Source of the DNA: an uncultured virus (IMG/VR IMGVR_UViG_3300020049_012467)
Lineage: Duplodnaviria > Heunggongvirae > Uroviricota > Caudoviricetes
Reading direction: 5' to 3' (one strand)
IMG/VR virus record: IMGVR_UViG_3300020049_012467
Length of the DNA: 60,980 nt
Each line of letters starts with the position of its first letter. Within the stretch, counting starts at the first letter, position 1. The notes under the pieces were generated by a model. It was not told the DNA's origin. It made no database searches and saw only the letters and a list, made by a program, of their open reading frames with translations. Of the stretch, positions 1 through 60,980 are shown piece by piece. The position numbers and the translations under genes were made by a program.

Positions 1-702
1 GTTAGGCCGCGCGCCGGGATCAATGGAGAAGCCGCCAATGTCAGTGATGTTGGTTGCGTCCAGCGCGTAGCGGCGTCCGTTCTGCAACTGGTATCCCTCA
101 GTCCAGCCCGTCGAGAAGCAAATGCCGCACGGCGTATTTTTTCCGCCGAGAAGCATTGCTGCGGCAGAGCGGTTGAGACGCGCGGCTTCATCGGGAGACT
201 GCATCGCGGCAAAGCTGGCGAGGTATTCGTCGACTTCCTCGCTGCCAAATTCATTGGGGGAGTCAAATTCCCCATCGGCGTCCACGTATGCGTCTTCAAG
301 CGATCCACCGTCATCCGTGAAGCGGTAGACCTTTTCCCCGTATCCTGCATCCTCTTTCGCAGCGCGTTGATCGTCGCGCAGGGAAATAATTCCAAATCTG
401 GTCGACTCGTCTTCCGCCAGATCATCCACGCTTGGCGGATCAGTGTCGGCGTTGTCCTGAATTGTGGACACTGACGTATCGCGCTGATTTTCACCATGGC
501 AGGTGCAGAACATTCCGGCGTTCTGTTTGCGCCACAGCAAAAATTCCACGCCATCCACAGCCAGCGCATTTGCGTGGCGGTCATTTGCGCGATCCACCAA
601 TTCATTGATGGCGTGCTTTGCGCCCTTGGTCAGAGAGCGGTTGTTGGCAGGCGTGGATTTGCGGCCGGAAATAGAACGACGCGAACCAAATCTGGTCTTC
701 AT
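1..702 (-). CDS. Partial ORF running off the left edge; Cys-motif protein, possibly virion neck/head-completion type
   Basis: Not in the ORF track. Read by hand: ATG at 702 with an AGGA RBS, MKTRFGSRRS...FCTCHG...TPCGICFSTGWTEGY..., open to position 1. The function guess rests on the CxC / CxxCxxTG pattern only. Confidence 0.6.
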   Translation of the reverse strand, partial: MKTRFGSRRSISGRKSTPANNRSLTKGAKHAINELVDRANDRHANALAVDGVEFLLWRKQNAGMFCTCHGENQRDTSVSTIQDNADTDPPSVDDLAEDESTRFGIISLRDDQRAAKEDAGYGEKVYRFTDDGGSLEDAYVDADGEFDSPNEFGSEEVDEYLASFAAMQSPDEAARLNRSAAAMLLGGKNTPCGICFSTGWTEGYQLQNGRRYALDATNITDIGGFSIDPGARPN

Positions 703-795
703 TTCAGCGTCCTGATTTATTTTCGCGAGCGTCCGCGAAAGATGGTAAAATATACGCTGTCCTAAATTAGTGGGTATGGTTTCCACGGAGATTGA

Positions 796-1449
796 ATGCC
801 AAGCATGTCCCCGAATGCGCTGACAGTCATGGGAATTGACGTAGGCACCGTCAATTCAGCATTTGGCGTCAGCCGCTACAACCCCGACCACAAATCATGG
901 AAGCTGATTGACGCTGGCATGATTGAGGCGACAATCAACAACCTCAAGTACGACGCTGAAGTGAAGAAGAAAAAAAAGCGCGGCAAGGCGGGGGCTGACG
1001 GAGAGTTTGACACAATCAAGCTCACGTCGTTCCGCAAGCAATTGAAGGCGCTGCTCGCTTGGCTGGACGCCATGCACGAAAAATTCGGCTTTACGGCCAT
1101 CACCATTGAGCGCTTCCAATCGCGCGGCGGCGTGTTCGGCGCCAGCATGGCGGAAATCTGCGCAGTGATTGTGGGGGTGGTAGCTTCGTGGGCTGCGCAA
1201 CACCGCGTGAAAATCATGCTGGTGACTGCGGCGGACTGGAAGAACCGCTTCACACAGGCGCAGAAGATCAAGGACATGAAGGAGTTCTATAAAAAATTCC
1301 GCGCCAAGACGTGCCCGCCTCACATGCTGGACGCCAGCCTGCTTGGAATGTACGGCGGATCGAAAATGTTCAAGCAGGAGCCATTTTCGCCATTCAGGAA
1401 TTTCCACATCGACTGGATGCGGGCGCTGTACGCCAAGCATGGTAAATAA
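796..1449 (+). CDS. RuvC-like Holliday junction resolvase
   Basis: GIDVGTVNSAFG, ITIERF, DWK, HMLDASLLG match the RNase H-fold RuvC motifs; GGAG RBS. Confidence 0.8.
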   Translation: MPSMSPNALTVMGIDVGTVNSAFGVSRYNPDHKSWKLIDAGMIEATINNLKYDAEVKKKKKRGKAGADGEFDTIKLTSFRKQLKALLAWLDAMHEKFGFTAITIERFQSRGGVFGASMAEICAVIVGVVASWAAQHRVKIMLVTAADWKNRFTQAQKIKDMKEFYKKFRAKTCPPHMLDASLLGMYGGSKMFKQEPFSPFRNFHIDWMRALYAKHGK

Positions 1450-1455
1450 TTCCGC

Positions 1456-1908
1456 ATGAAAGTGCAGCGATGCTTCTATTCGAGGATTGAATTTCTGCCG
1501 CGCTGTCCAGTCAGCGAATGCCCTGCATTTGTGCCGGGGTCCAAGACGGGGTGCGCCTATCTGGAAATTCCAGAGGACAAGACGAAAATGTCGAAAGGCG
1601 ACATGAGCCGGTTGTTCGGCGTGTCGCCCGCTACTGCAAACAAGAAATATTCCATCGGCCGTGAAGAAGTTCGGGACATGGCCCGGCTGGTGATGGAATT
1701 CACGTCCAACTCGATACCGGAGACAAACACCTTCAAACTCGAAGGCGCTTTCTTCAGGAAATTTTCAATTCCGGTAAATAGGGCTTCGCTGCGCATCGCC
1801 GCTCGCAACCGCGAAATTCGCCTGATCCTCAAGCGACGAATGAGCAAGACACAGTACATGGCAATTTTCAGGAAAGGAAAGCCACATGAACAACGCAACA
1901 AAGGTTGA
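1456..1908 (+). CDS. Hypothetical protein with N-terminal Cys cluster and HTH-like segment
   Basis: CPVSECP..GC followed by MSKGDMSRLFGVSPATANKKY. Confidence 0.55.
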   Translation: MKVQRCFYSRIEFLPRCPVSECPAFVPGSKTGCAYLEIPEDKTKMSKGDMSRLFGVSPATANKKYSIGREEVRDMARLVMEFTSNSIPETNTFKLEGAFFRKFSIPVNRASLRIAARNREIRLILKRRMSKTQYMAIFRKGKPHEQRNKG

Positions 1909-2707
1909 CGCGGCAGCGCCCACCATCGACGCCAAGCGCCTCGACCGTCTGAGAAAAAATCTGATCGACCCGGCCAAGATTGAACTGCGTGATCTGCAAC
2001 GCATCCTGTCAGCCGATCCCAACACGCCCATCTTTGTCATGAACCGTTCGGACCGCAACCAGAAGCGCCCGCGTGGTCAGGTCCACATCAGCATCAACGA
2101 CAACGGCGAAGTGTCGATGCTGAAAATTCCCAAGACCTTTGTGCCAATCGAAATCACGACGCTGTTCCCGGCTTCGACCATCATGCGTTCGCAAAATTTC
2201 CTGCGCACCGTGGCGGAAGGCAAGGTCACGCTGCACGATCCGAACGAATCGCTTGAGTACCTGTCGAACTCTGAAGCGCAACGCGAGATTGACCGCCTGC
2301 GCAACATTGACGACAAGTACAACGAGGAAATGGACGCCGAAATGGCGAAAATTTCCACGGAAGTCAAACCCAAGGACGCTTCCGGCGACGTGTCTGTGGA
2401 AGTGGCTACGGATGATGAAGCCCCGAGGAAAAAATCGGCGCGTGAAACCAGCCGCATCGTGTCGAAGGATCAGGTGCGTGGCGAGTCGGAAGCCATCGGC
2501 GTTCTCTGGCGCGTCTACAACGTCGTCAACGACCGCGACATTACTGCGGATCGCATGCTCAACGCCCTGCGCAACATCACTGGTGAGAAGTTCCGCATCA
2601 AGGACTTTGACTACATCAAGGAAAAGTGCCGCGAGACGCGTGTCCGCGAATGGGCGCAGATGAACATTGACGAAATCAAGGAAGCGCTCGCCAACAAGGA
2701 AGACTGA
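1886..2707 (+). CDS. Hypothetical protein
   Basis: 273-aa ORF, AGGA RBS, typical codon usage, followed by a terminator. Confidence 0.75.
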   Translation: MNNATKVDAAAPTIDAKRLDRLRKNLIDPAKIELRDLQRILSADPNTPIFVMNRSDRNQKRPRGQVHISINDNGEVSMLKIPKTFVPIEITTLFPASTIMRSQNFLRTVAEGKVTLHDPNESLEYLSNSEAQREIDRLRNIDDKYNEEMDAEMAKISTEVKPKDASGDVSVEVATDDEAPRKKSARETSRIVSKDQVRGESEAIGVLWRVYNVVNDRDITADRMLNALRNITGEKFRIKDFDYIKEKCRETRVREWAQMNIDEIKEALANKED

Positions 2708-2737
2708 TTTTTTCCTGACTTGATTGCACCACGACAG

Positions 2738-2770
2738 AACCCCGGCAGGCTCGCGCTTGCCGGGGTTTTC
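2738..2770 (+). terminator. Intrinsic terminator between convergent genes
   Basis: AACCCCGGCAG-loop-CTTGCCGGGGTTTT hairpin with T tract. Confidence 0.75.
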
Positions 2771-2787
2771 GTTTGCCTGATTGGCGG

Positions 2788-3777
2788 TTACGAGTTGTGG
2801 GTCTGGTAGTAGCGCACAATCTTCCTCATCAGCGGACGTGGAGTCGACGCCGGGTCTTCACCGTCGGGAAGATCAATGGTGGCGTGTGCAGCGCACCACA
2901 ATTTTTCATTCATCAGCTTTACAGCCTTGCGGCCAGCATCGTCACCGTCAAAGCAGTGAACGAACAGGTCCGGTCCGAGTTCTTCCAGATACTCGACTTT
3001 GCGTTCGGAAATATTTGACGCGCCCAGCACTGGAACAGCAAGCCCGCCACACTGGATGATTGATAGCGCATCGCGCGGACCTTCGCACGTGAACAGGACG
3101 GCTTTCTCACCACGTTTCTTGCGTCTGCGGAGTTGACGGTAGCAGTAGTCGAAGAACATCAGATAATATTCCGACCACTTGCCGGACGAGTTGATGTACC
3201 CGAGCCCGCCTTTCACCTTCTGCAAGAAGCAATCGACGTGACCAACACGCTTGTCGTGGTAGGTCACTGGAATCCGCATGAGAGAGCGAGCGCGTTCGTC
3301 CAGAACTAGAAGCCCGCCAACCTTGGAAACAATTTTTCCGTCAATGCCACGCCAGTCAGTGTCGGCAAACCACGGCGTTTCGAGTTCGGCCTCGACATAG
3401 TGTTGCTGCGAGCCGCCGCCCGTCTGCATGCCGAGCGCCGCCAGATGCTCTGCGGAAAAGACTTCGTAGTTTTCGGAAGACAATTTTTCCAGAGAGCGTA
3501 GCTTGAAGAAACGTTTCAAGTCGTTCCAATGTCCGCGAAAGCCGCAAGCGTGACACTTGAAGCTTCCAGCCCATTTGCCACTCGTCTGGATGCGAAGCCC
3601 TGTGCCGGACTGCATGCCACCCTTGTGATCTGGGTTCGGGCAACGGATGAGAATATTTTTGTTGGAGTCGACGTTGGCGAAGCGATCCGGGTGAGCGGAT
3701 AGTTCAGCCAACATCTGTTGAAGCATGGACATTGAGGGTGTCCGAAAACTAGAAGTCGGTAGTGGGTTCCCACTCAT
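2788..3777 (-). CDS. DNA primase (Zn-finger + TOPRIM)
   Basis: CPNPDH...CHAC zinc finger; TOPRIM motifs CEGPRDAL, FDGDDAG, PDGEDPA. Confidence 0.85.
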   Translation of the reverse strand: MSGNPLPTSSFRTPSMSMLQQMLAELSAHPDRFANVDSNKNILIRCPNPDHKGGMQSGTGLRIQTSGKWAGSFKCHACGFRGHWNDLKRFFKLRSLEKLSSENYEVFSAEHLAALGMQTGGGSQQHYVEAELETPWFADTDWRGIDGKIVSKVGGLLVLDERARSLMRIPVTYHDKRVGHVDCFLQKVKGGLGYINSSGKWSEYYLMFFDYCYRQLRRRKKRGEKAVLFTCEGPRDALSIIQCGGLAVPVLGASNISERKVEYLEELGPDLFVHCFDGDDAGRKAVKLMNEKLWCAAHATIDLPDGEDPASTPRPLMRKIVRYYQTHNS

Positions 3778-4039
3778 TGAAAAAATCAGTCAGGAACAAT
3801 GAAGCCTGTTCGATGCCATATTTCGACGCCAACTGCATGTGACGATGCCCTTCGCCAATGCAAAACTCGCTAAACTCGTCGCCTTCAAGTTTGCCGAGTT
3901 GTTCTTCGATTGCTGGAATGTGAGCGTCCCAACGCGTCGGCACGTAGTAGTGCGAGTGTCCTGCCTGCGTGCCGCGATCATGGCTGGTCGTCTCGAACGC
4001 CTCGAATATTCTCGGATAGTTGTCCTTGGTAATCTTCAT
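3749..4039 (-). CDS. Hypothetical protein
   Basis: ORF within the tightly packed - operon (MKITKDNY...). Confidence 0.6.
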   Translation of the reverse strand: MKITKDNYPRIFEAFETTSHDRGTQAGHSHYYVPTRWDAHIPAIEEQLGKLEGDEFSEFCIGEGHRHMQLASKYGIEQASLFLTDFFNEWEPTTDF

Positions 4040-4041
4040 GG

Positions 4042-4335
4042 CTATTTCACACAATGAAAAACGATAGTAACGACGATGGTGGGGTTGTGGTTGGAAGTTA
4101 TTTCCACTTTCACATAGTTGCCGTCAAGCTTGGCCGATACGTCCGAATAGTTCCAGAACTCGTTCATCGGCGGAAGCGACTGTGTCGTCTTGATGGCGAG
4201 GTTTGCCGCTCGCAAATATTTCTCTGCTGGCGGAGGCGTAATCGCCGTATGCTCAACATGCATGGTAAGAATTTCGGCGTTGATCTGGTTGACGATAATG
4301 TCAATCCAAGTCGCCATCAGGTGATGCCAGCGCAT
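4042..4335 (-). CDS. Hypothetical protein
   Basis: Packed ORF whose start overlaps the upstream stop. Confidence 0.55.
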   Translation of the reverse strand: MRWHHLMATWIDIIVNQINAEILTMHVEHTAITPPPAEKYLRAANLAIKTTQSLPPMNEFWNYSDVSAKLDGNYVKVEITSNHNPTIVVTIVFHCVK

Positions 4336-4601
4336 TATTTCCCCTCTACAATCTTGGTTACGTCTACGATCTGCGGCGGGTCAGACTTGACCATTATGCC
4401 GCGCGTCACGATGCGACGCCAACCGTCATCATCCCACTCGTCAATGTCGAACGCGTTTGTACCATTGGCCTTCTCGCGACCGATGCGGACTGCGTATTCC
4501 AAATTCGTCTCGGTGGATATTTCCTCTGCCAAGTCAAGTTCGGCGGAGACTTCCTCGCGAAACGGATGGTTGGTGTAGGTGATGCGGTACTTGTCGCCCA
4601 C
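4335..4601 (-). CDS. Hypothetical protein
   Basis: Packed ORF with GAGG RBS. Confidence 0.6.
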   Translation of the reverse strand: MGDKYRITYTNHPFREEVSAELDLAEEISTETNLEYAVRIGREKANGTNAFDIDEWDDDGWRRIVTRGIMVKSDPPQIVDVTKIVEGK

Positions 4602-4603
4602 GG

Positions 4604-5653
4604 TCAGCCCTCTGACTCAATGATCCTGACTAGGTCTTTAGCCACACGGGCTCGCTTCTTCGTCATGCCGTTGGTGGTCAGATATTTTACAAGCCCTGTG
4701 GTGGGTGAGAACTTCATCACTTCGGCGGGCGCACGTTCTGGCCGCGTCACTTCCAGCTTTTCACCCTTGGCGTTGATGGCTTCGGTGAAGATGACGTTCG
4801 GTCGCTCGATCATGAACTTTGGAGGCGGTTTCACACCACGCGCAAGCTGGAGCTTGTAGAAGTTTGGAATTTTTCCCGGCTTGTACGGTTTGATCGTCGC
4901 CAGATCATCTTCGTTGTTCACGACGACATTGATGAGACGGAACAGTGGAGCCTGCACAATGAGTTCGTGTTCCAGCGTCACGCGGTCACGATTGAGCCGG
5001 GCGCGAAAGTACATCAGGTGCTTTGGCAATTTTTCTCCAAAGTCGACCTGATACGCGGTGCCGGGGTAGATTGCACCCTTGGTTTCCTGCGCTTGGTGAA
5101 TGTGGCCCATGACCCATGGCGAGCGCGAGTTTTCAATCTTGATTTTTTCGTGTGCTGCCTGATGCTCATTGTACATCGTGCCTGCAAGACCAGTGTGGCC
5201 GAAGCCGAGATACGCTGAATCGAGTTCGTAGAACTTGCCGTACGGCATGAACAGGACAGGGAAGCCGTCAATTTTTTCCAGCGTCGGTTCGACATAGACT
5301 TTGACATTGCGCAGGATGCCCGCCTTGGAAATGAAATCGCTGATGACGAGTGCGTGGCGCGAGTGCGTCTGCTTGTCGTGATTGCCGAGGTAGAGCCAGA
5401 ACGTAATGTCGAGGTTTTCGGCAAACAGCTTGAGCAGGCGAGCGACGCTTTCCTGCCGAGGGTTGGACGTGTGGAAAATATCCCCGGTCAGGAAAACGTT
5501 CTTGGTGCCGCGCTTGCGAGCCAGATCGATGGCGCGCTGGATGGATTGCAGTTGCAGCCCGAGCGGATCGGCTACAATGTCTTTGGGAAACCACGCGTTG
5601 AAGCGCTCAAGGTGCGGATCGCCGTGAGCAACGCCATCCAGATATTTTGCCAT
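4604..5653 (-). CDS. Mre11/SbcD-like metallophosphoesterase nuclease subunit
   Basis: GDPH, GDIFH, GNHD, GH and GHIH calcineurin-like motifs. Confidence 0.88.
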   Translation of the reverse strand: MAKYLDGVAHGDPHLERFNAWFPKDIVADPLGLQLQSIQRAIDLARKRGTKNVFLTGDIFHTSNPRQESVARLLKLFAENLDITFWLYLGNHDKQTHSRHALVISDFISKAGILRNVKVYVEPTLEKIDGFPVLFMPYGKFYELDSAYLGFGHTGLAGTMYNEHQAAHEKIKIENSRSPWVMGHIHQAQETKGAIYPGTAYQVDFGEKLPKHLMYFRARLNRDRVTLEHELIVQAPLFRLINVVVNNEDDLATIKPYKPGKIPNFYKLQLARGVKPPPKFMIERPNVIFTEAINAKGEKLEVTRPERAPAEVMKFSPTTGLVKYLTTNGMTKKRARVAKDLVRIIESEG

Positions 5654-6774
5654 TACAGTCCGTCCGACCACTTGCGAACGTTCCAGTTCTTGATTGGCTC
5701 AATCTCGTTGACGTTCTTCTCATATTTTACGGGCACAACGTCATTGCGCGTCACAGGCTGTCCAGCTACCAAGTCTGTCTTTGCGACGTGTTCAGACATT
5801 GAAAACCCGAGGCCAACTGAAGCCGGGCTGCCAACGTAGGTCTTGATGCTTTCTTCCGGCTTGCAGATGCTCGCGTCTGATACGTCGGAGGCAAAGACGT
5901 TTTCGCGCAGATATTTTTTCACGGCGTCGAATGCCTTCGCTATCGGCATGACAATGTCACCGTGGTTCACACTCAACCGGATTTCCCCCAGTTCAAATTC
6001 CCACTCGTAGTAAGTCACGCGCCGCCCAAGAAACCCGGCGTGCTGGCACAACTCTGCAATGGTGAGCGTCTGCGCTTTCACGTGCTGATGGACAAACCCA
6101 AACATGTCGGTCTGCGTCAATTTTTCCACCTGTACTGGCATGTACTGCGGAATGTCGCTGTTCGGCAGCAGAATGACAATCTGATTGCCTTTGGGCCGCG
6201 ACTTGTCCTTGACCACTGACGTATTGTAGTTCAATTCTTCCAGCGTGAGATTTTCGTCGACGAAATCGTTGGGTGAGAATTGGGTGTAGCGACGTAGCAC
6301 TTCGCGGCACTTCCAGATTTCAATCTCGCGATCCGGAGTCCGAGGGTTCATGATGGACTTCAAAATCTGCGGCACAGTCTTCGTGTAATATTTCGCAGCT
6401 TCATCGGACATTTCGGCAGGGATTACGACCGGCCCTCCGACAGCACTTTCCGTCACAGCAACGTTGTCTTCGGTAAAGCCGACAGAATTTTTCGCAGACA
6501 GTGGCATGCGAATGGAATACGGGTATTGCGCTTTCGAGTAGTCGATGACGCCGCCGGGAACGGGTATGACGTGTTCCGACATTTTTTCTTCCTTGGGAGT
6601 TGCGAGCGCCAGAGCTTCGCGATGCGACAGACCAGAGCGCACATACAACTCCGTCAGGCGTTTCACCTGCGAAGGACGTTCACGCGTCGGCGTGGTGTTG
6701 GTTGCATCGGGAGCGCCGTTGCGAAACAACTTGAAGGCGCCGACGTTGTCTTCTTTCGGATCGTAACGCATCAT
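5653..6774 (-). CDS. Hypothetical protein
   Basis: 373-aa ORF overlapping both neighbours. Confidence 0.7.
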   Translation of the reverse strand: MMRYDPKEDNVGAFKLFRNGAPDATNTTPTRERPSQVKRLTELYVRSGLSHREALALATPKEEKMSEHVIPVPGGVIDYSKAQYPYSIRMPLSAKNSVGFTEDNVAVTESAVGGPVVIPAEMSDEAAKYYTKTVPQILKSIMNPRTPDREIEIWKCREVLRRYTQFSPNDFVDENLTLEELNYNTSVVKDKSRPKGNQIVILLPNSDIPQYMPVQVEKLTQTDMFGFVHQHVKAQTLTIAELCQHAGFLGRRVTYYEWEFELGEIRLSVNHGDIVMPIAKAFDAVKKYLRENVFASDVSDASICKPEESIKTYVGSPASVGLGFSMSEHVAKTDLVAGQPVTRNDVVPVKYEKNVNEIEPIKNWNVRKWSDGL

Positions 6775-7088
6775 GCTTCTCCATTGAGCGGCAATGCCGT
6801 TGTGGTGTCGATAAATATTTGTCCGTCCTTGATGTAGACTTTAACGGCGCGACCGTTGATGATGTAGCAGCCATCGCGGTTGTAGCGTTCCTTCGCTACC
6901 CGTGCGAGAAATCTGGAAGTGCTCGTCTTGATTTTTTCCATGACTTCCGGCGTCGCAGGCTCACCAATGAGCGATGAGAGTTGTTCACGCATCCGCGCGC
7001 TCACGACCGTAAGAGGCGCAGTTTCCATGTCCAACCTCGTCGGGTTGTTCTGGATTGCATCGACCAGAGACTTTCGGGAGTCGGCCAT
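6771..7088 (-). CDS. Hypothetical protein
   Basis: MADSRKS... start chosen just after the upstream stop. Confidence 0.6.
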   Translation of the reverse strand: MADSRKSLVDAIQNNPTRLDMETAPLTVVSARMREQLSSLIGEPATPEVMEKIKTSTSRFLARVAKERYNRDGCYIINGRAVKVYIKDGQIFIDTTTALPLNGEA

Positions 7089-7090
7089 AA

Positions 7091-7879
7091 TTATTTCTCT
7101 TCGATCAGAACGAAGCCCTTGGTGAGCATGGCGTTCAGTGTATCCCATCCGACCGACTCAAGCAATCGCGCGCCGTCGGCCTGTGAAAGACGGATTTGCA
7201 GCGCTCCGCTGTTGGTCTTGACGACGGAAACAGAGACGAGTTCTGCGCACATGCTTCGCATCTGGTCGCTGATGAACTTCAATTGCTCATCCTGCAAGTC
7301 AGCAGAAGGTTCACGCAGATAGCGCGCAGTTGCGGAGGCAATTTTTTCTGTTATGCCATCGACCAACTCGCGAATGGCAGGATCGGCCATCGGCGTCTTT
7401 TTCTTCTGCACAACCTTGTCAATCTGAGCAAACTCAAACTTGAACGAGATTTCCAGCTTGTCCTGCAACTCTGACATTTCAACGCCGGGGATGCCAACGT
7501 CTCTGATGTACCAGTTGGGGAAATATTTATCCATCAGCACAACGACCTGACCAGCCGTGTACTCGCCGCCGTTTTCGCGCCTGATGCGCTTCAGTTCTTC
7601 CTTGAACATGACAACGGCATTCTGGAACGCATGATCGTCAGCGTGCAGGATTGGACGAAACGCCTTGGCTTCAAAACCGAGGTTGTCTCCGTCGATTGCG
7701 TCTGGCCGTCTGCGTTGCCAGTCCCACACTGGATCGCCGTCATCGTCAGTGTCGACAATCTGGTACTTTGCAATCGCGCGCCGACCAAAGCCGTTGCTGA
7801 TTTCGAAATATTTCGACCCGCAGTCTCTGTGCGCTCCGTTGTAGTCGAACGCAGAGATTGGTTTCCAGCCTTCACTCAT
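7091..7879 (-). CDS. Hypothetical protein
   Basis: 262-aa packed ORF. Confidence 0.7.
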   Translation of the reverse strand: MSEGWKPISAFDYNGAHRDCGSKYFEISNGFGRRAIAKYQIVDTDDDGDPVWDWQRRRPDAIDGDNLGFEAKAFRPILHADDHAFQNAVVMFKEELKRIRRENGGEYTAGQVVVLMDKYFPNWYIRDVGIPGVEMSELQDKLEISFKFEFAQIDKVVQKKKTPMADPAIRELVDGITEKIASATARYLREPSADLQDEQLKFISDQMRSMCAELVSVSVVKTNSGALQIRLSQADGARLLESVGWDTLNAMLTKGFVLIEEK

Positions 7880-8249
7880 CGTCTTCTTCCTTCACGCGTC
7901 TGCCGTACGCGCTGCCAGTGCGGGAAGGGCGCGCGTTGCGCCTGCTATCCTCGCCGTACGCGTGCAGGATATATTTTTCCGGATCGATGGTGACGAAGAA
8001 CAGCTTGCCGTCGATGCGAATGTCGTTGCCCTTGATGCCAGCCTGATACTGACTCAACGCACGGCGCATGATTTCCTCGACTTCGGCGTCAGTCACGGCG
8101 CGGTCAATGTGCAGGCCAATCATGCGGCGAATGTCGGCGCGAATAATTTCGCGGATTTCGTCTGTCAGCCTTCCAACCACTGCGGACGGCGACATGTTCA
8201 CCCATCCGTACGCTTTCTGCCTGCGAGGTTGCGTGTGAGTTGAAGTCAT
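7872..8249 (-). CDS. Hypothetical protein
   Basis: Packed ORF. Confidence 0.6.
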   Translation of the reverse strand: MTSTHTQPRRQKAYGWVNMSPSAVVGRLTDEIREIIRADIRRMIGLHIDRAVTDAEVEEIMRRALSQYQAGIKGNDIRIDGKLFFVTIDPEKYILHAYGEDSRRNARPSRTGSAYGRRVKEEDDE

Positions 8250-8521
8250 TGAATGCTCTTTCTCTTTGCAAAGACAAACTTGCGTCCAGATTTTTCCAGC
8301 ACGCCAGAGAGGTACTGAAACCGGACAATGGCGCCGACCACATCGTATCGCGTCGTGTAGTGGAGGAACGATACGCTGTTAAGCTGATCGCTCGCTTCCG
8401 CAATCGAGAACCCTGCCGAAGAACCGAATTTTTTCTTCAGTTCAGTTCCGACTGTGCTCAGATATGGATTGATGTAGCGAGCGTCCCGCTTGGACAGCTT
8501 CGCCGGTGTGGGCAATGTCAT
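8246..8521 (-). CDS. Small basic hypothetical protein
   Basis: ATGA overlaps with both neighbours. Confidence 0.6.
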   Translation of the reverse strand: MTLPTPAKLSKRDARYINPYLSTVGTELKKKFGSSAGFSIAEASDQLNSVSFLHYTTRYDVVGAIVRFQYLSGVLEKSGRKFVFAKRKSIQ

Positions 8522-8847
8522 TTTGGCAGACTGTCCACTTCATTGGCGTCTGCGGCCTCAACGGATGCTTGCCACTTCTTGACGTGTGCGCGGTACTCCA
8601 TCGCTTCGGGAGCGTTGAAGATTTTTTTCTCAAGGTTGAAGGGAAGGGATTCGAGAAGATCGATACGCATGTTGCGGACGCGGCGCTTGGCGAGGAACAG
8701 CGCAGTGTCCTCTGCCTTCTTGGCGCGACCGATTGCGTCGTCAGGCGTCAGGCCCCACGTGAACTTTGGGCGCTTGTCCTGTTTGCCGTCGTACGTGACA
8801 AGGAAAAGAAAAATTGCGGGCCGGTTTCGAATGTCCACGTCTGGCAT
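8518..8847 (-). CDS. Hypothetical protein
   Basis: AGGAG RBS before MPDVDIRN; TATGGTAAAA element upstream. Confidence 0.65.
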   Translation of the reverse strand: MPDVDIRNRPAIFLFLVTYDGKQDKRPKFTWGLTPDDAIGRAKKAEDTALFLAKRRVRNMRIDLLESLPFNLEKKIFNAPEAMEYRAHVKKWQASVEAADANEVDSLPK

Positions 8848-8944
8848 GGAAGGCTCCTGACAAAAAGAGTGCGCCGCCAGATGTTTTACCATACTGGCGG
8901 CGCACCCTGTTTTTCGTCAGTTCGAAGCGGCTAGGCCGCGAAGC

Positions 8945-9379
8945 TTACTTGGGGTCTTCGCCCGGATTGCTTCCCGGCGTGGTGATCATGTTGTTGGAAT
9001 TTTCCAACGCCTTGTTCACTTCAGCCTCGACACGCATGCCAATGTCCTTCGGGTCTTTGACGCCGAGTTTTTTCAGCGTGTCCATACCGTTGTTGATGGC
9101 ATACTCCGTCGCGAGACGGATCAGGTCGCTTTTGATCTGCACGGTCACGACGCCGGGCGGAACTTTCGACTTGGCGTAGGCGATGGCGTTTTCCATGATG
9201 GGGTCGAGACGCGCACGCGCATCGTCCACCGTGAAAAATTTGCCGATGAACGTGTTCTTGAGAATCCACGCGGTTGCGGCCATGAGCAGGCCGTTGAGAG
9301 CCCAACCGGCGTATTCCACCAGCGGGTCGATGAGGGGCGAAAGATTGACGGCGTCAGGCGCCATCTGCATAGGCAGCAT
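8945..9379 (-). CDS. Holin-like single-TM membrane protein
   Basis: One N-terminal hydrophobic helix (LVEYAGWALNGLLMAATAWIL) and a helical C-terminus (AIAYA...RVEAEV), reminiscent of LL-H-type holins; AAGGA RBS. Confidence 0.5.
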   Translation of the reverse strand: MLPMQMAPDAVNLSPLIDPLVEYAGWALNGLLMAATAWILKNTFIGKFFTVDDARARLDPIMENAIAYAKSKVPPGVVTVQIKSDLIRLATEYAINNGMDTLKKLGVKDPKDIGMRVEAEVNKALENSNNMITTPGSNPGEDPK

Positions 9380-9491
9380 TTGATGTTCCTTCTTTGGTTG
9401 CAACCACCCAGCGAAGTGCTGATGCGGGGTGAAGCCCAAGATTAGTGAAGGTCACGGATGCTGCGATCAGTATGACTGAGAATAAATATTT

Positions 9492-9668
9492 CTACGAACC
9501 TGTTGATTTCGCTAGGCATTCTTCCTGAACTCGCGCCTTGCGGTCCTTGGCGGCTTGTTCGTCTTCAAGTTCGCAGTCTGGTTCTTCGCACGCCATGCGT
9601 TCGCCACCGCCAGCGCCGCAGTGTTTGCAGTAATACGGCTTGCCGTTGAGCCAAGGTTTGTCAGACAT
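9492..9668 (-). CDS. Small Cys-rich protein (58 aa)
   Basis: Below the track cutoff. AGGAG RBS; MSDKPWLNGKPYYCKHCGAGGGERMACEEPDC... Confidence 0.6.
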   Translation of the reverse strand: MSDKPWLNGKPYYCKHCGAGGGERMACEEPDCELEDEQAAKDRKARVQEECLAKSTGS

Positions 9669-9677
9669 TATTTTCTC

Positions 9678-11867
9678 CTACGAAATCGAGACGAGCTTGA
9701 GCTTGGACTTGGACTTCTTGGACTTCTTCTTGCTGTCAGCCTTGCGCTCTTGCTTGGCCTTGTCGCGAATGTCCGTAGTAGATAGGTGCGTCCACGCGTG
9801 TTCCTTGGAAATAATTTCCACACCTAACTCGCGGGCCTTCTTGAGTTTGACGCTCATGCCTTTGGCGTCTGGCGCAAACAGCGTCGTCAGCTTGTCGTTG
9901 ATCGATCCAGTGACTACGCCGCCAGAGTCGCGAATAAAGTTCTCAATCGACTTGTCGCGGAAGCCGGTGAACGCGTAGCGCTTGCCTTTCAGAATGCCGA
10001 CAGACTTGCGGCCTTCGGTTTCCTTGATTGCGCGCTCGCAGTACGTTCCCAGCATTGCCCACTCAGCGAAGAAATTTTTCAACTGCATCGCAAAGCAGTC
10101 TGCGGCGAGTCGACCAACACCTTCGGCGCGCTGCGCCTTTTGCGACAGCGCACGGATTTCAGGATCGCCGTATCCCTTCTCGTCGAGAGTAGCTGGCCCG
10201 AAATATTTGAACAGCTTGTCCACGCCAATCTCGTCTAGGATTGCCTGCAAACGCGTCTCGCCAAGGCCGAGCTTCACGGAGCGAAACACGCCGCTGGCGT
10301 GCATGAGCTTTGCCATCGAGGCTTCGGACAGAGCTTTCCTGAGAGCGTTGCGGAATTTTTTCAGAGACACGTCGCCCCAGCCGGGCTGGCCTTTCAGCTT
10401 CTTCGACTTGCGCATGAGTTCGCCAACTGTAGTGACGCGAAGCTGCTTGCACGCGTTGGCGACAAGCGTCTTGCCAACGTTGTCAGTGTCGAGTTGCGCG
10501 AAAAAATCAGCCGGTGAGTTTGGCTTGCCTGCGCAGATTGGGCAATACAGGTCAACGCCAGTGTCCGTCCACTCAAGCGGCGCGTCGTGCTTCTTGCAGC
10601 GCTTGGGCAGCTTGGCCTTCTCGCCAGACTTCATTTCGACGCGGACAATGCGAGGGATTACGTCGCCAGAGCGAACGACAGTGACAAGCGCGCCTTCAGC
10701 GACATTATTTTCCTTCACGTACTTTGCGTTGTCCACGTAGACGTTGCGAACCTGCACGCCGCGAAACGTCGCCGGATACTTGAGGCGCACAACTGGCTTC
10801 CACAGGCCACGCGGCGTTGCGTTCCACATCACCTGACCGACTTCCAGCGTGTGCGCGTCCTGATCGACAGCATCCAGCTTGATGGCGCGGCTCCACTTTG
10901 GATTGAGGCCGTTGGAATCGTAACCCAATTTTTCCGGTTCTTCGGCGTTGGTGGAAATCACCATGCCGTCGACTTCGTACGGATGCGAGTCCACAAGGTT
11001 CTTGATGTTCTGGCGTGCGCGGCCCTTCCACGCTTTCGAACTCTCCATCGTAGTGATGTTGAAGTGCGGGATGGTGAAGCCCATTTTTTCCAGCACCTTG
11101 ATACGCACGCTCAACGGAGCCTTGTCGGCGCGAATGGAAGATGCGCCCATCGGAACGTCAGGAATGTCGGCAAGGCTCTTGGGCGGATCGAACGTCATGT
11201 CCAGAGCAATGAACTCTGCGAGCTTGAGCGTTTCGCGGCGAACAAGATTGCTCTCTTTCGCGCCGACGCATCCGACAAGCATGTTGCGGGCGTTGACGTA
11301 CTCTCGGGATTTTTTCTCTTTGGCGTGAAGCATGCTGGCGGCGCGCAACGTGGCAAAGTTCATCTTGGACAGGATGAACTCGCCGCGTACGTAGAGCTTG
11401 CAGCCGCCACGTGGGAAAATATATCCGGGGATGGTGGGGTTGCCTTTGAGCGTAGCCGTCACGTCGCGACCGGTCACACCGTCGCCGCGCGTAATGATGG
11501 CTTCCAGATTGCCGTCAGCCGCATAGACGAGCATCAGCGACATGCCGTCGAGTTTCGGCGTAACGAAGAAGCCAGACTTGCGAAATTTTTCCGGAAGCGA
11601 CTTTGCCCATTTGCGGATTTCGCTCGGGCGCACCTTGTCGAGCGATCCAACTGGAACCGGCAGCTTCACCTTGGAGCCAAGTTCGACTTCAGCAGCCTTG
11701 GAGCCGACAACGCCAGCGAAGAATTTTTTATCCATGACGCGAAGTTCGGCAACCATGGCGTCAAACTCTGCGTCAGACCAAGGCGACTTGCCTTTGGTGT
11801 AGAGGAACTGAGCAACGCGAACGCGGTTGGCAGTCCTGAATTGCTTGGCGATGGCGAACGCGGTCAT
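9678..11867 (-). CDS. ligA: NAD-dependent DNA ligase with C-terminal BRCT
   Basis: SLDK, KLDG, TRGDG, VRGE, DGMV, RSGDVIP and BRCT (FTGFRD...GG) motifs. Confidence 0.95.
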   Translation of the reverse strand: MTAFAIAKQFRTANRVRVAQFLYTKGKSPWSDAEFDAMVAELRVMDKKFFAGVVGSKAAEVELGSKVKLPVPVGSLDKVRPSEIRKWAKSLPEKFRKSGFFVTPKLDGMSLMLVYAADGNLEAIITRGDGVTGRDVTATLKGNPTIPGYIFPRGGCKLYVRGEFILSKMNFATLRAASMLHAKEKKSREYVNARNMLVGCVGAKESNLVRRETLKLAEFIALDMTFDPPKSLADIPDVPMGASSIRADKAPLSVRIKVLEKMGFTIPHFNITTMESSKAWKGRARQNIKNLVDSHPYEVDGMVISTNAEEPEKLGYDSNGLNPKWSRAIKLDAVDQDAHTLEVGQVMWNATPRGLWKPVVRLKYPATFRGVQVRNVYVDNAKYVKENNVAEGALVTVVRSGDVIPRIVRVEMKSGEKAKLPKRCKKHDAPLEWTDTGVDLYCPICAGKPNSPADFFAQLDTDNVGKTLVANACKQLRVTTVGELMRKSKKLKGQPGWGDVSLKKFRNALRKALSEASMAKLMHASGVFRSVKLGLGETRLQAILDEIGVDKLFKYFGPATLDEKGYGDPEIRALSQKAQRAEGVGRLAADCFAMQLKNFFAEWAMLGTYCERAIKETEGRKSVGILKGKRYAFTGFRDKSIENFIRDSGGVVTGSINDKLTTLFAPDAKGMSVKLKKARELGVEIISKEHAWTHLSTTDIRDKAKQERKADSKKKSKKSKSKLKLVSIS

Positions 11868-11901
11868 GGAAGCCTCGAATTATTTCTTGAATGCAGACAC
11901 G

Positions 11902-11933
11902 AAAAAACCCGGCCCCCTTGTGAGGGCCGGGTT
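11902..11933 (-). terminator. Intrinsic terminator
   Basis: On the - strand: AACCCGGCCC-loop-GGGCCGGGTTTTTT. Confidence 0.8.
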
Positions 11934-11950
11934 GATCCGTCGTGCGCCGA

Positions 11951-12748
11951 CTACTTGAAGGTCGAAGCGTTGACCTTGGCGATGGCGAGCGCGGTGGCGT
12001 ACATGTCCACCAGCTTGGATTCGGCCTTCACCTTGCCGGTGTCGACTTTCACCTTCTTGGCGGCGGCGAGTTTCTTCAGCGTCGCGAGGGACTTCGAAGC
12101 GAAGCCTTCCTGCGTCGTGTCGAACATTTCCGCAGCGGCGCGGAGCCGCTTGACCTTCTTCGCCTCGGAAGCCGTGGAAGGCAGACCAGCGAGAACCTTC
12201 TTGCTGTTGACGCCGAATTCCTTGAACGTGGCGAGGAATTTTTTCGAATTCCAGCCCTCGAACGGATCGTCGGACTCGTCCGCTTCACCGTCTTCGTCGT
12301 CCTCGGCTTCGCCGTCTTCGTCTTCTTCTTCGGCTTCTTCCTCGCCGTCATCCGAATCCTCGTCGGAGGCGTCTTCGTCCTCGTCCTCGAATTCTTCCTC
12401 GGCTTCTTCTTCCTCGCCGTCTTCGGCGTCTTCGTCTTCTTCCTCGGCTTCTTCGCCGTCTTCTTCATCGAAGTCTTCGTCCTCGTCGGCCTCGACTTCG
12501 CCGTCATCATCCTCAACGTCGGACTCGTCTTCGTCGACGCCGGCGTCTTCGGTGATTTTTTCGTGGATCGTCATGACGACCGCCATCTGGTCGGCAGCGA
12601 GTTGGATCAGCCACGCATTGTCAGAACCGAGGATTTCCTCGACCATCGTCTGCAAGTGCTGAGCCGACATGGCGGCTGCGGATTTTTTCCCTTTCGCTGC
12701 CGGTTTGGCTTTCGCTTTGGCGACAGGCTTGGTGGGTTTCCGTTTCAT
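11951..12748 (-). CDS. Protein with Lys-rich N-terminus, long Asp/Glu tract and basic C-terminal domain
   Basis: MKRKPTKPVAKAKAKPAAKGKK, then a long run of D/E; own promoter and terminator. Confidence 0.8.
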   Translation of the reverse strand: MKRKPTKPVAKAKAKPAAKGKKSAAAMSAQHLQTMVEEILGSDNAWLIQLAADQMAVVMTIHEKITEDAGVDEDESDVEDDDGEVEADEDEDFDEEDGEEAEEEDEDAEDGEEEEAEEEFEDEDEDASDEDSDDGEEEAEEEDEDGEAEDDEDGEADESDDPFEGWNSKKFLATFKEFGVNSKKVLAGLPSTASEAKKVKRLRAAAEMFDTTQEGFASKSLATLKKLAAAKKVKVDTGKVKAESKLVDMYATALAIAKVNASTFK

Positions 12749-12818
12749 GATGTGTTTGCCCCTTTCAAGTGAGCAGGTGTTGAACGCTTGTCCACAGAAC
12801 GTCCGTGGCAGCCTATAC

Positions 12819-12858
12819 AGAATACGGCATGGAATAGCGGAAGTCAACGAATCGTTAA
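12819..12858 (-). promoter_or_regulatory. Sigma70-type promoter with an overlapping CtrA-like box
   Basis: On the - strand: TTGACT-N17-TATTCT; TTAA-N7-TTGAC overlaps the -35. Confidence 0.6.
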
Positions 12859-12996
12859 GAAAGGCCCTATTTACGGGCATTTTGACGATTTTCGGCGTGT
12901 TTTGAGGCGCTGAAAACAGCCGAATCGGCGTTTCAGGCGTCTAAAACAATTTTTTCCGTGATTTTCCGGCTTTCCGGCCGCTATCTGTTTACCCGA

Positions 12997-13752
12997 TCAG
13001 CGCGGATACGCGGGATTTCGCACCGGAGCGTTGATCCACTGATAAACACCAGCCATCGAGGCAAATATTTCCTGCAATGTGGTGTAGGGAAACTGCGTTG
13101 TAGTCGGATCGTAGACTTCGCCGTTCTCGTAATAGACGGCGTGAAACCCATCTGGATTGACGCGCGAGCGCACAGAGAAGATTGCAGGCTCTCTTGGACG
13201 GAAGTTGCGCGGCTGATAGTCGACTTGCAGCGTGGCAAACTCGAAAATAATTTCGTAGTCTTCGCCGCACCAGCCTTTCTCACCAGCCGGAACCAGATAC
13301 TTGCTGCCATTCTCGACGCGAACATCGTTCACAGCGCGAACAAAGCTGACTGCGTCGTCGTACGACAAGCGCATTGCCATGGCGAAACAGCAAAGCGAGC
13401 AATCACGTGGCGTTCGTTGAGAGACAAAGAATAATTTCGCACGTTCCTTTGCCCTGTCGGCGTATTGCCTTGCGTACGTGAGCGTCTTGAGGTTGTCCAT
13501 CGACGCCTTGAAACGCATGCGATCCAGCGTCAGGAATGGATAGAGAGAAAATATTCCGCTCATCACACCATCAACGAAAGCTTCCGGCAGGCGGTGACTC
13601 TCAAAGTTCACCGTAATGTCCGATCCACTGCGCGTGCTCATAAACACGGCGTTGGAGAACTCTGAACTCGCAAACTCAAAGCCTGCGTGCTCTACGTCTC
13701 CCGCATGCTCAATGGCTTCAAGAATATCTGCCGGAAAGCTTACGTCGATCAT
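12997..13752 (-). CDS. Protein with C-terminal papain-like (C39-like) peptidase domain
   Basis: QRTPRDCSLCCFAMA ... FHAVYYENGEVYDP gives a Q..C / H / D pattern. Confidence 0.6.
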   Translation of the reverse strand: MIDVSFPADILEAIEHAGDVEHAGFEFASSEFSNAVFMSTRSGSDITVNFESHRLPEAFVDGVMSGIFSLYPFLTLDRMRFKASMDNLKTLTYARQYADRAKERAKLFFVSQRTPRDCSLCCFAMAMRLSYDDAVSFVRAVNDVRVENGSKYLVPAGEKGWCGEDYEIIFEFATLQVDYQPRNFRPREPAIFSVRSRVNPDGFHAVYYENGEVYDPTTTQFPYTTLQEIFASMAGVYQWINAPVRNPAYPR

Positions 13753-13754
13753 GA

Positions 13755-14483
13755 TTATTTTCCGCTCATGTAGCCGCGAAGCAGATCAGTACCCAGCCGC
13801 TCATCGAGCGCTGAAATGGCGCGCGTCACCATGTATTCGACCGTAAAATCGTTCACGATGCGGGCAATGCGCTCAGGGTTCTCCTCGGCAATCACGTCGT
13901 ACTGAGTGAAGACTGCGTGGTGATAGGAGTCGCCGCGACCTTCGATGAAGTCTTCGCTCGTTTCGGCATAGCGCTCTTTGAGGCGTTCCCGCAATATTTC
14001 CTGCGGCAGCGTCAGGAGCAACGTCAGGTTCGGATGCGTGATGCCGTAGCGCGGCTGGTTCAGGAATTGGATCATGGAGCGAATTTCCGAACAGCGCGAT
14101 TGCTCAAAGCCTGCTTGGAAAGCCGCCGCCATCTGATAGGCGACAGTCGAATCGTAGTAGCGGTCGCAGATTACCAGAGCGCCTTCGTTCAGCGCCGGAA
14201 TGATGACTTCTGCGTTGTGCGCAGCGCGAGCGGCCATGAACAGAAATATTTCCGACTCGACGTTGCGCTTGAAACCGTCCGGAACCGTGTATAGCTCAGC
14301 CGGTTTCAGGATCATGCGACGGATTGCTTCGGCTTCAGGCGTGCCGCCGGGCTCACGTGTAAAGACGACGCGAGTGTTTTCGAACGCAGGCGTCTTGAAT
14401 AATTCCTTGAGCGCGTTGATCAGCGTCGTCTTGCCGACGCCTTCGCCGCCTTCAATCGTAACGAACTTGCCCGGATACTTCAT
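13755..14483 (-). CDS. tmk: Thymidylate kinase
   Basis: FVTIEGGEGVGKTT, TREPGGT, CDRYYDSTVAYQ. Confidence 0.95.
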   Translation of the reverse strand: MKYPGKFVTIEGGEGVGKTTLINALKELFKTPAFENTRVVFTREPGGTPEAEAIRRMILKPAELYTVPDGFKRNVESEIFLFMAARAAHNAEVIIPALNEGALVICDRYYDSTVAYQMAAAFQAGFEQSRCSEIRSMIQFLNQPRYGITHPNLTLLLTLPQEILRERLKERYAETSEDFIEGRGDSYHHAVFTQYDVIAEENPERIARIVNDFTVEYMVTRAISALDERLGTDLLRGYMSGK

Positions 14484-14745
14484 GTTTGTTCTTCCTTTTT
14501 TTCTTGAACAGATAGTCATGCGCGTACATTGACGCCACCATGCCGAATGCAGCGCCGGTTCCGCTTGTCAGCGCAACAGCCCATCCGCCTTCAATGATGA
14601 TGTAGATTGAAGCCACGTCGAACAGCGCGATTGCGTAACTCGTCGCAAAGACGGCGCGCTTGTGATCGCCAATGACATTCTTGTGCTGGAAGCCTCGCAT
14701 GAACACTGCGATGAAACTGACAACGATGCTGGCGAGGTAGATCAT
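14452..14745 (-). CDS. Small multi-TM membrane protein
   Basis: Three hydrophobic segments. Confidence 0.65.
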   Translation of the reverse strand: MIYLASIVVSFIAVFMRGFQHKNVIGDHKRAVFATSYAIALFDVASIYIIIEGGWAVALTSGTGAAFGMVASMYAHDYLFKKKRKNKHEVSGQVRYD

Positions 14746-14749
14746 GGAA

Positions 14750-14968
14750 TTATTTGCTCTCTGGCATTCCGTCGATCATGTGGCGCACCATTGCTTCTGC
14801 CTGCGCGGCGTTCAGCAGGTTGGTTCCGCTGGGAGTGGCCTTGAACTCGTGCGGAGTTCCCTCGTTGAACACCCGGCGAATGGACAGGCCACCGTCGGGC
14901 TGTATGTCCTCGGGAAAGTGGTAGGACAGAAACCGGTCCACCATATACTTGATCTGGGCAGGCGACAT
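14750..14968 (-). CDS. Small phage protein
   Basis: AGGAG RBS; QIKYMVDRFL...PDGG...GTNLL..QAEAMVRHM. Confidence 0.7.
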   Translation of the reverse strand: MSPAQIKYMVDRFLSYHFPEDIQPDGGLSIRRVFNEGTPHEFKATPSGTNLLNAAQAEAMVRHMIDGMPESK

Positions 14969-14988
14969 GCGTAGCTCCTGTATGGAAA

Positions 14989-15354
14989 TTATTCGTTTCC
15001 GTTTGTGCGCCCTGTATGGTCGCCGCAGTAGTCGAATTTACCCGCGTTGATGTGAAAGTGGCATCCGCTTCCACCAGAGCAAGCCACGCTTGGCCTCAGT
15101 GTCGGAGCTTTCAACTCGCCGGGCGCGTCAACGCCGCCTTCGACATTCCACGTTGCGCCGTTGGAAAAGCGCTGGCCGTTGATTGGAACCATGCAGCGTT
15201 CATTGACGCCAGCCGCCGCGCGTTGACACGGAAAGGAAAACCACTTGGGCTTTCCCTCCGCATTTTTTCCGTAGGTCTGAAAGCCCTTCATCGGATTGTC
15301 AGGATTTCGCGCTTGCATCACGTCGTAGAGTTCGTCATCGTGACTGTCGCTCAT
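14989..15354 (-). CDS. Cys/His metal-binding protein (DUF6527-like)
   Basis: FPC...C...W..G....PTLRPSV...CHFHINAGKFDYCGDH. Confidence 0.6.
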   Translation of the reverse strand: MSDSHDDELYDVMQARNPDNPMKGFQTYGKNAEGKPKWFSFPCQRAAAGVNERCMVPINGQRFSNGATWNVEGGVDAPGELKAPTLRPSVACSGGSGCHFHINAGKFDYCGDHTGRTNGNE

Positions 15355-16043
15355 AGCCCTTCAGCCTTCAACTTGTGGTAGACGACGAACAGATGCTTGC
15401 AGCAACCGGGCTTGAGAGCGGTGTTATTTTTTGTAGGCTTCTCACCGTTTCCGTTGATGATCTGTGCGGCGCCGTGGAACCAGAGCGCATACTCCCAGCC
15501 GCCAAACACAAAGTCCTGACACTGGCAGTGCAGCACAATCTGCGGACACTTGTGCAGCGGCCCTTGGTAGTTGTGGTCACGCGCGAAAATAACCTGCTTC
15601 CACTCACGCGAGCCTTTGGCGTCTACCGTCTTTGTGGACGCACCAATGCCTTTGTGGTAGCGCTCATATTTTCCTTCCTGTTTACCCATGGCAGGAAGCA
15701 GGATGCGTCCGCCGCGATAGCGCAGCAAGCGAACGTCGAACGAGTTGACGATTTGAGGCTCGTACGGAACGTTGCGAATGACAGTCGGGAAAGCGACGCC
15801 CGCGCGCTCGATACGAAGCTGGCGCACAAACGTCCGAACCAGAGGCACCGGCGCCTGACGAACCTGCTTGCCAGCCTTGTTGATCGCCTTCTTGGATTTT
15901 TTCTGCGCATCCGTCTTGGCAGGCTTCTTGACGCCTGTTGGCGTTGGCGGCTGGCTTTTCAGACGGATGATGGTGGATTTTTTCGCAGCCTTTGGCTTTG
16001 GAGCCATGCGGCCGGATCGTGATCCGATTGGTTTCTTAGCCAT
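15351..16043 (-). CDS. SWIM zinc-finger protein with basic N-terminus
   Basis: CQCQDF...CCKH matches the SWIM CxC-xn-CxH pattern; GGAGG RBS. Confidence 0.75.
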   Translation of the reverse strand: MAKKPIGSRSGRMAPKPKAAKKSTIIRLKSQPPTPTGVKKPAKTDAQKKSKKAINKAGKQVRQAPVPLVRTFVRQLRIERAGVAFPTVIRNVPYEPQIVNSFDVRLLRYRGGRILLPAMGKQEGKYERYHKGIGASTKTVDAKGSREWKQVIFARDHNYQGPLHKCPQIVLHCQCQDFVFGGWEYALWFHGAAQIINGNGEKPTKNNTALKPGCCKHLFVVYHKLKAEGL

Positions 16044-16052
16044 GATGGCCTC

Positions 16053-16565
16053 CTAGTTGATCTTGTCCTTGTCGCGCGGCGGCGTCGGCGTCAGCACTGG
16101 AATATTTTTTGCTTCGGCGTCGTCCTCATCGATTTCCGACATGAGTTCAGAGTCGGTAGGTTCATCTTCCTCCCCTTCTCCGTCTTCGTCAAGGTCATCG
16201 CCCGGAACGCATTCAATACCAGCCGCTTCCAGTTCGGCTTCCGGATCGCCAAACACGACATTCTCCAGCATGAGGCGCATGACGCGCACCATGTCCTCGA
16301 TAATTTCGCGCGGGTTGTCGGATTCATCGACACCTTCCTTGATGTGTCCCGCAATGCACTCAAGCACCTGCAACGATGCGTCCAGCGAGTCGACGAGAAA
16401 AATTCCCTCGCCGTCGTTCTGAGCGCAGTCGAAGATTTCTTCTATCAGTTCGGCTGCCGCAGCACCCGCAACATCGCCCACAGACACTTCATCGCCGCGA
16501 ACGGAATTCTCCAGAACGGCAATTGCGGCCTTGCGGATTTGGCGTTGGATTGTTCTTGCTGACAA
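16053..16565 (-). CDS. Helical protein with acidic tail
   Basis: TTG start after GGAG (the track start at 16793 overlaps the upstream gene); LSARTIQRQIRKAA... Confidence 0.6.
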   Translation of the reverse strand: MSARTIQRQIRKAAIAVLENSVRGDEVSVGDVAGAAAAELIEEIFDCAQNDGEGIFLVDSLDASLQVLECIAGHIKEGVDESDNPREIIEDMVRVMRLMLENVVFGDPEAELEAAGIECVPGDDLDEDGEGEEDEPTDSELMSEIDEDDAEAKNIPVLTPTPPRDKDKIN

Positions 16566-16594
16566 AATAATTCTCCAATCTTGCAAGCCTTGGA

Positions 16595-17863
16595 TTAGCG
16601 GCGCTGCCAGTGCTGTCGTGATGGCGAGTCTTCCTCGTTCACCACTTCGTTTGCAAGATATTTTATCCGATTGACAATCCGGGTCGGCGCCGACGATTTG
16701 ATGGAGCACTTTCCAGACTTGAAGTGAGGGCACGGTTCCTTGTACTTGAACTTGCCTTCGAGGTAGGTTTCGTATTCCAGCGGAATGCGGCACGGACGGA
16801 TTGCAGAGACGCCGACCGCCAGCGCTGTAATTTTTTCATCGCTTGGTTTCTTGCTGTCGGCGTACTGCAACAGCTTCTCTACAGCCTCACGACCAGCCTT
16901 GGCGCGGTCGAGGCGTTCGGAATACTGCCTGCGCGTCTTGTCAGTCCACTTCTGCGACAGCGGAAGAAATATTGGTCCTTGTCCTTTTCCGTAGTAGCCC
17001 ATGTTCTTCGGCCGCTCGCGCGGAACGTAGACGAGAACCCATGACGTTGGCCGATGCTTGTACTTGCGCTCAAACATGACGCAGTAGTTGCTGATCTGCG
17101 CAACGTTGGACAGATACGGCAGATGGCCTTCCCATTCGCCTTCAAAGCGACGGAACGTCGTCGTCTTGTAGTCGAGAATGTAAATTTTCGCGCCGACCAG
17201 CAGAACCTTGTCCACGTGACCCGAAACGCCATGCTCGCGCAGAAAGACGATTTCGAGGTACTTGAACTTTGTGCCTTGGCACTTTGGGCAGACGTGAGGA
17301 CGAAGCCCTTTCTTGAGCCGTCTTTTTTTCTGCTTGAGCGTCTTGTCCTTGTCGCGCAGTGGCGGCGCAAAGTGGACGTAGCCAATGTCCTTGTAGCTAA
17401 CGTCTCCGGTTTCGTGGAACACCTTGTTGCGGTCGGGGCACTTGTGGTTCGTGCATCCCCAATCGCCCCACACAAAGCGACCATGACGCGGAAGGTTCGG
17501 CATCCAGAACTGAATATTTTCGTGGTGAGCCGTTCCAGACTTGGTGTAGAACTCGGCAGAGTATGATGGCTCGAACTCGTACATGCCAGAGTGCATGGCT
17601 TCAAGATCGAGCACCGGACAATACGGAAACCGCGAGGAACGATATTTCGCATCCCTCGCGGCCGGTTCAGCGGCGTCCACCATTTCCTCGAATGTGCCTA
17701 GAAGCAGTTCCTCGATACCCTCGTCGCGCAGCGAGTTCTTGAAGGCGTGGCCGATTATTTCTTCTTCTTGGCTTTCGTTCTTGCTCGCACCAGAACTTCC
17801 GCCGCGCGATTTGCCGCCGCTGGGACTTTTCGAGTGGGTGAGCTTGAGTTTGCTGAACGCCAT
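16595..17863 (-). CDS. PD-(D/E)XK (Cas4/RecB-like) exonuclease
   Basis: YCP, GTAHH, E...GHVD...LDYKT, QISNY; Cys pairs and C-terminal C..CP. Confidence 0.8.
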   Translation of the reverse strand: MAFSKLKLTHSKSPSGGKSRGGSSGASKNESQEEEIIGHAFKNSLRDEGIEELLLGTFEEMVDAAEPAARDAKYRSSRFPYCPVLDLEAMHSGMYEFEPSYSAEFYTKSGTAHHENIQFWMPNLPRHGRFVWGDWGCTNHKCPDRNKVFHETGDVSYKDIGYVHFAPPLRDKDKTLKQKKRRLKKGLRPHVCPKCQGTKFKYLEIVFLREHGVSGHVDKVLLVGAKIYILDYKTTTFRRFEGEWEGHLPYLSNVAQISNYCVMFERKYKHRPTSWVLVYVPRERPKNMGYYGKGQGPIFLPLSQKWTDKTRRQYSERLDRAKAGREAVEKLLQYADSKKPSDEKITALAVGVSAIRPCRIPLEYETYLEGKFKYKEPCPHFKSGKCSIKSSAPTRIVNRIKYLANEVVNEEDSPSRQHWQRR

Positions 17864-18543
17864 TTTTTCACTTTCTCGGCAAAGTCTTCTGCGGCGTCTT
17901 CAAACCGCTTGCGGATCGCCTTCTTGCTTAGGGCCGCAGAAGGAAGCGGAGCATCGACGATGAACGGCGTGGCGATGTTTTCAATATTGTCGCCACGATA
18001 GTCCGTGAAGGTCGGCACAGCGGTCCGGATGGCCCACTGAGATACTTTACCCATGGCGAATATGGGGAGTGACCAGTAATCTAGCGTCTGGACAAGGCGA
18101 AATATTTCTCCTTCGTATTCGCGTTTGCAATACTGCGCCATGACAAGACGCGACGGCGGCGCCAGCGGCGTCGGACCGACTATCGGATTGAGCCAATCCT
18201 GCGTCAAAGGCTGACCTTTCGGAGGCTTGGGCTTCGTGGTCGTGAAAAACCCCTCCACAATTTTCTCAGGCTTGGGAATGCGAAACGCCGAAGCCGCGAG
18301 GATTTCGTAGTCGGCAATGCCAAGGTTGAAAAACGTGTCATAGACAAATTTTCCAGCGTGGTCGCTCAGCAGCTTTCCAGCGTCAGCCACGGTCGGAGCC
18401 GGAACGACGATAGCGAGGGACGCGACTTCAACGTGAGACGGAAGCCTGTAGTCGGTGAAGCCGGGGCGTTGTCGAAACGCCAGTTCGTGTTTCCAGTCCA
18501 TGAATTTTTTCTCCTGAAAAGCCGTCATGCGAGGAAACAGCAT
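17755..18543 (-). CDS. Uracil-DNA-glycosylase-fold (family 4-like) protein, divergent
   Basis: AIVVPAP...AGKFV...LGI; YC...EI...PIFAMGKVS follow the UDG4 layout, but the GE(A/G)PG motif is degenerate. Start may be 18528 or 18501. Confidence 0.5.
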   Translation of the reverse strand: MLFPRMTAFQEKKFMDWKHELAFRQRPGFTDYRLPSHVEVASLAIVVPAPTVADAGKLLSDHAGKFVYDTFFNLGIADYEILAASAFRIPKPEKIVEGFFTTTKPKPPKGQPLTQDWLNPIVGPTPLAPPSRLVMAQYCKREYEGEIFRLVQTLDYWSLPIFAMGKVSQWAIRTAVPTFTDYRGDNIENIATPFIVDAPLPSAALSKKAIRKRFEDAAEDFAEKVKKWRSANSSSPTRKVPAAANRAAEVLVRARTKAKKKK

Positions 18544-18579
18544 TTTACCATAGTCGCGATGCAGACGGAAGTGAAAAGG

Positions 18580-19170
18580 CTGGCAGCGGCTAGAAGCCTT
18601 GGTCTACAACGTCTAAGAGAGCTACGAGCGTAGCGAAGCGAAGCGAGACTACAGCCTCGGAGCGAAGCGGAGAGGCTGATCAGTGCTTTAGACTTCGGCC
18701 TGAAATCGCTTCCGCGTTTCCACTGGTCCGCTTCGCCATGTCTGAAACTCAAACTTTGCCCTGTTGAGGCCATCTAGAGGGGGTCTAGAGGCGTCTACGG
18801 GCGCTTTCGCGCCAATCTGACCTGTGGAAAATATTCCAGATTTCCACGACTTTCTTTGTTGGAACCCCATAGGGGTTCTTTTTTCTTTGTACTAGAATAT
18901 CCGTGTTAGCTGCTGAACCCCTTAATCCATTCCTTAACTCCAAACCTCTGATGGTTTTCCTTGATGGTCCTTTCCGAATTTTTTCTTTCGGCTTCTTCCG
19001 TCCCATGTTTCGATGGGTCCGTGTATAGGCGCAAAGCCGCTCGGAATCCGGTCACATTTTTGGGGGCGGGGGTTTACCCGGTTCTCACGGCCACCTTCAA
19101 ACCCCTTTATTTCAAGCCTTCCTGCGTGACTACGCGACAGGGCTAAATACGACAGACTTTGCATTGGAGT
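18580..19170. other. Divergent intergenic region, candidate replication origin/regulatory region
   Basis: Strand switch; GCGAAGC repeats, TCTAGAGG repeats, pyrimidine-rich AT-richer tract; no convincing gene. Confidence 0.4.
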
Positions 19171-19174
19171 CGTC

Positions 19175-20398
19175 GTGGTCACTCAACAGCAATTCGCCCG
19201 TCGCGCCAAGATACGAGCCAAGGTCAGGTCGGTCGAGTGTCCCGAGTGTGGCGCTGCGCCCGGCGAACACTGCCGAGGCAAGACGAAAAATATCGAGCGC
19301 TGCCACCGCCAACGTCATCACCATTTGCAACAAGTCAAAGTCACGGAAGCTGCAACCGCAGAGAATGAGGAAGTCATGACTGCCACCGCCATCGATCCCA
19401 GCAACGACTGGTCACTGAAGTACAGACCGACAAGCATGGCAGAGTTTGCTGCGCCGGAATATATTGCGCTTCACGTCGAGACAATCCTGAAGAAGCCGCC
19501 CAACTCAATTCTCATCGACGGAGAATTCGGAAACGGCAAGACGACGCTCGCGCGCATCATTGCTCACAGCATGACGGATCACGCGTCCGACATTATGGAA
19601 ATGAACGCGGCCAGCGACACCGGCATCGACAACGTGAGAAATATTGTCAAGACGGCTGCGTTCCGTCCCAAAGGCAAGCGCCGCATCTTCATCATCGATG
19701 AAGCGCACGGCCTCACGCATCAGGCCATCAACGCTCTGCTCAAACCTGTGGAAGAACCGCCGGGACAAGTGACGTGGATTTTTTGCTCGTCTGAAAGCAG
19801 CAAGATCAACCGCGCCCTCATTACGCGCGCACGTTCCATTACGCTGCCCGCTCCGGACAAGAAAGCCGTTCGCTCGCGTCTGGTCGCGATTGGCATGGCT
19901 GAAGGCGTCACAAAATATCCAGCCATCGCCAGCATGGACAAGGCTGACCGCAAAGCCGTGGTTGTTGCAATGGCTGCGCTCGCTTCACGCGCTCAAGGCT
20001 TCCGCTCTGCCGTCAACAGTTTCCAGACGCTTGCCGACATTGTGTCGTCAATGAAAAAATCCAAGCAGTCTGCCGTTCTCGCCACACTCAAGGAAGCTGG
20101 CGAGACGATGAAGGCGTTTGGCGATGCGTCGGGCGCCGATCTGATCAAGCTGGTCAACACTGACATGCTGGCGGCGGCGTCGCAGTTGTTGCGTTCACGC
20201 GGGCTGGACACGTTCAACCAGATTTATTTCGCCGCTCGCGACTCCATTCAGGACGGCCACAAGAGCGCAAAGGCTGCAATGCTCATGCGCTGGTGTCTTG
20301 AAGCCCAGCATTGGGCCGCTACATCGAACGGCGATCCATCAGTCTATCTCGCATCCAAATTCGCCAGCTACACGCTTGAAGTCAACAAGAAGAAATAA
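19175..20398 (+). CDS. Clamp-loader ATPase (DnaX/RFC-like) with in-frame N-terminal Zn finger
   Basis: KYRP, GEFGNGKTT, EMNAASDTGID, IIDEAH, ALLKPVEEPP; second start with RBS at 19376. Confidence 0.9.
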   Translation: MVTQQQFARRAKIRAKVRSVECPECGAAPGEHCRGKTKNIERCHRQRHHHLQQVKVTEAATAENEEVMTATAIDPSNDWSLKYRPTSMAEFAAPEYIALHVETILKKPPNSILIDGEFGNGKTTLARIIAHSMTDHASDIMEMNAASDTGIDNVRNIVKTAAFRPKGKRRIFIIDEAHGLTHQAINALLKPVEEPPGQVTWIFCSSESSKINRALITRARSITLPAPDKKAVRSRLVAIGMAEGVTKYPAIASMDKADRKAVVVAMAALASRAQGFRSAVNSFQTLADIVSSMKKSKQSAVLATLKEAGETMKAFGDASGADLIKLVNTDMLAAASQLLRSRGLDTFNQIYFAARDSIQDGHKSAKAAMLMRWCLEAQHWAATSNGDPSVYLASKFASYTLEVNKKK

Positions 20399-20412
20399 TC
20401 AGGAGAACTCCC

Positions 20413-21036
20413 ATGCTCAAACGCGCAGCCCTTTTCGTCGATTGCGATTTCGTCCGTGGTTACCTCGGAGACGAAGGCAAGCAGATGGACTACGAACGCC
20501 TCATGCATTCCGACATTACGCCGCTGGTGCAGCGTAGCCCGATTGCACAATTTTTTCCTGACGGCTTCGGCAAGCACTACGGCGCCAACGCCTTCCTGTC
20601 GCGTCCTCTTGGTTCCGGCGGACTGACGCTGGAAAACTTTGTTGCGCGCATTTCCGGCTTTGGCTGGCGCGTGGTCAACTATCGCATCAACAAGATGGCC
20701 GACGACAAGGCAATGCCCGCCGTCATGATGTCAATGTACGCGGGCTATCTGACTGACATGCCCAACGACATGCGTCCGCTGATTATTTTCATCACGTCGG
20801 ACCGTGCAATCCTGCCCTACATTGATGCGACGGGCCGCGCCGACATTATGCTGGTCGGTCCGGACCATTGGGCAGACGACATGCTGGTCAAGCAGACAGT
20901 CGCGTTTGTGCCAATGTCGCAGTTCTGCGAAGCGCTGCCGCACGTCATTTCCATGCGCGGCCGCAACGTGGAAGAAAAAATTGCCGAAGAGTTTACAGTC
21001 AGGCAGGATGGTATCGGGGCGCAAGACGAAGGATGA
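20413..21036 (+). CDS. NYN/LabA-like (PIN-fold) protein, divergent
   Basis: ALFVDCDFV ... IIFITSDRAILPYI ... LVG ... L..FVP layout. Confidence 0.55.
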   Translation: MLKRAALFVDCDFVRGYLGDEGKQMDYERLMHSDITPLVQRSPIAQFFPDGFGKHYGANAFLSRPLGSGGLTLENFVARISGFGWRVVNYRINKMADDKAMPAVMMSMYAGYLTDMPNDMRPLIIFITSDRAILPYIDATGRADIMLVGPDHWADDMLVKQTVAFVPMSQFCEALPHVISMRGRNVEEKIAEEFTVRQDGIGAQDEG

Positions 21037-23309
21037 TAAGCGCAAAGGCTGTCGAAGCGAATAATTTCGTCACGTACGACCACGCCCGGTTCGAGTTCAA
21101 GCCGGGCGTGTCAGTCATTCGCGGCCAAAACCGTTCCGGCAAGTCTCTCTTGTTTGCGGGAATTCCAAACCTGCGCTTCGGTTCGCCAATCATGGCGACC
21201 GGGCGCGGCGGCGGGACAATGTTCACGCGACCCAACGGCTCATTCCAGTTTGAGTTCGATCACGGCAAGACGCCAGTGGTCATCCGGCAGTTTGTCGGCA
21301 AGGGCAAGACTGCAAAATATTCCATCAGCATTGACGGCAAGGATCAGGAAGTCGACACGCAGAAGGCGGCGTTTGCCTTGATGGCTGAATGGCTGCCGGG
21401 AACTGAGGACTTATTTTCCACGACAGTCTATCTCACTGCGCTCAAGGCAAACCCGATGCAGGGCGGTTCCGGCGCGCAGCGCATGGAATACCTCGAAAAG
21501 CTGTTCGACATGGCGAGCGTCGATACGCTGAGAGAAAAAATCAAGACGATGCTAGAGAAATCCAAGCGCGCCATGGTTGAACTCGAAGCGCTCAAGGCAG
21601 AGTACGAAGCCATCGAAAAGCCTGATCCGCGTCTGGATCGCATGGCGCGCTACCTCAAGCACGCAATTGAAGACGGCGAAGTCTATCTGGACTACCGCGA
21701 CCGCCTCAAGCGCCGTGAAAGCGAAGCACGCACGTTGCGCGAGGGTTTGAATTTTTCCTCTGCGCACCCAAAGCGTCTCAAGACAATGAAGAAGCAGGCG
21801 GAAGCTGAACTGGTTTCCGTCTACAAGAAACTCGAACGGCTCAAGGCTGCACAACGCGCCTCGCACGACGCTGCTGTTGTCCGCAAGCAGGTTGCCCAAC
21901 TCAATCGTCGGCGCGCCGACGCCGCCAAGCATCTGAAGGCGCTCGCCGCCAAGCACGGGCACGAAATATTTCATGAACTGGACCGTGAGGGCCTAGACAG
22001 TCACCAGCTAGACCTGATGAAGCTGTCCAACCTGCTGACGGAAATCAAAGGTCACCGCCGCAACTACGTCAAGCTCAGGAAAATTATCGCGCGGTTCGAT
22101 GCACGGCAGGCAAAGACACCGCGCCGTATCCGCCGTTTCATCAAGCAGGCTGATGCATCCGTCACGCGCCTTGCGCCATACGTGAAGCTCATTGAGCACC
22201 TTCACGAGCACGACTCTGGCTCCTGTCCGACATGCATGCGTAATTTTTCCAAGGACGAACTCAAGGCCAATATCGACCTGATGGAAGAATACCGCATGGC
22301 GAAACGCGTCCTGCGCGCCATTGAAGCGCCGGTTGGCCTGCAATACGCCGCCGATGACCCGCCAAGCGTTGACACTGTGCGCAAACTCAAGGCTGACGTG
22401 CAGGCGCTAGAAAAGAAAATATCTGCACTCAGGGTCTACCTGTCGTTCGACGAGATTGTGCGTAGCTGCGAAGAAGAACTTCTCGCGCTCGGTCCTGTGA
22501 CGGATGCTGAAGAAGTCGACCATGAGCAGGACATTGCGCAGCTTTCCGCCGTGGCCCAAGGCGTAAAGGATCGCCTGTCGCGCATCAACGACGATCTGGA
22601 CACGCATAGAAAAATTCGCAACGTCATGAAGCAGGTTGATCCGCCGCCGCCGTCGCCAATGACACACGGCGCAATGCAGCGGGCGCTCGTCATGCACGGA
22701 GCCATTGACCAGAAGGCCGACCGCGCCCGCCGGGATCGCTCGCGCCGTCTGGAAATCGAAGACCGGATGAAAAAACTCGCGCGGCTTGTCGAGCACGACG
22801 ACGTTCTGTCTGCGCTGTACGCCGCCTACGGTCCGCGCGGGCTTCGCGTCAACCAGATGGCCGACATGGCAGACTTGCTGGAAGGCTCGTTCAACGATCA
22901 CGCCAGACAATTTTTCCCTGAGAGCATGTACTTTCAGTTCGATGTGGCGCCGTCGCGTGTGGACGTGCAGGTTCAGCGCAATTCCCTTTCGGGAGCGGCG
23001 TCTCTCATGTCTGGATCGGAAAGCCGGTTGTTCCAGTTGCTCTGCATGGCGAGCGTCATGGAGTACCTTCCGAAAAAATTCCGCTGGGATACCGTCATTC
23101 TGGACGAGATTGAAAGCAACATGGAAGACGTGACGCGTTCCTTCCTCGTCGAGAAATGCCTGCCGCATATTATTTCCGCTGTGGACAAGGTAAACATCAT
23201 TACACCGCTGAGCGAAGACGAGTTCTTCATTGGCGGCGGCGAAGGGTACGACGTTCACGAGTACCGCGTCACAAAGGCCAGAGGCCGGTCCAGCATTGGT
23301 GCAGTGTGA
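21033..23309 (+). CDS. Rad50/SbcC-like SMC ATPase
   Basis: GQNRSGKS Walker A, coiled coil with CPTC zinc hook, MSGSE signature, ILDE Walker B. Confidence 0.9.
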   Translation: MISAKAVEANNFVTYDHARFEFKPGVSVIRGQNRSGKSLLFAGIPNLRFGSPIMATGRGGGTMFTRPNGSFQFEFDHGKTPVVIRQFVGKGKTAKYSISIDGKDQEVDTQKAAFALMAEWLPGTEDLFSTTVYLTALKANPMQGGSGAQRMEYLEKLFDMASVDTLREKIKTMLEKSKRAMVELEALKAEYEAIEKPDPRLDRMARYLKHAIEDGEVYLDYRDRLKRRESEARTLREGLNFSSAHPKRLKTMKKQAEAELVSVYKKLERLKAAQRASHDAAVVRKQVAQLNRRRADAAKHLKALAAKHGHEIFHELDREGLDSHQLDLMKLSNLLTEIKGHRRNYVKLRKIIARFDARQAKTPRRIRRFIKQADASVTRLAPYVKLIEHLHEHDSGSCPTCMRNFSKDELKANIDLMEEYRMAKRVLRAIEAPVGLQYAADDPPSVDTVRKLKADVQALEKKISALRVYLSFDEIVRSCEEELLALGPVTDAEEVDHEQDIAQLSAVAQGVKDRLSRINDDLDTHRKIRNVMKQVDPPPPSPMTHGAMQRALVMHGAIDQKADRARRDRSRRLEIEDRMKKLARLVEHDDVLSALYAAYGPRGLRVNQMADMADLLEGSFNDHARQFFPESMYFQFDVAPSRVDVQVQRNSLSGAASLMSGSESRLFQLLCMASVMEYLPKKFRWDTVILDEIESNMEDVTRSFLVEKCLPHIISAVDKVNIITPLSEDEFFIGGGEGYDVHEYRVTKARGRSSIGAV

Positions 23310-23864
23310 ATGAGCGAGAAAAAATATCCTCTGATTCGCTACTACGAACCAATGTGGTGCGACGAGAGCAGCTATAAGCCCTGCTACTACCAGCTTGCAG
23401 TCGAGAATGACTTTCTGCGCCCAATCATCCAGACGCCAGACTACGACACGTGGAAGGGCGATTGGGTCGTGCTGGAAGAAGTGCGCCCGGAGGGCTGGAC
23501 CTACCTCATCCAGCGCCAAGACCCGCCGCTTGGATATTTTTACGTCATGTTCATCGAGTCGGACGCAAGCGCTCCGCTTGATCCGTCGCAGGTTGTGTTC
23601 GAAACCTTCTTGGCTGCCGCGCCGTCGCCGGGCCACTTGCTCAACATCGATGGAAAATTTTACGACATTACCGACTGCACGTGGACTATAGAGCCCGATT
23701 GGGTCGGCACGACTGCTGAATGCTACCTCATGGTGGAAGTCGTCATGATTGGTGACGCAGAGAAGATGATGCTGCACCAGAAGGAAAACGATGCGGTACT
23801 TGAGCGGCGCAAGAGCTTTGTCGTTCACGACTTTGAAAAGAAAAATCCAGAGGACGCTGAATGA
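23310..23864 (+). CDS. Hypothetical protein
   Basis: Packed ORF. Confidence 0.65.
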   Translation: MSEKKYPLIRYYEPMWCDESSYKPCYYQLAVENDFLRPIIQTPDYDTWKGDWVVLEEVRPEGWTYLIQRQDPPLGYFYVMFIESDASAPLDPSQVVFETFLAAAPSPGHLLNIDGKFYDITDCTWTIEPDWVGTTAECYLMVEVVMIGDAEKMMLHQKENDAVLERRKSFVVHDFEKKNPEDAE

Positions 23865-24571
23865 TTATCACAGTCGGAATGCACTCCATCCCGAACATTG
23901 TGGACACTATGCACGATCTGGACATGCCGCCGCTGCCGTCGGCGGTGGCGATTGTGCCGACCATGCGCGACCTTCCCAAATACGCCCGTACGCATGATCA
24001 CTTCATTATTTTCGACACGCCGTTCCGCCTGATCCGCATCGAGAATGCGTACCCGCTGGACTTTCATGTCGTGTGGGGCGCGCGGCCAATCGAGTTCAAG
24101 CGCAAGATTCCAGTGTGGAACATGCTTCGTACGTTCCGCGTTGCGAGCCCCGTCATTCCAGTCATATCGCAATCGTTCACGACTGAAGACGTGGTGGCGC
24201 AAATAATCGAGAAGCAGCGCACCAACGATGTGATCGACAAGATCAACCGTCTCAAGGATCACCTGACGACTGCGCGCATGGATCGCGTCGTGTCTACATT
24301 CGCCCGCCACATGGCGCAAAAAATTCCGTATGCTGAACTGGAGAAGGTTTTCGACGTGTCGTGCAAAGGCGTCGATGCAGAGTGCAGAACCATTGCTGAT
24401 GAAATCCTGAAATGGACGGTAACGCCCGCCGCTGATCGCCTAATCCGTGCAATGAGGGAAACACGCGGTCGCAAATGGCGTAGCTCCTACGAAGTCGTCG
24501 CCAAGCAGAACAACGTGCGCCCCTTTGAGTTGGGGTTTTTTCTAGTGGCTTTAGAAAGGTCCGAGAAATGA
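23861..24571 (+). CDS. Hypothetical protein
   Basis: ATGA overlap, GAGG RBS. Confidence 0.7.
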   Translation: MIITVGMHSIPNIVDTMHDLDMPPLPSAVAIVPTMRDLPKYARTHDHFIIFDTPFRLIRIENAYPLDFHVVWGARPIEFKRKIPVWNMLRTFRVASPVIPVISQSFTTEDVVAQIIEKQRTNDVIDKINRLKDHLTTARMDRVVSTFARHMAQKIPYAELEKVFDVSCKGVDAECRTIADEILKWTVTPAADRLIRAMRETRGRKWRSSYEVVAKQNNVRPFELGFFLVALERSEK

Positions 24572-25026
24572 GCAGCACGAACCTCGTACGCGCATCCACC
24601 AGCAACACAAAGAGATATTTCTACGCTCTTGAGGATAAGGTGTGGCGCCGTATCGACTTTATGGCCTACAGGGCAGGCGACCGTCTCATGTTCATCGAGA
24701 ATGGCAAGCGCTCCAACGTGTTCACTGTTCGCAATGCTCCGACCTTTCACCCGGCTTACGGTCCTGTCGTGGAAGCCCTGCCCAATTACCGTATGCAAGA
24801 AACTGTCATGCTGGGCGAAGTGCGTGAAAAAATTCGTCACGCAGACGGCGTGTCGCCAGTCTACATCACTGTGGGCGAAAAGGTGCTCACTGTGTCCGGG
24901 CTGTTCATTGGCGACAAGGGCGAAGTCATGATCCAGACCCGCGAGGAAAAGAATTCGTCTTTCGAACTGTCCGACGACGTTCCCCTTGCAGAGGCTATGG
25001 AAAATAATTTGGCGGCTGTTGGGTAA
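24568..25026 (+). CDS. Hypothetical protein
   Basis: ATGA overlap. Confidence 0.65.
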   Translation: MSSTNLVRASTSNTKRYFYALEDKVWRRIDFMAYRAGDRLMFIENGKRSNVFTVRNAPTFHPAYGPVVEALPNYRMQETVMLGEVREKIRHADGVSPVYITVGEKVLTVSGLFIGDKGEVMIQTREEKNSSFELSDDVPLAEAMENNLAAVG

Positions 25027-25060
25027 AATATAACAATCATCCGCTAATGGGATTTGCAGT

Positions 25061-25184
25061 GCAAGTTTGACCCCTCAATGCTTGCCTGTTTCTTCCCTGA
25101 CGCCATCGGGTTTTGCAACGTCTAGTTCCCGACCCGGTGGCATACCTCAGACCCGGCGGGCTTAATTGTCCGCCGGGCTTTTTT
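25061..25184 (+). ncRNA. Candidate small RNA: two hairpins plus terminator
   Basis: GCAAGTTTGA-CCCC-TCAATGCTTGC; GCCATCGGG...CCCGGTGGC; CCCGGCGG...CCGCCGGG-T6. Confidence 0.4.
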
Positions 25185-25252
25185 ATTACCTAACCTATTG
25201 GCAGATCGTCCAGCACTTAGCCGCGTGTTTCACCGCGCCATTGGGGAATTCA

Positions 25253-27550
25253 ATGACCAAGAAAAATATCGAGCGTGAAGAAGAACTCGCGCTGCGCCGC
25301 TCCAAATCAGGAGGCGCGAAACTCAAGCCTGCTGAAATGGATGCGCGCAAGGCCATCATTTTGATGAAGCGGGCGCTCGAAAGTGGCAAGGTCATTCCCG
25401 GCGTCAAGTTCACCAAGGAAGGTGTTCACGTCGAAAGCAGCAAGCACAGTCGCGGTATCCGCGAGGCTCGTTCCAACAAGCGCGGAAAATATGATCGTCG
25501 TGACAAGAACATGATGGGAGGCGGAAAGTCCATCAGCGTCATGACGAACTGGTTCAAGTACAAGAAAATCGATCTTCACGTCACGGTCGCTTTCCACTAC
25601 GGCACAAACAACTACTACAGCGGCGGCGCGGGTCACAGCTTTACCTCAAAGAAAAAATGGCCAATGTATCGCATCTACGTTGGCGGCAGAAATTCATGGG
25701 GTCAGTCCAACTTTGCTCCAGTGCCCAAGGAATTCGATCCAAAGGCAATGCTGGAAAATATCAAGAAGACTATGGACAACGCAATCAAGCAAACGGCGTT
25801 GGTCAACCAGCGCAACGCCGCCGCTGAAAAGCTTCGCAACATGGGTGGCAATACTGAGCTTTCAGCCATAGACCGCCTCGAAGAACTCGCGGCCAAAGGC
25901 GGCGCCAAACAGCCGCGCAAGGCTGCGCTGGAATATGGCGGCGTCATCAAGAATATTTTCCAGCCTACCAAGGCTCCGGCAATCATGAAGCGAATGCTTA
26001 CCTTCATGACGCCGCTGTCGCAGGACAAGCTTTTCTCGCTCATTCGCGCCATGGCGAAGAATGAAACGCTGAAGAAGACGCGCAAGCTGTCGTCCAAAGC
26101 TTCCATGGATGCAATCCATATCCAGACGCGCACAAACATTCTGTTCATGATTGCCGCCAGCGAAGCAGGCTTCCTGCCGCCGCTCAAGCTGCACATGATG
26201 CTGCGCTATCTGAAAAAAATCCACGTCCTTGACTTCAAGCCTATCTGGACTTCGATCAAGGGAGACATTCGCATTCCGACCAACTCCAAGCTGCATCCAC
26301 AGCCGGGATATTTCGGAATGGACTCGCGTCAATTCAAACGCTTCTTTGGCGCAAAGGTCGCCGCCAAGAAACGCGCAACGACGCCAGCGCAGAAAGCCGC
26401 CTTGAAGAAGGGTCAGGAAAAATTGGCGTCCATGCCTCCGGAAGCAAAGGTGCGCAAGCCTGCCGCAGAGCGTGGTCCGCTCAAGCAATCGCTGCGTGAA
26501 ATGCAGGACGCAGAAGCACGCAAGGGCGCTGCGGCTTGGCAAGGCAAGCTCAAGGAAGCCATGGGAGCAAACCCGGAAGCCGTCGCAAAGTGGACGAAGT
26601 TCTTCGGTGACGTTCGCGACGGTAAGATCAATATTTCCAAAACTGAACCGTACATGGCTGCACGCAAGCAGTTCAACAACCAACTGACGCGCGGCGACGC
26701 AGTTGTAGTCCTGAAGCGCTTCTCTCCGCTTGACGACGGGAAGCGACACAAAGGCAACATGGGAATTTTCAACGCCATCTGGACGGTGCTGAAAGACTAT
26801 CTGGATTCCAAGCCGGTGCATCCCGCCGCCGAGCCGAAAGACGGCTCAGTGAGCCCGGTGCGCAGCAAGAACCTCAACCCGACCACGAACATTGGCGGCA
26901 TCAAAGAGAAAAAATTGCCCAAGGAACGTGAAGCGGTTGTGCCGTCACCGATGCAGCCGCCTCCGCCGCAGACCAATGAAATTTTCGAAGACAGGGACGC
27001 TGATCAAGACCTTGATGAAGATGGTGTCATTGATACGGCATCCGCCAAGGAAATCGAGACTGCCTTGGCGAAAGGACCGCCCGCGTTGCGCAAGATTGCC
27101 GTGCGGGCTCAAAAGCTTCGCGCCAAACACGGCGACAAGTACGACTTCCGCATCAACCGCAACAAGACGACCAAGAAATATTCCATCTACCGCCGTCCGA
27201 AAGGTCAGGCCGATGGACGCTGGGTTCTCATACCAGAGTCGGAAACCGCAGCCTACAACCCTTCCGACACTGACAAAGCAGCCCAAGCAACGCTACGGTA
27301 CAATAAAGAAAATATTGCAGCGATCCGGAAAGGAAAGCCAAAGAAGTGGGCGATCCGTGAAACGAAAACTTCGAAAGGCTGGATCGTCAAGGTCAAGCTG
27401 TTTGCCGACGTGAAAAGGAAGGGTGAAGCTGGTGGGTGGAAGCAGATATACCCGACCGCGCACACGCAGGTCTTTGGAGAAAAAGCCTCGACTGCTTCCG
27501 CCGTTGCAGATCGCATCAAGTCAGCCATGGCACAAGCGAAGAAAAAATGA
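25253..27550 (+). CDS. Large Lys-rich modular protein, putative internal virion protein
   Basis: Highly basic; E-x-A linker motifs; start MTKKNIE after GGGGA. Confidence 0.7.
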   Translation: MTKKNIEREEELALRRSKSGGAKLKPAEMDARKAIILMKRALESGKVIPGVKFTKEGVHVESSKHSRGIREARSNKRGKYDRRDKNMMGGGKSISVMTNWFKYKKIDLHVTVAFHYGTNNYYSGGAGHSFTSKKKWPMYRIYVGGRNSWGQSNFAPVPKEFDPKAMLENIKKTMDNAIKQTALVNQRNAAAEKLRNMGGNTELSAIDRLEELAAKGGAKQPRKAALEYGGVIKNIFQPTKAPAIMKRMLTFMTPLSQDKLFSLIRAMAKNETLKKTRKLSSKASMDAIHIQTRTNILFMIAASEAGFLPPLKLHMMLRYLKKIHVLDFKPIWTSIKGDIRIPTNSKLHPQPGYFGMDSRQFKRFFGAKVAAKKRATTPAQKAALKKGQEKLASMPPEAKVRKPAAERGPLKQSLREMQDAEARKGAAAWQGKLKEAMGANPEAVAKWTKFFGDVRDGKINISKTEPYMAARKQFNNQLTRGDAVVVLKRFSPLDDGKRHKGNMGIFNAIWTVLKDYLDSKPVHPAAEPKDGSVSPVRSKNLNPTTNIGGIKEKKLPKEREAVVPSPMQPPPPQTNEIFEDRDADQDLDEDGVIDTASAKEIETALAKGPPALRKIAVRAQKLRAKHGDKYDFRINRNKTTKKYSIYRRPKGQADGRWVLIPESETAAYNPSDTDKAAQATLRYNKENIAAIRKGKPKKWAIRETKTSKGWIVKVKLFADVKRKGEAGGWKQIYPTAHTQVFGEKASTASAVADRIKSAMAQAKKK

Positions 27551-30500
27551 TCAACTACGTCAAACTCGCTTCACGCTGTGAGCAACTCATGGGGACCGAA
27601 GGCTCTGCCTACGGCCTCATGGCGTATCTGCGCGAGGAACACGCGTCAGGCATCCAGAAAGACGAACTGGTCAGCAAGACGCTTCCGCTGCATCAGGCGT
27701 TGAAGCGCTTCTTTTCAGTCACCAGCCTCAAGGATCACCCGCGAGGTATGGACGTGTTCAAGAGTTATTTCATGGCCTATCTCGACAAGATTGGCGTCAA
27801 GCTGACTGAGCAGGCTTCAACTCTGGACGAAACGGAGGAACTGGCGCTCGACCCAACGCAAGAGGTACGTCAATTTTTTCGCAAGAGACGCGCTGAACTG
27901 ACACGCACCGCCCTGCGCCTTGCGCCGATGGGGTGGAAGCACACAAAGATGCAGGCGGTCGATCATCCGTTCGAGTCCAAGTTCTCGCGCCCGGTCGGCT
28001 CCAAGGGAAAGCGTATCTCTGTCTATGTCGTCTTTCTCAGGAAAGAAAATATCTGGCAGGCTACGGCCAGCACTGGCGAGTTCAAGCCGCACGACAAGGC
28101 CAACCACATTGTCGCCCGCAACGATAACCTTCTGCGCGCCATCAAGAACGCGGCTCTCAGCGTCAAGAAAAAATTCCTGACCAAGGCCAGCGCTGAAACG
28201 GCTTTCATCAAGGGCATGAAGCCTGCACAGGTCAAGGATCGCCGCAACGTCGTCGCGTTTGTAAAGTTCCTCGGCGCCCACGGCTACAAGCCCGTCAAGT
28301 TCAAGGCTGGCGACAAGCGCAAGCCGCGTCCTGACAATCGCGAAGGCCAGAAGGTCATCCAGTTGTTCGCCAAGGGGTACGAAGCCGCCAAGGTGCGCTC
28401 GTACGTGGAAATATTCTACGGCTCCAAACGCCCGACCTATGTCGTCACGGCGCATTCTCCGCGCGCCGACGCAAAGTCACACGTTCGCGCCATCCCCGCT
28501 ACCGAGGAAGCGCTCAAGCATTCCCTGCAAATAATCACCGACACCATTGAAGATTGCGCCGTCAAACACGGCAAAGCACACAAGGACACAGCAGCCATGA
28601 CAACTGAACGCGCCAAAGCAAACCTTGCCGCCCTCAAACGTGAACCGGAAGTCGCCGCACGCGGTGAAAAAATCATTGAGGAAAAGCACGGCCTCGTCGT
28701 CTATGTGGACACGACGATGGGCAAGGATGACGGCAACAACCTGTTTGTGCGCTTCAAGGGCAAGCCGGATTCCTCAAGCCTGCACGCCGCCGCCAACGAA
28801 GGCGAGATTGCCACTGGCGACGAATACAAAAAATTGAACAGCACGCAGGTCGCGTGGCTGTGGCGCATGATTGATCACCTGCAAGACGATGACGCGGAAG
28901 AAGCTTCCGTTGAAGAAGCGGCTGCAAAGAAGAAAGCAGGAAAAAAACCAAAGACTGACAACACGGCGTATCTGGCGTTTGCGCGCCCGGTGTGGGCTGC
29001 GTTCAAGAAAGTGAACGGTTCTGGTTTCCCGGCTGTGTCCAACGTCAAGGACGGCAAGGTCCACGTCGCGGTGCGCAATTCATCCATGGACACAGACGAT
29101 ATCAAGGCCATCATTCCAGCGGAAGTCTTTCAGTCTGTCGCGCATCTGAAAACGACTGACAGCGGCACGCATATTTTCGTGTGCAAGTTTGACAACGGCC
29201 TCGGTGGCAAAAGCGCCTTTGCGAAAAAGACCAAGGTCGCCGCGTCAGTCTCTACAGACGCCGACCGCGTTGCGCGCAACCTTGCAGCGTTGTCGGGTAA
29301 GCGTGCAGAAAAAAAGCCTGAGACGGCCGCAACCGATCGCACGGAGGAAGTTGCAGTCTTTGGACTGAAGAACCTCTTCCAGAAAAAGAAGATCAAGGAC
29401 ATTGGCGATCTCATCCCGCTGATGTACCGCAAGAGCGGTGTTCCGTTTCCGCTCCGCAGCCACGAGACGAATACCAACAAAACCACAAAGACCAACGTTG
29501 AAAATAAGCGCTACGTCAACGACCCGAAAAGCAACAAGCAGGTCAAGCATTCCGTCTCCGAGATTGAAGAAGACAAGCGCGAGACAAAATATGTCGCCCG
29601 TTGCCGTCTCGAAGACAGCAAGGATGGGGAAACCGTTTCGCTTCTCGCTTTCCACCCATTCGATCCGCGCTTCAAGAAATTCCGCGTCATTGTCGGCAAG
29701 AAAGCAGAGTTCAAAGGCGACCGCCGCATGGACATGCTGAACGAGGCCATCAACAAAAGCTGGACTCACGTCGAGGCGTTCATGAACAAGCGTCTCTCAA
29801 AGAAAAAATTCAAGAAGACGAAGCGCATCGAGGAAAACCGCGAAGAACGTTCGCTGGCGTCGACTGCTTCGGATCGCACAGAGGAAGTTGCTCTCATCGA
29901 TCCGATCAGTGCAATCAGTGGATCAATCTTTGCTGGCATGCTTATCGGAACTCTGGCAGTCAACCTTCTCGAAGAAGCGGACGCCAAGAAGCATCTGAAG
30001 AAAAATTACGGCGAGTGGCACAAGTATCGCTACAAAGGCAAGGTCGGTACGCTGTACTACAAGCTGGATCGCCCCCGCTCAGGCAAGGATGGAAGCTCTG
30101 GCGGATACGTCACGTTTGCCAACGCCGCCTCCGACGATGCAAAGTACATCAAAAAATACAGCATGTCGTGGAAGAACCCGCACATGCAGTTCATCACGCA
30201 CGCAAAGGATTTTTGCAGAGACGTAGTGCGCGACATGAAGCAAAAGGCCAACGATAAGAAGAAGGCACAGCGCCAAGCCGAGCGTAAGCGTATCGCCACG
30301 GCAAACCTCGCTGCGCTGAACGTCGAGCAAGCCGCGCGCAAGCCCGCCAAGAAGGCCGCGAAGAAGGTCGCTAAGAAGGTAGCAAAGAAAAAATCACCGG
30401 CTAAAGCTTCAGTCAAGAAGTCTGCAAAGGTCACGAAGGCAGCCGACGACTTTGAAATGTTTCCGCACCAGAAGGAAGCGATGAAGCAGATCAAAGCTTT

Positions 30501-30909
30501 GCCGAAAGACATGAAATATTCTGTCAGCAAGAACGCTGGCAAGACTAAGACTCCGCGCTCGCACACGATCACCAAGGAAGAAGGCGCAATCATCCGCAAG
30601 GTCGCCAAGCAGGCTGGTGGATGGATTGTGCAAATTCAGGATCGTCGCGGAAATAATGGGCAGACTTCGCTCAACGCCCTGACGTTTGGCTGGAACAGGT
30701 CTGACGCTGGCGACAATCAGTGGGCAATCACCAAGTGCCCGGCAATCCCTCTCGCCGACGGATTGGCCGAAGTGGACGTGGCGACGTATTCCGGCACGTA
30801 TCAGGACCGCGACCTGTACGGACATATTATCCTGCACATCGACGGCGGTGGTCTGCACAAGATTACTTCGACCAGCGCTGACGGTCGTACTCTGTGGAAA
30901 AAATCATGA
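27547..30909 (+). CDS. Large basic modular (polyprotein-like) protein, putative internal virion protein
   Basis: About 1120 aa; repeated NLAAL and DRTEEVA motifs; H1-like KKAAKK tract. Confidence 0.75.
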   Translation: MINYVKLASRCEQLMGTEGSAYGLMAYLREEHASGIQKDELVSKTLPLHQALKRFFSVTSLKDHPRGMDVFKSYFMAYLDKIGVKLTEQASTLDETEELALDPTQEVRQFFRKRRAELTRTALRLAPMGWKHTKMQAVDHPFESKFSRPVGSKGKRISVYVVFLRKENIWQATASTGEFKPHDKANHIVARNDNLLRAIKNAALSVKKKFLTKASAETAFIKGMKPAQVKDRRNVVAFVKFLGAHGYKPVKFKAGDKRKPRPDNREGQKVIQLFAKGYEAAKVRSYVEIFYGSKRPTYVVTAHSPRADAKSHVRAIPATEEALKHSLQIITDTIEDCAVKHGKAHKDTAAMTTERAKANLAALKREPEVAARGEKIIEEKHGLVVYVDTTMGKDDGNNLFVRFKGKPDSSSLHAAANEGEIATGDEYKKLNSTQVAWLWRMIDHLQDDDAEEASVEEAAAKKKAGKKPKTDNTAYLAFARPVWAAFKKVNGSGFPAVSNVKDGKVHVAVRNSSMDTDDIKAIIPAEVFQSVAHLKTTDSGTHIFVCKFDNGLGGKSAFAKKTKVAASVSTDADRVARNLAALSGKRAEKKPETAATDRTEEVAVFGLKNLFQKKKIKDIGDLIPLMYRKSGVPFPLRSHETNTNKTTKTNVENKRYVNDPKSNKQVKHSVSEIEEDKRETKYVARCRLEDSKDGETVSLLAFHPFDPRFKKFRVIVGKKAEFKGDRRMDMLNEAINKSWTHVEAFMNKRLSKKKFKKTKRIEENREERSLASTASDRTEEVALIDPISAISGSIFAGMLIGTLAVNLLEEADAKKHLKKNYGEWHKYRYKGKVGTLYYKLDRPRSGKDGSSGGYVTFANAASDDAKYIKKYSMSWKNPHMQFITHAKDFCRDVVRDMKQKANDKKKAQRQAERKRIATANLAALNVEQAARKPAKKAAKKVAKKVAKKKSPAKASVKKSAKVTKAADDFEMFPHQKEAMKQIKALPKDMKYSVSKNAGKTKTPRSHTITKEEGAIIRKVAKQAGGWIVQIQDRRGNNGQTSLNALTFGWNRSDAGDNQWAITKCPAIPLADGLAEVDVATYSGTYQDRDLYGHIILHIDGGGLHKITSTSADGRTLWKKS

Positions 30910-32495
30910 CAACGAGAAAACAGCGTGCGGCCGAAAATCTGACGGCCCTCAAACTGTCCGGGCTGCACGCGTCGTTTGGGTATGATCCTGAACTCGCCGC
31001 CAAGATGGGCAAGTACAAGAAGCCCGCCAAGAAAGCTGCGAAGAAGGCTGCAAAGAAAAAATCACCGGCGAAGAAGCCTGTGAAGAAGCCTGTTCGCAAA
31101 CCGGCAAAGAAGGCTCCTGCGAAAAAGCCTGTCGCCAAGCCTGCAAGCCTGCAAGAGTTGAAGGCGAAATCCGACAAGCTGCAAGCGGCGTGGCTGACGG
31201 CAATCAAAAAGGTTGTGCCCGGTGCGACCGAATGGGATTGGCATCACTCCATCGATCCCGTCAAGAGCAATATGAAGCGCCCCAAGGCCGACTACGCAAA
31301 GCTGAAGGCCAGCAAGGCAATAAAGGACGCGCATAAAAAATTCATCAAGGCGTTGCATGCGTTCTATGTGGCGCGTGATGGCGATGGCGGCGTGCTTGGG
31401 CGGTATCCTGCTGTTACTCAGGCTCCGAGCAAAGCGCCGGTCGCCAAACCTGTCGGCAAGATGGGTGCGGCGCCAAAGGCCAAAATCGAAAAGCCGCAGG
31501 GCAAGGGAATTCCGGCCACAATTTTTTACAAGCAACTCGCTGAACTGGTGAAGGTTGCAGCGGGTGGCGACATTGACGACGTTGCGCCTCTCAAAGACGT
31601 GTTTGACTACGTGAAATCCAAACACCCCAACGTCACCAAGGAAGGGTTCATGCAATCCCTGCGCGACGGGATTGTTGGCGAACGCATCGAAGGACACAAG
31701 TTCCATCCGCGCGGCCGCAACTTTGGCAAGCCCGACAAGGACTGGTCGATAAAAATTGGCTCTGACACGTTCTACTTTGCCTCGTACAAGCCCGAAGAAG
31801 TCGACGAGAACGGCAAAGAGTACAAGACGGACGAAGCCGCGACCGAAGAACTGAAGGACAACGAAAAATTTCTTCAGAGCAAAGGCTGGGACGTGCGGCC
31901 TCGCAAGCTTGGCTTCCATGCGACCAAAGGCAAAGTCGAAATCGATGTTCGCTGGTATGACAGCACAGAATTCCGCGCTACGGTTGAAGGCGGAAAATTC
32001 TACGTCATGAGAGAGTTCAACGGCGAAGACCTTGAAACGATCATGGACGAAATCATTGACGACTTTGATCGCGTGGGCGAGACTGCGGCAGCCAAGAAGA
32101 AAAAATCTGCCAAGCGCAAACCGGCAAAGAAGAAAGCGCCCGCCAAGCGCAAGGCTGCGCCGAAACCGAAAGCCAAGCGCGGGCCTACGCCTGAAATGCT
32201 GGCGGCAATGGCAGAGTTGCGCACAAACCCGTATCTGTTCTTCCGCAAGCACGGATCGCAGCGCACGCGGCAGGTTCTCAACGCGTTGCCGATTGCGCAG
32301 GTTCGCAAGTGGGCAAAGTCGCTGAATATTTCCAGCGGCACCAAGAAGTCTGAACTCGACGCCATCATCAAGCTGATGGAAACAGAGACGGACAACGCTC
32401 GCCGCCTGCTGACAAAGGCTGTTCCGGCGGTCAAGAACCTTCGCGCATACGTGAAAAAATTCCGTGCGGCTCTCAACGTCATGCGGAAAGGCTAA
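30906..32495 (+). CDS. Basic modular protein with histone-H1-like KPAKK repeats
   Basis: ENLTAL leader; KKPAKKAAKKAAKKKSPAKKPVKKPVRKPAKKAPAKK. Confidence 0.75.
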   Translation: MTTRKQRAAENLTALKLSGLHASFGYDPELAAKMGKYKKPAKKAAKKAAKKKSPAKKPVKKPVRKPAKKAPAKKPVAKPASLQELKAKSDKLQAAWLTAIKKVVPGATEWDWHHSIDPVKSNMKRPKADYAKLKASKAIKDAHKKFIKALHAFYVARDGDGGVLGRYPAVTQAPSKAPVAKPVGKMGAAPKAKIEKPQGKGIPATIFYKQLAELVKVAAGGDIDDVAPLKDVFDYVKSKHPNVTKEGFMQSLRDGIVGERIEGHKFHPRGRNFGKPDKDWSIKIGSDTFYFASYKPEEVDENGKEYKTDEAATEELKDNEKFLQSKGWDVRPRKLGFHATKGKVEIDVRWYDSTEFRATVEGGKFYVMREFNGEDLETIMDEIIDDFDRVGETAAAKKKKSAKRKPAKKKAPAKRKAAPKPKAKRGPTPEMLAAMAELRTNPYLFFRKHGSQRTRQVLNALPIAQVRKWAKSLNISSGTKKSELDAIIKLMETETDNARRLLTKAVPAVKNLRAYVKKFRAALNVMRKG

Positions 32496-32525
32496 ACCAA
32501 CACTCGAATAGCTGGGAGGCTGGAC

Positions 32526-32792
32526 ATGGGCGATATTCTCGATCTGGCGTGGTACTGGTTCTACATGACGTATCTGGCGGGTTTCATTGTTGCGGGTCTA
32601 ATCCTGACAATGCTTCCCGACAGGAACAGCAAATTCAGCATTGAAGAAACGCTTGGCATGGCTGCAATGTGGTGGCTCATTGTCATCTGGATGCTGGTCT
32701 TTCTGTTTCGCGTCGTTCCCGGCATGTTTTCGAACAAGCCTGCACGGCAGAAAAAATCATCGCGAAAATCGTCCGGGCTGTTCTTCAAGTAA
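32526..32792 (+). CDS. Two-TM membrane protein
   Basis: GGAGG RBS; two hydrophobic helices and a basic tail. Confidence 0.7.
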   Translation: MGDILDLAWYWFYMTYLAGFIVAGLILTMLPDRNSKFSIEETLGMAAMWWLIVIWMLVFLFRVVPGMFSNKPARQKKSSRKSSGLFFK

Positions 32793-32805
32793 CCGGGTAA
32801 ACACA

Positions 32806-32912
32806 ACTCGCCAGCGTTTCCACACCACGCCTCGCCCCTTTGGTTGGTGCTCACGCTGGTAAGAGTAGCCGCCCCGGCCCTTGGACCGTCATCCGAGAGA
32901 AGCCGGGGCGGC
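32806..32912 (+). ncRNA. Candidate small RNA: two long hairpins
   Basis: CCAGCGT/ACGCTGG stem with TCGCCCCTT loop; GCCGCCCCGGC/GCCGGGGCGGC stem. Confidence 0.4.
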
Positions 32913-33180
32913 GAACGAAGGAAATTATTCTACGCTGCGGACACTTTGAGCGATTGTCCATAGAATCCCTTCTGGCATACGTCGCACTTCATACGTTGCC
33001 CGCAGTCAATAGCGGAAACCCCCGACCCCTTCTGGATCGTCGGGGGTTTGCCGTTTCAAGGCCCGCGCCCGCCATGTTTATATGGGTTTTCGAGGCGTTT
33101 ACGGTTTCTCAACCAATCCGCTTTATGCTGTCCTAAGTCGCCGGGCAATCCCGCCTGAGACGACACACGGAAAAAATGCC

Positions 33181-33441
33181 ATGCTTAACCTCATCAAGAA
33201 ACTCTCGACCAAAGCCGACCCTGCCGCTGACGCGTTCATCGCCGGGCTGCGTCACAACGAAGGCCGTGCGGAACCGTGGTTCGGCGCCATCGAGCCGCAG
33301 ATCGACCTTGGCGGACGCGTCGGCCACGTCATGACGGATGCTCACGATGTGCGTGTCCAGTTCGCCAGCGCCGTCGCCCGCCGCAACGTGATCAGCAAGA
33401 TTACCAACGAGCGCCGCGTCAGCTTCCAGAACGCCGCGTAA
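33181..33441 (+). CDS. Hypothetical protein
   Basis: Highly biased codons; followed by a terminator. Confidence 0.65.
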   Translation: MLNLIKKLSTKADPAADAFIAGLRHNEGRAEPWFGAIEPQIDLGGRVGHVMTDAHDVRVQFASAVARRNVISKITNERRVSFQNAA

Positions 33442-33467
33442 GACGGCAAGAAAAAATAGCGCGAATG

Positions 33468-33505
33468 AAACCCGGCCAGCCCTGAAAAGCTGAGCCGGGT
33501 TTTTC
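33468..33505 (+). terminator. Intrinsic terminator
   Basis: AAACCCGGC...GCCGGGTTTTT. Confidence 0.75.
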
Positions 33506-33655
33506 ATGTCCAACGTTTAATGCCAGTTTCCAGCGCCGCTTCAAGGCGTTACGAGAATATCCGCGCGCTACGGTGAATTCGCGCGTTCTTTTGCAATCCC
33601 GGCCTAATTATTTGGGTCTGCATGTCGCAGACTTTCTTTGCAAAGGAAACTCCAA

Positions 33656-34768
33656 ATGAGAAAACTGGCACTGGCCGTATCGGCCATTGTCTTGGCCGCG
33701 CTGGCTCCCGCCGCGTGGGCTCAAGAACCTGAAGCCCCTCCCACGTTGACTGAAGCCGTCACTGAAGCGGTGGAAGAAAAAATCGACGAAGTTGTTGCCG
33801 AAGAAGTTCTGGCGGCAGACGTTCTCGATGTGATTGAAGACCTTGTGTCTGAAGCCATCGAAGCCGCAGACGCCGAGGAACTGGTCAGCGATGCAGTCGA
33901 AACCATCGTCACCACCATTGTCGAAGAATCGGCAGCCCCGCAGGAAGAAAAAATCGAAGCCGCAATCGAAACGGCTGACGAAGCTACTGCTGGCGATGAA
34001 GTCGTTCTGGACAACGCCGACGTACTCGGATGGATTGAGGACGTTGTCGAACTGGCGGAGGAAACTGCCGCTGATGTGACTTCGGAAGAAGTGATCGAAG
34101 CAGTCGAGGAAAATATTTCCGAAGAACTGCCTGCTGAAACCATCGACGCCGCCGTGCCGGAAATCACGGCCGACGTTGTTGAGACTGTGACCAGCGAAGA
34201 AACGGTCGCTGAAATCGTCGCTGAACTGACGGAAGAACTGCCCAACGTCCCGACCGAAACCATTGAAGCTGCCGTTGAAGCGGAAATTTCCGAACAGACG
34301 CCCAGCATTGAAGGCGAAGTGAAAGACGAAGTGGCCGACGCCGTTGAAGAAACGGTTGAAGACGCTGTTGCCGAAGCTGCTCCCATCACGGAAGCCGCCG
34401 CCGACATTATGACCGATCCGGTCGTTGCCGACACTGTTGAGGAAATTATTTCCGAAACGGCGCCGGAAGTTGTCGCGGACGTGATTGAAGAAGCCGCCGA
34501 AGAAGCCGAAGTCGTCGTTGAGTCGACCGAACCGGCTGCCCCGGCTGCCCCGGCTGCTGAAGCTCCTGCCGCTGAAGCCCCCGCTGCTGAGCCGACGCCT
34601 GCGCCGCAACCGGAAGCCCCGGCTGCCGCTGCGCCTTCGACGGAAACTCTGCAAGCTGTCCTCGACAACCTGCGCGGTGCGCTGGAAGCCATGGGCATCT
34701 TCGCGGAAAAAATCACGGTCAAGGAACTCGTGATCAACAAGCTGACGTTCAACGACGTTACCTTCTAG
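33656..34768 (+). CDS. Secreted, extremely Glu/Ala/Val-rich protein
   Basis: Sec signal MRKLALAVSAIVLAALAPAAWA, then acidic helical repeats and a PAA linker. Confidence 0.8.
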   Translation: MRKLALAVSAIVLAALAPAAWAQEPEAPPTLTEAVTEAVEEKIDEVVAEEVLAADVLDVIEDLVSEAIEAADAEELVSDAVETIVTTIVEESAAPQEEKIEAAIETADEATAGDEVVLDNADVLGWIEDVVELAEETAADVTSEEVIEAVEENISEELPAETIDAAVPEITADVVETVTSEETVAEIVAELTEELPNVPTETIEAAVEAEISEQTPSIEGEVKDEVADAVEETVEDAVAEAAPITEAAADIMTDPVVADTVEEIISETAPEVVADVIEEAAEEAEVVVESTEPAAPAAPAAEAPAAEAPAAEPTPAPQPEAPAAAAPSTETLQAVLDNLRGALEAMGIFAEKITVKELVINKLTFNDVTF

Positions 34769-34801
34769 GCTAACGCCGACCAAACTGACGAACTGAAGCG
34801 A

Positions 34802-34830
34802 GCGGCCACCGGGAAACTGGTGGCCGTTTT
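34802..34830 (+). terminator. Intrinsic terminator
   Basis: GCGGCCACC-GGGAAACT-GGTGGCCGTTTT. Confidence 0.75.
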
Positions 34831-34977
34831 GCTTTGTCCAAACGTGGACAAATATTTCTTCTGAAAATCACCCCAAAAACGAACACAGCGCAGAAAGCCT
34901 TATAGAATGGGCCTTCTGAACGAGTCGCTAAATCAATGGGCGAAGGAAGACCCTTCGTAATCTCATGGAGAACTGCA

Positions 34978-35172
34978 ATGGCGAAACTCAACGTCGGCGA
35001 TATCTGGAAAAACCGCGCCGGAAATAAAGTCGAGATTGTTGCTGTCGGCTTTGAAGGCGACAAGCCTGTCACGGCGCGCAACGTCGAAACCGGCGCTGCC
35101 ATCCCTCTGACGAACGCTGGCAAGGCTGGCGGCGGCGCAGACTCGCTCGACCTGATCAAGAAAGTCGGCTAA
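34978..35172 (+). CDS. Small beta-rich protein
   Basis: GGAG RBS; MAKLNVGDIWKNRAGNKVEIVAV; own terminator at ~35199-35231. Confidence 0.7.
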   Translation: MAKLNVGDIWKNRAGNKVEIVAVGFEGDKPVTARNVETGAAIPLTNAGKAGGGADSLDLIKKVG

Positions 35173-35292
35173 TCCTCAGACTTTCCATGACTTGCGGGAG
35201 CCCGGTCTGCTTGGTTGCGGGCCGGGCTTTTGCTTTCTAGGCGCGCCTGTGCTAGATTCACATCACCACTCAAACAGGAAAGAAATATTTCC

Positions 35293-36045
35293 ATGAATTC
35301 CATCGTCAAGGTTCTCCCGGTTGCCGAAAAAGCCAGCGCCGCCGGATGGGTAGTCCAGCGCCGCTACAAGGACTATCGCGAATGGGGCCGCTGGGACGTT
35401 GTAGTGATGGGTGATGGCGATGACCGCCGTCGTCTGGAATTCGACACGGAAGTTGAAGCGACGGCGGCGTTTCTCATGGCCGTCGAAGAAACGGAAAAAA
35501 TGTTTGCCGCAGCCGCAGCCGAAGACGAGCACGAAGCTCGCCCGAAGACGGGGCGCAAGAAGACAGCAGCGAAGAAGGAACTGTCGCCCATCCAGTTTCG
35601 TCTGGTGCATCTGTTCACCGACAAGGTTGTGCAGCACGTCGAAATACAGATGCCGCCGAAGAAAAAATTCGTCTACCGCTCGCCGGTGCATGTGATCGAA
35701 CTCAAGTTTCCCCTTGTCGTCCTGCTCGCGCGCGATATCAATACGGACGACGAAGACGACGAAATCTCTGAACACGACCAGCGCGAGCGCGAGTTTCCGG
35801 TCGGACAACGCTTCTCTGCAATCCGCAACGGCGGCGCGTACATTGCGCACTATCATCAGGATGGGGAAGAGAAATATTTCGCCATTTCGCAATCCCATGT
35901 GAACGTTCTCGAACGCGATCCGGATTTCGCTGTCGTCGCAACGTCCGAAGCCAAAGCCGTCGCGCCGCGCGATACCGACGAGGACGGCGAGAACTGCGGC
36001 AAGGATGATCCCGACGCAGACGATTACGACTCCGACGAAGACTAG
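35293..36045 (+). CDS. Hypothetical protein
   Basis: AGGA RBS; acidic tail. Confidence 0.7.
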   Translation: MNSIVKVLPVAEKASAAGWVVQRRYKDYREWGRWDVVVMGDGDDRRRLEFDTEVEATAAFLMAVEETEKMFAAAAAEDEHEARPKTGRKKTAAKKELSPIQFRLVHLFTDKVVQHVEIQMPPKKKFVYRSPVHVIELKFPLVVLLARDINTDDEDDEISEHDQREREFPVGQRFSAIRNGGAYIAHYHQDGEEKYFAISQSHVNVLERDPDFAVVATSEAKAVAPRDTDEDGENCGKDDPDADDYDSDED

Positions 36046-36075
36046 ACGCATCAACTGCATCAAAGGGGACGTGCC

Positions 36076-36369
36076 ATGAAACACCTTGCAATTATTTCTT
36101 TCGGATTGATCCTCGCCGCTTCGTGCGGCGGGGAGGTTCCGGTTCCGCTTACCGAACGCGACAAGATTCGCATTGAGACTGCGCATCGCCTTGGACGCGG
36201 CTGCATTCTGTCAAACACTTCGTACGGTGGTTGCCGCGACTTTTGCCAAGACGAATTTGTCTATGGCGATTTCAGCTACCCGCTCAAGTATGACTTGCGT
36301 GATGCATGCTGGAAAGGCGTCACGCATCAGCAGAAAATAAAATCCGACGCCATGGAACAAGCCCAATAA
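36076..36369 (+). CDS. Putative lipoprotein
   Basis: Lipobox LAASC after a hydrophobic signal. Confidence 0.65.
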   Translation: MKHLAIISFGLILAASCGGEVPVPLTERDKIRIETAHRLGRGCILSNTSYGGCRDFCQDEFVYGDFSYPLKYDLRDACWKGVTHQQKIKSDAMEQAQ

Positions 36370-36399
36370 GGCGCGCAAAGCGCAACGAAGGAAATAATC

Positions 36400-36663
36400 A
36401 TGCCGTTCACTCAAGTTCCTCTCGAACGTCTTCGCCCTGAACACGCTGCGCACTACATTCCCGAACGCCGCTACATGGTTCGCGGCCTGTGGAAGCTGTG
36501 GATGCCAATCGGAATTTCGCCGCTGGATAAATTTTCCACGATAGATAAGGCGATGGATCGGGTCACTCAGGCGAAGCTTGTGGAAACAGCGAAAGAGCGT
36601 GTCGAGTATCGAATCAGGCTGGTTCGGTCCGAAACAGTGCTTCTGATCAAGTATTCCCCGTAA
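36400..36663 (+). CDS. Hypothetical protein
   Basis: AAGGA RBS. Confidence 0.6.
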   Translation: MPFTQVPLERLRPEHAAHYIPERRYMVRGLWKLWMPIGISPLDKFSTIDKAMDRVTQAKLVETAKERVEYRIRLVRSETVLLIKYSP

Positions 36664-36686
36664 ATGCTGGTGTTTCGGGCCGCAGT

Positions 36687-36715
36687 TGGCATTTTCGCCC
36701 CGACTATGGTAAAAT
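36687..36715 (+). promoter_or_regulatory. Promoter TTGGCA-N18-TAAAAT with extended TG
   Basis: TATGGTAAAAT element that recurs in the window. Confidence 0.55.
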
Positions 36716-36755
36716 GGTTTCAGCCATAGAACCACCCAACCGAAGGAACCACGTC

Positions 36756-37625
36756 ATGAATATTTCCAACCAACTGCGCTTCAACACCATCTTCAACGTG
36801 CCGTCGCCAATGCTGCCCTATTGGCCGTACCCGGTCATGGTCATTGATGCGGCGGAAGTCGAACGGGTCGGTGAACTCTGCATCGGAAATATTCTCGTCC
36901 CTATCATTCCCATGACGCGGGAAGAAGTCGAACGCGCCGAAGCGTTTGCAGACCTGCAAGCGGAAGCCGAATTCTCGCAAGAGGAAATGGATCGTATCAG
37001 CGACGACGAAATGGACGGCTTGTTCAATCGCATGGCTGACGACGCCAACGATTTTTCTCCGGACGTGTACGGCTACGATCACGACGATGAAGACATGCTG
37101 TTCGACGGCGAAGACATGGCGCTGGAAGCCTACCCGCCGTTGACTCCGGAACAGGAAGACGCCATCGACCGCGCCGTTGCGCAGTATCAGGATATGACTG
37201 GCGGGGAAATTATTTCCGGTGAGCCGTTCGAACCGCTGCAACGCATTGAAGGCCACACGCTTGGCGAATTGCTGGACAGCATTGACGAGAAAGGCGTGTC
37301 GATGAAGGAAAAATTCAGCCTCAACTCTGCAATCAACGCCCGGTTCGGCGCTGCAACGTGCATCAAGTGCAATTACGCTGTCCACAACTGCGAATGCGAG
37401 GGCGGCGCAATCATCGGCATGGACATTGCGAAAGTCGAGGAACAAGAGTTTCAGGCGAGGCTAGATAAAAATTTGCCCGGCGACCGTCTTATCGCAGAGC
37501 TAGACAACGCCATCGAAGATGAAGCCGAGAAGGCGCGGCCACGCTGCATGTTCTGCGGCGAAGACCAAGCTGACTGCCTCAGCGCTGGCGGACACGACAT
37601 GAACGGCGACAAGGTCAGCCGCTAG
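36756..37625 (+). CDS. Acidic protein with two small Cys clusters
   Basis: CIKC....NCEC and CMFC.....C. Confidence 0.7.
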   Translation: MNISNQLRFNTIFNVPSPMLPYWPYPVMVIDAAEVERVGELCIGNILVPIIPMTREEVERAEAFADLQAEAEFSQEEMDRISDDEMDGLFNRMADDANDFSPDVYGYDHDDEDMLFDGEDMALEAYPPLTPEQEDAIDRAVAQYQDMTGGEIISGEPFEPLQRIEGHTLGELLDSIDEKGVSMKEKFSLNSAINARFGAATCIKCNYAVHNCECEGGAIIGMDIAKVEEQEFQARLDKNLPGDRLIAELDNAIEDEAEKARPRCMFCGEDQADCLSAGGHDMNGDKVSR

Positions 37626-37652
37626 AAATATTTCGCTCAAAGGGGACTGACA

Positions 37653-37964
37653 ATGAATCCGAACAAACGCGACCTGAGCAAGATGGGCAAGGCTGGGAAA
37701 AGCATCAACCTTCGCGACCACAAGCCTGAACCTGTGCAGCACGGCTTCTTCACCTACGACGAAAGCACCAACGCGCGCTCAATGCTGGTGGAGCCTGACG
37801 AGCGCATCACGTGCATTCTGCCGGACGGAGAAATTATTCACCTTCAGATTCAACACGGGGAACTGAAGGTGTCCAAGAGCCCGAACGACGCCAAGGGCGG
37901 GTCGGCTCGCAGCCATGCAATCAGCATTACCCCGCATTCCTCCAACGTCTTCATGGTGAAGTAG
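37653..37964 (+). CDS. Hypothetical protein, probable paralogue of the next gene
   Basis: ITCILPDGEIIHLQIQHGELKVSK. Confidence 0.65.
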   Translation: MNPNKRDLSKMGKAGKSINLRDHKPEPVQHGFFTYDESTNARSMLVEPDERITCILPDGEIIHLQIQHGELKVSKSPNDAKGGSARSHAISITPHSSNVFMVK

Positions 37965-38351
37965 ATGCCTGCCAAGAAAAAACCCGCTCCCGAGAAACTC
38001 ACTGCCGCACAGAAGCGCGGCATGAAGATTATCGCCAACAACATTGCAAAGGCGAGCAAGGTCGCCGCCAGCAAACGGAAAAAATTACCGCCGTCGCCGG
38101 GATGGTACATTCCCAACAGCAATCCGGCTTTCGCTGCACACGGCCTTGAAGGGCTCAAGGCTTACGGAAATAATAACGGCGTTCGTCGCATCAACCGCGA
38201 GCAGCCAGTCATTGTCATCCTCGAAAGCGGACTGATGATACGCCTGCAAGTCGTTGACGATGAACTCTGCATCATCAAGGGCCGCGACGAGAAAGAGAAC
38301 AACTCCATCATTGTGCGCGGCGACACCTACAAGTCGCTGTACGTGAAATAA
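37965..38351 (+). CDS. Hypothetical protein, probable paralogue of the previous gene
   Basis: VIVILESGLMIRLQVVDDELCIIK. Confidence 0.65.
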   Translation: MPAKKKPAPEKLTAAQKRGMKIIANNIAKASKVAASKRKKLPPSPGWYIPNSNPAFAAHGLEGLKAYGNNNGVRRINREQPVIVILESGLMIRLQVVDDELCIIKGRDEKENNSIIVRGDTYKSLYVK

Positions 38352-38368
38352 TCAGGAAGGAACCTGCA

Positions 38369-38809
38369 ATGTCGAACAACATGCCTCTGGAAGCCCGCGT
38401 CGCTGAGCGTATCAAGAACAGCGAACTCGGACAATTTTTCACCGACGACGACCTGACTGACATTGTGCGCCGCGCAATTCAGGAGGCGTTCTTCAAGCCG
38501 CGTCCCGATCCGAAGACGGCGAACAGCTATCACTATCAGGATCGCAAGGAACTGCCGCCGCTCGTGGTGGAAGTCGCCATCGCAACCTTCAAGGAAAAAT
38601 TTGCTGCACTCGCAGGCCCCATGGTGGAAGAACTGTTCGCCATGCCAGAGTTTCGCGAACAGGCGGCAAAGACAATCTTTTCGACCATTGCGCGCCACGG
38701 CGACGCAGTGCTGGAAGAAAAGGTTCAGCGTGGCGTCTACGACATGTTCATGAACAACTCCAACGGCCTGCTGGACATTATCGTCAACGCGGTCCGCAAC
38801 AAACAGTAG
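38369..38809 (+). CDS. Hypothetical helical protein
   Basis: AAGGA RBS. Confidence 0.7.
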   Translation: MSNNMPLEARVAERIKNSELGQFFTDDDLTDIVRRAIQEAFFKPRPDPKTANSYHYQDRKELPPLVVEVAIATFKEKFAALAGPMVEELFAMPEFREQAAKTIFSTIARHGDAVLEEKVQRGVYDMFMNNSNGLLDIIVNAVRNKQ

Positions 38810-38852
38810 CGTAATTTTTTCTCAACCTCCAAACCAAACAAGGAAACCTCCA

Positions 38853-40250
38853 ATGACCAAAACCAGACCGATGTTCAAAGAAGGCGCCACTGTCCGTTTC
38901 TACCACAGCGGACGCTGGAAGACTGGCATGGTGACGTTCAAGCCGCGCAATCGCACCGGCAATTATTTCATCAGGCCGAACGACAGCCCCAAGTCCAAGC
39001 AGATTTCGTATCCGACCACGCATCCGTCGCTGCACGACGCTGCTGGTCCGAAACTCGTCTGCGTCGGCGGCGGTTTCGAGTGGGAAAAAAAGAAGGACGA
39101 GAAAGCTCCCGCCGTCGCGGTGACGCAGAGCGCCGTCAAGCAGACGATTGGCCGCGTGCATCGGCGCGGGCAGAAAGCCGTTGTGGTTGAGCATGCGGGA
39201 ATGCCCACTACTGGCCGCGTGAAACGTGTGCTGCACAGCAAGGACGCTGAACTGAAAGCTCTCGTGAAGAAAGCTTCGCGCAAAGCGCCGGGAAAAATTT
39301 CCGCAGTTGGCGACGAGATTTCCCACACCGTCTACGACAAGTGGAACACGCCAAAGTTCGACGTGTCTGCGCAAAAAGCGTCCAACGAAGCCGACACGCT
39401 CGGCAATGTGTTTGTGGCGGCGTCCGAAGCCGTCAGGACGAATCCTGAATTGAGGAAGCGTGGCGGGATGGAGTACGCCAAATTCGACGGCATGCGTCTC
39501 TACAAGCACCACGTCTATCTCACCAACCTGAACAACGTCAGCATGAAAAATGCCACGCTGCTTAACGTCAAGATGCGCAACTCTAGGTTTGCGGAAGTCG
39601 ACGCAGAGGGTGTCGACATGCAGCATTGCGACTTTGAGTTTGTCGACATGGCTCGCACCATTTTCAGCAATGGAAAAATTGGTGCGAGCTTCGGCCACGT
39701 AAACCTGAACGACGTGCGGTTCAACGGCGCGGAAATATCGGGCGATGCGCGGTTCATCTACTGCGCGATGGAAGACACTGCCTTCTATGACGCAGTCATG
39801 CAGGGCGTTCACTCGTTCACCGAGTGCAGCCCAATCGACGTGAAAATTTCCAGACTCTTGGCGACGGCTGTTCGCCAATGGTCATCCTACCAGTTCTATC
39901 TGTTCCAGCCTGAAGAATCCCGCAACCCTGACGACTTTATCATCAAGGCTGGGTGTCAGGTGCGGACCATGCGTTCCTACCGTTCGCACTCCGTCAGCAT
40001 TAACGACGGACAGCGCAAGGTTGTCGAGACGAACGACCTGCTCAATTATTTCGACGCAGTGATCGCCACGACGCTCAGCGAGTCGCCCATTGGGGAACGT
40101 GCGCAAAAAATCGTTGACGCTGAAATTGCGCGCTGCGACGCGGAAGACGAAGCCCGCGCCGAACGTGAAAAGGCTGAAAAGGCCAAAGCTGTTGAAACCA
40201 CTGAAGAAGAAGGAAAACCAAAAGCGTTTGGCGTCCAAGCCTTCTCGTGA
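38853..40250 (+). CDS. Protein with degenerate pentapeptide-repeat region
   Basis: AKFDG MRLYK ... TNLNN VSMKN ATLLN VKMRN SRFAE ... VNLND VRFNG AEISG; C-terminal IKAGCQ. Confidence 0.7.
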   Translation: MTKTRPMFKEGATVRFYHSGRWKTGMVTFKPRNRTGNYFIRPNDSPKSKQISYPTTHPSLHDAAGPKLVCVGGGFEWEKKKDEKAPAVAVTQSAVKQTIGRVHRRGQKAVVVEHAGMPTTGRVKRVLHSKDAELKALVKKASRKAPGKISAVGDEISHTVYDKWNTPKFDVSAQKASNEADTLGNVFVAASEAVRTNPELRKRGGMEYAKFDGMRLYKHHVYLTNLNNVSMKNATLLNVKMRNSRFAEVDAEGVDMQHCDFEFVDMARTIFSNGKIGASFGHVNLNDVRFNGAEISGDARFIYCAMEDTAFYDAVMQGVHSFTECSPIDVKISRLLATAVRQWSSYQFYLFQPEESRNPDDFIIKAGCQVRTMRSYRSHSVSINDGQRKVVETNDLLNYFDAVIATTLSESPIGERAQKIVDAEIARCDAEDEARAEREKAEKAKAVETTEEEGKPKAFGVQAFS

Positions 40251-40309
40251 TACACTGACAACACCACCAGACTTTCACAACGCGCAACCGCGCAAACAGG
40301 AGAACTACC

Positions 40310-40729
40310 ATGGGTAAAAAATTCACCATCCGCCCCGTCAAGCAGGATCAACGCCAAGAGGACAACGGCGTCCACTACATCGAAGTCTTCTATCGCCGCA
40401 AGCGCATCGGCCTGATCTGCCGCCACGAAGCCGAAGACGATGTGAAATTTTACTTCACCGACGCCATCGACTTCCCGTACCCGTTCCCGCGCGACATGGC
40501 TTCGTTCCCGACGAAGAAGGACGCCATGACCTTCATCAAGAAGACGCACAAGGCCAAGGTTGCGCAGGCGCGCAACGAAGTCGTTCGCTACGTCACCAGC
40601 TTGGTTGAATCCGGCGTGACGGATGCGGGCCTTCGCGACTACCTCAACGGTGTCCGCAAGGAAGTGAAGAAGCTGACGAAGAAAAAAATCCAGCCGACGC
40701 CGTTGCAGATTCGCACGAAAGCGGCCTGA
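40310..40729 (+). CDS. Hypothetical protein
   Basis: AGGAG RBS; terminator at ~40756-40787. Confidence 0.7.
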   Translation: MGKKFTIRPVKQDQRQEDNGVHYIEVFYRRKRIGLICRHEAEDDVKFYFTDAIDFPYPFPRDMASFPTKKDAMTFIKKTHKAKVAQARNEVVRYVTSLVESGVTDAGLRDYLNGVRKEVKKLTKKKIQPTPLQIRTKAA

Positions 40730-40831
40730 TCACTTTCCACTTCCGACTGACAGAGAGCCCGGCCGCTGCAAAGCGCGCCGGGTTTTCTATTTGCGGTAAA
40801 TACAGGTCTGAGGAATTCCTCACCACCCACG

Positions 40832-41701
40832 ATGGAGAAATATTTCATGAGCTTTGCTTCCATGGGTCGCGTCTGTCTTTCGGGCAAGGGCACGCGCGGC
40901 ACTGTTATTGTTCCCGGCGTCAAGCAGACAAGCGTTCTGTTCGACGGCGAGAAAGCCCCGCGCGACGTTCCGACCGCGAAACTCGCCGGGCAACGCGGAC
41001 GCACCAGCGCTGACGTGAAGGCTCGCGCGGAAAAATTCGTCAAGGCTGCAAAGAAGTCTGGCGCCCTGAAAGCCGCGCCTGTCGCCGCCAAAGCGCCGCC
41101 GAAGGCTGCACAGAAAGCCGCCAAGGCTGCCAAGCAGCAGAAGAAGGTCGAAGCCAAGACTGCCAAGAAGGCCAGCAAGGTTTCCAAATTTTCCGGATCG
41201 AAACTCTCGCCGTCCAAACCGTCTTCCAGCAAGATGGGCGGCTCCAAGATGGGCGGAAGCCGCATGGGGAGCATGATGGGCTCCAAGAAAAAATCCAAAG
41301 CTGTTGTCGAGGATGACGAGTTTGAAGACGACGAACTCGAAGACGACGGCGGCATTGAAGACGAAGAAGACTTCCCCATCGATGGCGACGACGATTTCGA
41401 GGATGAAGACGAAGACGAGGAAGAAGAAGACCTTGAAGACGTAGAGGACGAAGAAGACGAGGACGTTGAGGAATCCGACGAGGACGAAGACGAAGATTCC
41501 GACGACGACTTTGAAGACGAGTCGGAAGACGAAGAGGAAGAAGAACTCGACGAAGACGAGGACGAAGATTTTTCCGACGATGACGAGGAAGAAGAAGCCG
41601 AAGACGATGAAGACGAGGACTTTGAGGACGAGGACGACGAGCCTGCGCCCAAGAAGAAATCGAAATTCTCCGTGATGGGCAAGAAGCGCTCGCGTCTCTG
41701 A
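40832..41701 (+). CDS. Protein with H1-like Lys/Ala region and long Asp/Glu tract
   Basis: KAAQKAAKAAKQQKK..., then >100 mostly D/E residues and a basic tail. Start may be 40847 (GGAG RBS). Confidence 0.8.
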   Translation: MEKYFMSFASMGRVCLSGKGTRGTVIVPGVKQTSVLFDGEKAPRDVPTAKLAGQRGRTSADVKARAEKFVKAAKKSGALKAAPVAAKAPPKAAQKAAKAAKQQKKVEAKTAKKASKVSKFSGSKLSPSKPSSSKMGGSKMGGSRMGSMMGSKKKSKAVVEDDEFEDDELEDDGGIEDEEDFPIDGDDDFEDEDEDEEEEDLEDVEDEEDEDVEESDEDEDEDSDDDFEDESEDEEEEELDEDEDEDFSDDDEEEEAEDDEDEDFEDEDDEPAPKKKSKFSVMGKKRSRL

Positions 41702-41724
41702 TTGCACCACGACACAAAATGAAG

Positions 41725-41757
41725 AAACGCCGTGTGGGAAACTGCACGGCGTTTTTC
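41725..41757 (+). terminator. Intrinsic terminator
   Basis: AAACGCCGTG-loop-CACGGCGTTTTT. Confidence 0.8.
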
Positions 41758-41805
41758 GTCTCAACGCGCGCGTGTAGTATCGAAACAAATGTCCGTACCC
41801 GGCGT

Positions 41806-42375
41806 TTACGCGGTACGAGTGCGATAAGTTGTTGAGCTTGGGTAGGCTACTTTGGCGGTTACGACTTTTGGATTGAACTTGTGGTATTTTTTCTTACCTT
41901 CCGCGTAGGCCGAAACGGCTTCTTCTTTCGTCGGGTGATAACCAAGGCTTTTCTGCTTGTTGCCGACGTAAACGAATGCCCTCCATCGGCCGCTGGCCTT
42001 GTGGAAACTCACTCCGGTACTGCCAGACGTGTTATTCAACGACACGGAACGGTTTTGTTGATTGCCGCGTCTCTCAGGCCGCAAATTTTTTATCCTATTG
42101 TTGGATCGATTGCGGTCCTTGTGATCGAGTTTTCCTTTGGGCCATCTGCCATGGTGCAGACACCACGCAAGATGATGGCAGTACACGAGGATTCTTTTAA
42201 TGGACAGCACGCGATAACCGAACGTGTTGATCTTCCCTGCCACGTCACCAACTTTCTTCGGATACTTTCCGTGTACGGCTTTTTTGTAGCGTATGACGCC
42301 AGTTCTCGGGTTGTATGAAAATAGTTCGGCAATAAGTGCCGGTGAGATAGTGCTGGCTTTAAGCGCTTGAGCCAT
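41806..42375 (-). mobile_element. Free-standing HNH homing endonuclease with AP2 domain
   Basis: HHLAW...LDHKDRNRSNNRIKNLR; NTSGSTGVSFH...WRA...LG....EEA..AY; AT-richer than flanks and antisense to the operon. Confidence 0.88.
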
Positions 42376-42440
42376 ATGAGTTTTCCTTTTTTACGCGTGG
42401 TAGGATCAAGGTTGGCTTCTACAACCATGGTAGATTAGTC

Positions 42441-42460
42441 TTTTTACCATATGGTAATTT
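42441..42460. promoter_or_regulatory. Palindromic double promoter element
   Basis: TTACCATATGGTAA puts TATGGTAA on both strands between the divergent HNH and RNR genes. Confidence 0.45.
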
Positions 42461-42563
42461 GCGTCTGCAAATGATGGGTTAAACACGGGTAGCGCCCAAG
42501 TAATCTGTGATCCACACGCGATACACATCGCACGTTCCAACAAAAAATCAGGTGAGTATTTAG

Positions 42564-45203
42564 ATGCCTCTGTCCGATAGCGCAACGCCCTTCTCTATCC
42601 CTGAAACACGACAGCACGTCGAAGAACTGATGCGAGACTTTGACGACCGTGTGTTGCCCAATCTGACTGAACGTATCTACGATGTGCCTGAAGGAATGGC
42701 GCGAAGCGTCTGGCAGAATAAATATTCCCGCCGCAAAGACGACAAGACGTTCCAGAACTGGAGCGAGCGCGTGCGTGAAGTCGTCGCCGGTTCCTTCATG
42801 CTCGATCCGCCGACCCGCCTCGACGCTGGTCATCCGGGCGAAACGCAATACACCAAGCAGGAGTTCGAAGATACGCTGGCGCTTTCTCTCGCAGGCGTTA
42901 TGGCGTACTCGGGCCGTCACCTTCAGCACGGCGATTGGGATCAGCCCAACAAGAAGATTGAAAAGTTTTCCAACTGCTCCACCGGAATTTTTTCTTTCAT
43001 GACGTTCAAGCTCGGCCTCGACGGTTCCGGCGTCGGCTCCGACTACTCCAACGCCACGCGCCGCACGAATTGGGACAACATGCCGTATGTCCGCGTTGTG
43101 CTCGATGCTTCGCACCCGGACTTCGGCAAGGCGTTCAACGAGTTCTCAGGCGGCTTCGACTCACTCGCTGAAGCGAGACTGAAATATCCCAGCGAAAGCG
43201 AGGCTGTTCGCTGGTTCGACGTTGAAGACACTGTTGAAGGATGGGTCAGCGCAATTGCAGCGCTCGAAACTGCCGCCTTCCACGAGAAGCACAAGGAAAA
43301 AACCTTCATCTTCAACTTTACGCCGGTTCGCAGCGAAGGCACGCCGATCAAAGGTCAGCAAGGTCGCCCCGCGTCCGGTCCAATTCCGCTCATGCGCGCA
43401 TTCCTCAAAGTCGCGTCCATTCGCGGCTCTGGCATGCCTCCGTGGAAGCAAGCTCTGTTCATCGATCATTATTTGGCGGCGTCTACAATCCTCGGCGGCG
43501 TTCGCCGCATGGCGCGCATGGCGACAAAGTGGTGGAAAGACCCGGACATTCTGGAATTTATTCGCATCAAGCGCAACGTGAAGGAAACGGGCGTGCTGTG
43601 GACTGCGAACCATTCCATTCTCGTGGATGCAGAGTTTTGGGAACAGGCGAAAGACCCGCGCACCGACGCCGCGCTTATTTTCCAAGCCGCAACCGCCGCC
43701 GCTTTCATGGATCGTTCGGGCGAGCCGGGCTTCATCAACGTGGACAAGCTGAACCAGCGCCGCGACACGCTCAACGAAATCACGGCTGAAAACTACCTCA
43801 ATCCCGACTACGGCTTCAACTTCCACCAGAAGACGCTGGAAATGTGCGCCAAGGTTTTGGGGATTGTGAAGAAGCAGAAATATTTCATGATCGTCAATCC
43901 GTGCGCGGAAATCTCGCTGGCGAGCTACGGCGGTTATTGCCTTGTGGCCGATGTGAACGGCGCCCGAGTCGACACCAAGGCAGAGTTCATCAAGGCGTGC
44001 GGCCTCATGGCGAAATTTTTGGTTCGCACCAACCGCATGAAGGCAATGTATAAGGCCGAAACCCTGCGGACCAACCGCATCGGCGTCTCTCTGCTCGGCA
44101 TTCACGAAATGGCGTGGAACATGTTCAACATGACGTTCCACGACCTGATCAAATATTATTCGATGCTGATGGACTACACGGAAGACCAACTGCGTGTCAT
44201 AGCGGCCGACCTTGATCAGCCTTATGCTGTTCGCAACGCTATCAACTTCTGGACTCTGCTGTCCGACGCCCGCGATGAAGTCGAACGCGAAGCTGAAAAA
44301 TATTCCGGCTTCCTCGGCATGCGCAAGCCCGACACTGCAACCTGCCTGAAGCCGGGCGGCACTGTGTCGAAAATTTTCGTCACAACGGAAAGCGCCAACC
44401 TTCCGGCGTATCTCTACTACATGCGCTGGGTGCAGTACGAGAAAGACCTGCCGGGCCAGATTGGCAATCCGGCGCTGCAAGACCTGATCGATCGCGGATA
44501 TCCGATTCAGGACATTTCGCAAACGCTGCAATACCCCGGCAAGGTTGTCGTCGGCTTCCCGACCATGCAGCCAATCGCGGAAAAAATGGGCAGCCTGCTC
44601 GTCTGCGCTTCGGAGGCATCGCCGGAACAGCACTACATGTGGCTTCGCCTTCTGGAAAAATTCTGGCTTGGCGGCGTCAACGAAGACGGCTCGATCCGCA
44701 ACAACATGATTTCCTACACGCTCAAGTTCCAAGCCAAGTCGGACGATCAACCCAACGGCGTCAGCTACGAGGAATTCCGCGAAACCATTCTCACATGGCA
44801 GTCGCAAATCCGTTGCTGCTCGTTCGACGCATCGCAGAGCATTGGCGAACTCAAGTCGGCGCACGCCTACCTGCCGGAAGAACCGATCAACAAAGAGAAA
44901 TATTTCTCGATGCTCAAGTCGATCCGTCGCGTCGATGCTGAAGCCTACGACAACAACTCGCTGCAATGCGCTTCCGGCATCTGCCCCATCGAGGAAGATC
45001 GCTTCGAGGCTCCGGAACTGACTCACGAAGCCAGCACCATCTGGAACGCCGCGAACGAAGGAATTTCCAATTCCATCGATCCCGCCAACAAGGAAAAAAT
45101 TGACGGCATCACAATGTTTGGGACGCTTCTCGACGGTTCCCCAAAACATCTGGACAACGATTTGCTGTTCCCTGACGAAGCAGAAAGGCTGCAAAAAGCC
45201 TGA
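42564..45203 (+). CDS. nrdJ: Class II (B12-dependent) ribonucleotide reductase
   Basis: SGRHL, FSNC, GSGVG, GGVRRMA, GEPGF, NPCAEI, RIGVS, TCLKPGGTVS and C-terminal CASGICP; no small subunit nearby. Confidence 0.9.
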   Translation: MPLSDSATPFSIPETRQHVEELMRDFDDRVLPNLTERIYDVPEGMARSVWQNKYSRRKDDKTFQNWSERVREVVAGSFMLDPPTRLDAGHPGETQYTKQEFEDTLALSLAGVMAYSGRHLQHGDWDQPNKKIEKFSNCSTGIFSFMTFKLGLDGSGVGSDYSNATRRTNWDNMPYVRVVLDASHPDFGKAFNEFSGGFDSLAEARLKYPSESEAVRWFDVEDTVEGWVSAIAALETAAFHEKHKEKTFIFNFTPVRSEGTPIKGQQGRPASGPIPLMRAFLKVASIRGSGMPPWKQALFIDHYLAASTILGGVRRMARMATKWWKDPDILEFIRIKRNVKETGVLWTANHSILVDAEFWEQAKDPRTDAALIFQAATAAAFMDRSGEPGFINVDKLNQRRDTLNEITAENYLNPDYGFNFHQKTLEMCAKVLGIVKKQKYFMIVNPCAEISLASYGGYCLVADVNGARVDTKAEFIKACGLMAKFLVRTNRMKAMYKAETLRTNRIGVSLLGIHEMAWNMFNMTFHDLIKYYSMLMDYTEDQLRVIAADLDQPYAVRNAINFWTLLSDARDEVEREAEKYSGFLGMRKPDTATCLKPGGTVSKIFVTTESANLPAYLYYMRWVQYEKDLPGQIGNPALQDLIDRGYPIQDISQTLQYPGKVVVGFPTMQPIAEKMGSLLVCASEASPEQHYMWLRLLEKFWLGGVNEDGSIRNNMISYTLKFQAKSDDQPNGVSYEEFRETILTWQSQIRCCSFDASQSIGELKSAHAYLPEEPINKEKYFSMLKSIRRVDAEAYDNNSLQCASGICPIEEDRFEAPELTHEASTIWNAANEGISNSIDPANKEKIDGITMFGTLLDGSPKHLDNDLLFPDEAERLQKA

Positions 45204-45307
45204 TTTGCTGGGCTTTCGAACCCTTTTGCAGCTTTGCGTTGACGCAGGGTCGGCAAAAGGGTAAAGTCCTCGATGCGTAAAGCAGGGTGGCTTTGCGCAG
45301 GCCCGCT

Positions 45308-45503
45308 GCGAACTGGAAATATTGGGTGGTTCCTTCATTTCCAGTTTGCGCGTCTCAGACCCGCCGGGATTGCCGTCGCCCCTTTCTGGTGTCCCGGCGG
45401 GTCGCATGAGAAGAAAAAATTAGTTCAGTGGTTCCATGCCCCCCCGACGTCCCCGCCACTGGACAAATGGAACAGCCCGGTAGCTTTTGCGCCGGGCTGT
45501 TTT
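45308..45503 (+). ncRNA. Candidate small RNA(s): three hairpins with C-rich loops plus terminator
   Basis: AACTGGAAAT/ATTTCCAGTT; GACCCGCCGGGA/TCCCGGCGGGTC; TTCAGTGG/CCACTGGA; AACAGCCCGG/CCGGGCTGTTTT. Confidence 0.5.
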
Positions 45504-45594
45504 CCGTTTCAAATCGGCCTTTTCAGCGTCCTGTTTGTCGTGCGTCTGCGTTTGTGCTAAATTCACATTGCGCATTGATCCGAGGGACGCCGCA

Positions 45595-45840
45595 ATGAAA
45601 GCCTTCTTCCATACAGACGAACACCGCCGCAGCCGTCTTGCGCAGTTGGAAAATTTTCTAACTGACATGGACATTCCAGACAACAGGCGCGGCGTGAACA
45701 CTGAAGCCAGTCTGGAATGGCTCGGCCGCAACATGTTTGTGCGCAACAAGAACCACAGGAATTTTTTCGAAGCCGCTGTAGCGCTCGATGCGCTTGGCGT
45801 CGCCGTGACTGGAACGCGACTGACGGGGAAACGCGGATGA
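45595..45840 (+). CDS. Hypothetical protein
   Basis: GAGGG RBS; first gene of a coupled small-gene operon. Confidence 0.6.
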   Translation: MKAFFHTDEHRRSRLAQLENFLTDMDIPDNRRGVNTEASLEWLGRNMFVRNKNHRNFFEAAVALDALGVAVTGTRLTGKRG

Positions 45841-46112
45841 TTACGTGGTGGCAGATTGGGCTGATGTGCGGGCAACTGGCGCGAACGTCTACTCGGGAAG
45901 ATGACGGCTTCATTCGAGGCTTTGTGCGTGAGCGGGATTTCCTGCCGTTGCCGTGGCGCAACATGAAACCCACACCTGTTCTCAGCAGATGCGGTCAGTA
46001 CAATAATTATTTGCCGCCGCCGATACCGGATCGCATCCGCAATGCGCAGCGGCAGGCAATCAAGGATTTCACGGACGGTTTTCGCACCGGGCGAAACGAC
46101 AGGGAGTTGTAG
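45837..46112 (+). CDS. Hypothetical protein
   Basis: ATGA overlap. Confidence 0.5.
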   Translation: MITWWQIGLMCGQLARTSTREDDGFIRGFVRERDFLPLPWRNMKPTPVLSRCGQYNNYLPPPIPDRIRNAQRQAIKDFTDGFRTGRNDREL

Positions 46113-46114
46113 CC

Positions 46115-46357
46115 ATGCTGAAATTTTCTTTCGACAACTCTGAGCGCAAGTTCACCGAAGCTTTCATCAAGAGAGCGCGGAAACAGGTGGGCAAGACGCT
46201 GGAAGTCGGCGTCGGCGGCGTGCGCTCGTCGTCTGGTCTTACGGCGTCACTGGCAATCGAGTGGTTCGAGGAACGAAATATTTCCTATCACCTAGTCGTC
46301 TCTGCCGAAGACAATGGGTTCAGAATGTACTACGTTGGACATGGGAACGGATCATGA
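46115..46357 (+). CDS. Hypothetical protein
   Basis: GGAG RBS. Confidence 0.6.
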   Translation: MLKFSFDNSERKFTEAFIKRARKQVGKTLEVGVGGVRSSSGLTASLAIEWFEERNISYHLVVSAEDNGFRMYYVGHGNGS

Positions 46358-46581
46358 CTGATTTTTTCGTAAACGTGGCTCTAAGGATTGGAAAAGCCTT
46401 GTGCTGCGCGATGGCGGCTGCGATTGCAGTGTACCTCACTACGGCTTTCAGTACAGACTGCTCAAAAGCCCTCAGCGTCCCGTCCGTAATTGTTCTCGTA
46501 ACAGCAATGGTTGTTTGCTGCGTCGCAGCGCTGGGGTTTTCGTTTGCAGTGTTTGCAACTCTGTTTGGGTGGAAGTCATGA
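46354..46581 (+). CDS. Small membrane protein
   Basis: Two hydrophobic segments; ATGA overlaps. Confidence 0.55.
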   Translation: MTDFFVNVALRIGKALCCAMAAAIAVYLTTAFSTDCSKALSVPSVIVLVTAMVVCCVAALGFSFAVFATLFGWKS

Positions 46582-46871
46582 CGACAAATAATTTCATCGT
46601 CGGTGTGAATGCGCTGTGTTTGCAGGAAGCGCCTCTGGACGCGGGCAGCAATCACTTGATCGACGGCTCAAAACCAATGTGGGAGGTAATGCCGCCTGCG
46701 TGGGTGTTCAACGCAATATTTTCTCAGAGGGTCAAGATCATCCGCATGCCCGGAAGTCCGTACGCCCACCTGAGCGTCAGCGCTGAAGACGGCGTCAAGA
46801 TTTGCGAGCCCGGCGATTGGCTCGTGCAGCGTGAGAATGGCAACGTGGACGTTGTGGAAGGGGCGAAGTGA
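46578..46871 (+). CDS. Hypothetical phage protein
   Basis: DG...EPGDWLV..ENG pattern. Confidence 0.6.
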   Translation: MTTNNFIVGVNALCLQEAPLDAGSNHLIDGSKPMWEVMPPAWVFNAIFSQRVKIIRMPGSPYAHLSVSAEDGVKICEPGDWLVQRENGNVDVVEGAK

Positions 46872-47233
46872 TGACAACCGAGCTAATTCGAACCAGCAAT
46901 GGCGATCAAATCATCATTGACGGAAAAATATTCGTCGGTCCGAACCGCATGCTTGGCCTTGTCGTGTCCAAGGACTCGCTAGAAAAGCCCGGTGACATTG
47001 TGGCAGAGTCACCAGTAGGCGGAAAAATTGTCGTCCGCAATCTTCTGGCGTGGTCTGGCGACACGTTGCGCGATGTGGTTGTCGCCATGAAGACGCAGAT
47101 GATCCTCGATCACATGATCAAGGAAAACCAAGCGGCTACCATCAAAGACCTGACGGAAAAACTAGCAAAAGTCGAAGCCCAAGCCGACAGTCTGCAAGAC
47201 CAACTCAACTTTACGGTGGATGACGGGAAATGA
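46868..47233 (+). CDS. Hypothetical protein with coiled-coil C-terminus
   Basis: Coupled ORF. Confidence 0.6.
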   Translation: MMTTELIRTSNGDQIIIDGKIFVGPNRMLGLVVSKDSLEKPGDIVAESPVGGKIVVRNLLAWSGDTLRDVVVAMKTQMILDHMIKENQAATIKDLTEKLAKVEAQADSLQDQLNFTVDDGK

Positions 47234-47325
47234 AAATTCCCCGCATTCTGAAATCGAAAGCGTTTTGGGGCGGCTTTTGGGATGGCTTCACCGCTTGGAA
47301 GTATCTGTTCCGCAGGAGGAAATGA
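47230..47325 (+). CDS. 31-aa peptide
   Basis: MKIPRILKSKAFWGGFWDGFTAWKYLFRRRK; ATGA overlaps on both sides. Confidence 0.45.
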   Translation: MKIPRILKSKAFWGGFWDGFTAWKYLFRRRK

Positions 47326-47741
47326 TGACTATGAAGATTGGGAAAAAATTCGAGGAAGGCCAGATTGTATACGGCATCTTCCATTCCAGCCATCAGATCG
47401 ACGTGATTGAAGGCGTCGTGACGAAATCGAAACTGGTGCGCGCAACCTTTGACGGACGGCGCAGCATTTTCGGAAAGGCGCGTGTCTGGCGGACTGTCGC
47501 AGTCTTCAAGAACAAGTTCGACAGTAGGCAGTCCGTCACCATGATACGTCACGGCGAAAGTCTGGAATTTTTCCAAACAAAGCTGGAAGCGTACGAGGAA
47601 CTTGAGCGGTTGCACAACAACGCCGTTCAGGCTCTCAGGACACGCATCAACTGGTACGAGGACAACAACCAGTTGTCGCTCAATCGTCTGGAACGGATGC
47701 GCAAGGAAAATAATTCTCCAACAGGAAGGCTTTCGCTGTGA
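47322..47741 (+). CDS. Hypothetical protein
   Basis: AGGAGG RBS. Confidence 0.65.
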   Translation: MMTMKIGKKFEEGQIVYGIFHSSHQIDVIEGVVTKSKLVRATFDGRRSIFGKARVWRTVAVFKNKFDSRQSVTMIRHGESLEFFQTKLEAYEELERLHNNAVQALRTRINWYEDNNQLSLNRLERMRKENNSPTGRLSL

Positions 47742-47935
47742 CGGATATCATTCGCGTCTTTGCTGGCGCCGCCAGCTTTCTCCTGCTGTGTTTCGGGGTC
47801 CACCTGTGGCGCACGCGCTTTATGTGGCGCTATCAGGATCGTGTCTTCCGAACGCTCACCAGCTACGTCCTCTACAATATTTTCTTTCTGGCGTTGCTGG
47901 CGATATGCATCTTCTGGCCGGTTCCGTCGCCGTGA
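47738..47935 (+). CDS. Small two-TM protein
   Basis: Hydrophobic segments; GTGA overlap. Confidence 0.55.
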   Translation: MTDIIRVFAGAASFLLLCFGVHLWRTRFMWRYQDRVFRTLTSYVLYNIFFLALLAICIFWPVPSP

Positions 47936-48159
47936 CTGAAGCGGAGCGCATGGAGTGGACGCGCTACATTGAGGGTACGCTTCAGGGCTCATGCGAAATA
48001 ATTGAAGGCGGGGAGTACGAACACCTGCTGGACAATCAAGAGTTCTGTGACTTGCTCGACAGCCTGATCTTCTGCTGCGAAGTGTGCGACTGGTGGTGCG
48101 AAGTATCGGAAAAATCTGGCGACCGTCCGGTTTGTCTTGACTGCGAGGACGAGGAATAA
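47932..48159 (+). CDS. Small Zn-binding protein
   Basis: CEVCDWW...CLDC. Confidence 0.6.
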   Translation: MTEAERMEWTRYIEGTLQGSCEIIEGGEYEHLLDNQEFCDLLDSLIFCCEVCDWWCEVSEKSGDRPVCLDCEDEE

Positions 48160-48164
48160 TTTTC

Positions 48165-48371
48165 ATGACTGAAGCAGTTGCGACTGTAATACTGCGCTAC
48201 GATGAAGGCGTCTACGGCGATGACGAGACTATGAGCATCCACGGCGTCTACCTCAACCCGTTGGAGGCAGCCAACGTTCTGAAAGACCTCAAGACTGAAG
48301 CCGCCAATCGTCCAAGATTTCCTGCCGGGTACTCGCGTTATGTAGGCATGCCGGGGAAAATTATCGAATGA
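48165..48371 (+). CDS. Hypothetical protein
   Basis: GAGG RBS. Confidence 0.6.
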   Translation: MTEAVATVILRYDEGVYGDDETMSIHGVYLNPLEAANVLKDLKTEAANRPRFPAGYSRYVGMPGKIIE

Positions 48372-48430
48372 CCGTCTACGTCGATCAGATGGCAGTGAAG
48401 GCTCCGCACCTGAAAGGGCGTCAGGCTTGA
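48368..48430 (+). pseudogene. Orphaned 5' fragment of the DUF4031 gene
   Basis: MTVYVDQMAVKAPHLKGRQA*, 13/20 identical to the N-terminus at 48947. Confidence 0.8.
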
Positions 48431-49008
48431 CCGGTACAAGAAATATTTCCCTTGAAGACAAGTTCTGGTCTATGGTTGACGTTCGTGGCGAAGACGAATG
48501 TTGGCCGTGGCTTGGTGGAACCAACGGCAAGTCTGGTGGTTACGGGCGGTTCTGGAATTTCGAGGAAAAGTATGTTGAATACTCGCATCGTATGGCGTGG
48601 CAACTAGATAGAAAGAAAAAATTACCCAAAGGAAAAGCCAAAGCCATCCGCCACAAGTGCGATAATCCGCCGTGCTGTAACCCAAAGCATCTTCGCAAAG
48701 GAACTCAAGTAGCCAACCTAGCGGACATGGTAAGCAAAGGTCGGCACAATGCGTCGCGCGGGGAAACCAAACCACAAGCCAAACTGAATGAGAGACAAGT
48801 GGTGAAAATATTGAAGTCTCCGTTGAACAACACAGAAATGGCGGCAGCGCTAAACCAGCGTGTAAACCGGAACACGATTTGCCAAATCCGTACTGGTGCC
48901 ATCTGGAGTCATGTCAGACCAGATATTAAACGAAGGCCATCAACCAATGCCCGTGTACGTGGACGGAATGAAGGCAAAGTCGCCAAGTCTCAAAGGAAGA
49001 CAGGGTAG
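48427..49008 (+). mobile_element. HNH homing endonuclease
   Basis: CWPWLG...GYG...SHRMAW...RHKCDNPPCCNPKHLRKGTQVANLADM, then AKL...V..I HTH tail. Confidence 0.9.
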
Positions 49009-49327
49009 GTATGTTTTTTCGCATCTAGTCGCCGATACGCTGGACGAACTGCACGAAATGGCGACCAAGCTTGGCGTCAGGAAATATTTTCAGGAACACG
49101 CTTCGTTTCCGCACTACGACATTACGCAATCGAAGAAGGCGCAGGCCATCCGTCTTGGAGCCATCGAGATTGATCGCAACCAGCTTGTCCGCTTTATGCG
49201 AGAGTACCGCGCCAAGGAAAACGAAGCAGAACCACGCCTGACGCGCGTCATCAAAATGATGGACAAAGACGACGAAATTCTGTATCATGTAACACCGCGC
49301 CGATTGGGGCGCATGGGGCGTTACTGA
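48947..49327 (+). CDS. DUF4031-family protein
   Basis: VYVD...SHLVADTLDELHEMA..LG...FQ.....HYDIT..K...AI.LGA. Confidence 0.8.
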   Translation: MPVYVDGMKAKSPSLKGRQGRYVFSHLVADTLDELHEMATKLGVRKYFQEHASFPHYDITQSKKAQAIRLGAIEIDRNQLVRFMREYRAKENEAEPRLTRVIKMMDKDDEILYHVTPRRLGRMGRY

Positions 49328-49340
49328 AGGAACCACGCCA

Positions 49341-49838
49341 ATGAATATTTTCATGGTCGACTCTGATCCACACGACTGCGCCGCAGCGCACGTCGACTCG
49401 CACATTCGCAAGATGATTATCGAGTACGCGCAACTCCTGTCTGGCGCGCATCACTACCACAACTCGTCGTTTGCAGGCAGGCTCTACAAGCCCACGCACA
49501 TGAACACCCGCTATCCGAAATGGGCTCGGGAAAATTCCGCCAACTACCTGTGGCTCCGCGACCTGTGGATTGCCGTGCAGGACGAATACGCGTTTCGTTT
49601 CGGCAGCTACCACAAGAGCATGGGGCTCACAAACTTCCTGCGCATGCCGCCGCGCAAGATGGATCGCAGCAGAAATATTTCTCACCTGCCGTATCCTGAC
49701 AAGCTCGATCAGGCATGGATTGTCGACGGCAATCCGGTCGCCACATACCGCAACATTTACAGGTTCGGTAAATCTCACCTGCACGCATGGACAAACCGTC
49801 CGCAACCAGACTGGCTCCAAGGGGAACTGCAATGCTGA
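49341..49838 (+). CDS. Pyrimidine-dimer DNA glycosylase / endonuclease V-like protein
   Basis: MNIF..D.DP..CA..H.D.H..KMIIEYAQLLS...YKPTH...W......NY.WL...EY..RFG..HKS...YR..Y...K....WT.R..P.W. Confidence 0.75.
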   Translation: MNIFMVDSDPHDCAAAHVDSHIRKMIIEYAQLLSGAHHYHNSSFAGRLYKPTHMNTRYPKWARENSANYLWLRDLWIAVQDEYAFRFGSYHKSMGLTNFLRMPPRKMDRSRNISHLPYPDKLDQAWIVDGNPVATYRNIYRFGKSHLHAWTNRPQPDWLQGELQC

Positions 49839-50176
49839 CCGAATACGACAGCGTAAAAATTGGATCGGTGTGGAAGCACAAGGGCGGGGCGCTCTACATT
49901 GTCGTCGCCATCACCAACACTCTGGAACCGCCAAAGGAAAAATTTCCCCCGACATTCGTGTACGCCAACCTGTCCAGCATGGCGGCGCGAATGGTCGTGG
50001 AGGATGAAACGCTCATTCCGGAACAAGGCCCGGCCAAGATTGAGTTCTTCTCGGCGCAGGCCGACGACTGGAAGCGCCGCATGACTGAAGTCGCGGTGAA
50101 GGACACGCTGTACGCAACAATCATCCTCGGCAGGATGACGGGACTGGCGCGGATACTCAGGGGCGAAAGACTGTGA
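49832..50176 (+). CDS. Hypothetical protein (DUF1653-like start)
   Basis: GSVWKHKGGALYIVVAITN. Confidence 0.55.
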   Translation: MLTEYDSVKIGSVWKHKGGALYIVVAITNTLEPPKEKFPPTFVYANLSSMAARMVVEDETLIPEQGPAKIEFFSAQADDWKRRMTEVAVKDTLYATIILGRMTGLARILRGERL

Positions 50177-50940
50177 ATTATTTTCTCGACTACGACAAGA
50201 CGCCCGCTGACATTTCGTGGCTGCCGCGCAAGGATGAGCCTTGGGAAGTCGTAAAGACGTTTGCGCACTTCATCGAGAAAGCGATGATCGTTCCGCCGAC
50301 GTTTATTTCCTTTGGAGAAATGCAGAACGCCGAATCCCTGTCGTGCGTCGGATGGTACATCGATTTCTGCGAGCGCAAGAACCTCAAGTTTCCGCTCTAC
50401 GCCATTCACACGCCAGTCAGCACGCTTCGCCGCAACATTGAAAGCGCAATCGTCCGCGCCGGTAAGGACAACATTATCCGTTTCGAAGTCGTTGACGGCG
50501 AGGAAGAAAAAATCGAACCAGAAGCGCCTGCTGAAAAACCAATCGTTACGCCTCAGACGGTCGATGACGAGCGCATTGCAATCATGAAGCAGCGCAGCAA
50601 GGCGCTCGCCAATCAGCGCGAACAGGATGAACGCCGCGCCAACTGGCAACGGTCGCAGGAAAAACAGCTTTCGCAGAAGCGCCAATCTGCACGCGGCGTC
50701 ACTGAAGAAACGACTGTGGAAATATCTGACGAGCCTCGCAGGCGCGGTCGGCCTCCCGCCGTGCTCGATGTGTGCTGGTCTACAGTGCAATTCCTAGAAG
50801 ACGCTGACAGCGGCGCGTTGTCCCGTCGATCTGGCCCGTTCTACGCAATCAACCTGCAAGGTGAAAGCCTTGGCGAAGTCATCGTCGGGAAAAAAATCAC
50901 TCTCCCGGCTGGCACGTTCTACATTGCGAGGGAGCCATGA
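50173..50940 (+). CDS. Protein with degenerate cyclic-phosphate-processing receiver-like N-terminal domain
   Basis: FLDYDKTP...W.VVK....F.......P.FISF...V.W.IDFC......P.YAIHT......NI. Confidence 0.5.
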   Translation: MNYFLDYDKTPADISWLPRKDEPWEVVKTFAHFIEKAMIVPPTFISFGEMQNAESLSCVGWYIDFCERKNLKFPLYAIHTPVSTLRRNIESAIVRAGKDNIIRFEVVDGEEEKIEPEAPAEKPIVTPQTVDDERIAIMKQRSKALANQREQDERRANWQRSQEKQLSQKRQSARGVTEETTVEISDEPRRRGRPPAVLDVCWSTVQFLEDADSGALSRRSGPFYAINLQGESLGEVIVGKKITLPAGTFYIAREP

Positions 50941-51134
50941 ACGCCCTTTGGACCGTGGTAATCATGCTCGGTTGCGTTCCGGCAGTGACAGCCGCCGCAG
51001 TGTTCAGCTACGTAACCAAACTCGGACTTGGACTAGACGTGGCTAAAATGGTTTGCGCACAAGCTCTGCAAACTACTGTCCCAATCGCAATGACGGCGAT
51101 AACCGTCGTCTATCTCGTTCACACGTACGGATGA
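50937..51134 (+). CDS. Small membrane protein
   Basis: GGAG RBS; hydrophobic. Confidence 0.55.
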   Translation: MNALWTVVIMLGCVPAVTAAAVFSYVTKLGLGLDVAKMVCAQALQTTVPIAMTAITVVYLVHTYG

Positions 51135-51147
51135 AAGGATTTTTTCC

Positions 51148-51516
51148 ATGTACCTTCTGACCATGTACCGCGACGGAGCCAAACAGGCTCGCTGGACTGT
51201 TCATCACCTGCCCGGCAAGTTCGACACGTCGAAAAAAATTCACGGCCTGCGCGACAAGCTGCTGGTCAACGCTGCGCAGTTCCTCAAGAAGAAGCGCATT
51301 GTCGGCTCGGCCAGCGAAGGTTACGCGAAACCCAAAGGCGCGTACGACAACGCGTTCAAGCTGATGAACATTCCTGAACGGTTCGATTTTTTCGTTCTCG
51401 ACATGATTGGGGCCAAACCGAAGTTCTACTACCCGACGCGCGTTGAACTCATCAATCCAGCCGCGAACCCCGCTGGCGACGCTGCGCTGGATGCTGGCGT
51501 GGTGATCCTCAAGTAG
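51148..51516 (+). CDS. Hypothetical protein
   Basis: AAGGA RBS. Confidence 0.65.
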   Translation: MYLLTMYRDGAKQARWTVHHLPGKFDTSKKIHGLRDKLLVNAAQFLKKKRIVGSASEGYAKPKGAYDNAFKLMNIPERFDFFVLDMIGAKPKFYYPTRVELINPAANPAGDAALDAGVVILK

Positions 51517-51606
51517 TCGGGTAAACCATCTGCTTCCGGCGACTGCAACCTCGCTGGTTTTTTCAGACTAGATGAACAGAAGCACAAGATCAAACAGGAG
51601 ATACAA

Positions 51607-51801
51607 GTGAAAAAATTCTACTTCGCCGCAATCGCGGCGGCGGCTCTCGCCATCGCAGCCTGTGACAATTCCCCGATGGAAGAAGCGACCACGGACGTTC
51701 CGGTTGCAGGTCCGCCCTCGCCGGTCGCCACGATTGACGCCGACGCCGCTCCCACAACCACCCCTGTCGTCGAACCTGCTCCGGAAGCTGCTGCTCAGTA
51801 G
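51607..51801 (+). CDS. Small lipoprotein
   Basis: AGGAG RBS; lipobox IAAC; terminator at ~51832-51863. Confidence 0.7.
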   Translation: MKKFYFAAIAAAALAIAACDNSPMEEATTDVPVAGPPSPVATIDADAAPTTTPVVEPAPEAAAQ

Positions 51802-51889
51802 TTTTCAGAATCAGTAACGCCGACAAACATGACCGCCGCCAGTTTCCCCGCTGGCGGCGGTTTACGTTTCAAGCACGAAAGGGTTGATC

Positions 51890-52228
51890 ATGAAAAATTT
51901 TCCTCTGCACTGCGTTGTCATCTTCAAGACGACTGACGTCACCCTCATGAGCAAAAACGAGAATGGCCTAGCGACCATTGCTGATCGTACAATGTATCGT
52001 ATTGGGCATGTTCGTGACCCGAATGAGTTTTTTCTTCTGGAACAGAAACTTGGTCACTGGCTCGGTATCTGGATGAAGAAGCATTTCAACGGAGCGCCAT
52101 TCTCAGAAGATGCCTCGGAAGCGGAAAAATTAGCTGGAGACATTCTGAACGAGCGCATCAAGTTGCAGCTACCGGTCGCTGGCATTGTCACGATTGACGC
52201 GTCCAAGTACAGCTTCCCGCTGATATAG
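51890..52228 (+). CDS. Hypothetical protein
   Basis: ORF with plausible start. Confidence 0.55.
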   Translation: MKNFPLHCVVIFKTTDVTLMSKNENGLATIADRTMYRIGHVRDPNEFFLLEQKLGHWLGIWMKKHFNGAPFSEDASEAEKLAGDILNERIKLQLPVAGIVTIDASKYSFPLI

Positions 52229-52343
52229 AAGCAATTTCCGACGCGCGTTCCTTAACGTATGTAAAATATTGGCAAGAATCGTCACGTTTTGGCCTGACAC
52301 CACTAATTCATGGCGACGCTTACCAACCGAAAAGGAACCGTCA

Positions 52344-53366
52344 ATGAAACTGCGCCTCAATCTGGAGATTGATGCCAAAAACAGCGCTGACGCATTTGCC
52401 GTCCTCAAGGAAATGATCGCCAAGCACGATCTGGACATTGAAGACATTGTCGTCACCGCCAAGGCAAAGTCTCAAACCGGAAAAAATGTTCCGGCTCCAA
52501 CCACTGCACCAACCCCTCCCCCGGCTCCGGTCACTGTGCCGGAACAGGAAACGGCTGCTGAAGATACTCCGCCGCCGCCCGCCCCTGCCGCCACGTCCGA
52601 CGCGGATGCTGCACCTGAGCAAGACGCTCCGGTTGAAGCCCCGCCCGTCGAACAAGCGGCGCCGGAAGTCGTGAACGAAACTGCTGCGCCGGAAACGGCT
52701 GCCAGCACAGTCGAGGAAAATATCCCTCCGACTGCTCCTGCCGAAACTGAGGCTCCGGTCGAGGCTCCTGCCCCGGCTCCGGAAACCGCCGCAGAAGTTC
52801 CGCCGCCCTCGGCTCCGGAAACTGCTGTGGACGCCCCTGTTGCACCGGCTGAAACCGCCGCAGAAAATATTCCGCCTGCTGAAACTGCTGACGCTGCCCC
52901 TCCGGCTGCTGAAGTTGTCGAAGACAAAGCGGAAGACGAAGTTGCGGTCGTTCACCCCGACATTCCGGCAGACGAAACTGTGGCTGCCGCCGCAGAGTCG
53001 ACGACTCTTGAAGCTGCGACCGGCGTTGCCGAGGAAAATATTCCTCCGGCTGCTCCGCTTGAAGCGTCCACTCTTGACGCTTCTACGCTCGACACCGCTG
53101 CACACACTTCGGAAGCCGACGCGTCTGCGCCTGCTCCGGAAGCAGACAAACCGGTGGAGGGAGTCGACACCCCTTTCCAATCAACGGAGACACTGACCGA
53201 GAGCGCAAGCTCCGCGCCAGACTCAGAGCCCGCGCAAGTCTCCGGGGAACAGAAAGAGGTTCTGATGATTGAGTCGTCCGTTGTGGGCGACGCACCGGCT
53301 GCTGAAGGAAATATTCCGGAAGCCGTCGATGAGCAACCCAAGACGGATGAAGCCGCTAAAGTCTAG
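52344..53366 (+). CDS. Pro/Ala/Glu/Thr-rich low-complexity protein
   Basis: AAGGA RBS; repeats ETAA and ENIPP; terminator at ~53392-53423. Confidence 0.75.
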   Translation: MKLRLNLEIDAKNSADAFAVLKEMIAKHDLDIEDIVVTAKAKSQTGKNVPAPTTAPTPPPAPVTVPEQETAAEDTPPPPAPAATSDADAAPEQDAPVEAPPVEQAAPEVVNETAAPETAASTVEENIPPTAPAETEAPVEAPAPAPETAAEVPPPSAPETAVDAPVAPAETAAENIPPAETADAAPPAAEVVEDKAEDEVAVVHPDIPADETVAAAAESTTLEAATGVAEENIPPAAPLEASTLDASTLDTAAHTSEADASAPAPEADKPVEGVDTPFQSTETLTESASSAPDSEPAQVSGEQKEVLMIESSVVGDAPAAEGNIPEAVDEQPKTDEAAKV

Positions 53367-53461
53367 CGGACTCAACCAGACCCTACAGAAGCACCGGCCC
53401 GGCGAAAGCTTGGCCGGTGTTTTCGTTTCCGGTAAATATTCCGCTCAGCAAAGGCGGATGC

Positions 53462-54142
53462 ATGCCCAAGATCAAACAGAAACGGGACAAGGAATGGTCA
53501 CGCCGCACCGTCGGCGGATCGAGCAAGAAGGGCATGGTGGATCGCATTCGCGTTCTGGACGGCTACCACACGCCCAAGATTGCCGTTGATCGTCTGGTCG
53601 AGGAAGTGGAACTGAAAAAATACGTGTGGGAGTGCGCCAACGGCCACAACCGCATTTCCGACCGTCTCACCAAGAAGCACCGGCGCCTCGTGTTTCGTTC
53701 CGACATTCACCGCTGGGTTCCAGAGACGCAGAAAATAATCGACTTCACCGACGCAGGCTTCCGCCCGTTCAAGGGCAAGACTTTCGACATTGTGACCAAC
53801 CCGCCGTTTGTGCGCGGACAAGAGTTTGTCGAGAGCGCCATGCGCCTTCTGCTGCCCGGCGGCAAACTCTGTCTTCTGCTGCGGCTTCAGTTCCTCGAAG
53901 GCGGCAAGCGTCAGGCCATGTTTGGAAAATATCCTCCCAGCGAAGTTCTGGTTTTCTCCAAGCGCCTGCCGCGCATGCATCGCTTCGACTACGACTTGGA
54001 GAAGATCAACCGCGAACGCAAAAGAAAAAATCTCAAGCCCATTGTGGCGTCGAGTGCGCTGGCCTTTGCGTGGTTTGTCTTCGAAAAGAAATCATCGCCA
54101 ATTGCACAGGCCGGGGTACGCACAGAACTTAGATGGATATAA
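53462..54142 (+). CDS. DNA amino-methyltransferase (N6-A or N4-C)
   Basis: YHTP, WECANG (motif I-like), SDI, IDF, IVTNPPF, LLRLQFLEG..R, FAWFVF. Confidence 0.85.
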   Translation: MPKIKQKRDKEWSRRTVGGSSKKGMVDRIRVLDGYHTPKIAVDRLVEEVELKKYVWECANGHNRISDRLTKKHRRLVFRSDIHRWVPETQKIIDFTDAGFRPFKGKTFDIVTNPPFVRGQEFVESAMRLLLPGGKLCLLLRLQFLEGGKRQAMFGKYPPSEVLVFSKRLPRMHRFDYDLEKINRERKRKNLKPIVASSALAFAWFVFEKKSSPIAQAGVRTELRWI

Positions 54143-54145
54143 CCG

Positions 54146-54781
54146 ATGGGTAGACGTCTTTCTAGGAAAACTTACTATACAGGAGTACCGTGTCGAAATG
54201 GACATGATTGTCATCGTTATGACAACGGCAAGTGCGTGGAGTGTCATAGAGCCACGGTTATGAGGCATTATAGAAAAAATCAAGAAACGGCATCGGCTAG
54301 ACGTAAGGCGTATTATTGGAGTGATCCTGAACGCGCGCGGCAGGCGACGAAAGAGTGGACTACAAATAATAAAGAACGAAAACGCGCATACGGCAAGATG
54401 TATGCGCAGACCGATAAGTTTAAGAAAAGTTGTACGATCCACAGACACCGTCGCCGCGCCAGACTTCGTATAGCGTCCGGTAATTTCACAAAGAAGGACA
54501 TTGCCAGATTACACAACAAGCAAAAGCGGCGATGCTACTACTGCGGTAAGAAGTATAAGAAAAAATTTCACATAGACCATTATGTACCGTTGGCTAGAAA
54601 AGGTAGCAACTGGCCTTCCAATCTTCGGATCACTTGCCCACGCTGCAATCTGTCGAAGGGTGCTAAGCTTCCATGGATTTTTATTCCTCAATCCAATCGA
54701 CGGATCATGTTGGAAACGAAAGTCGATGCGCCGCTTACTACAAGAACGATCAGAGCGCTGGAGAATCTTGGATGGATTTGA
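54146..54781 (+). mobile_element. HNH endonuclease (Zn-binding, free-standing)
   Basis: YYTGVPCRNGH...CVEC; CYYC...HIDHYVPL..KGSNWPSNLRITCPRCNLSK; AT-rich codons. Confidence 0.88.
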
Positions 54782-54812
54782 TCCCGGTAAATATCGGGTT
54801 TCGGAGGACACC

Positions 54813-55118
54813 ATGAACGACACCGGCTATCGCGTCATTGCGAAACAGGCGACCAACCCCGACGTTCAGTTGTACGTGCCGGGCGATCACGTCATGCTGT
54901 ACGCCTCCAAGGTGGATAATCATCCGGAGCCGTTGTTCACCGTGGCGCTGGCGTCTTCCGACGCTTTCCACGGCCAGCAATATTTCTTCAACGAGGAAGC
55001 GGCGCGGGAATGCTTCGATCTACGGGTCGCTTCCTCGTCGCCGCGCCTCGGCGTGTACCACATTGAGGAATTTTTCTTCAACGACGAGCATCGCGAAGCA
55101 TCAATCAGGACTCATTGA
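54813..55118 (+). CDS. Hypothetical protein
   Basis: GGAGG RBS. Confidence 0.6.
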   Translation: MNDTGYRVIAKQATNPDVQLYVPGDHVMLYASKVDNHPEPLFTVALASSDAFHGQQYFFNEEAARECFDLRVASSSPRLGVYHIEEFFFNDEHREASIRTH

Positions 55119-55131
55119 TCAGGAGAAGACT

Positions 55132-55458
55132 ATGAAATCGTACATGAACTACGGCCGCGCACTCGAACTGCTCAAGGAAGGAAAATTTCTGACCCGCAAG
55201 GGCTGGAACGGCAAGGGGCTGTTCGTCTACTTTGTGCCCGGTCACACGTTTGCGCGCGAAAATTCGCGCGGACCTGTTGCAATCATCGCCGCCGAACTCG
55301 CTCTCGAAGAAATCACCTACCAAGACCATCTGGACATGCGCTACGCGGATGGCCGGTTCGGCGTGTGGTTGGCTTCGCAGTCGGATCAACTCGCGACCGA
55401 CTGGTACGAAATCGAAGCTGGCGATCTTGCCGCACACGTCGGCGCGGGCATTGTCTAA
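55132..55458 (+). CDS. DUF2829 / Tad2-like nucleotide-signal sponge protein
   Basis: MNYGRALELLKEGKFLTRKGWNGKGLFV...W.ASQSD.LATDW. Confidence 0.8.
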   Translation: MKSYMNYGRALELLKEGKFLTRKGWNGKGLFVYFVPGHTFARENSRGPVAIIAAELALEEITYQDHLDMRYADGRFGVWLASQSDQLATDWYEIEAGDLAAHVGAGIV

Positions 55459-55460
55459 TC

Positions 55461-55703
55461 ATGCAGACGCAGAAATATCTGGCGACACGTGCTTGGGACA
55501 CTGACATACCGTTGTACTTGGGTAACCCTCCTGAAATACGGTGGACAATTGATCCACACGCAGCCAAGCAGTTCGACAGCATCGAAGAAATTTCCGCGCT
55601 CATGGCTGAAGAACCGCACGCGTTCAGCATTGACGGCGTACCGCAGAAGATCAAGGCCACGTTGCTGACAGTCCACATCGGCTTGCTACAGAACCCGCTC
55701 TAG
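55461..55703 (+). CDS. Hypothetical protein
   Basis: Packed ORF. Confidence 0.55.
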   Translation: MQTQKYLATRAWDTDIPLYLGNPPEIRWTIDPHAAKQFDSIEEISALMAEEPHAFSIDGVPQKIKATLLTVHIGLLQNPL

Positions 55704-55782
55704 GAGGGACCAGTGAATTATTTCGAATACGACGTGTTTTCAGGCAGTAGCAGCAATCCCGCTGCGGCCATGGAAACATGTC

Positions 55783-56169
55783 ATGATCCGCAAGAACTAC
55801 GCGCAGAACGTCGAACGCTGGAATTACGACCAAGGCGTGATGTGGCGCAAGGAAGATCGCCCTGTCATTGAAGGCGGCAGGTACATTCACAAGGACGTTT
55901 TCGGGTATCGTTCGCCCGGAACTCACTACGAACGGAGGAAATATTTCGACTCCATCGACCAAGGCGTGAAACCCCGCGCCCGTCGCAACCATCTTCACCT
56001 GCCGAACAGTTGGGATGATGTCCCGCTGGCGCGCGGAGGCGCTTACACTAAATCGTGGAAGCGTGCTACCAAGTCCCGCAAGCAGTACATGAAGCACAAA
56101 CAGCATCCCAACTGGACTGAGGAAAAATTCAATGACCAAGAAGAAAACCACGATCAAGGACCTTGTTGA
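55783..56169 (+). CDS. Basic hypothetical protein; true start possibly 55713 across a frameshift
   Basis: RARRN..LPNSWDD....KSWK..K.RKQY. Confidence 0.6.
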   Translation: MIRKNYAQNVERWNYDQGVMWRKEDRPVIEGGRYIHKDVFGYRSPGTHYERRKYFDSIDQGVKPRARRNHLHLPNSWDDVPLARGGAYTKSWKRATKSRKQYMKHKQHPNWTEEKFNDQEENHDQGPC

Positions 56170-56599
56170 CGGCACGCCGAAAAAGAAGCGCCCGCCGCCA
56201 GCGCCGCACGTGTTCAAGTACGAACCGATGGCGGTTTTCCCCACGAACCACATGGGCGTGGACAACTACAGCGCCGCGCTGAACCACGCTCTGTCTGCGA
56301 CGCGCAGCCCCGGCAGCAAGCTCTACACGCCGTACGAAAATATTCACTACTGGAACAAGGCGTTCATCGGCTGGCTTCTGTTCGACTTCCGCCCGACGTG
56401 GCGCGGACTGCCCGCAAAGGTCTACGTGCTGAAGACTTCCGCCGAAGCCGAAGCCAAGGCGCAGGAAATCAACTTCGATCAGACGGACGACGAAGCCGCC
56501 TCCGCTGCGGTCCAAGATCACGCGCCGCCGGAAGAAGTGGTGGAAAAAAAGAAAGAGAAGAAGCGCGGATGGTTCACCCGCTTCTTCCTTGGTGACTGA
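56132..56599 (+). CDS. Hypothetical protein
   Basis: GAGG RBS; terminator at ~56626-56655. Confidence 0.65.
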   Translation: MTKKKTTIKDLVDGTPKKKRPPPAPHVFKYEPMAVFPTNHMGVDNYSAALNHALSATRSPGSKLYTPYENIHYWNKAFIGWLLFDFRPTWRGLPAKVYVLKTSAEAEAKAQEINFDQTDDEAASAAVQDHAPPEEVVEKKKEKKRGWFTRFFLGD

Positions 56600-56663
56600 A
56601 AACTCTCACCAGCATGATTCGGATTACGCCGCAGCTTCCAGTTGCGGCGTTTTTCGTGCCTGT

Positions 56664-56692
56664 TTGGCGTTCCCGCTGGAGTATGGTAAAAT
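56664..56692 (+). promoter_or_regulatory. Promoter TTGGCG-N17-TAAAAT with extended TG
   Basis: Exact 17-nt spacer; TATGGTAAAAT. Confidence 0.6.
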
Positions 56693-56733
56693 AGACTTGC
56701 TGCAATCCGCAGCCGACATGAGAGGGCTTGAAC

Positions 56734-57606
56734 ATGCGTACCGACGTTTTCTACCAACTGGCAGACGCCGTTGAAGGCGACAAATATTTCGACATGTACT
56801 TTGGTCAGCAGGAACACGGCACGCTAGGCCACCTGATCGACCTGCACCCGATTCTGTGGCACGGCGGAACAAAGAACTTTCCAGATCGCGTGTGCAAGTC
56901 GCTGGGAATTCCGCGCAAAGCGTACATTGAAATTTTCTATCCCAAGCTGCGCGACGCCAACTGGCGTTCATCGACGCAGAAAGGCGAGAAGGCCAACATC
57001 AGCGCTGCAATGTGCGCGCGGTATCTGCGCCGTCTCGCCGTCACGTACGAAGAACTGACGTACGAGAAGGTCAAGCTTGGCCTCACAAAGTTCGTTCTGC
57101 CCATCAAGAACGCCGAGGAATTATTTTCCGCCGCAACGCTGCGCAAGATGTGGAACATGGCGCGCTATCCGCGCAACGTGAACCGGCCGCTGATCCAGCA
57201 AGCCATTGACGAGACGAAAAGACGCCTCGCAAACGACAGTCTGGTTTGCCCGCATACGCCGTTCCGCAACGCACAGCAATTCAACTCGACCACGCTGGCA
57301 GTGTCGGATATTTTCTTCATGCTGCTGAACTGGCCGTCCGACAACGACGACAACACGAAACGCTTGTCCATTCTTGCCGACAACATTCGCCTGCCAATCT
57401 CGGAACTGCGGCGCATGTTTATGCCGACATGGGACAACGAAGGCGTCAGCGGCGACTCTGGACCGTGGAACAAGCTTGCATGGATTTCGCCTGAACACAT
57501 GCTGTCCATGCTGGAAGTGCTTAAAGAAACTGGAGAAGTATCGTGGCGCATGTCGCGCACACGAATGGAGGGAAAAAATGCAGAACGAACCGAAGCCGTT
57601 GCTTAG
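56734..57606 (+). CDS. Hypothetical protein with an internal domain duplication
   Basis: LGIP..AYIEIFYP...NISAAMCARYLRRLAVT vs IRLP.SELRRMFMP...WISPEHMLSMLEVLKETG. Confidence 0.7.
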   Translation: MRTDVFYQLADAVEGDKYFDMYFGQQEHGTLGHLIDLHPILWHGGTKNFPDRVCKSLGIPRKAYIEIFYPKLRDANWRSSTQKGEKANISAAMCARYLRRLAVTYEELTYEKVKLGLTKFVLPIKNAEELFSAATLRKMWNMARYPRNVNRPLIQQAIDETKRRLANDSLVCPHTPFRNAQQFNSTTLAVSDIFFMLLNWPSDNDDNTKRLSILADNIRLPISELRRMFMPTWDNEGVSGDSGPWNKLAWISPEHMLSMLEVLKETGEVSWRMSRTRMEGKNAERTEAVA

Positions 57607-57678
57607 CACGGTACATGAAGCCATGATATTTTCCGCCATCGTCGGCATGTTTGTCGGCATTGCAATAGGACTCGTGCT

Positions 57679-57897
57679 ATGAGCCGCCCCAAAGCAAGAT
57701 ACATTCTTGAGCGCGACAAGGGCCGCGCCTCTGACTCTGACATTGTGGTGCATGACGAAGCCCACTACGTCAAACCGGCGCCCAAATCGAACGTGCTGAA
57801 AAATCTCGGCTGCTTTCTCATGGGAGCAATCTTTGCGTTAGTCGTTGTGTCCATTGCAATGGGCGTAGTCACTGCCGCCATCTTTGCCGTTGGCTAG
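57679..57897 (+). CDS. Small membrane protein
   Basis: C-terminal TM segment. Confidence 0.55.
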   Translation: MSRPKARYILERDKGRASDSDIVVHDEAHYVKPAPKSNVLKNLGCFLMGAIFALVVVSIAMGVVTAAIFAVG

Positions 57898-57905
57898 AGG
57901 AAAAA

Positions 57906-58274
57906 ATGAAACGCATTGGACGAATTGGCGACTTTGCTCGCAGGCGCGCCAAACGCAACATGGCGACGGAAGTCGAAGGCGGCGCTGTCAAATTGCGCAA
58001 GCCCTTCGGCTACAAAGACCCACTGATGGCAGGAGCGTTCTCCGGGTTCATTGCCTACGCCGCCACCAATCCGGATATCGTGAGGGACTTTGAGAAAAAG
58101 ACTGGAATAAAATTTCCCTTCAAGCAGGGCAAGGACGTGGAGAACATCATTGATCGCATGATTGATGAAGCCTGCGGCGTAGAGCCGGGAACACTGACGC
58201 ACAAGCAGATACACGAAATATTCGACCGGTGGGTAAACTACCTCATCGCGAACTGGTGGGGTGAATCCGAATGA
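57906..58274 (+). CDS. Hypothetical protein
   Basis: GAGG RBS. Confidence 0.65.
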   Translation: MKRIGRIGDFARRRAKRNMATEVEGGAVKLRKPFGYKDPLMAGAFSGFIAYAATNPDIVRDFEKKTGIKFPFKQGKDVENIIDRMIDEACGVEPGTLTHKQIHEIFDRWVNYLIANWWGESE

Positions 58275-58858
58275 ATGAATACGAACGTCTAATCGAAAAA
58301 ATGCTGAGTCCGGAAGCAAAACGTTGGCTAGCAATACCGCCCCGCATCCCTGCGAGAGTTGAGTGCCAACCTATGACAGAAACCGAAAAGGCGTATATCG
58401 CTGGGTTGGTCGACGGGGAAGCCCATGTTGGCATACATCCAACTACTTCGAAAACCGGAAGATCGTACTCCAGTGTCGTTCGTATAAAAATGACAGACTA
58501 CGTTATTTTACATTGGCTTCGCGAAGTAACTGGCCTCGGCGTTGTTCATAAAACAATGAAGCGTGAGAAGGCACATCACAAAGACAGGGCCACTTGGCAG
58601 GTCAGCGGCCATCAAGCCTTAGCTTTCTTGCGAGAAATATTACCGTATCTGAAAATCAAGGCACGAGCCGCGTCCAACGCAATTCTTCTTCAAGAAGTAA
58701 ATGGGAGGTATAGAGGCGGGGGCGCCAAGCTGACAAAAAGCGAACGTGCTGTGAGAGATTTTTTATTCACGCGTTCTCGCATTTTGACCAACCACTCCAA
58801 TCGATACGAAGGTCATCCAATCTTGGAGTTTGACCAACGTTGGCGAGGCGTCGAATGA
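58271..58858 (+). mobile_element. Single-motif LAGLIDADG homing endonuclease
   Basis: AYIAGLVDGEAHV...IKMTD...G.V...W.V...A..FL.EILPYLKIK; atypical codons. Confidence 0.85.
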
Positions 58859-59460
58859 GTCAGATCAGGGTCGCAGTCACAGGCGGACGGGATTATGGTC
58901 GCTATGATCCGACCGTTCCCGCCAAGCTGAAGAAGAAGCGCAGCCGCGAGTTTGATTACGTCTGGAAATATCTGGACAGGTTCAAACAGCGCAACGCGCA
59001 TCACGAACTGCGATTCTGTGTAGGGGATGCGACCGGAGTCGACTCTGTCGTGCGCGACTGGTGCATCGAGAATGGCGTTCGCTGTAAACGCTTCAAGGCC
59101 AATTGGAAAAAATTCGGCAAGTCCGCAGGCCCACGACGCAACCGCCGCATGCTGGACAAGTTCAAGCCGACAATGCTTCTGGAATTCCCCGGCGGGTCTG
59201 GAACGGCCAACTGCGTGGCTGAAGCCCGCAAGCGCGAAATCATTGTCTATCGGCAGCCGGGCATTATGCCTGACCACGCCAAACGTGAAGCCAAGAAGAA
59301 AAAATTGAAGAAGGGAAAGAAGAATGCCGCACTCGACAAAGGAAGTTCACACAAGCGAAGCCGAGGGGGAGGCGCTGAAACTGCCGCTCGCAAAGCCGCA
59401 GCAGTACATGTGCCGAAAACACGGCAACATCGGAAGAAATTATTTCAGGTTCGAGACTGA
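58855..59460 (+). CDS. DUF2493 / YspA-SLOG family protein
   Basis: VAVTGGRDY...GDATGVD...ANWKKFGKSAGPRRN..M...FPGGSGTANC. Confidence 0.85.
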   Translation: MSQIRVAVTGGRDYGRYDPTVPAKLKKKRSREFDYVWKYLDRFKQRNAHHELRFCVGDATGVDSVVRDWCIENGVRCKRFKANWKKFGKSAGPRRNRRMLDKFKPTMLLEFPGGSGTANCVAEARKREIIVYRQPGIMPDHAKREAKKKKLKKGKKNAALDKGSSHKRSRGGGAETAARKAAAVHVPKTRQHRKKLFQVRD

Positions 59461-59584
59461 CGTTGGCTACACAGACTACAAGCAGACGCTTCATTGCGGT
59501 TTCTGCTTTCGCGAAATGCTGGACGCCAACTGCGAACGTGCAATTCCAATCCCTGAGCCTGTGGAACCGTACGTCGGCGGCTGA
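59324..59584 (+). CDS. Small Cys/His protein overlapping the SLOG tail
   Basis: CRKHG...CGFC; AAGGG RBS. Confidence 0.5.
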   Translation: MPHSTKEVHTSEAEGEALKLPLAKPQQYMCRKHGNIGRNYFRFETDVGYTDYKQTLHCGFCFREMLDANCERAIPIPEPVEPYVGG

Positions 59585-59623
59585 ACCCTAATTTGCCCGT
59601 AAAGCGGCTTGTCAGGAAAATTC

Positions 59624-60980
59624 ATGTCTATCAAACCATTTTCTGAAGTTGGGCGTCTAGCAGCCATGGCGACGGGGGCTTCCCTGATCGCCATGGCTGC
59701 TTCTGGCGTTTTGGCCCCAATGGCCGATAGTGGTGGAATTATTTCTGGCACCAATCAAGGCGACACATCGACGCTTGATCAGCTTTTGGAAAAATTGCCG
59801 GAAACAGCCGCTCTCTACGACCCCTCCGACCTCACGAGTCTGTACCAGTCCCGCACGGGCGGAGCGAACGCGACGCCCGGCTCTGTCGTCGGCATCATGC
59901 TCGACACGAGAAAAATGGGCGGACAGACGGCGGCGGACTTCATTGCGGAGCAGCCGGAGAAACTTTCTGGTTCTTGGAGCATGTCAACAAGCGGAGGGAC
60001 CGCAACGGCGACGGAAAGTCCCTCTGGCACACTCAACCTCACAGGGGATGGCACAAACAGTGGTCTGGCCGACAAGTCATTCACCAGTGTCGCAAATAGC
60101 TGGTACATAATTACTTTCACAGTCGGAACGGCGCAGATTATTTTCAGAGCCGGAACGTCTCAAGGCGGTTCGCAACTTCTGACGGGCGCAGCATACAACG
60201 TTGGCTCCAACACTGTATTAATTAGAGCGACTACCACGACAACGTGGTTACGATTCAACCGGCAGACAGCAAGCCTGAGCGTTGCGTCTGGTGTATCAGT
60301 CAAAGAAATTCCCGGTTACCACGCCGTTGCTCCATCAGATGCAGCGCGTTCGGTATGCGCGTGCGAACCGGCAGGTGGACGCCGAAATATTCTGATTTAT
60401 TCTGAAGATTTTAGTAATGCGGCGTGGATAAAATCGCGGGCAACTATAGTGCCCAACGCTACTGCGGCCCCTGACGGTACAATCACTGCAACAAAACTGG
60501 TTGAGGATAGTTCTGTTGGCTTAACACATCGTGTTTATCAATCAGTCGATAAACCAACGTCATCTGCAATTACCTACACCGCTTCGATCTATGCTAAAGC
60601 GGCTGAGCGTAATTTCATATCTGTAAAGCTCTCAGACAACACGGAGACTGATCAGGTCCGGGTTGCCGTGAACCTGACAACCGGCGAACTCTCGGCAATT
60701 GGCGGAAGTGGTTTCACAGCAGCCTCCGCAACAGCAGAGGCGTTTGAAAACGGCTGGTGGCGTATCCGCCTGACAGCCACTTCCGATAGTGACTCAAAAA
60801 TTGTATTGTTCGCGCAAATTGCGGATACCTTGTCGTCATCCGGCGCATACAACGGTGACGGCGCATCTGGAATCTACATTTGGGGCGGTCAAAACGAAAC
60901 TGGTTCCGCCGCAACTGCTTATCAGAAAGTCGTTTCGTCCGATCAAGTCACTGAAGCAGAAGTCAACACCAAATATTTCT
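59624..60980 (+). CDS. Partial fibre/spike (receptor-binding or head-fibre) protein running off the right edge
   Basis: Not in the track. Read by hand: MSIKPFSE...LYDPSDLTSLYQ...VGIMLD...RNILIYSEDFSNAAW...APDGT.TA.KL...YTASIYAKA...NGWWRI...GIYIWGGQ.ETGS.ATAYQ. Confidence 0.8.
   Translation, partial: MSIKPFSEVGRLAAMATGASLIAMAASGVLAPMADSGGIISGTNQGDTSTLDQLLEKLPETAALYDPSDLTSLYQSRTGGANATPGSVVGIMLDTRKMGGQTAADFIAEQPEKLSGSWSMSTSGGTATATESPSGTLNLTGDGTNSGLADKSFTSVANSWYIITFTVGTAQIIFRAGTSQGGSQLLTGAAYNVGSNTVLIRATTTTTWLRFNRQTASLSVASGVSVKEIPGYHAVAPSDAARSVCACEPAGGRRNILIYSEDFSNAAWIKSRATIVPNATAAPDGTITATKLVEDSSVGLTHRVYQSVDKPTSSAITYTASIYAKAAERNFISVKLSDNTETDQVRVAVNLTTGELSAIGGSGFTAASATAEAFENGWWRIRLTATSDSDSKIVLFAQIADTLSSSGAYNGDGASGIYIWGGQNETGSAATAYQKVVSSDQVTEAEVNTKYF

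What the first reader, a model, noticed from the sequence alone, without database searches (positions are those of the whole stretch)
1..60980. Window-wide, quasi-periodic A-then-T tracts (~140-170 bp spacing) written through coding sequence: a candidate DNA-organisation code
Seen: in GC-rich DNA, isolated 7-10 nt A/T runs with A-first/T-last polarity (AAAATATT, AAATTTTT, AAAAAATT, AATTATTT) recur at strikingly even intervals, regardless of gene strand or frame. Hand count in ligA, run starts: 9667, 9809, 9933 (only 6 nt), 10072, 10201, 10354, 10501, 10704, 10927, 11083, 11309, 11416, 11583, 11722, 11878. Gaps are 107-226 bp (mean ~158), with none very short or very long, unlike random placement. 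The Glu-rich gene shows the same: 33777, 33947, 34110, 34284, 34443, 34706, 34851. So does nrdJ, with looser spacing. The tracts use AAA/AAT/TAT/ATT/TTT codons where these genes otherwise prefer AAG/AAC/TAC/ATC/TTC. In the poly-acidic gene a ~318 bp gap (12237 to 12555) has a residual AATT midway (~12390). Established: AnTn tracts have a narrow minor groove and bend DNA, and are read by AT-hook/H-NS/Lsr2/MucR-type proteins; ~150-170 bp resembles a nucleosome repeat. Inference: a selected layer superimposed on the genetic code that phases a DNA-wrapping or condensing protein, or guides packaging/ejection. I do not recognise this as a described phage feature.
Basis: partly seen in the sequence, partly recalled or inferred. 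Interest (0 to 1): 0.92.

Follow-up and report, generated by a model that had tools for sequence, protein, structure and literature searches.

The report
Evenly spaced AT tracts in phage
A phage genome from wastewater carries a short A-then-T tract about every 170 bases, written through its genes by codon choice; it looks like built-in docking sites for a DNA-organising protein, and I found no earlier description of it.

Summary
The window (GC about 55%) holds 338 A/T-only runs of 7 or more bases. Run lengths fall into two groups: 5-6 nt runs are depleted and 7-9 nt runs are enriched. The consensus is G-AAAWWTTT-C, A first and T last, with few TpA steps. Median gap is 171 bp and CV is 0.45. 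Only 5% of gaps are under 80 bp, and each 5 kb holds 26-29 tracts. Synonymous-codon shuffles give 194±9 tracts and CV 0.93. Picking at random among 1125 tract-capable coding sites gives CV 0.92. Thirty-four A....T hexamers sit in the long gaps, giving 372 elements with mean spacing 164 bp and CV 0.38. The array ignores strand, frame, gene borders and start codons. It shows no 10-11 bp phasing and no long-range lattice. Three named phage loci, 81 bacterial loci and 76 of 77 viral loci lack it. One distant relative (L204) shows a denser W-run excess without polarity.

The best reading (about 0.4) is a selected array of narrow-minor-groove docking sites for an architectural protein. Candidate readers in the window are a protein with a conserved AT-hook (50173-50940) and three large basic proteins, two of them with lysine/alanine-rich, H1-like tails. 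The mechanism is untested, and no DNA from close relatives could be obtained.

The parts
1..60980 (.). Genome-wide array: 338 A/T-only runs of 7 or more bases plus 34 isolated A....T hexamers. Consensus G-AAAWWTTT-C. About one element per 164-180 bp.
9667..11885 (.). Sub-array inside ligA (gene on the - strand): 14 tracts with gaps of 107-226 bp
   Evidence: ligA domains
33777..34857 (.). Sub-array inside the Glu-rich secreted-looking gene: 6 tracts plus the hexamer AAATTT at 34284, which fills a 325-bp gap
17864..19324 (.). Stretch between the leftward and rightward gene blocks, where my gene caller placed no gene. The array continues here with 7 tracts, 5 of them with G..C flanks.
50173..50940 (+). 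Candidate reader P0138. It has a confidently modelled N-terminal alpha/beta domain, a long helix, a disordered linker holding RRRGRPP (an AT-hook core) and a small C-terminal beta domain.
   Evidence: (R191, G192, R193 and P195 are invariant in 4 of 4 aligned homologues)
25253..27550 (+). Large basic protein (765 aa, pI 10.2) with no family match; first of three consecutive basic proteins
27547..30909 (+). Large basic protein P0001 (1120 aa) with the H1-like tail AKKAAKKVAKKVAKKKSPAK; candidate reader or condenser
30894..32495 (+). Basic protein P0003 (533 aa, pI 10.1) with two Lys/Ala/Pro-rich tails (KKPAKKAAKKAAKKKSPAKKPVKKP...); candidate reader or condenser

Best explanation
The tracts are a selected, genome-wide array of docking sites with a narrow minor groove. 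Each site is 7-9 A/T pairs ordered A-first/T-last, flanked 5'-G and 3'-C, with few TpA steps. The array is produced mainly by turning on the A/T-ending codons at about one in four of the coding sites that could hold a tract, and keeping G/C-ending codons at the rest.

A protein that reads groove shape rather than base identity most likely binds each site. Each bound unit would keep its neighbours at least about 60-80 bp away. The phage DNA would then be organised, condensed or topologically managed in units of about 165-180 bp.

Candidate readers encoded in the window are the AT-hook protein at 50173-50940 and the three large basic proteins at 25253-32495; two of the three carry Lys/Ala/Pro tails like those of histone H1. 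A host nucleoid protein that clamps A/T runs, such as GapR, is an alternative reader.

Shown: the array, its statistics, its independence from coding, and the existence of the candidate genes. Inferred: that any protein binds the tracts, which protein it is, and what the binding achieves.
For: (1) The tracts form a distinct sequence class. Run lengths are bimodal. For runs of 7-9 nt, 5'G is 0.73-0.89, 3'C is 0.77-0.85 and the TpA-step frequency is 0.07-0.15; 7-8 nt runs start with A and end with T in at least 90% of cases. Short runs in the same window and long runs in control phages lack these properties. The G..C flanks persist outside genes, in 44 of 80 tracts.

(2) The core is degenerate (W) while the AnTn order is strict. 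AnTm tracts are described as rigid, with the narrowest minor groove of any DNA sequence (passages read in PMC8476142). AT-hooks insert an RGR core into the minor groove of A/T DNA (passages read in PMC11354804).

(3) Spacing behaves like excluded volume combined with density control. The pair correlation is 0.09-0.17 below 75 bp. Within genes the minimum gap is 60 bp and CV is 0.36 for 195 gaps. Twelve 5-kb bins each hold 26-29 tracts. Count variance lies below that of gap-shuffled controls. A....T hexamers sit specifically in the long gaps (p=1e-8).

(4) The signal lies at the DNA level. Tracts occur in all three codon frames (99/109/50). Density is equal in the leftward and rightward gene blocks (5.36 vs 5.51 per kb). 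There is no phasing to start codons, and spacing continues across gene borders.

(5) The window encodes proteins with the matching chemistry. P0138 has an RGR.P core that is invariant in 4 of 4 aligned homologues at 33-59% identity, and the core lies in a disordered linker. Two adjacent basic proteins carry AKKA/KKSPAKK tails.

(6) A clamp protein with a comparable preference exists. GapR binds 10 or more consecutive A/T pairs without selecting their order, with Kd about 12 nM (abstract and passages of PMC7498317).
Against: No binding has been shown, and none can be shown with these tools. No close relative's DNA could be obtained, so conservation of the spacing is untested. Nothing ties the candidate proteins to the tracts except their chemistry. 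The three basic proteins match no family, solved structure or atlas cluster. There is no 10-11 bp rotational signal and no helical phasing of gaps, which argues against a histone-style wrap. Only 22 of 338 runs reach the 10 bp that GapR prefers, and an alphaproteobacterial host is only hinted at by a GTA-type spike-fibre domain. The distant relative L204 has a W-run excess without polarity or wide spacing, so context-dependent codon bias can produce part of such a pattern without a site-specific reader. The strain variants listed carry no power: 0 of 40 fall in tracts against 1.7 expected.
Confidence: 0.4

Rival explanations
1. Replication signals. The tracts are easily opened sites, or primase start sites, that serve either strand because AnTn reads the same on both. 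This would give short, uniform lagging-strand fragments or frequent restart points in otherwise GC-rich DNA.
For: The dyad form offers a T-run followed by C on both strands. The window encodes a Toprim/DnaG-like primase, a clamp loader, ligA, SbcCD and a RuvC-like resolvase. Density is uniform across the window.
Against: From my recall, not from any call: known phage and bacterial primases use trinucleotide sites and need nothing as frequent as one site per 170 bp. A priming role predicts no sharp exclusion below 60-80 bp and no need for AnTn order or low TpA content. PaBG has a syntenic replication module and lacks the array.
Confidence: 0.12
2. Self-marking or counter-defence. The tracts mark the DNA as the phage's own, or blunt a host system. 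They might halt a translocating nuclease from either side, serve as targets of a phage modification enzyme, or be A/T sites shaped so that TpA-preferring silencers cannot nucleate and spread.
For: The genome is under strong defence pressure: 20 of 64 palindromic hexamers are absent, and a Tad2-like anti-Thoeris gene is present. H-NS, MvaT and Rok prefer TpA steps and dislike A-tracts (PMC8476142), which matches the low-TpA design. A DNA methyltransferase-like gene lies at 53417-54142.
Against: Avoiding silencers explains the form of the tracts but not why there are about three times more than in control phages or shuffles. Most other viral loci avoid W runs altogether (75 of 77 have z of +2 or less). 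No known defence or anti-defence system uses a site every 170 bp with an exclusion zone. No modification data are available.
Confidence: 0.12
3. Protein-free DNA mechanics. Rigid, slightly bent AnTn segments at even density tune stiffness or bending so that any part of a headful-packaged genome can be spooled and ejected.
For: Density is extremely even (Fano factor 0.08 at 5 kb). The AnTn order selects for the rigid, narrow-groove form (PMC8476142).
Against: Isolated 8-bp tracts without helical phasing do not add up to curvature. Phages of similar GC content and size manage without them. Mechanics alone gives no reason for the G..C flanks or the sharp exclusion distance.
Confidence: 0.1
4. An RNA-level signal. 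Read as GAAAWWUUUC in the messages, the tracts would be ribonuclease entry sites or translational pause sites spaced about 60 codons apart.
For: Between 258 and 260 of the 338 tracts lie in coding sequence, and they use rarer A/T-ending codons. On the sense strand, A-rich forms dominate (AAAAAAT 33 vs ATTTTTT 4).
Against: Tracts occur at equal or higher density between genes and keep their flanks there. They occupy all three frames, and there is no phasing to start codons. Spacing runs on across gene borders and across the switch of strand. The sense-strand A excess fits the higher frequency of Lys and Glu relative to Phe.
Confidence: 0.08
5. No function. The pattern is a by-product of neighbour-dependent mutation or codon-context bias that clusters A/T-ending codons.
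For: L204, a distant relative, has a strong W-run excess over synonymous shuffles (567 vs 449±10) with mild regularity (CV 0.67 vs 0.85) and no defined motif.
Against: A bias of this kind cannot produce bimodal run lengths, fewer W>=5 runs than shuffles alongside more W>=7 runs (z -5.3 and +11.5), a 75-bp exclusion zone, or hexamers placed in the long gaps.
Confidence: 0.05

Closest known systems
Helically phased A-tracts (10-11 bp periodicity) in prokaryotic and phage genomes
   Same: Short A/T runs used as a structural layer on top of coding sequence. The subject appears in PMC3431218 and PMC3940949, of which I saw only the search listing and abstracts.
   Different: Here the spacing is about 165-180 bp rather than 10-11 bp. 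There is no helical phasing. The tracts are isolated 7-9 bp units rather than clusters.
DNA-encoded nucleosome arrays in eukaryotic coding regions (for example Tetrahymena, PMC4617968; search listing and abstract only)
   Same: A regularly spaced sequence signal, about 150-200 bp apart, written through genes.
   Different: This is a phage of bacteria. No histone-fold gene was seen in the window, and the flanks carry no 10-bp WW/SS rotational signal. The element is a discrete near-palindromic motif of about 10 bp.
AT-hook proteins (HMGA type) and their A/T minor-groove sites
   Same: The sites are contiguous A/T with a narrow groove. P0138 carries a conserved RGR.P core flanked by basic residues in a disordered linker (PMC11354804).
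   Different: No AT-hook protein is known to me to have a genome-wide, evenly spaced set of sites (recalled; searches found none). Binding by P0138 is untested.
GapR, the A/T-run clamp of alphaproteobacteria
   Same: It prefers consecutive A/T pairs regardless of their order, and it is a symmetric tetramer around the DNA (PMC7498317).
   Different: GapR's best sites are 10 bp or longer, and only 22 of 338 runs reach that length. No GapR gene was found in the window. The host is unknown.
Xenogeneic silencers H-NS, MvaT, Rok and Lsr2
   Same: They read A/T-rich DNA through the minor groove. Lsr2 favours AATT and A-tracts (PMC8476142).
   Different: H-NS, MvaT and Rok prefer TpA steps and dislike A-tracts. 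They also need long A/T-rich stretches in order to spread (this last point is recalled). The tracts here are poor in TpA, short and isolated.
Over-represented genomic words (Chi, uptake sequences, KOPS); named from recall
   Same: Short motifs kept at high and fairly even density across genes.
   Different: Those words are asymmetric, strand-oriented and base-specific. This element is dyad-symmetric, degenerate in its core, and excludes near neighbours.

Membership tests
Helically phased A-tract curvature signal | A/T runs recur with the 10-11 bp helical period | tested here: not met
   The mean phase vector of gaps modulo 10, 10.5 and 11 is 0.02-0.08. WW profiles around tracts, and the masked autocorrelation, show only the 3-bp coding period.
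Nucleosome or histone positioning sequence | 10-bp WW/SS rotational signal across a wrapped footprint | tested here: not met
   Fourier amplitude at 10-11 bp is 0.002-0.004, against 0.011 at 3 bp.
Nucleosome or histone positioning sequence | A histone-fold (or other wrapping) protein is encoded or supplied | tested here: inconclusive
   Pfam scans of 20, 59 and 15 ORFs found no histone, HU/IHF, H-NS, Lsr2 or MucR family. However, the window is only 60,980 of a 122,980-base contig, and the host is unknown.
AT-hook binding site | A contiguous A/T stretch with a narrow minor groove (AnTn, few TpA steps) | tested here: met
   Runs of 7-8 nt start with A in 91-94% of cases and end with T in 90-93%. 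TpA steps are 0.07-0.10, against 0.19-0.30 in long runs of control phages.
AT-hook binding site | Bound by a protein with a GRP/RGRP core | not testable with these tools
   P0138 has RRRGRPP, with R-G-R-x-P invariant in 4 of 4 homologues. Binding requires a bench test.
GapR-type clamp site | 10 or more consecutive A/T pairs | tested here: not met
   22 of 338 runs are 10 bp or longer. The modal lengths are 7-8.
H-NS/MvaT/Rok silencer nucleation site | TpA-rich, flexible A/T DNA within an extended A/T-rich region | tested here: not met
   TTTAAA, TTATAA and TATATA are each absent. TpA steps are few. The flanks return to background A/T content of 0.41-0.47 within 5-10 bp.
Chi/KOPS/uptake-type oriented word | An asymmetric word with a strand bias tied to replication or transcription | tested here: not met
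   The consensus is dyad-symmetric. Density and form are the same in both gene blocks.
Promoter or terminator elements | Placed at gene borders and oriented with the gene | tested here: not met
   258-260 of 338 tracts lie inside genes. The histogram of distance from start codons is flat. The T-first A/T words that look like promoters (GGTAAAATATA) form a separate, intergenic class.

The most novel reading that the evidence does not exclude
This phage programs its own chromatin in its sequence. An AT-hook or H1-like protein would sit on each G-AnTn-C tract and fold or compact the genome into units of about 165-180 bp, with the positions fixed by codon choice. That would be the first sequence-encoded, genome-wide nucleoprotein array in a bacteriophage. 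L204 hints that related viruses carry other versions of such a code.
Probability: 0.3. Interest if true: 0.95.

Novelty: categorically new. Interest (0 to 1): 0.86.

Why it matters
If the array is a protein-positioning code, a virus of bacteria can organise its DNA in regular units specified by the sequence itself. That idea has so far been tied to eukaryotic chromatin. It would also be a clean example of a second, structural message written through protein-coding DNA by synonymous codons alone. About 23% of the possible sites are switched on and the rest are switched off, with no detectable cost in amino-acid sequence.

The question is directly testable with synthetic DNA and recombinant proteins, even though the host is uncultured. 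Whatever the mechanism turns out to be, the simple statistic used here could be used to screen viral metagenomes for more such codes. That statistic is the number of W runs and the CV of their gaps, each compared with synonymous shuffles. It picked out 2 of 78 sequences tested.

Tried and rejected
Relatives' DNA. The 1120-aa protein has one homologue, P0002 (59% identity over aligned columns), known from Logan only. Scans with this protein or its alignment found nothing in IMG/VR, JGI metagenomes or GTDB genomes. ligA and nrdJ used alone in IMG/VR found nothing. P0009 (nrdJ 61% identical) gave nothing in IMG/VR and only a 2.5-kb relative at 39% identity in JGI.

Pattern scan. It returned mostly A/T-rich genomes, and none resembled the window.

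Sequencing runs. No RNA holder was listed. Contigs from four wastewater, activated-sludge and digester runs were laid on 20001-40000. None of the 40 listed variants (36 more were not shown) falls in a tract, against 1.7 expected, so the test has no power.

Tract codons in P0001 compared with P0002. 19 of 25 aligned all-W codons are identical, against a 60% baseline. The sample is too small to conclude anything.

Amino-acid-level adaptation. None was detected: 1125 capable sites against 1111±19 in permuted proteins, and 2 capable-free stretches over 300 bp against 2.0±1.0.

HNH genes. There are three, with GC 0.46-0.49. One has canonical spacing and two carry T-first runs. Three genes are too few to judge.

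Identity of the big basic proteins. Pfam, PHROGs, NCBIfam, PDB sequence search and the ESM Atlas gave nothing usable. A search for homologues of P0003 found only the protein itself.

P0138 fold search. Only weak receiver-like matches to the N-terminal domain were found (best E 0.075).

MTase-like gene. It has no solved relative.

Literature. Six full-text searches turned up no description of evenly spaced A/T tracts in a phage genome.

Complex prediction was not used. It cannot take DNA, and I make no protein-protein claim.

Full report
WHAT THE WINDOW IS

The window is 60,980 bases of GC about 55% (0.52-0.575 per 2 kb). It comes from a contig of 122,980 bases. It matches nothing in 50,697 phage records, either as DNA or with its largest protein.

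The genes are those of a large tailed phage:
- NAD-dependent ligase, clamp loader, SbcC and SbcD
- a DnaG-like Toprim protein and a RuvC-like resolvase
- a Cas4-like nuclease, dTMP kinase and B12-dependent nrdJ
- a DNA methyltransferase-like protein, a Tad2-like protein and three HNH endonucleases
- a GTA-type head spike-fibre domain

The replication module shares seven genes, at 25-31% identity, with a 50-kb stretch of Pseudomonas phage PaBG that holds the same kinds of replication and repair genes. Near-identical DNA occurs in contigs of wastewater, activated-sludge and anaerobic-digester runs from five studies, so the sequence is not a one-off assembly artefact.

A/T-only (W) runs of 7 or more bases number 338. 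Run lengths are bimodal against a Markov-1 model:

| Run length | Observed | Expected |
|---|---|---|
| 5 nt | 157 | 352 |
| 6 nt | 73 | 159 |
| 7 nt | 148 | 72.5 |
| 8 nt | 124 | 32.7 |
| 9 nt | 44 | 14.5 |

The tracts therefore form a class of their own. Their consensus is G-AAAWWTTT-C. The base before a tract is G in 78% of cases and the base after is C in 80%. The first tract base is A in 90% and the last is T in 90%. In short runs of the same window, and in long runs of two control phages, these figures are about 0.45-0.7. TpA steps are two to three times more frequent in the control phages' long runs. TTTAAA, TTATAA and TATATA are absent altogether, while AATATT is 8.3-fold and AAATTT 3.8-fold over expectation.

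SPACING

- Mean gap is 180.5 bp, median 171, CV 0.448.
- 5.3% of gaps are under 80 bp.
- A KS test against the exponential gives p=7e-29, and the best gamma shape is 4.7.
- The pair correlation is 0.09-0.17 below 75 bp and rises to 1.28 at 150-175 bp. It is flat beyond that.
- No periodogram peak stands out (power 3.6 at 172 bp; top value 5.6 at 11.6 bp), and gaps have no helical phase.

The pattern is therefore "regular with exclusion", not a lattice.

Density is strikingly even. Twelve successive 5-kb bins hold 26-29 tracts each. The count variance is below that of the same gaps in shuffled order: the Fano factor is 0.08 at 5 kb, and 1-4% of shuffles reach it at 1-10 kb.

The 34 isolated A....T hexamers behave as weak members of the array. 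Their median distance to the nearest tract is 125 bp, against 47 bp for random points. Only 15% lie within 60 bp of a tract, against 63% for random points (p=1e-8). With them included, the array has 372 elements, mean spacing 164 bp, CV 0.38 and a longest gap of 368 bp.

CONTROLS

- Synonymous shuffles within 76 home-called genes (83% of the window) give 194±9 tracts (maximum 218 of 200 shuffles) and CV 0.93±0.06 (minimum 0.78).
- The proteins offer 1125 sites where synonymous codons could make a tract, and 260 are used. Random choices among those sites give CV 0.92±0.05 (minimum 0.79 of 500) and 31% of gaps under 80 bp.
- Permuting the amino acids changes neither the number of capable sites nor the number of long capable-free stretches. 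The code is therefore written by codon choice, not by protein change.
- Outside tracts the genes prefer AAG (73%), AAC (81%), TTC (71%) and TAC (75%), and GC3 is 0.69.
- Three named phage loci of GC 55-59% have 0.44-0.60 tracts per kb and CV 0.92-1.25.
- In 81 bacterial nrdJ loci, no ratio of W7-9 to W5-6 runs exceeds 0.6 (the window's ratio is 1.37), and no CV is below 0.77.
- Of 77 viral nrdJ loci of 8 kb or more put through the same shuffle test, 76 have a tract-count z between -8.6 and +2.1. The window's first 22 kb has z +11.5, with CV z -6.8. For W>=5 runs the window's z is -5.3, which is the all-or-none signature.

A DNA-LEVEL SIGNAL

Tracts occupy all three codon frames (99/109/50). 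The G..C flanks persist outside genes in 44 of 80 tracts. Density is 5.36 per kb in the leftward gene block and 5.51 per kb in the rightward block. Within-gene gaps (n=195) have mean 177 bp, CV 0.36 and minimum 60 bp. Pairs of tracts in neighbouring genes are never closer than 80 bp (n=41). Tract positions show no phasing to start codons. Most gaps under 80 bp (13 of 18) lie in intergenic or boundary stretches; several of these involve T-first, promoter-like words such as GGTAAAATATA. The flanks carry only the 3-bp coding period and no 10-11 bp signal.

A SECOND, DIFFERENT CASE

L204 is 22 kb of a 97.7-kb IMG/VR contig. It has GC 54% and an nrdJ 47% identical to the window's, and it shares three genes with the window. 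It has 567 W>=5 runs against 449±10 in shuffles, and CV 0.67 against 0.85. Its runs occur about every 39 bp, are rich in TpA and have only weak polarity. This shows that clustering of A/T-ending codons occurs elsewhere in this broad viral group. It also shows that the window's wide, polar, all-or-none version is a distinct state.

MECHANISM

The combination that needs explaining has three parts:
- a core that is degenerate in base identity but strict in A-to-T order and poor in TpA steps
- dyad symmetry
- a hard minimum distance between sites, together with tightly held density

AnTm tracts are described as rigid, with the narrowest minor groove of any DNA sequence. H-NS, MvaT and Rok prefer TpA steps and dislike A-tracts (PMC8476142, passages read). 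AT-hooks place an RGR core deep in the minor groove of A/T DNA (PMC11354804, passages read). GapR clamps 10 or more consecutive A/T pairs regardless of their order (PMC7498317, abstract and passages).

I therefore read the tracts as shape-read docking sites for an architectural protein, with the exclusion distance set by the size of the bound unit or by the smallest loop between units.

The window encodes suitable chemistry:
- P0138 (50173-50940) carries RRRGRPP. The R-G-R-x-P core is invariant in all four aligned homologues, at 33-59% identity. It lies in a disordered linker between a long helix and a small beta domain.
- Three consecutive proteins of 765, 1120 and 533 aa have pI about 10. 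The second and third carry tails such as AKKAAKKVAKKVAKKKSPAK and KKPAKKAAKKAAKKKSPAKKPVKKP. From recall, such Lys/Ala/Pro tails and SPKK-type motifs of histone H1 favour A/T minor grooves.

All of this is inference. No binding was tested or could be tested here. I put the reading at about 0.4.

The rivals are priming or unwinding sites (0.12), self-marking or counter-defence (0.12), protein-free mechanics (0.10), an RNA-level signal (0.08) and a neutral codon-context by-product (0.05). Each is set out in its own section with its refuting test.

COMPARISON WITH WHAT IS KNOWN

This is not the known 10-11 bp A-tract periodicity (tested, not met). It is not a nucleosome-positioning code: there is no rotational signal, and no histone gene is visible in the window. 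It is not a silencer nucleation site, because the TpA preference and the extended A/T context are both absent. It is not an oriented word of the Chi or uptake-sequence kind, because it is dyad-symmetric.

It works most like an array of AT-hook or clamp sites, but I do not file it as a member of any described system. Six full-text searches found no report of evenly spaced A/T tracts in a phage genome. Phage-encoded histones have been described (PMC11390915, passages read), but without any sequence code.

LIMITS

- Only half of the contig is visible.
- No DNA of a close relative could be fetched, so conservation of the spacing is unknown.
- My gene calls are home-made. They missed at least the three HNH genes, which means some tracts counted as intergenic are in fact coding.
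- The host is unknown.

Noticed in passing
window 1-60980: Extreme avoidance of palindromes. Twenty of 64 palindromic hexamers are absent, among them GGATCC, CTGCAG, CCCGGG, GAGCTC, GGTACC and CAGCTG. GCCGGC, GACGTC, CGATCG and TGGCCA are 8-30 times under expectation. This points to heavy restriction pressure and probably unmodified DNA.
   Followed up: no
L204 (IMGVR_UViG_3300003324_001329, bases 66450-88723 of 97,738): A distant relative (nrdJ 47% identical, GC 54%) has an A/T run of 5 or more bases about every 39 bp. That is well above synonymous shuffles (567 vs 449±10), and the spacing is under-dispersed (CV 0.67 vs 0.85). The runs have no clear motif or polarity. It was the only one of 77 viral loci besides the window to show this.
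   Followed up: partly
window 30340-30390 and 31016-31060: The Lys/Ala-coding repeats (AAGAAGGCC...) at the end of the 1120-aa gene and the start of the 533-aa gene attract contigs of many other organisms when runs are laid on the window. Depth there is 146, against about 4-29 elsewhere, with many loose ends and false joints. These are low-complexity tails shared in kind with other genomes.
   Followed up: no
window 27547-30909 (P0001 residues about 595-603 and 777-785): The peptide DRTEEVA occurs twice, each time before a change of domain. The motif A-x-NL-A/T-AL recurs three times in P0001 and once in P0003. These may be processing sites or repeated modules of a polyprotein. In the homologue P0002, about 180 residues between the two DRTEEVA copies are missing.
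   Followed up: no
window 744-754, 25022-25032, 56685-56695, 52260-52270: GGTAAAATATA occurs twice exactly, and near copies occur elsewhere, shortly upstream of rightward genes. In total there are 15 matches with up to 2 mismatches, against 3.3 expected. It may be a phage promoter word, and it is distinct from the A-first tracts.
   Followed up: partly
window 796-23309 compared with L119 (PaBG 110000-159999): Seven replication and repair genes are shared with jumbo phage PaBG at 25-31% identity: Cas4-like nuclease, primase, resolvase, clamp loader, SbcC, SbcD and one more. PaBG has no tract array.
   Followed up: partly
window 41806-42375 (-), 48427-49008 (+), 54146-54781 (+): Three HNH endonuclease genes, one with an AP2 domain, have GC 0.46-0.49, below the window mean. 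Two of them carry T-first or A-last A/T runs that break the tract rule, as might be expected of recent arrivals.
   Followed up: partly
window 11951-12748 (-), 16053-16565 (-), 33656-34768 (+), 36756-37625 (+), 40832-41701 (+), 52344-53366 (+): There is an unusual number of very acidic proteins (pI about 4.1-4.2, with up to 33% Asp+Glu) beside the very basic ones. The protein at 33656-34768 has a signal-peptide-like start.
   Followed up: no
window 55132-55458, 38853-40250, 59609-60979: A Tad2-like anti-Thoeris domain, a 465-aa pentapeptide-repeat protein, and a GTA-type head spike-fibre domain (E 2e-34). The last is a faint hint of an alphaproteobacterial host.
   Followed up: no
proteins P0007-P0125 (nrdJ homologues): The window's nrdJ belongs to a metagenomic clade with members at 50-76% identity. 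Many of these sit on contigs of 50-350 kb, and several are split by inteins, to judge from their extra Pfam families and lengths of 1050-1490 aa. GTDB genomes reach only 39% identity or less.
   Followed up: partly
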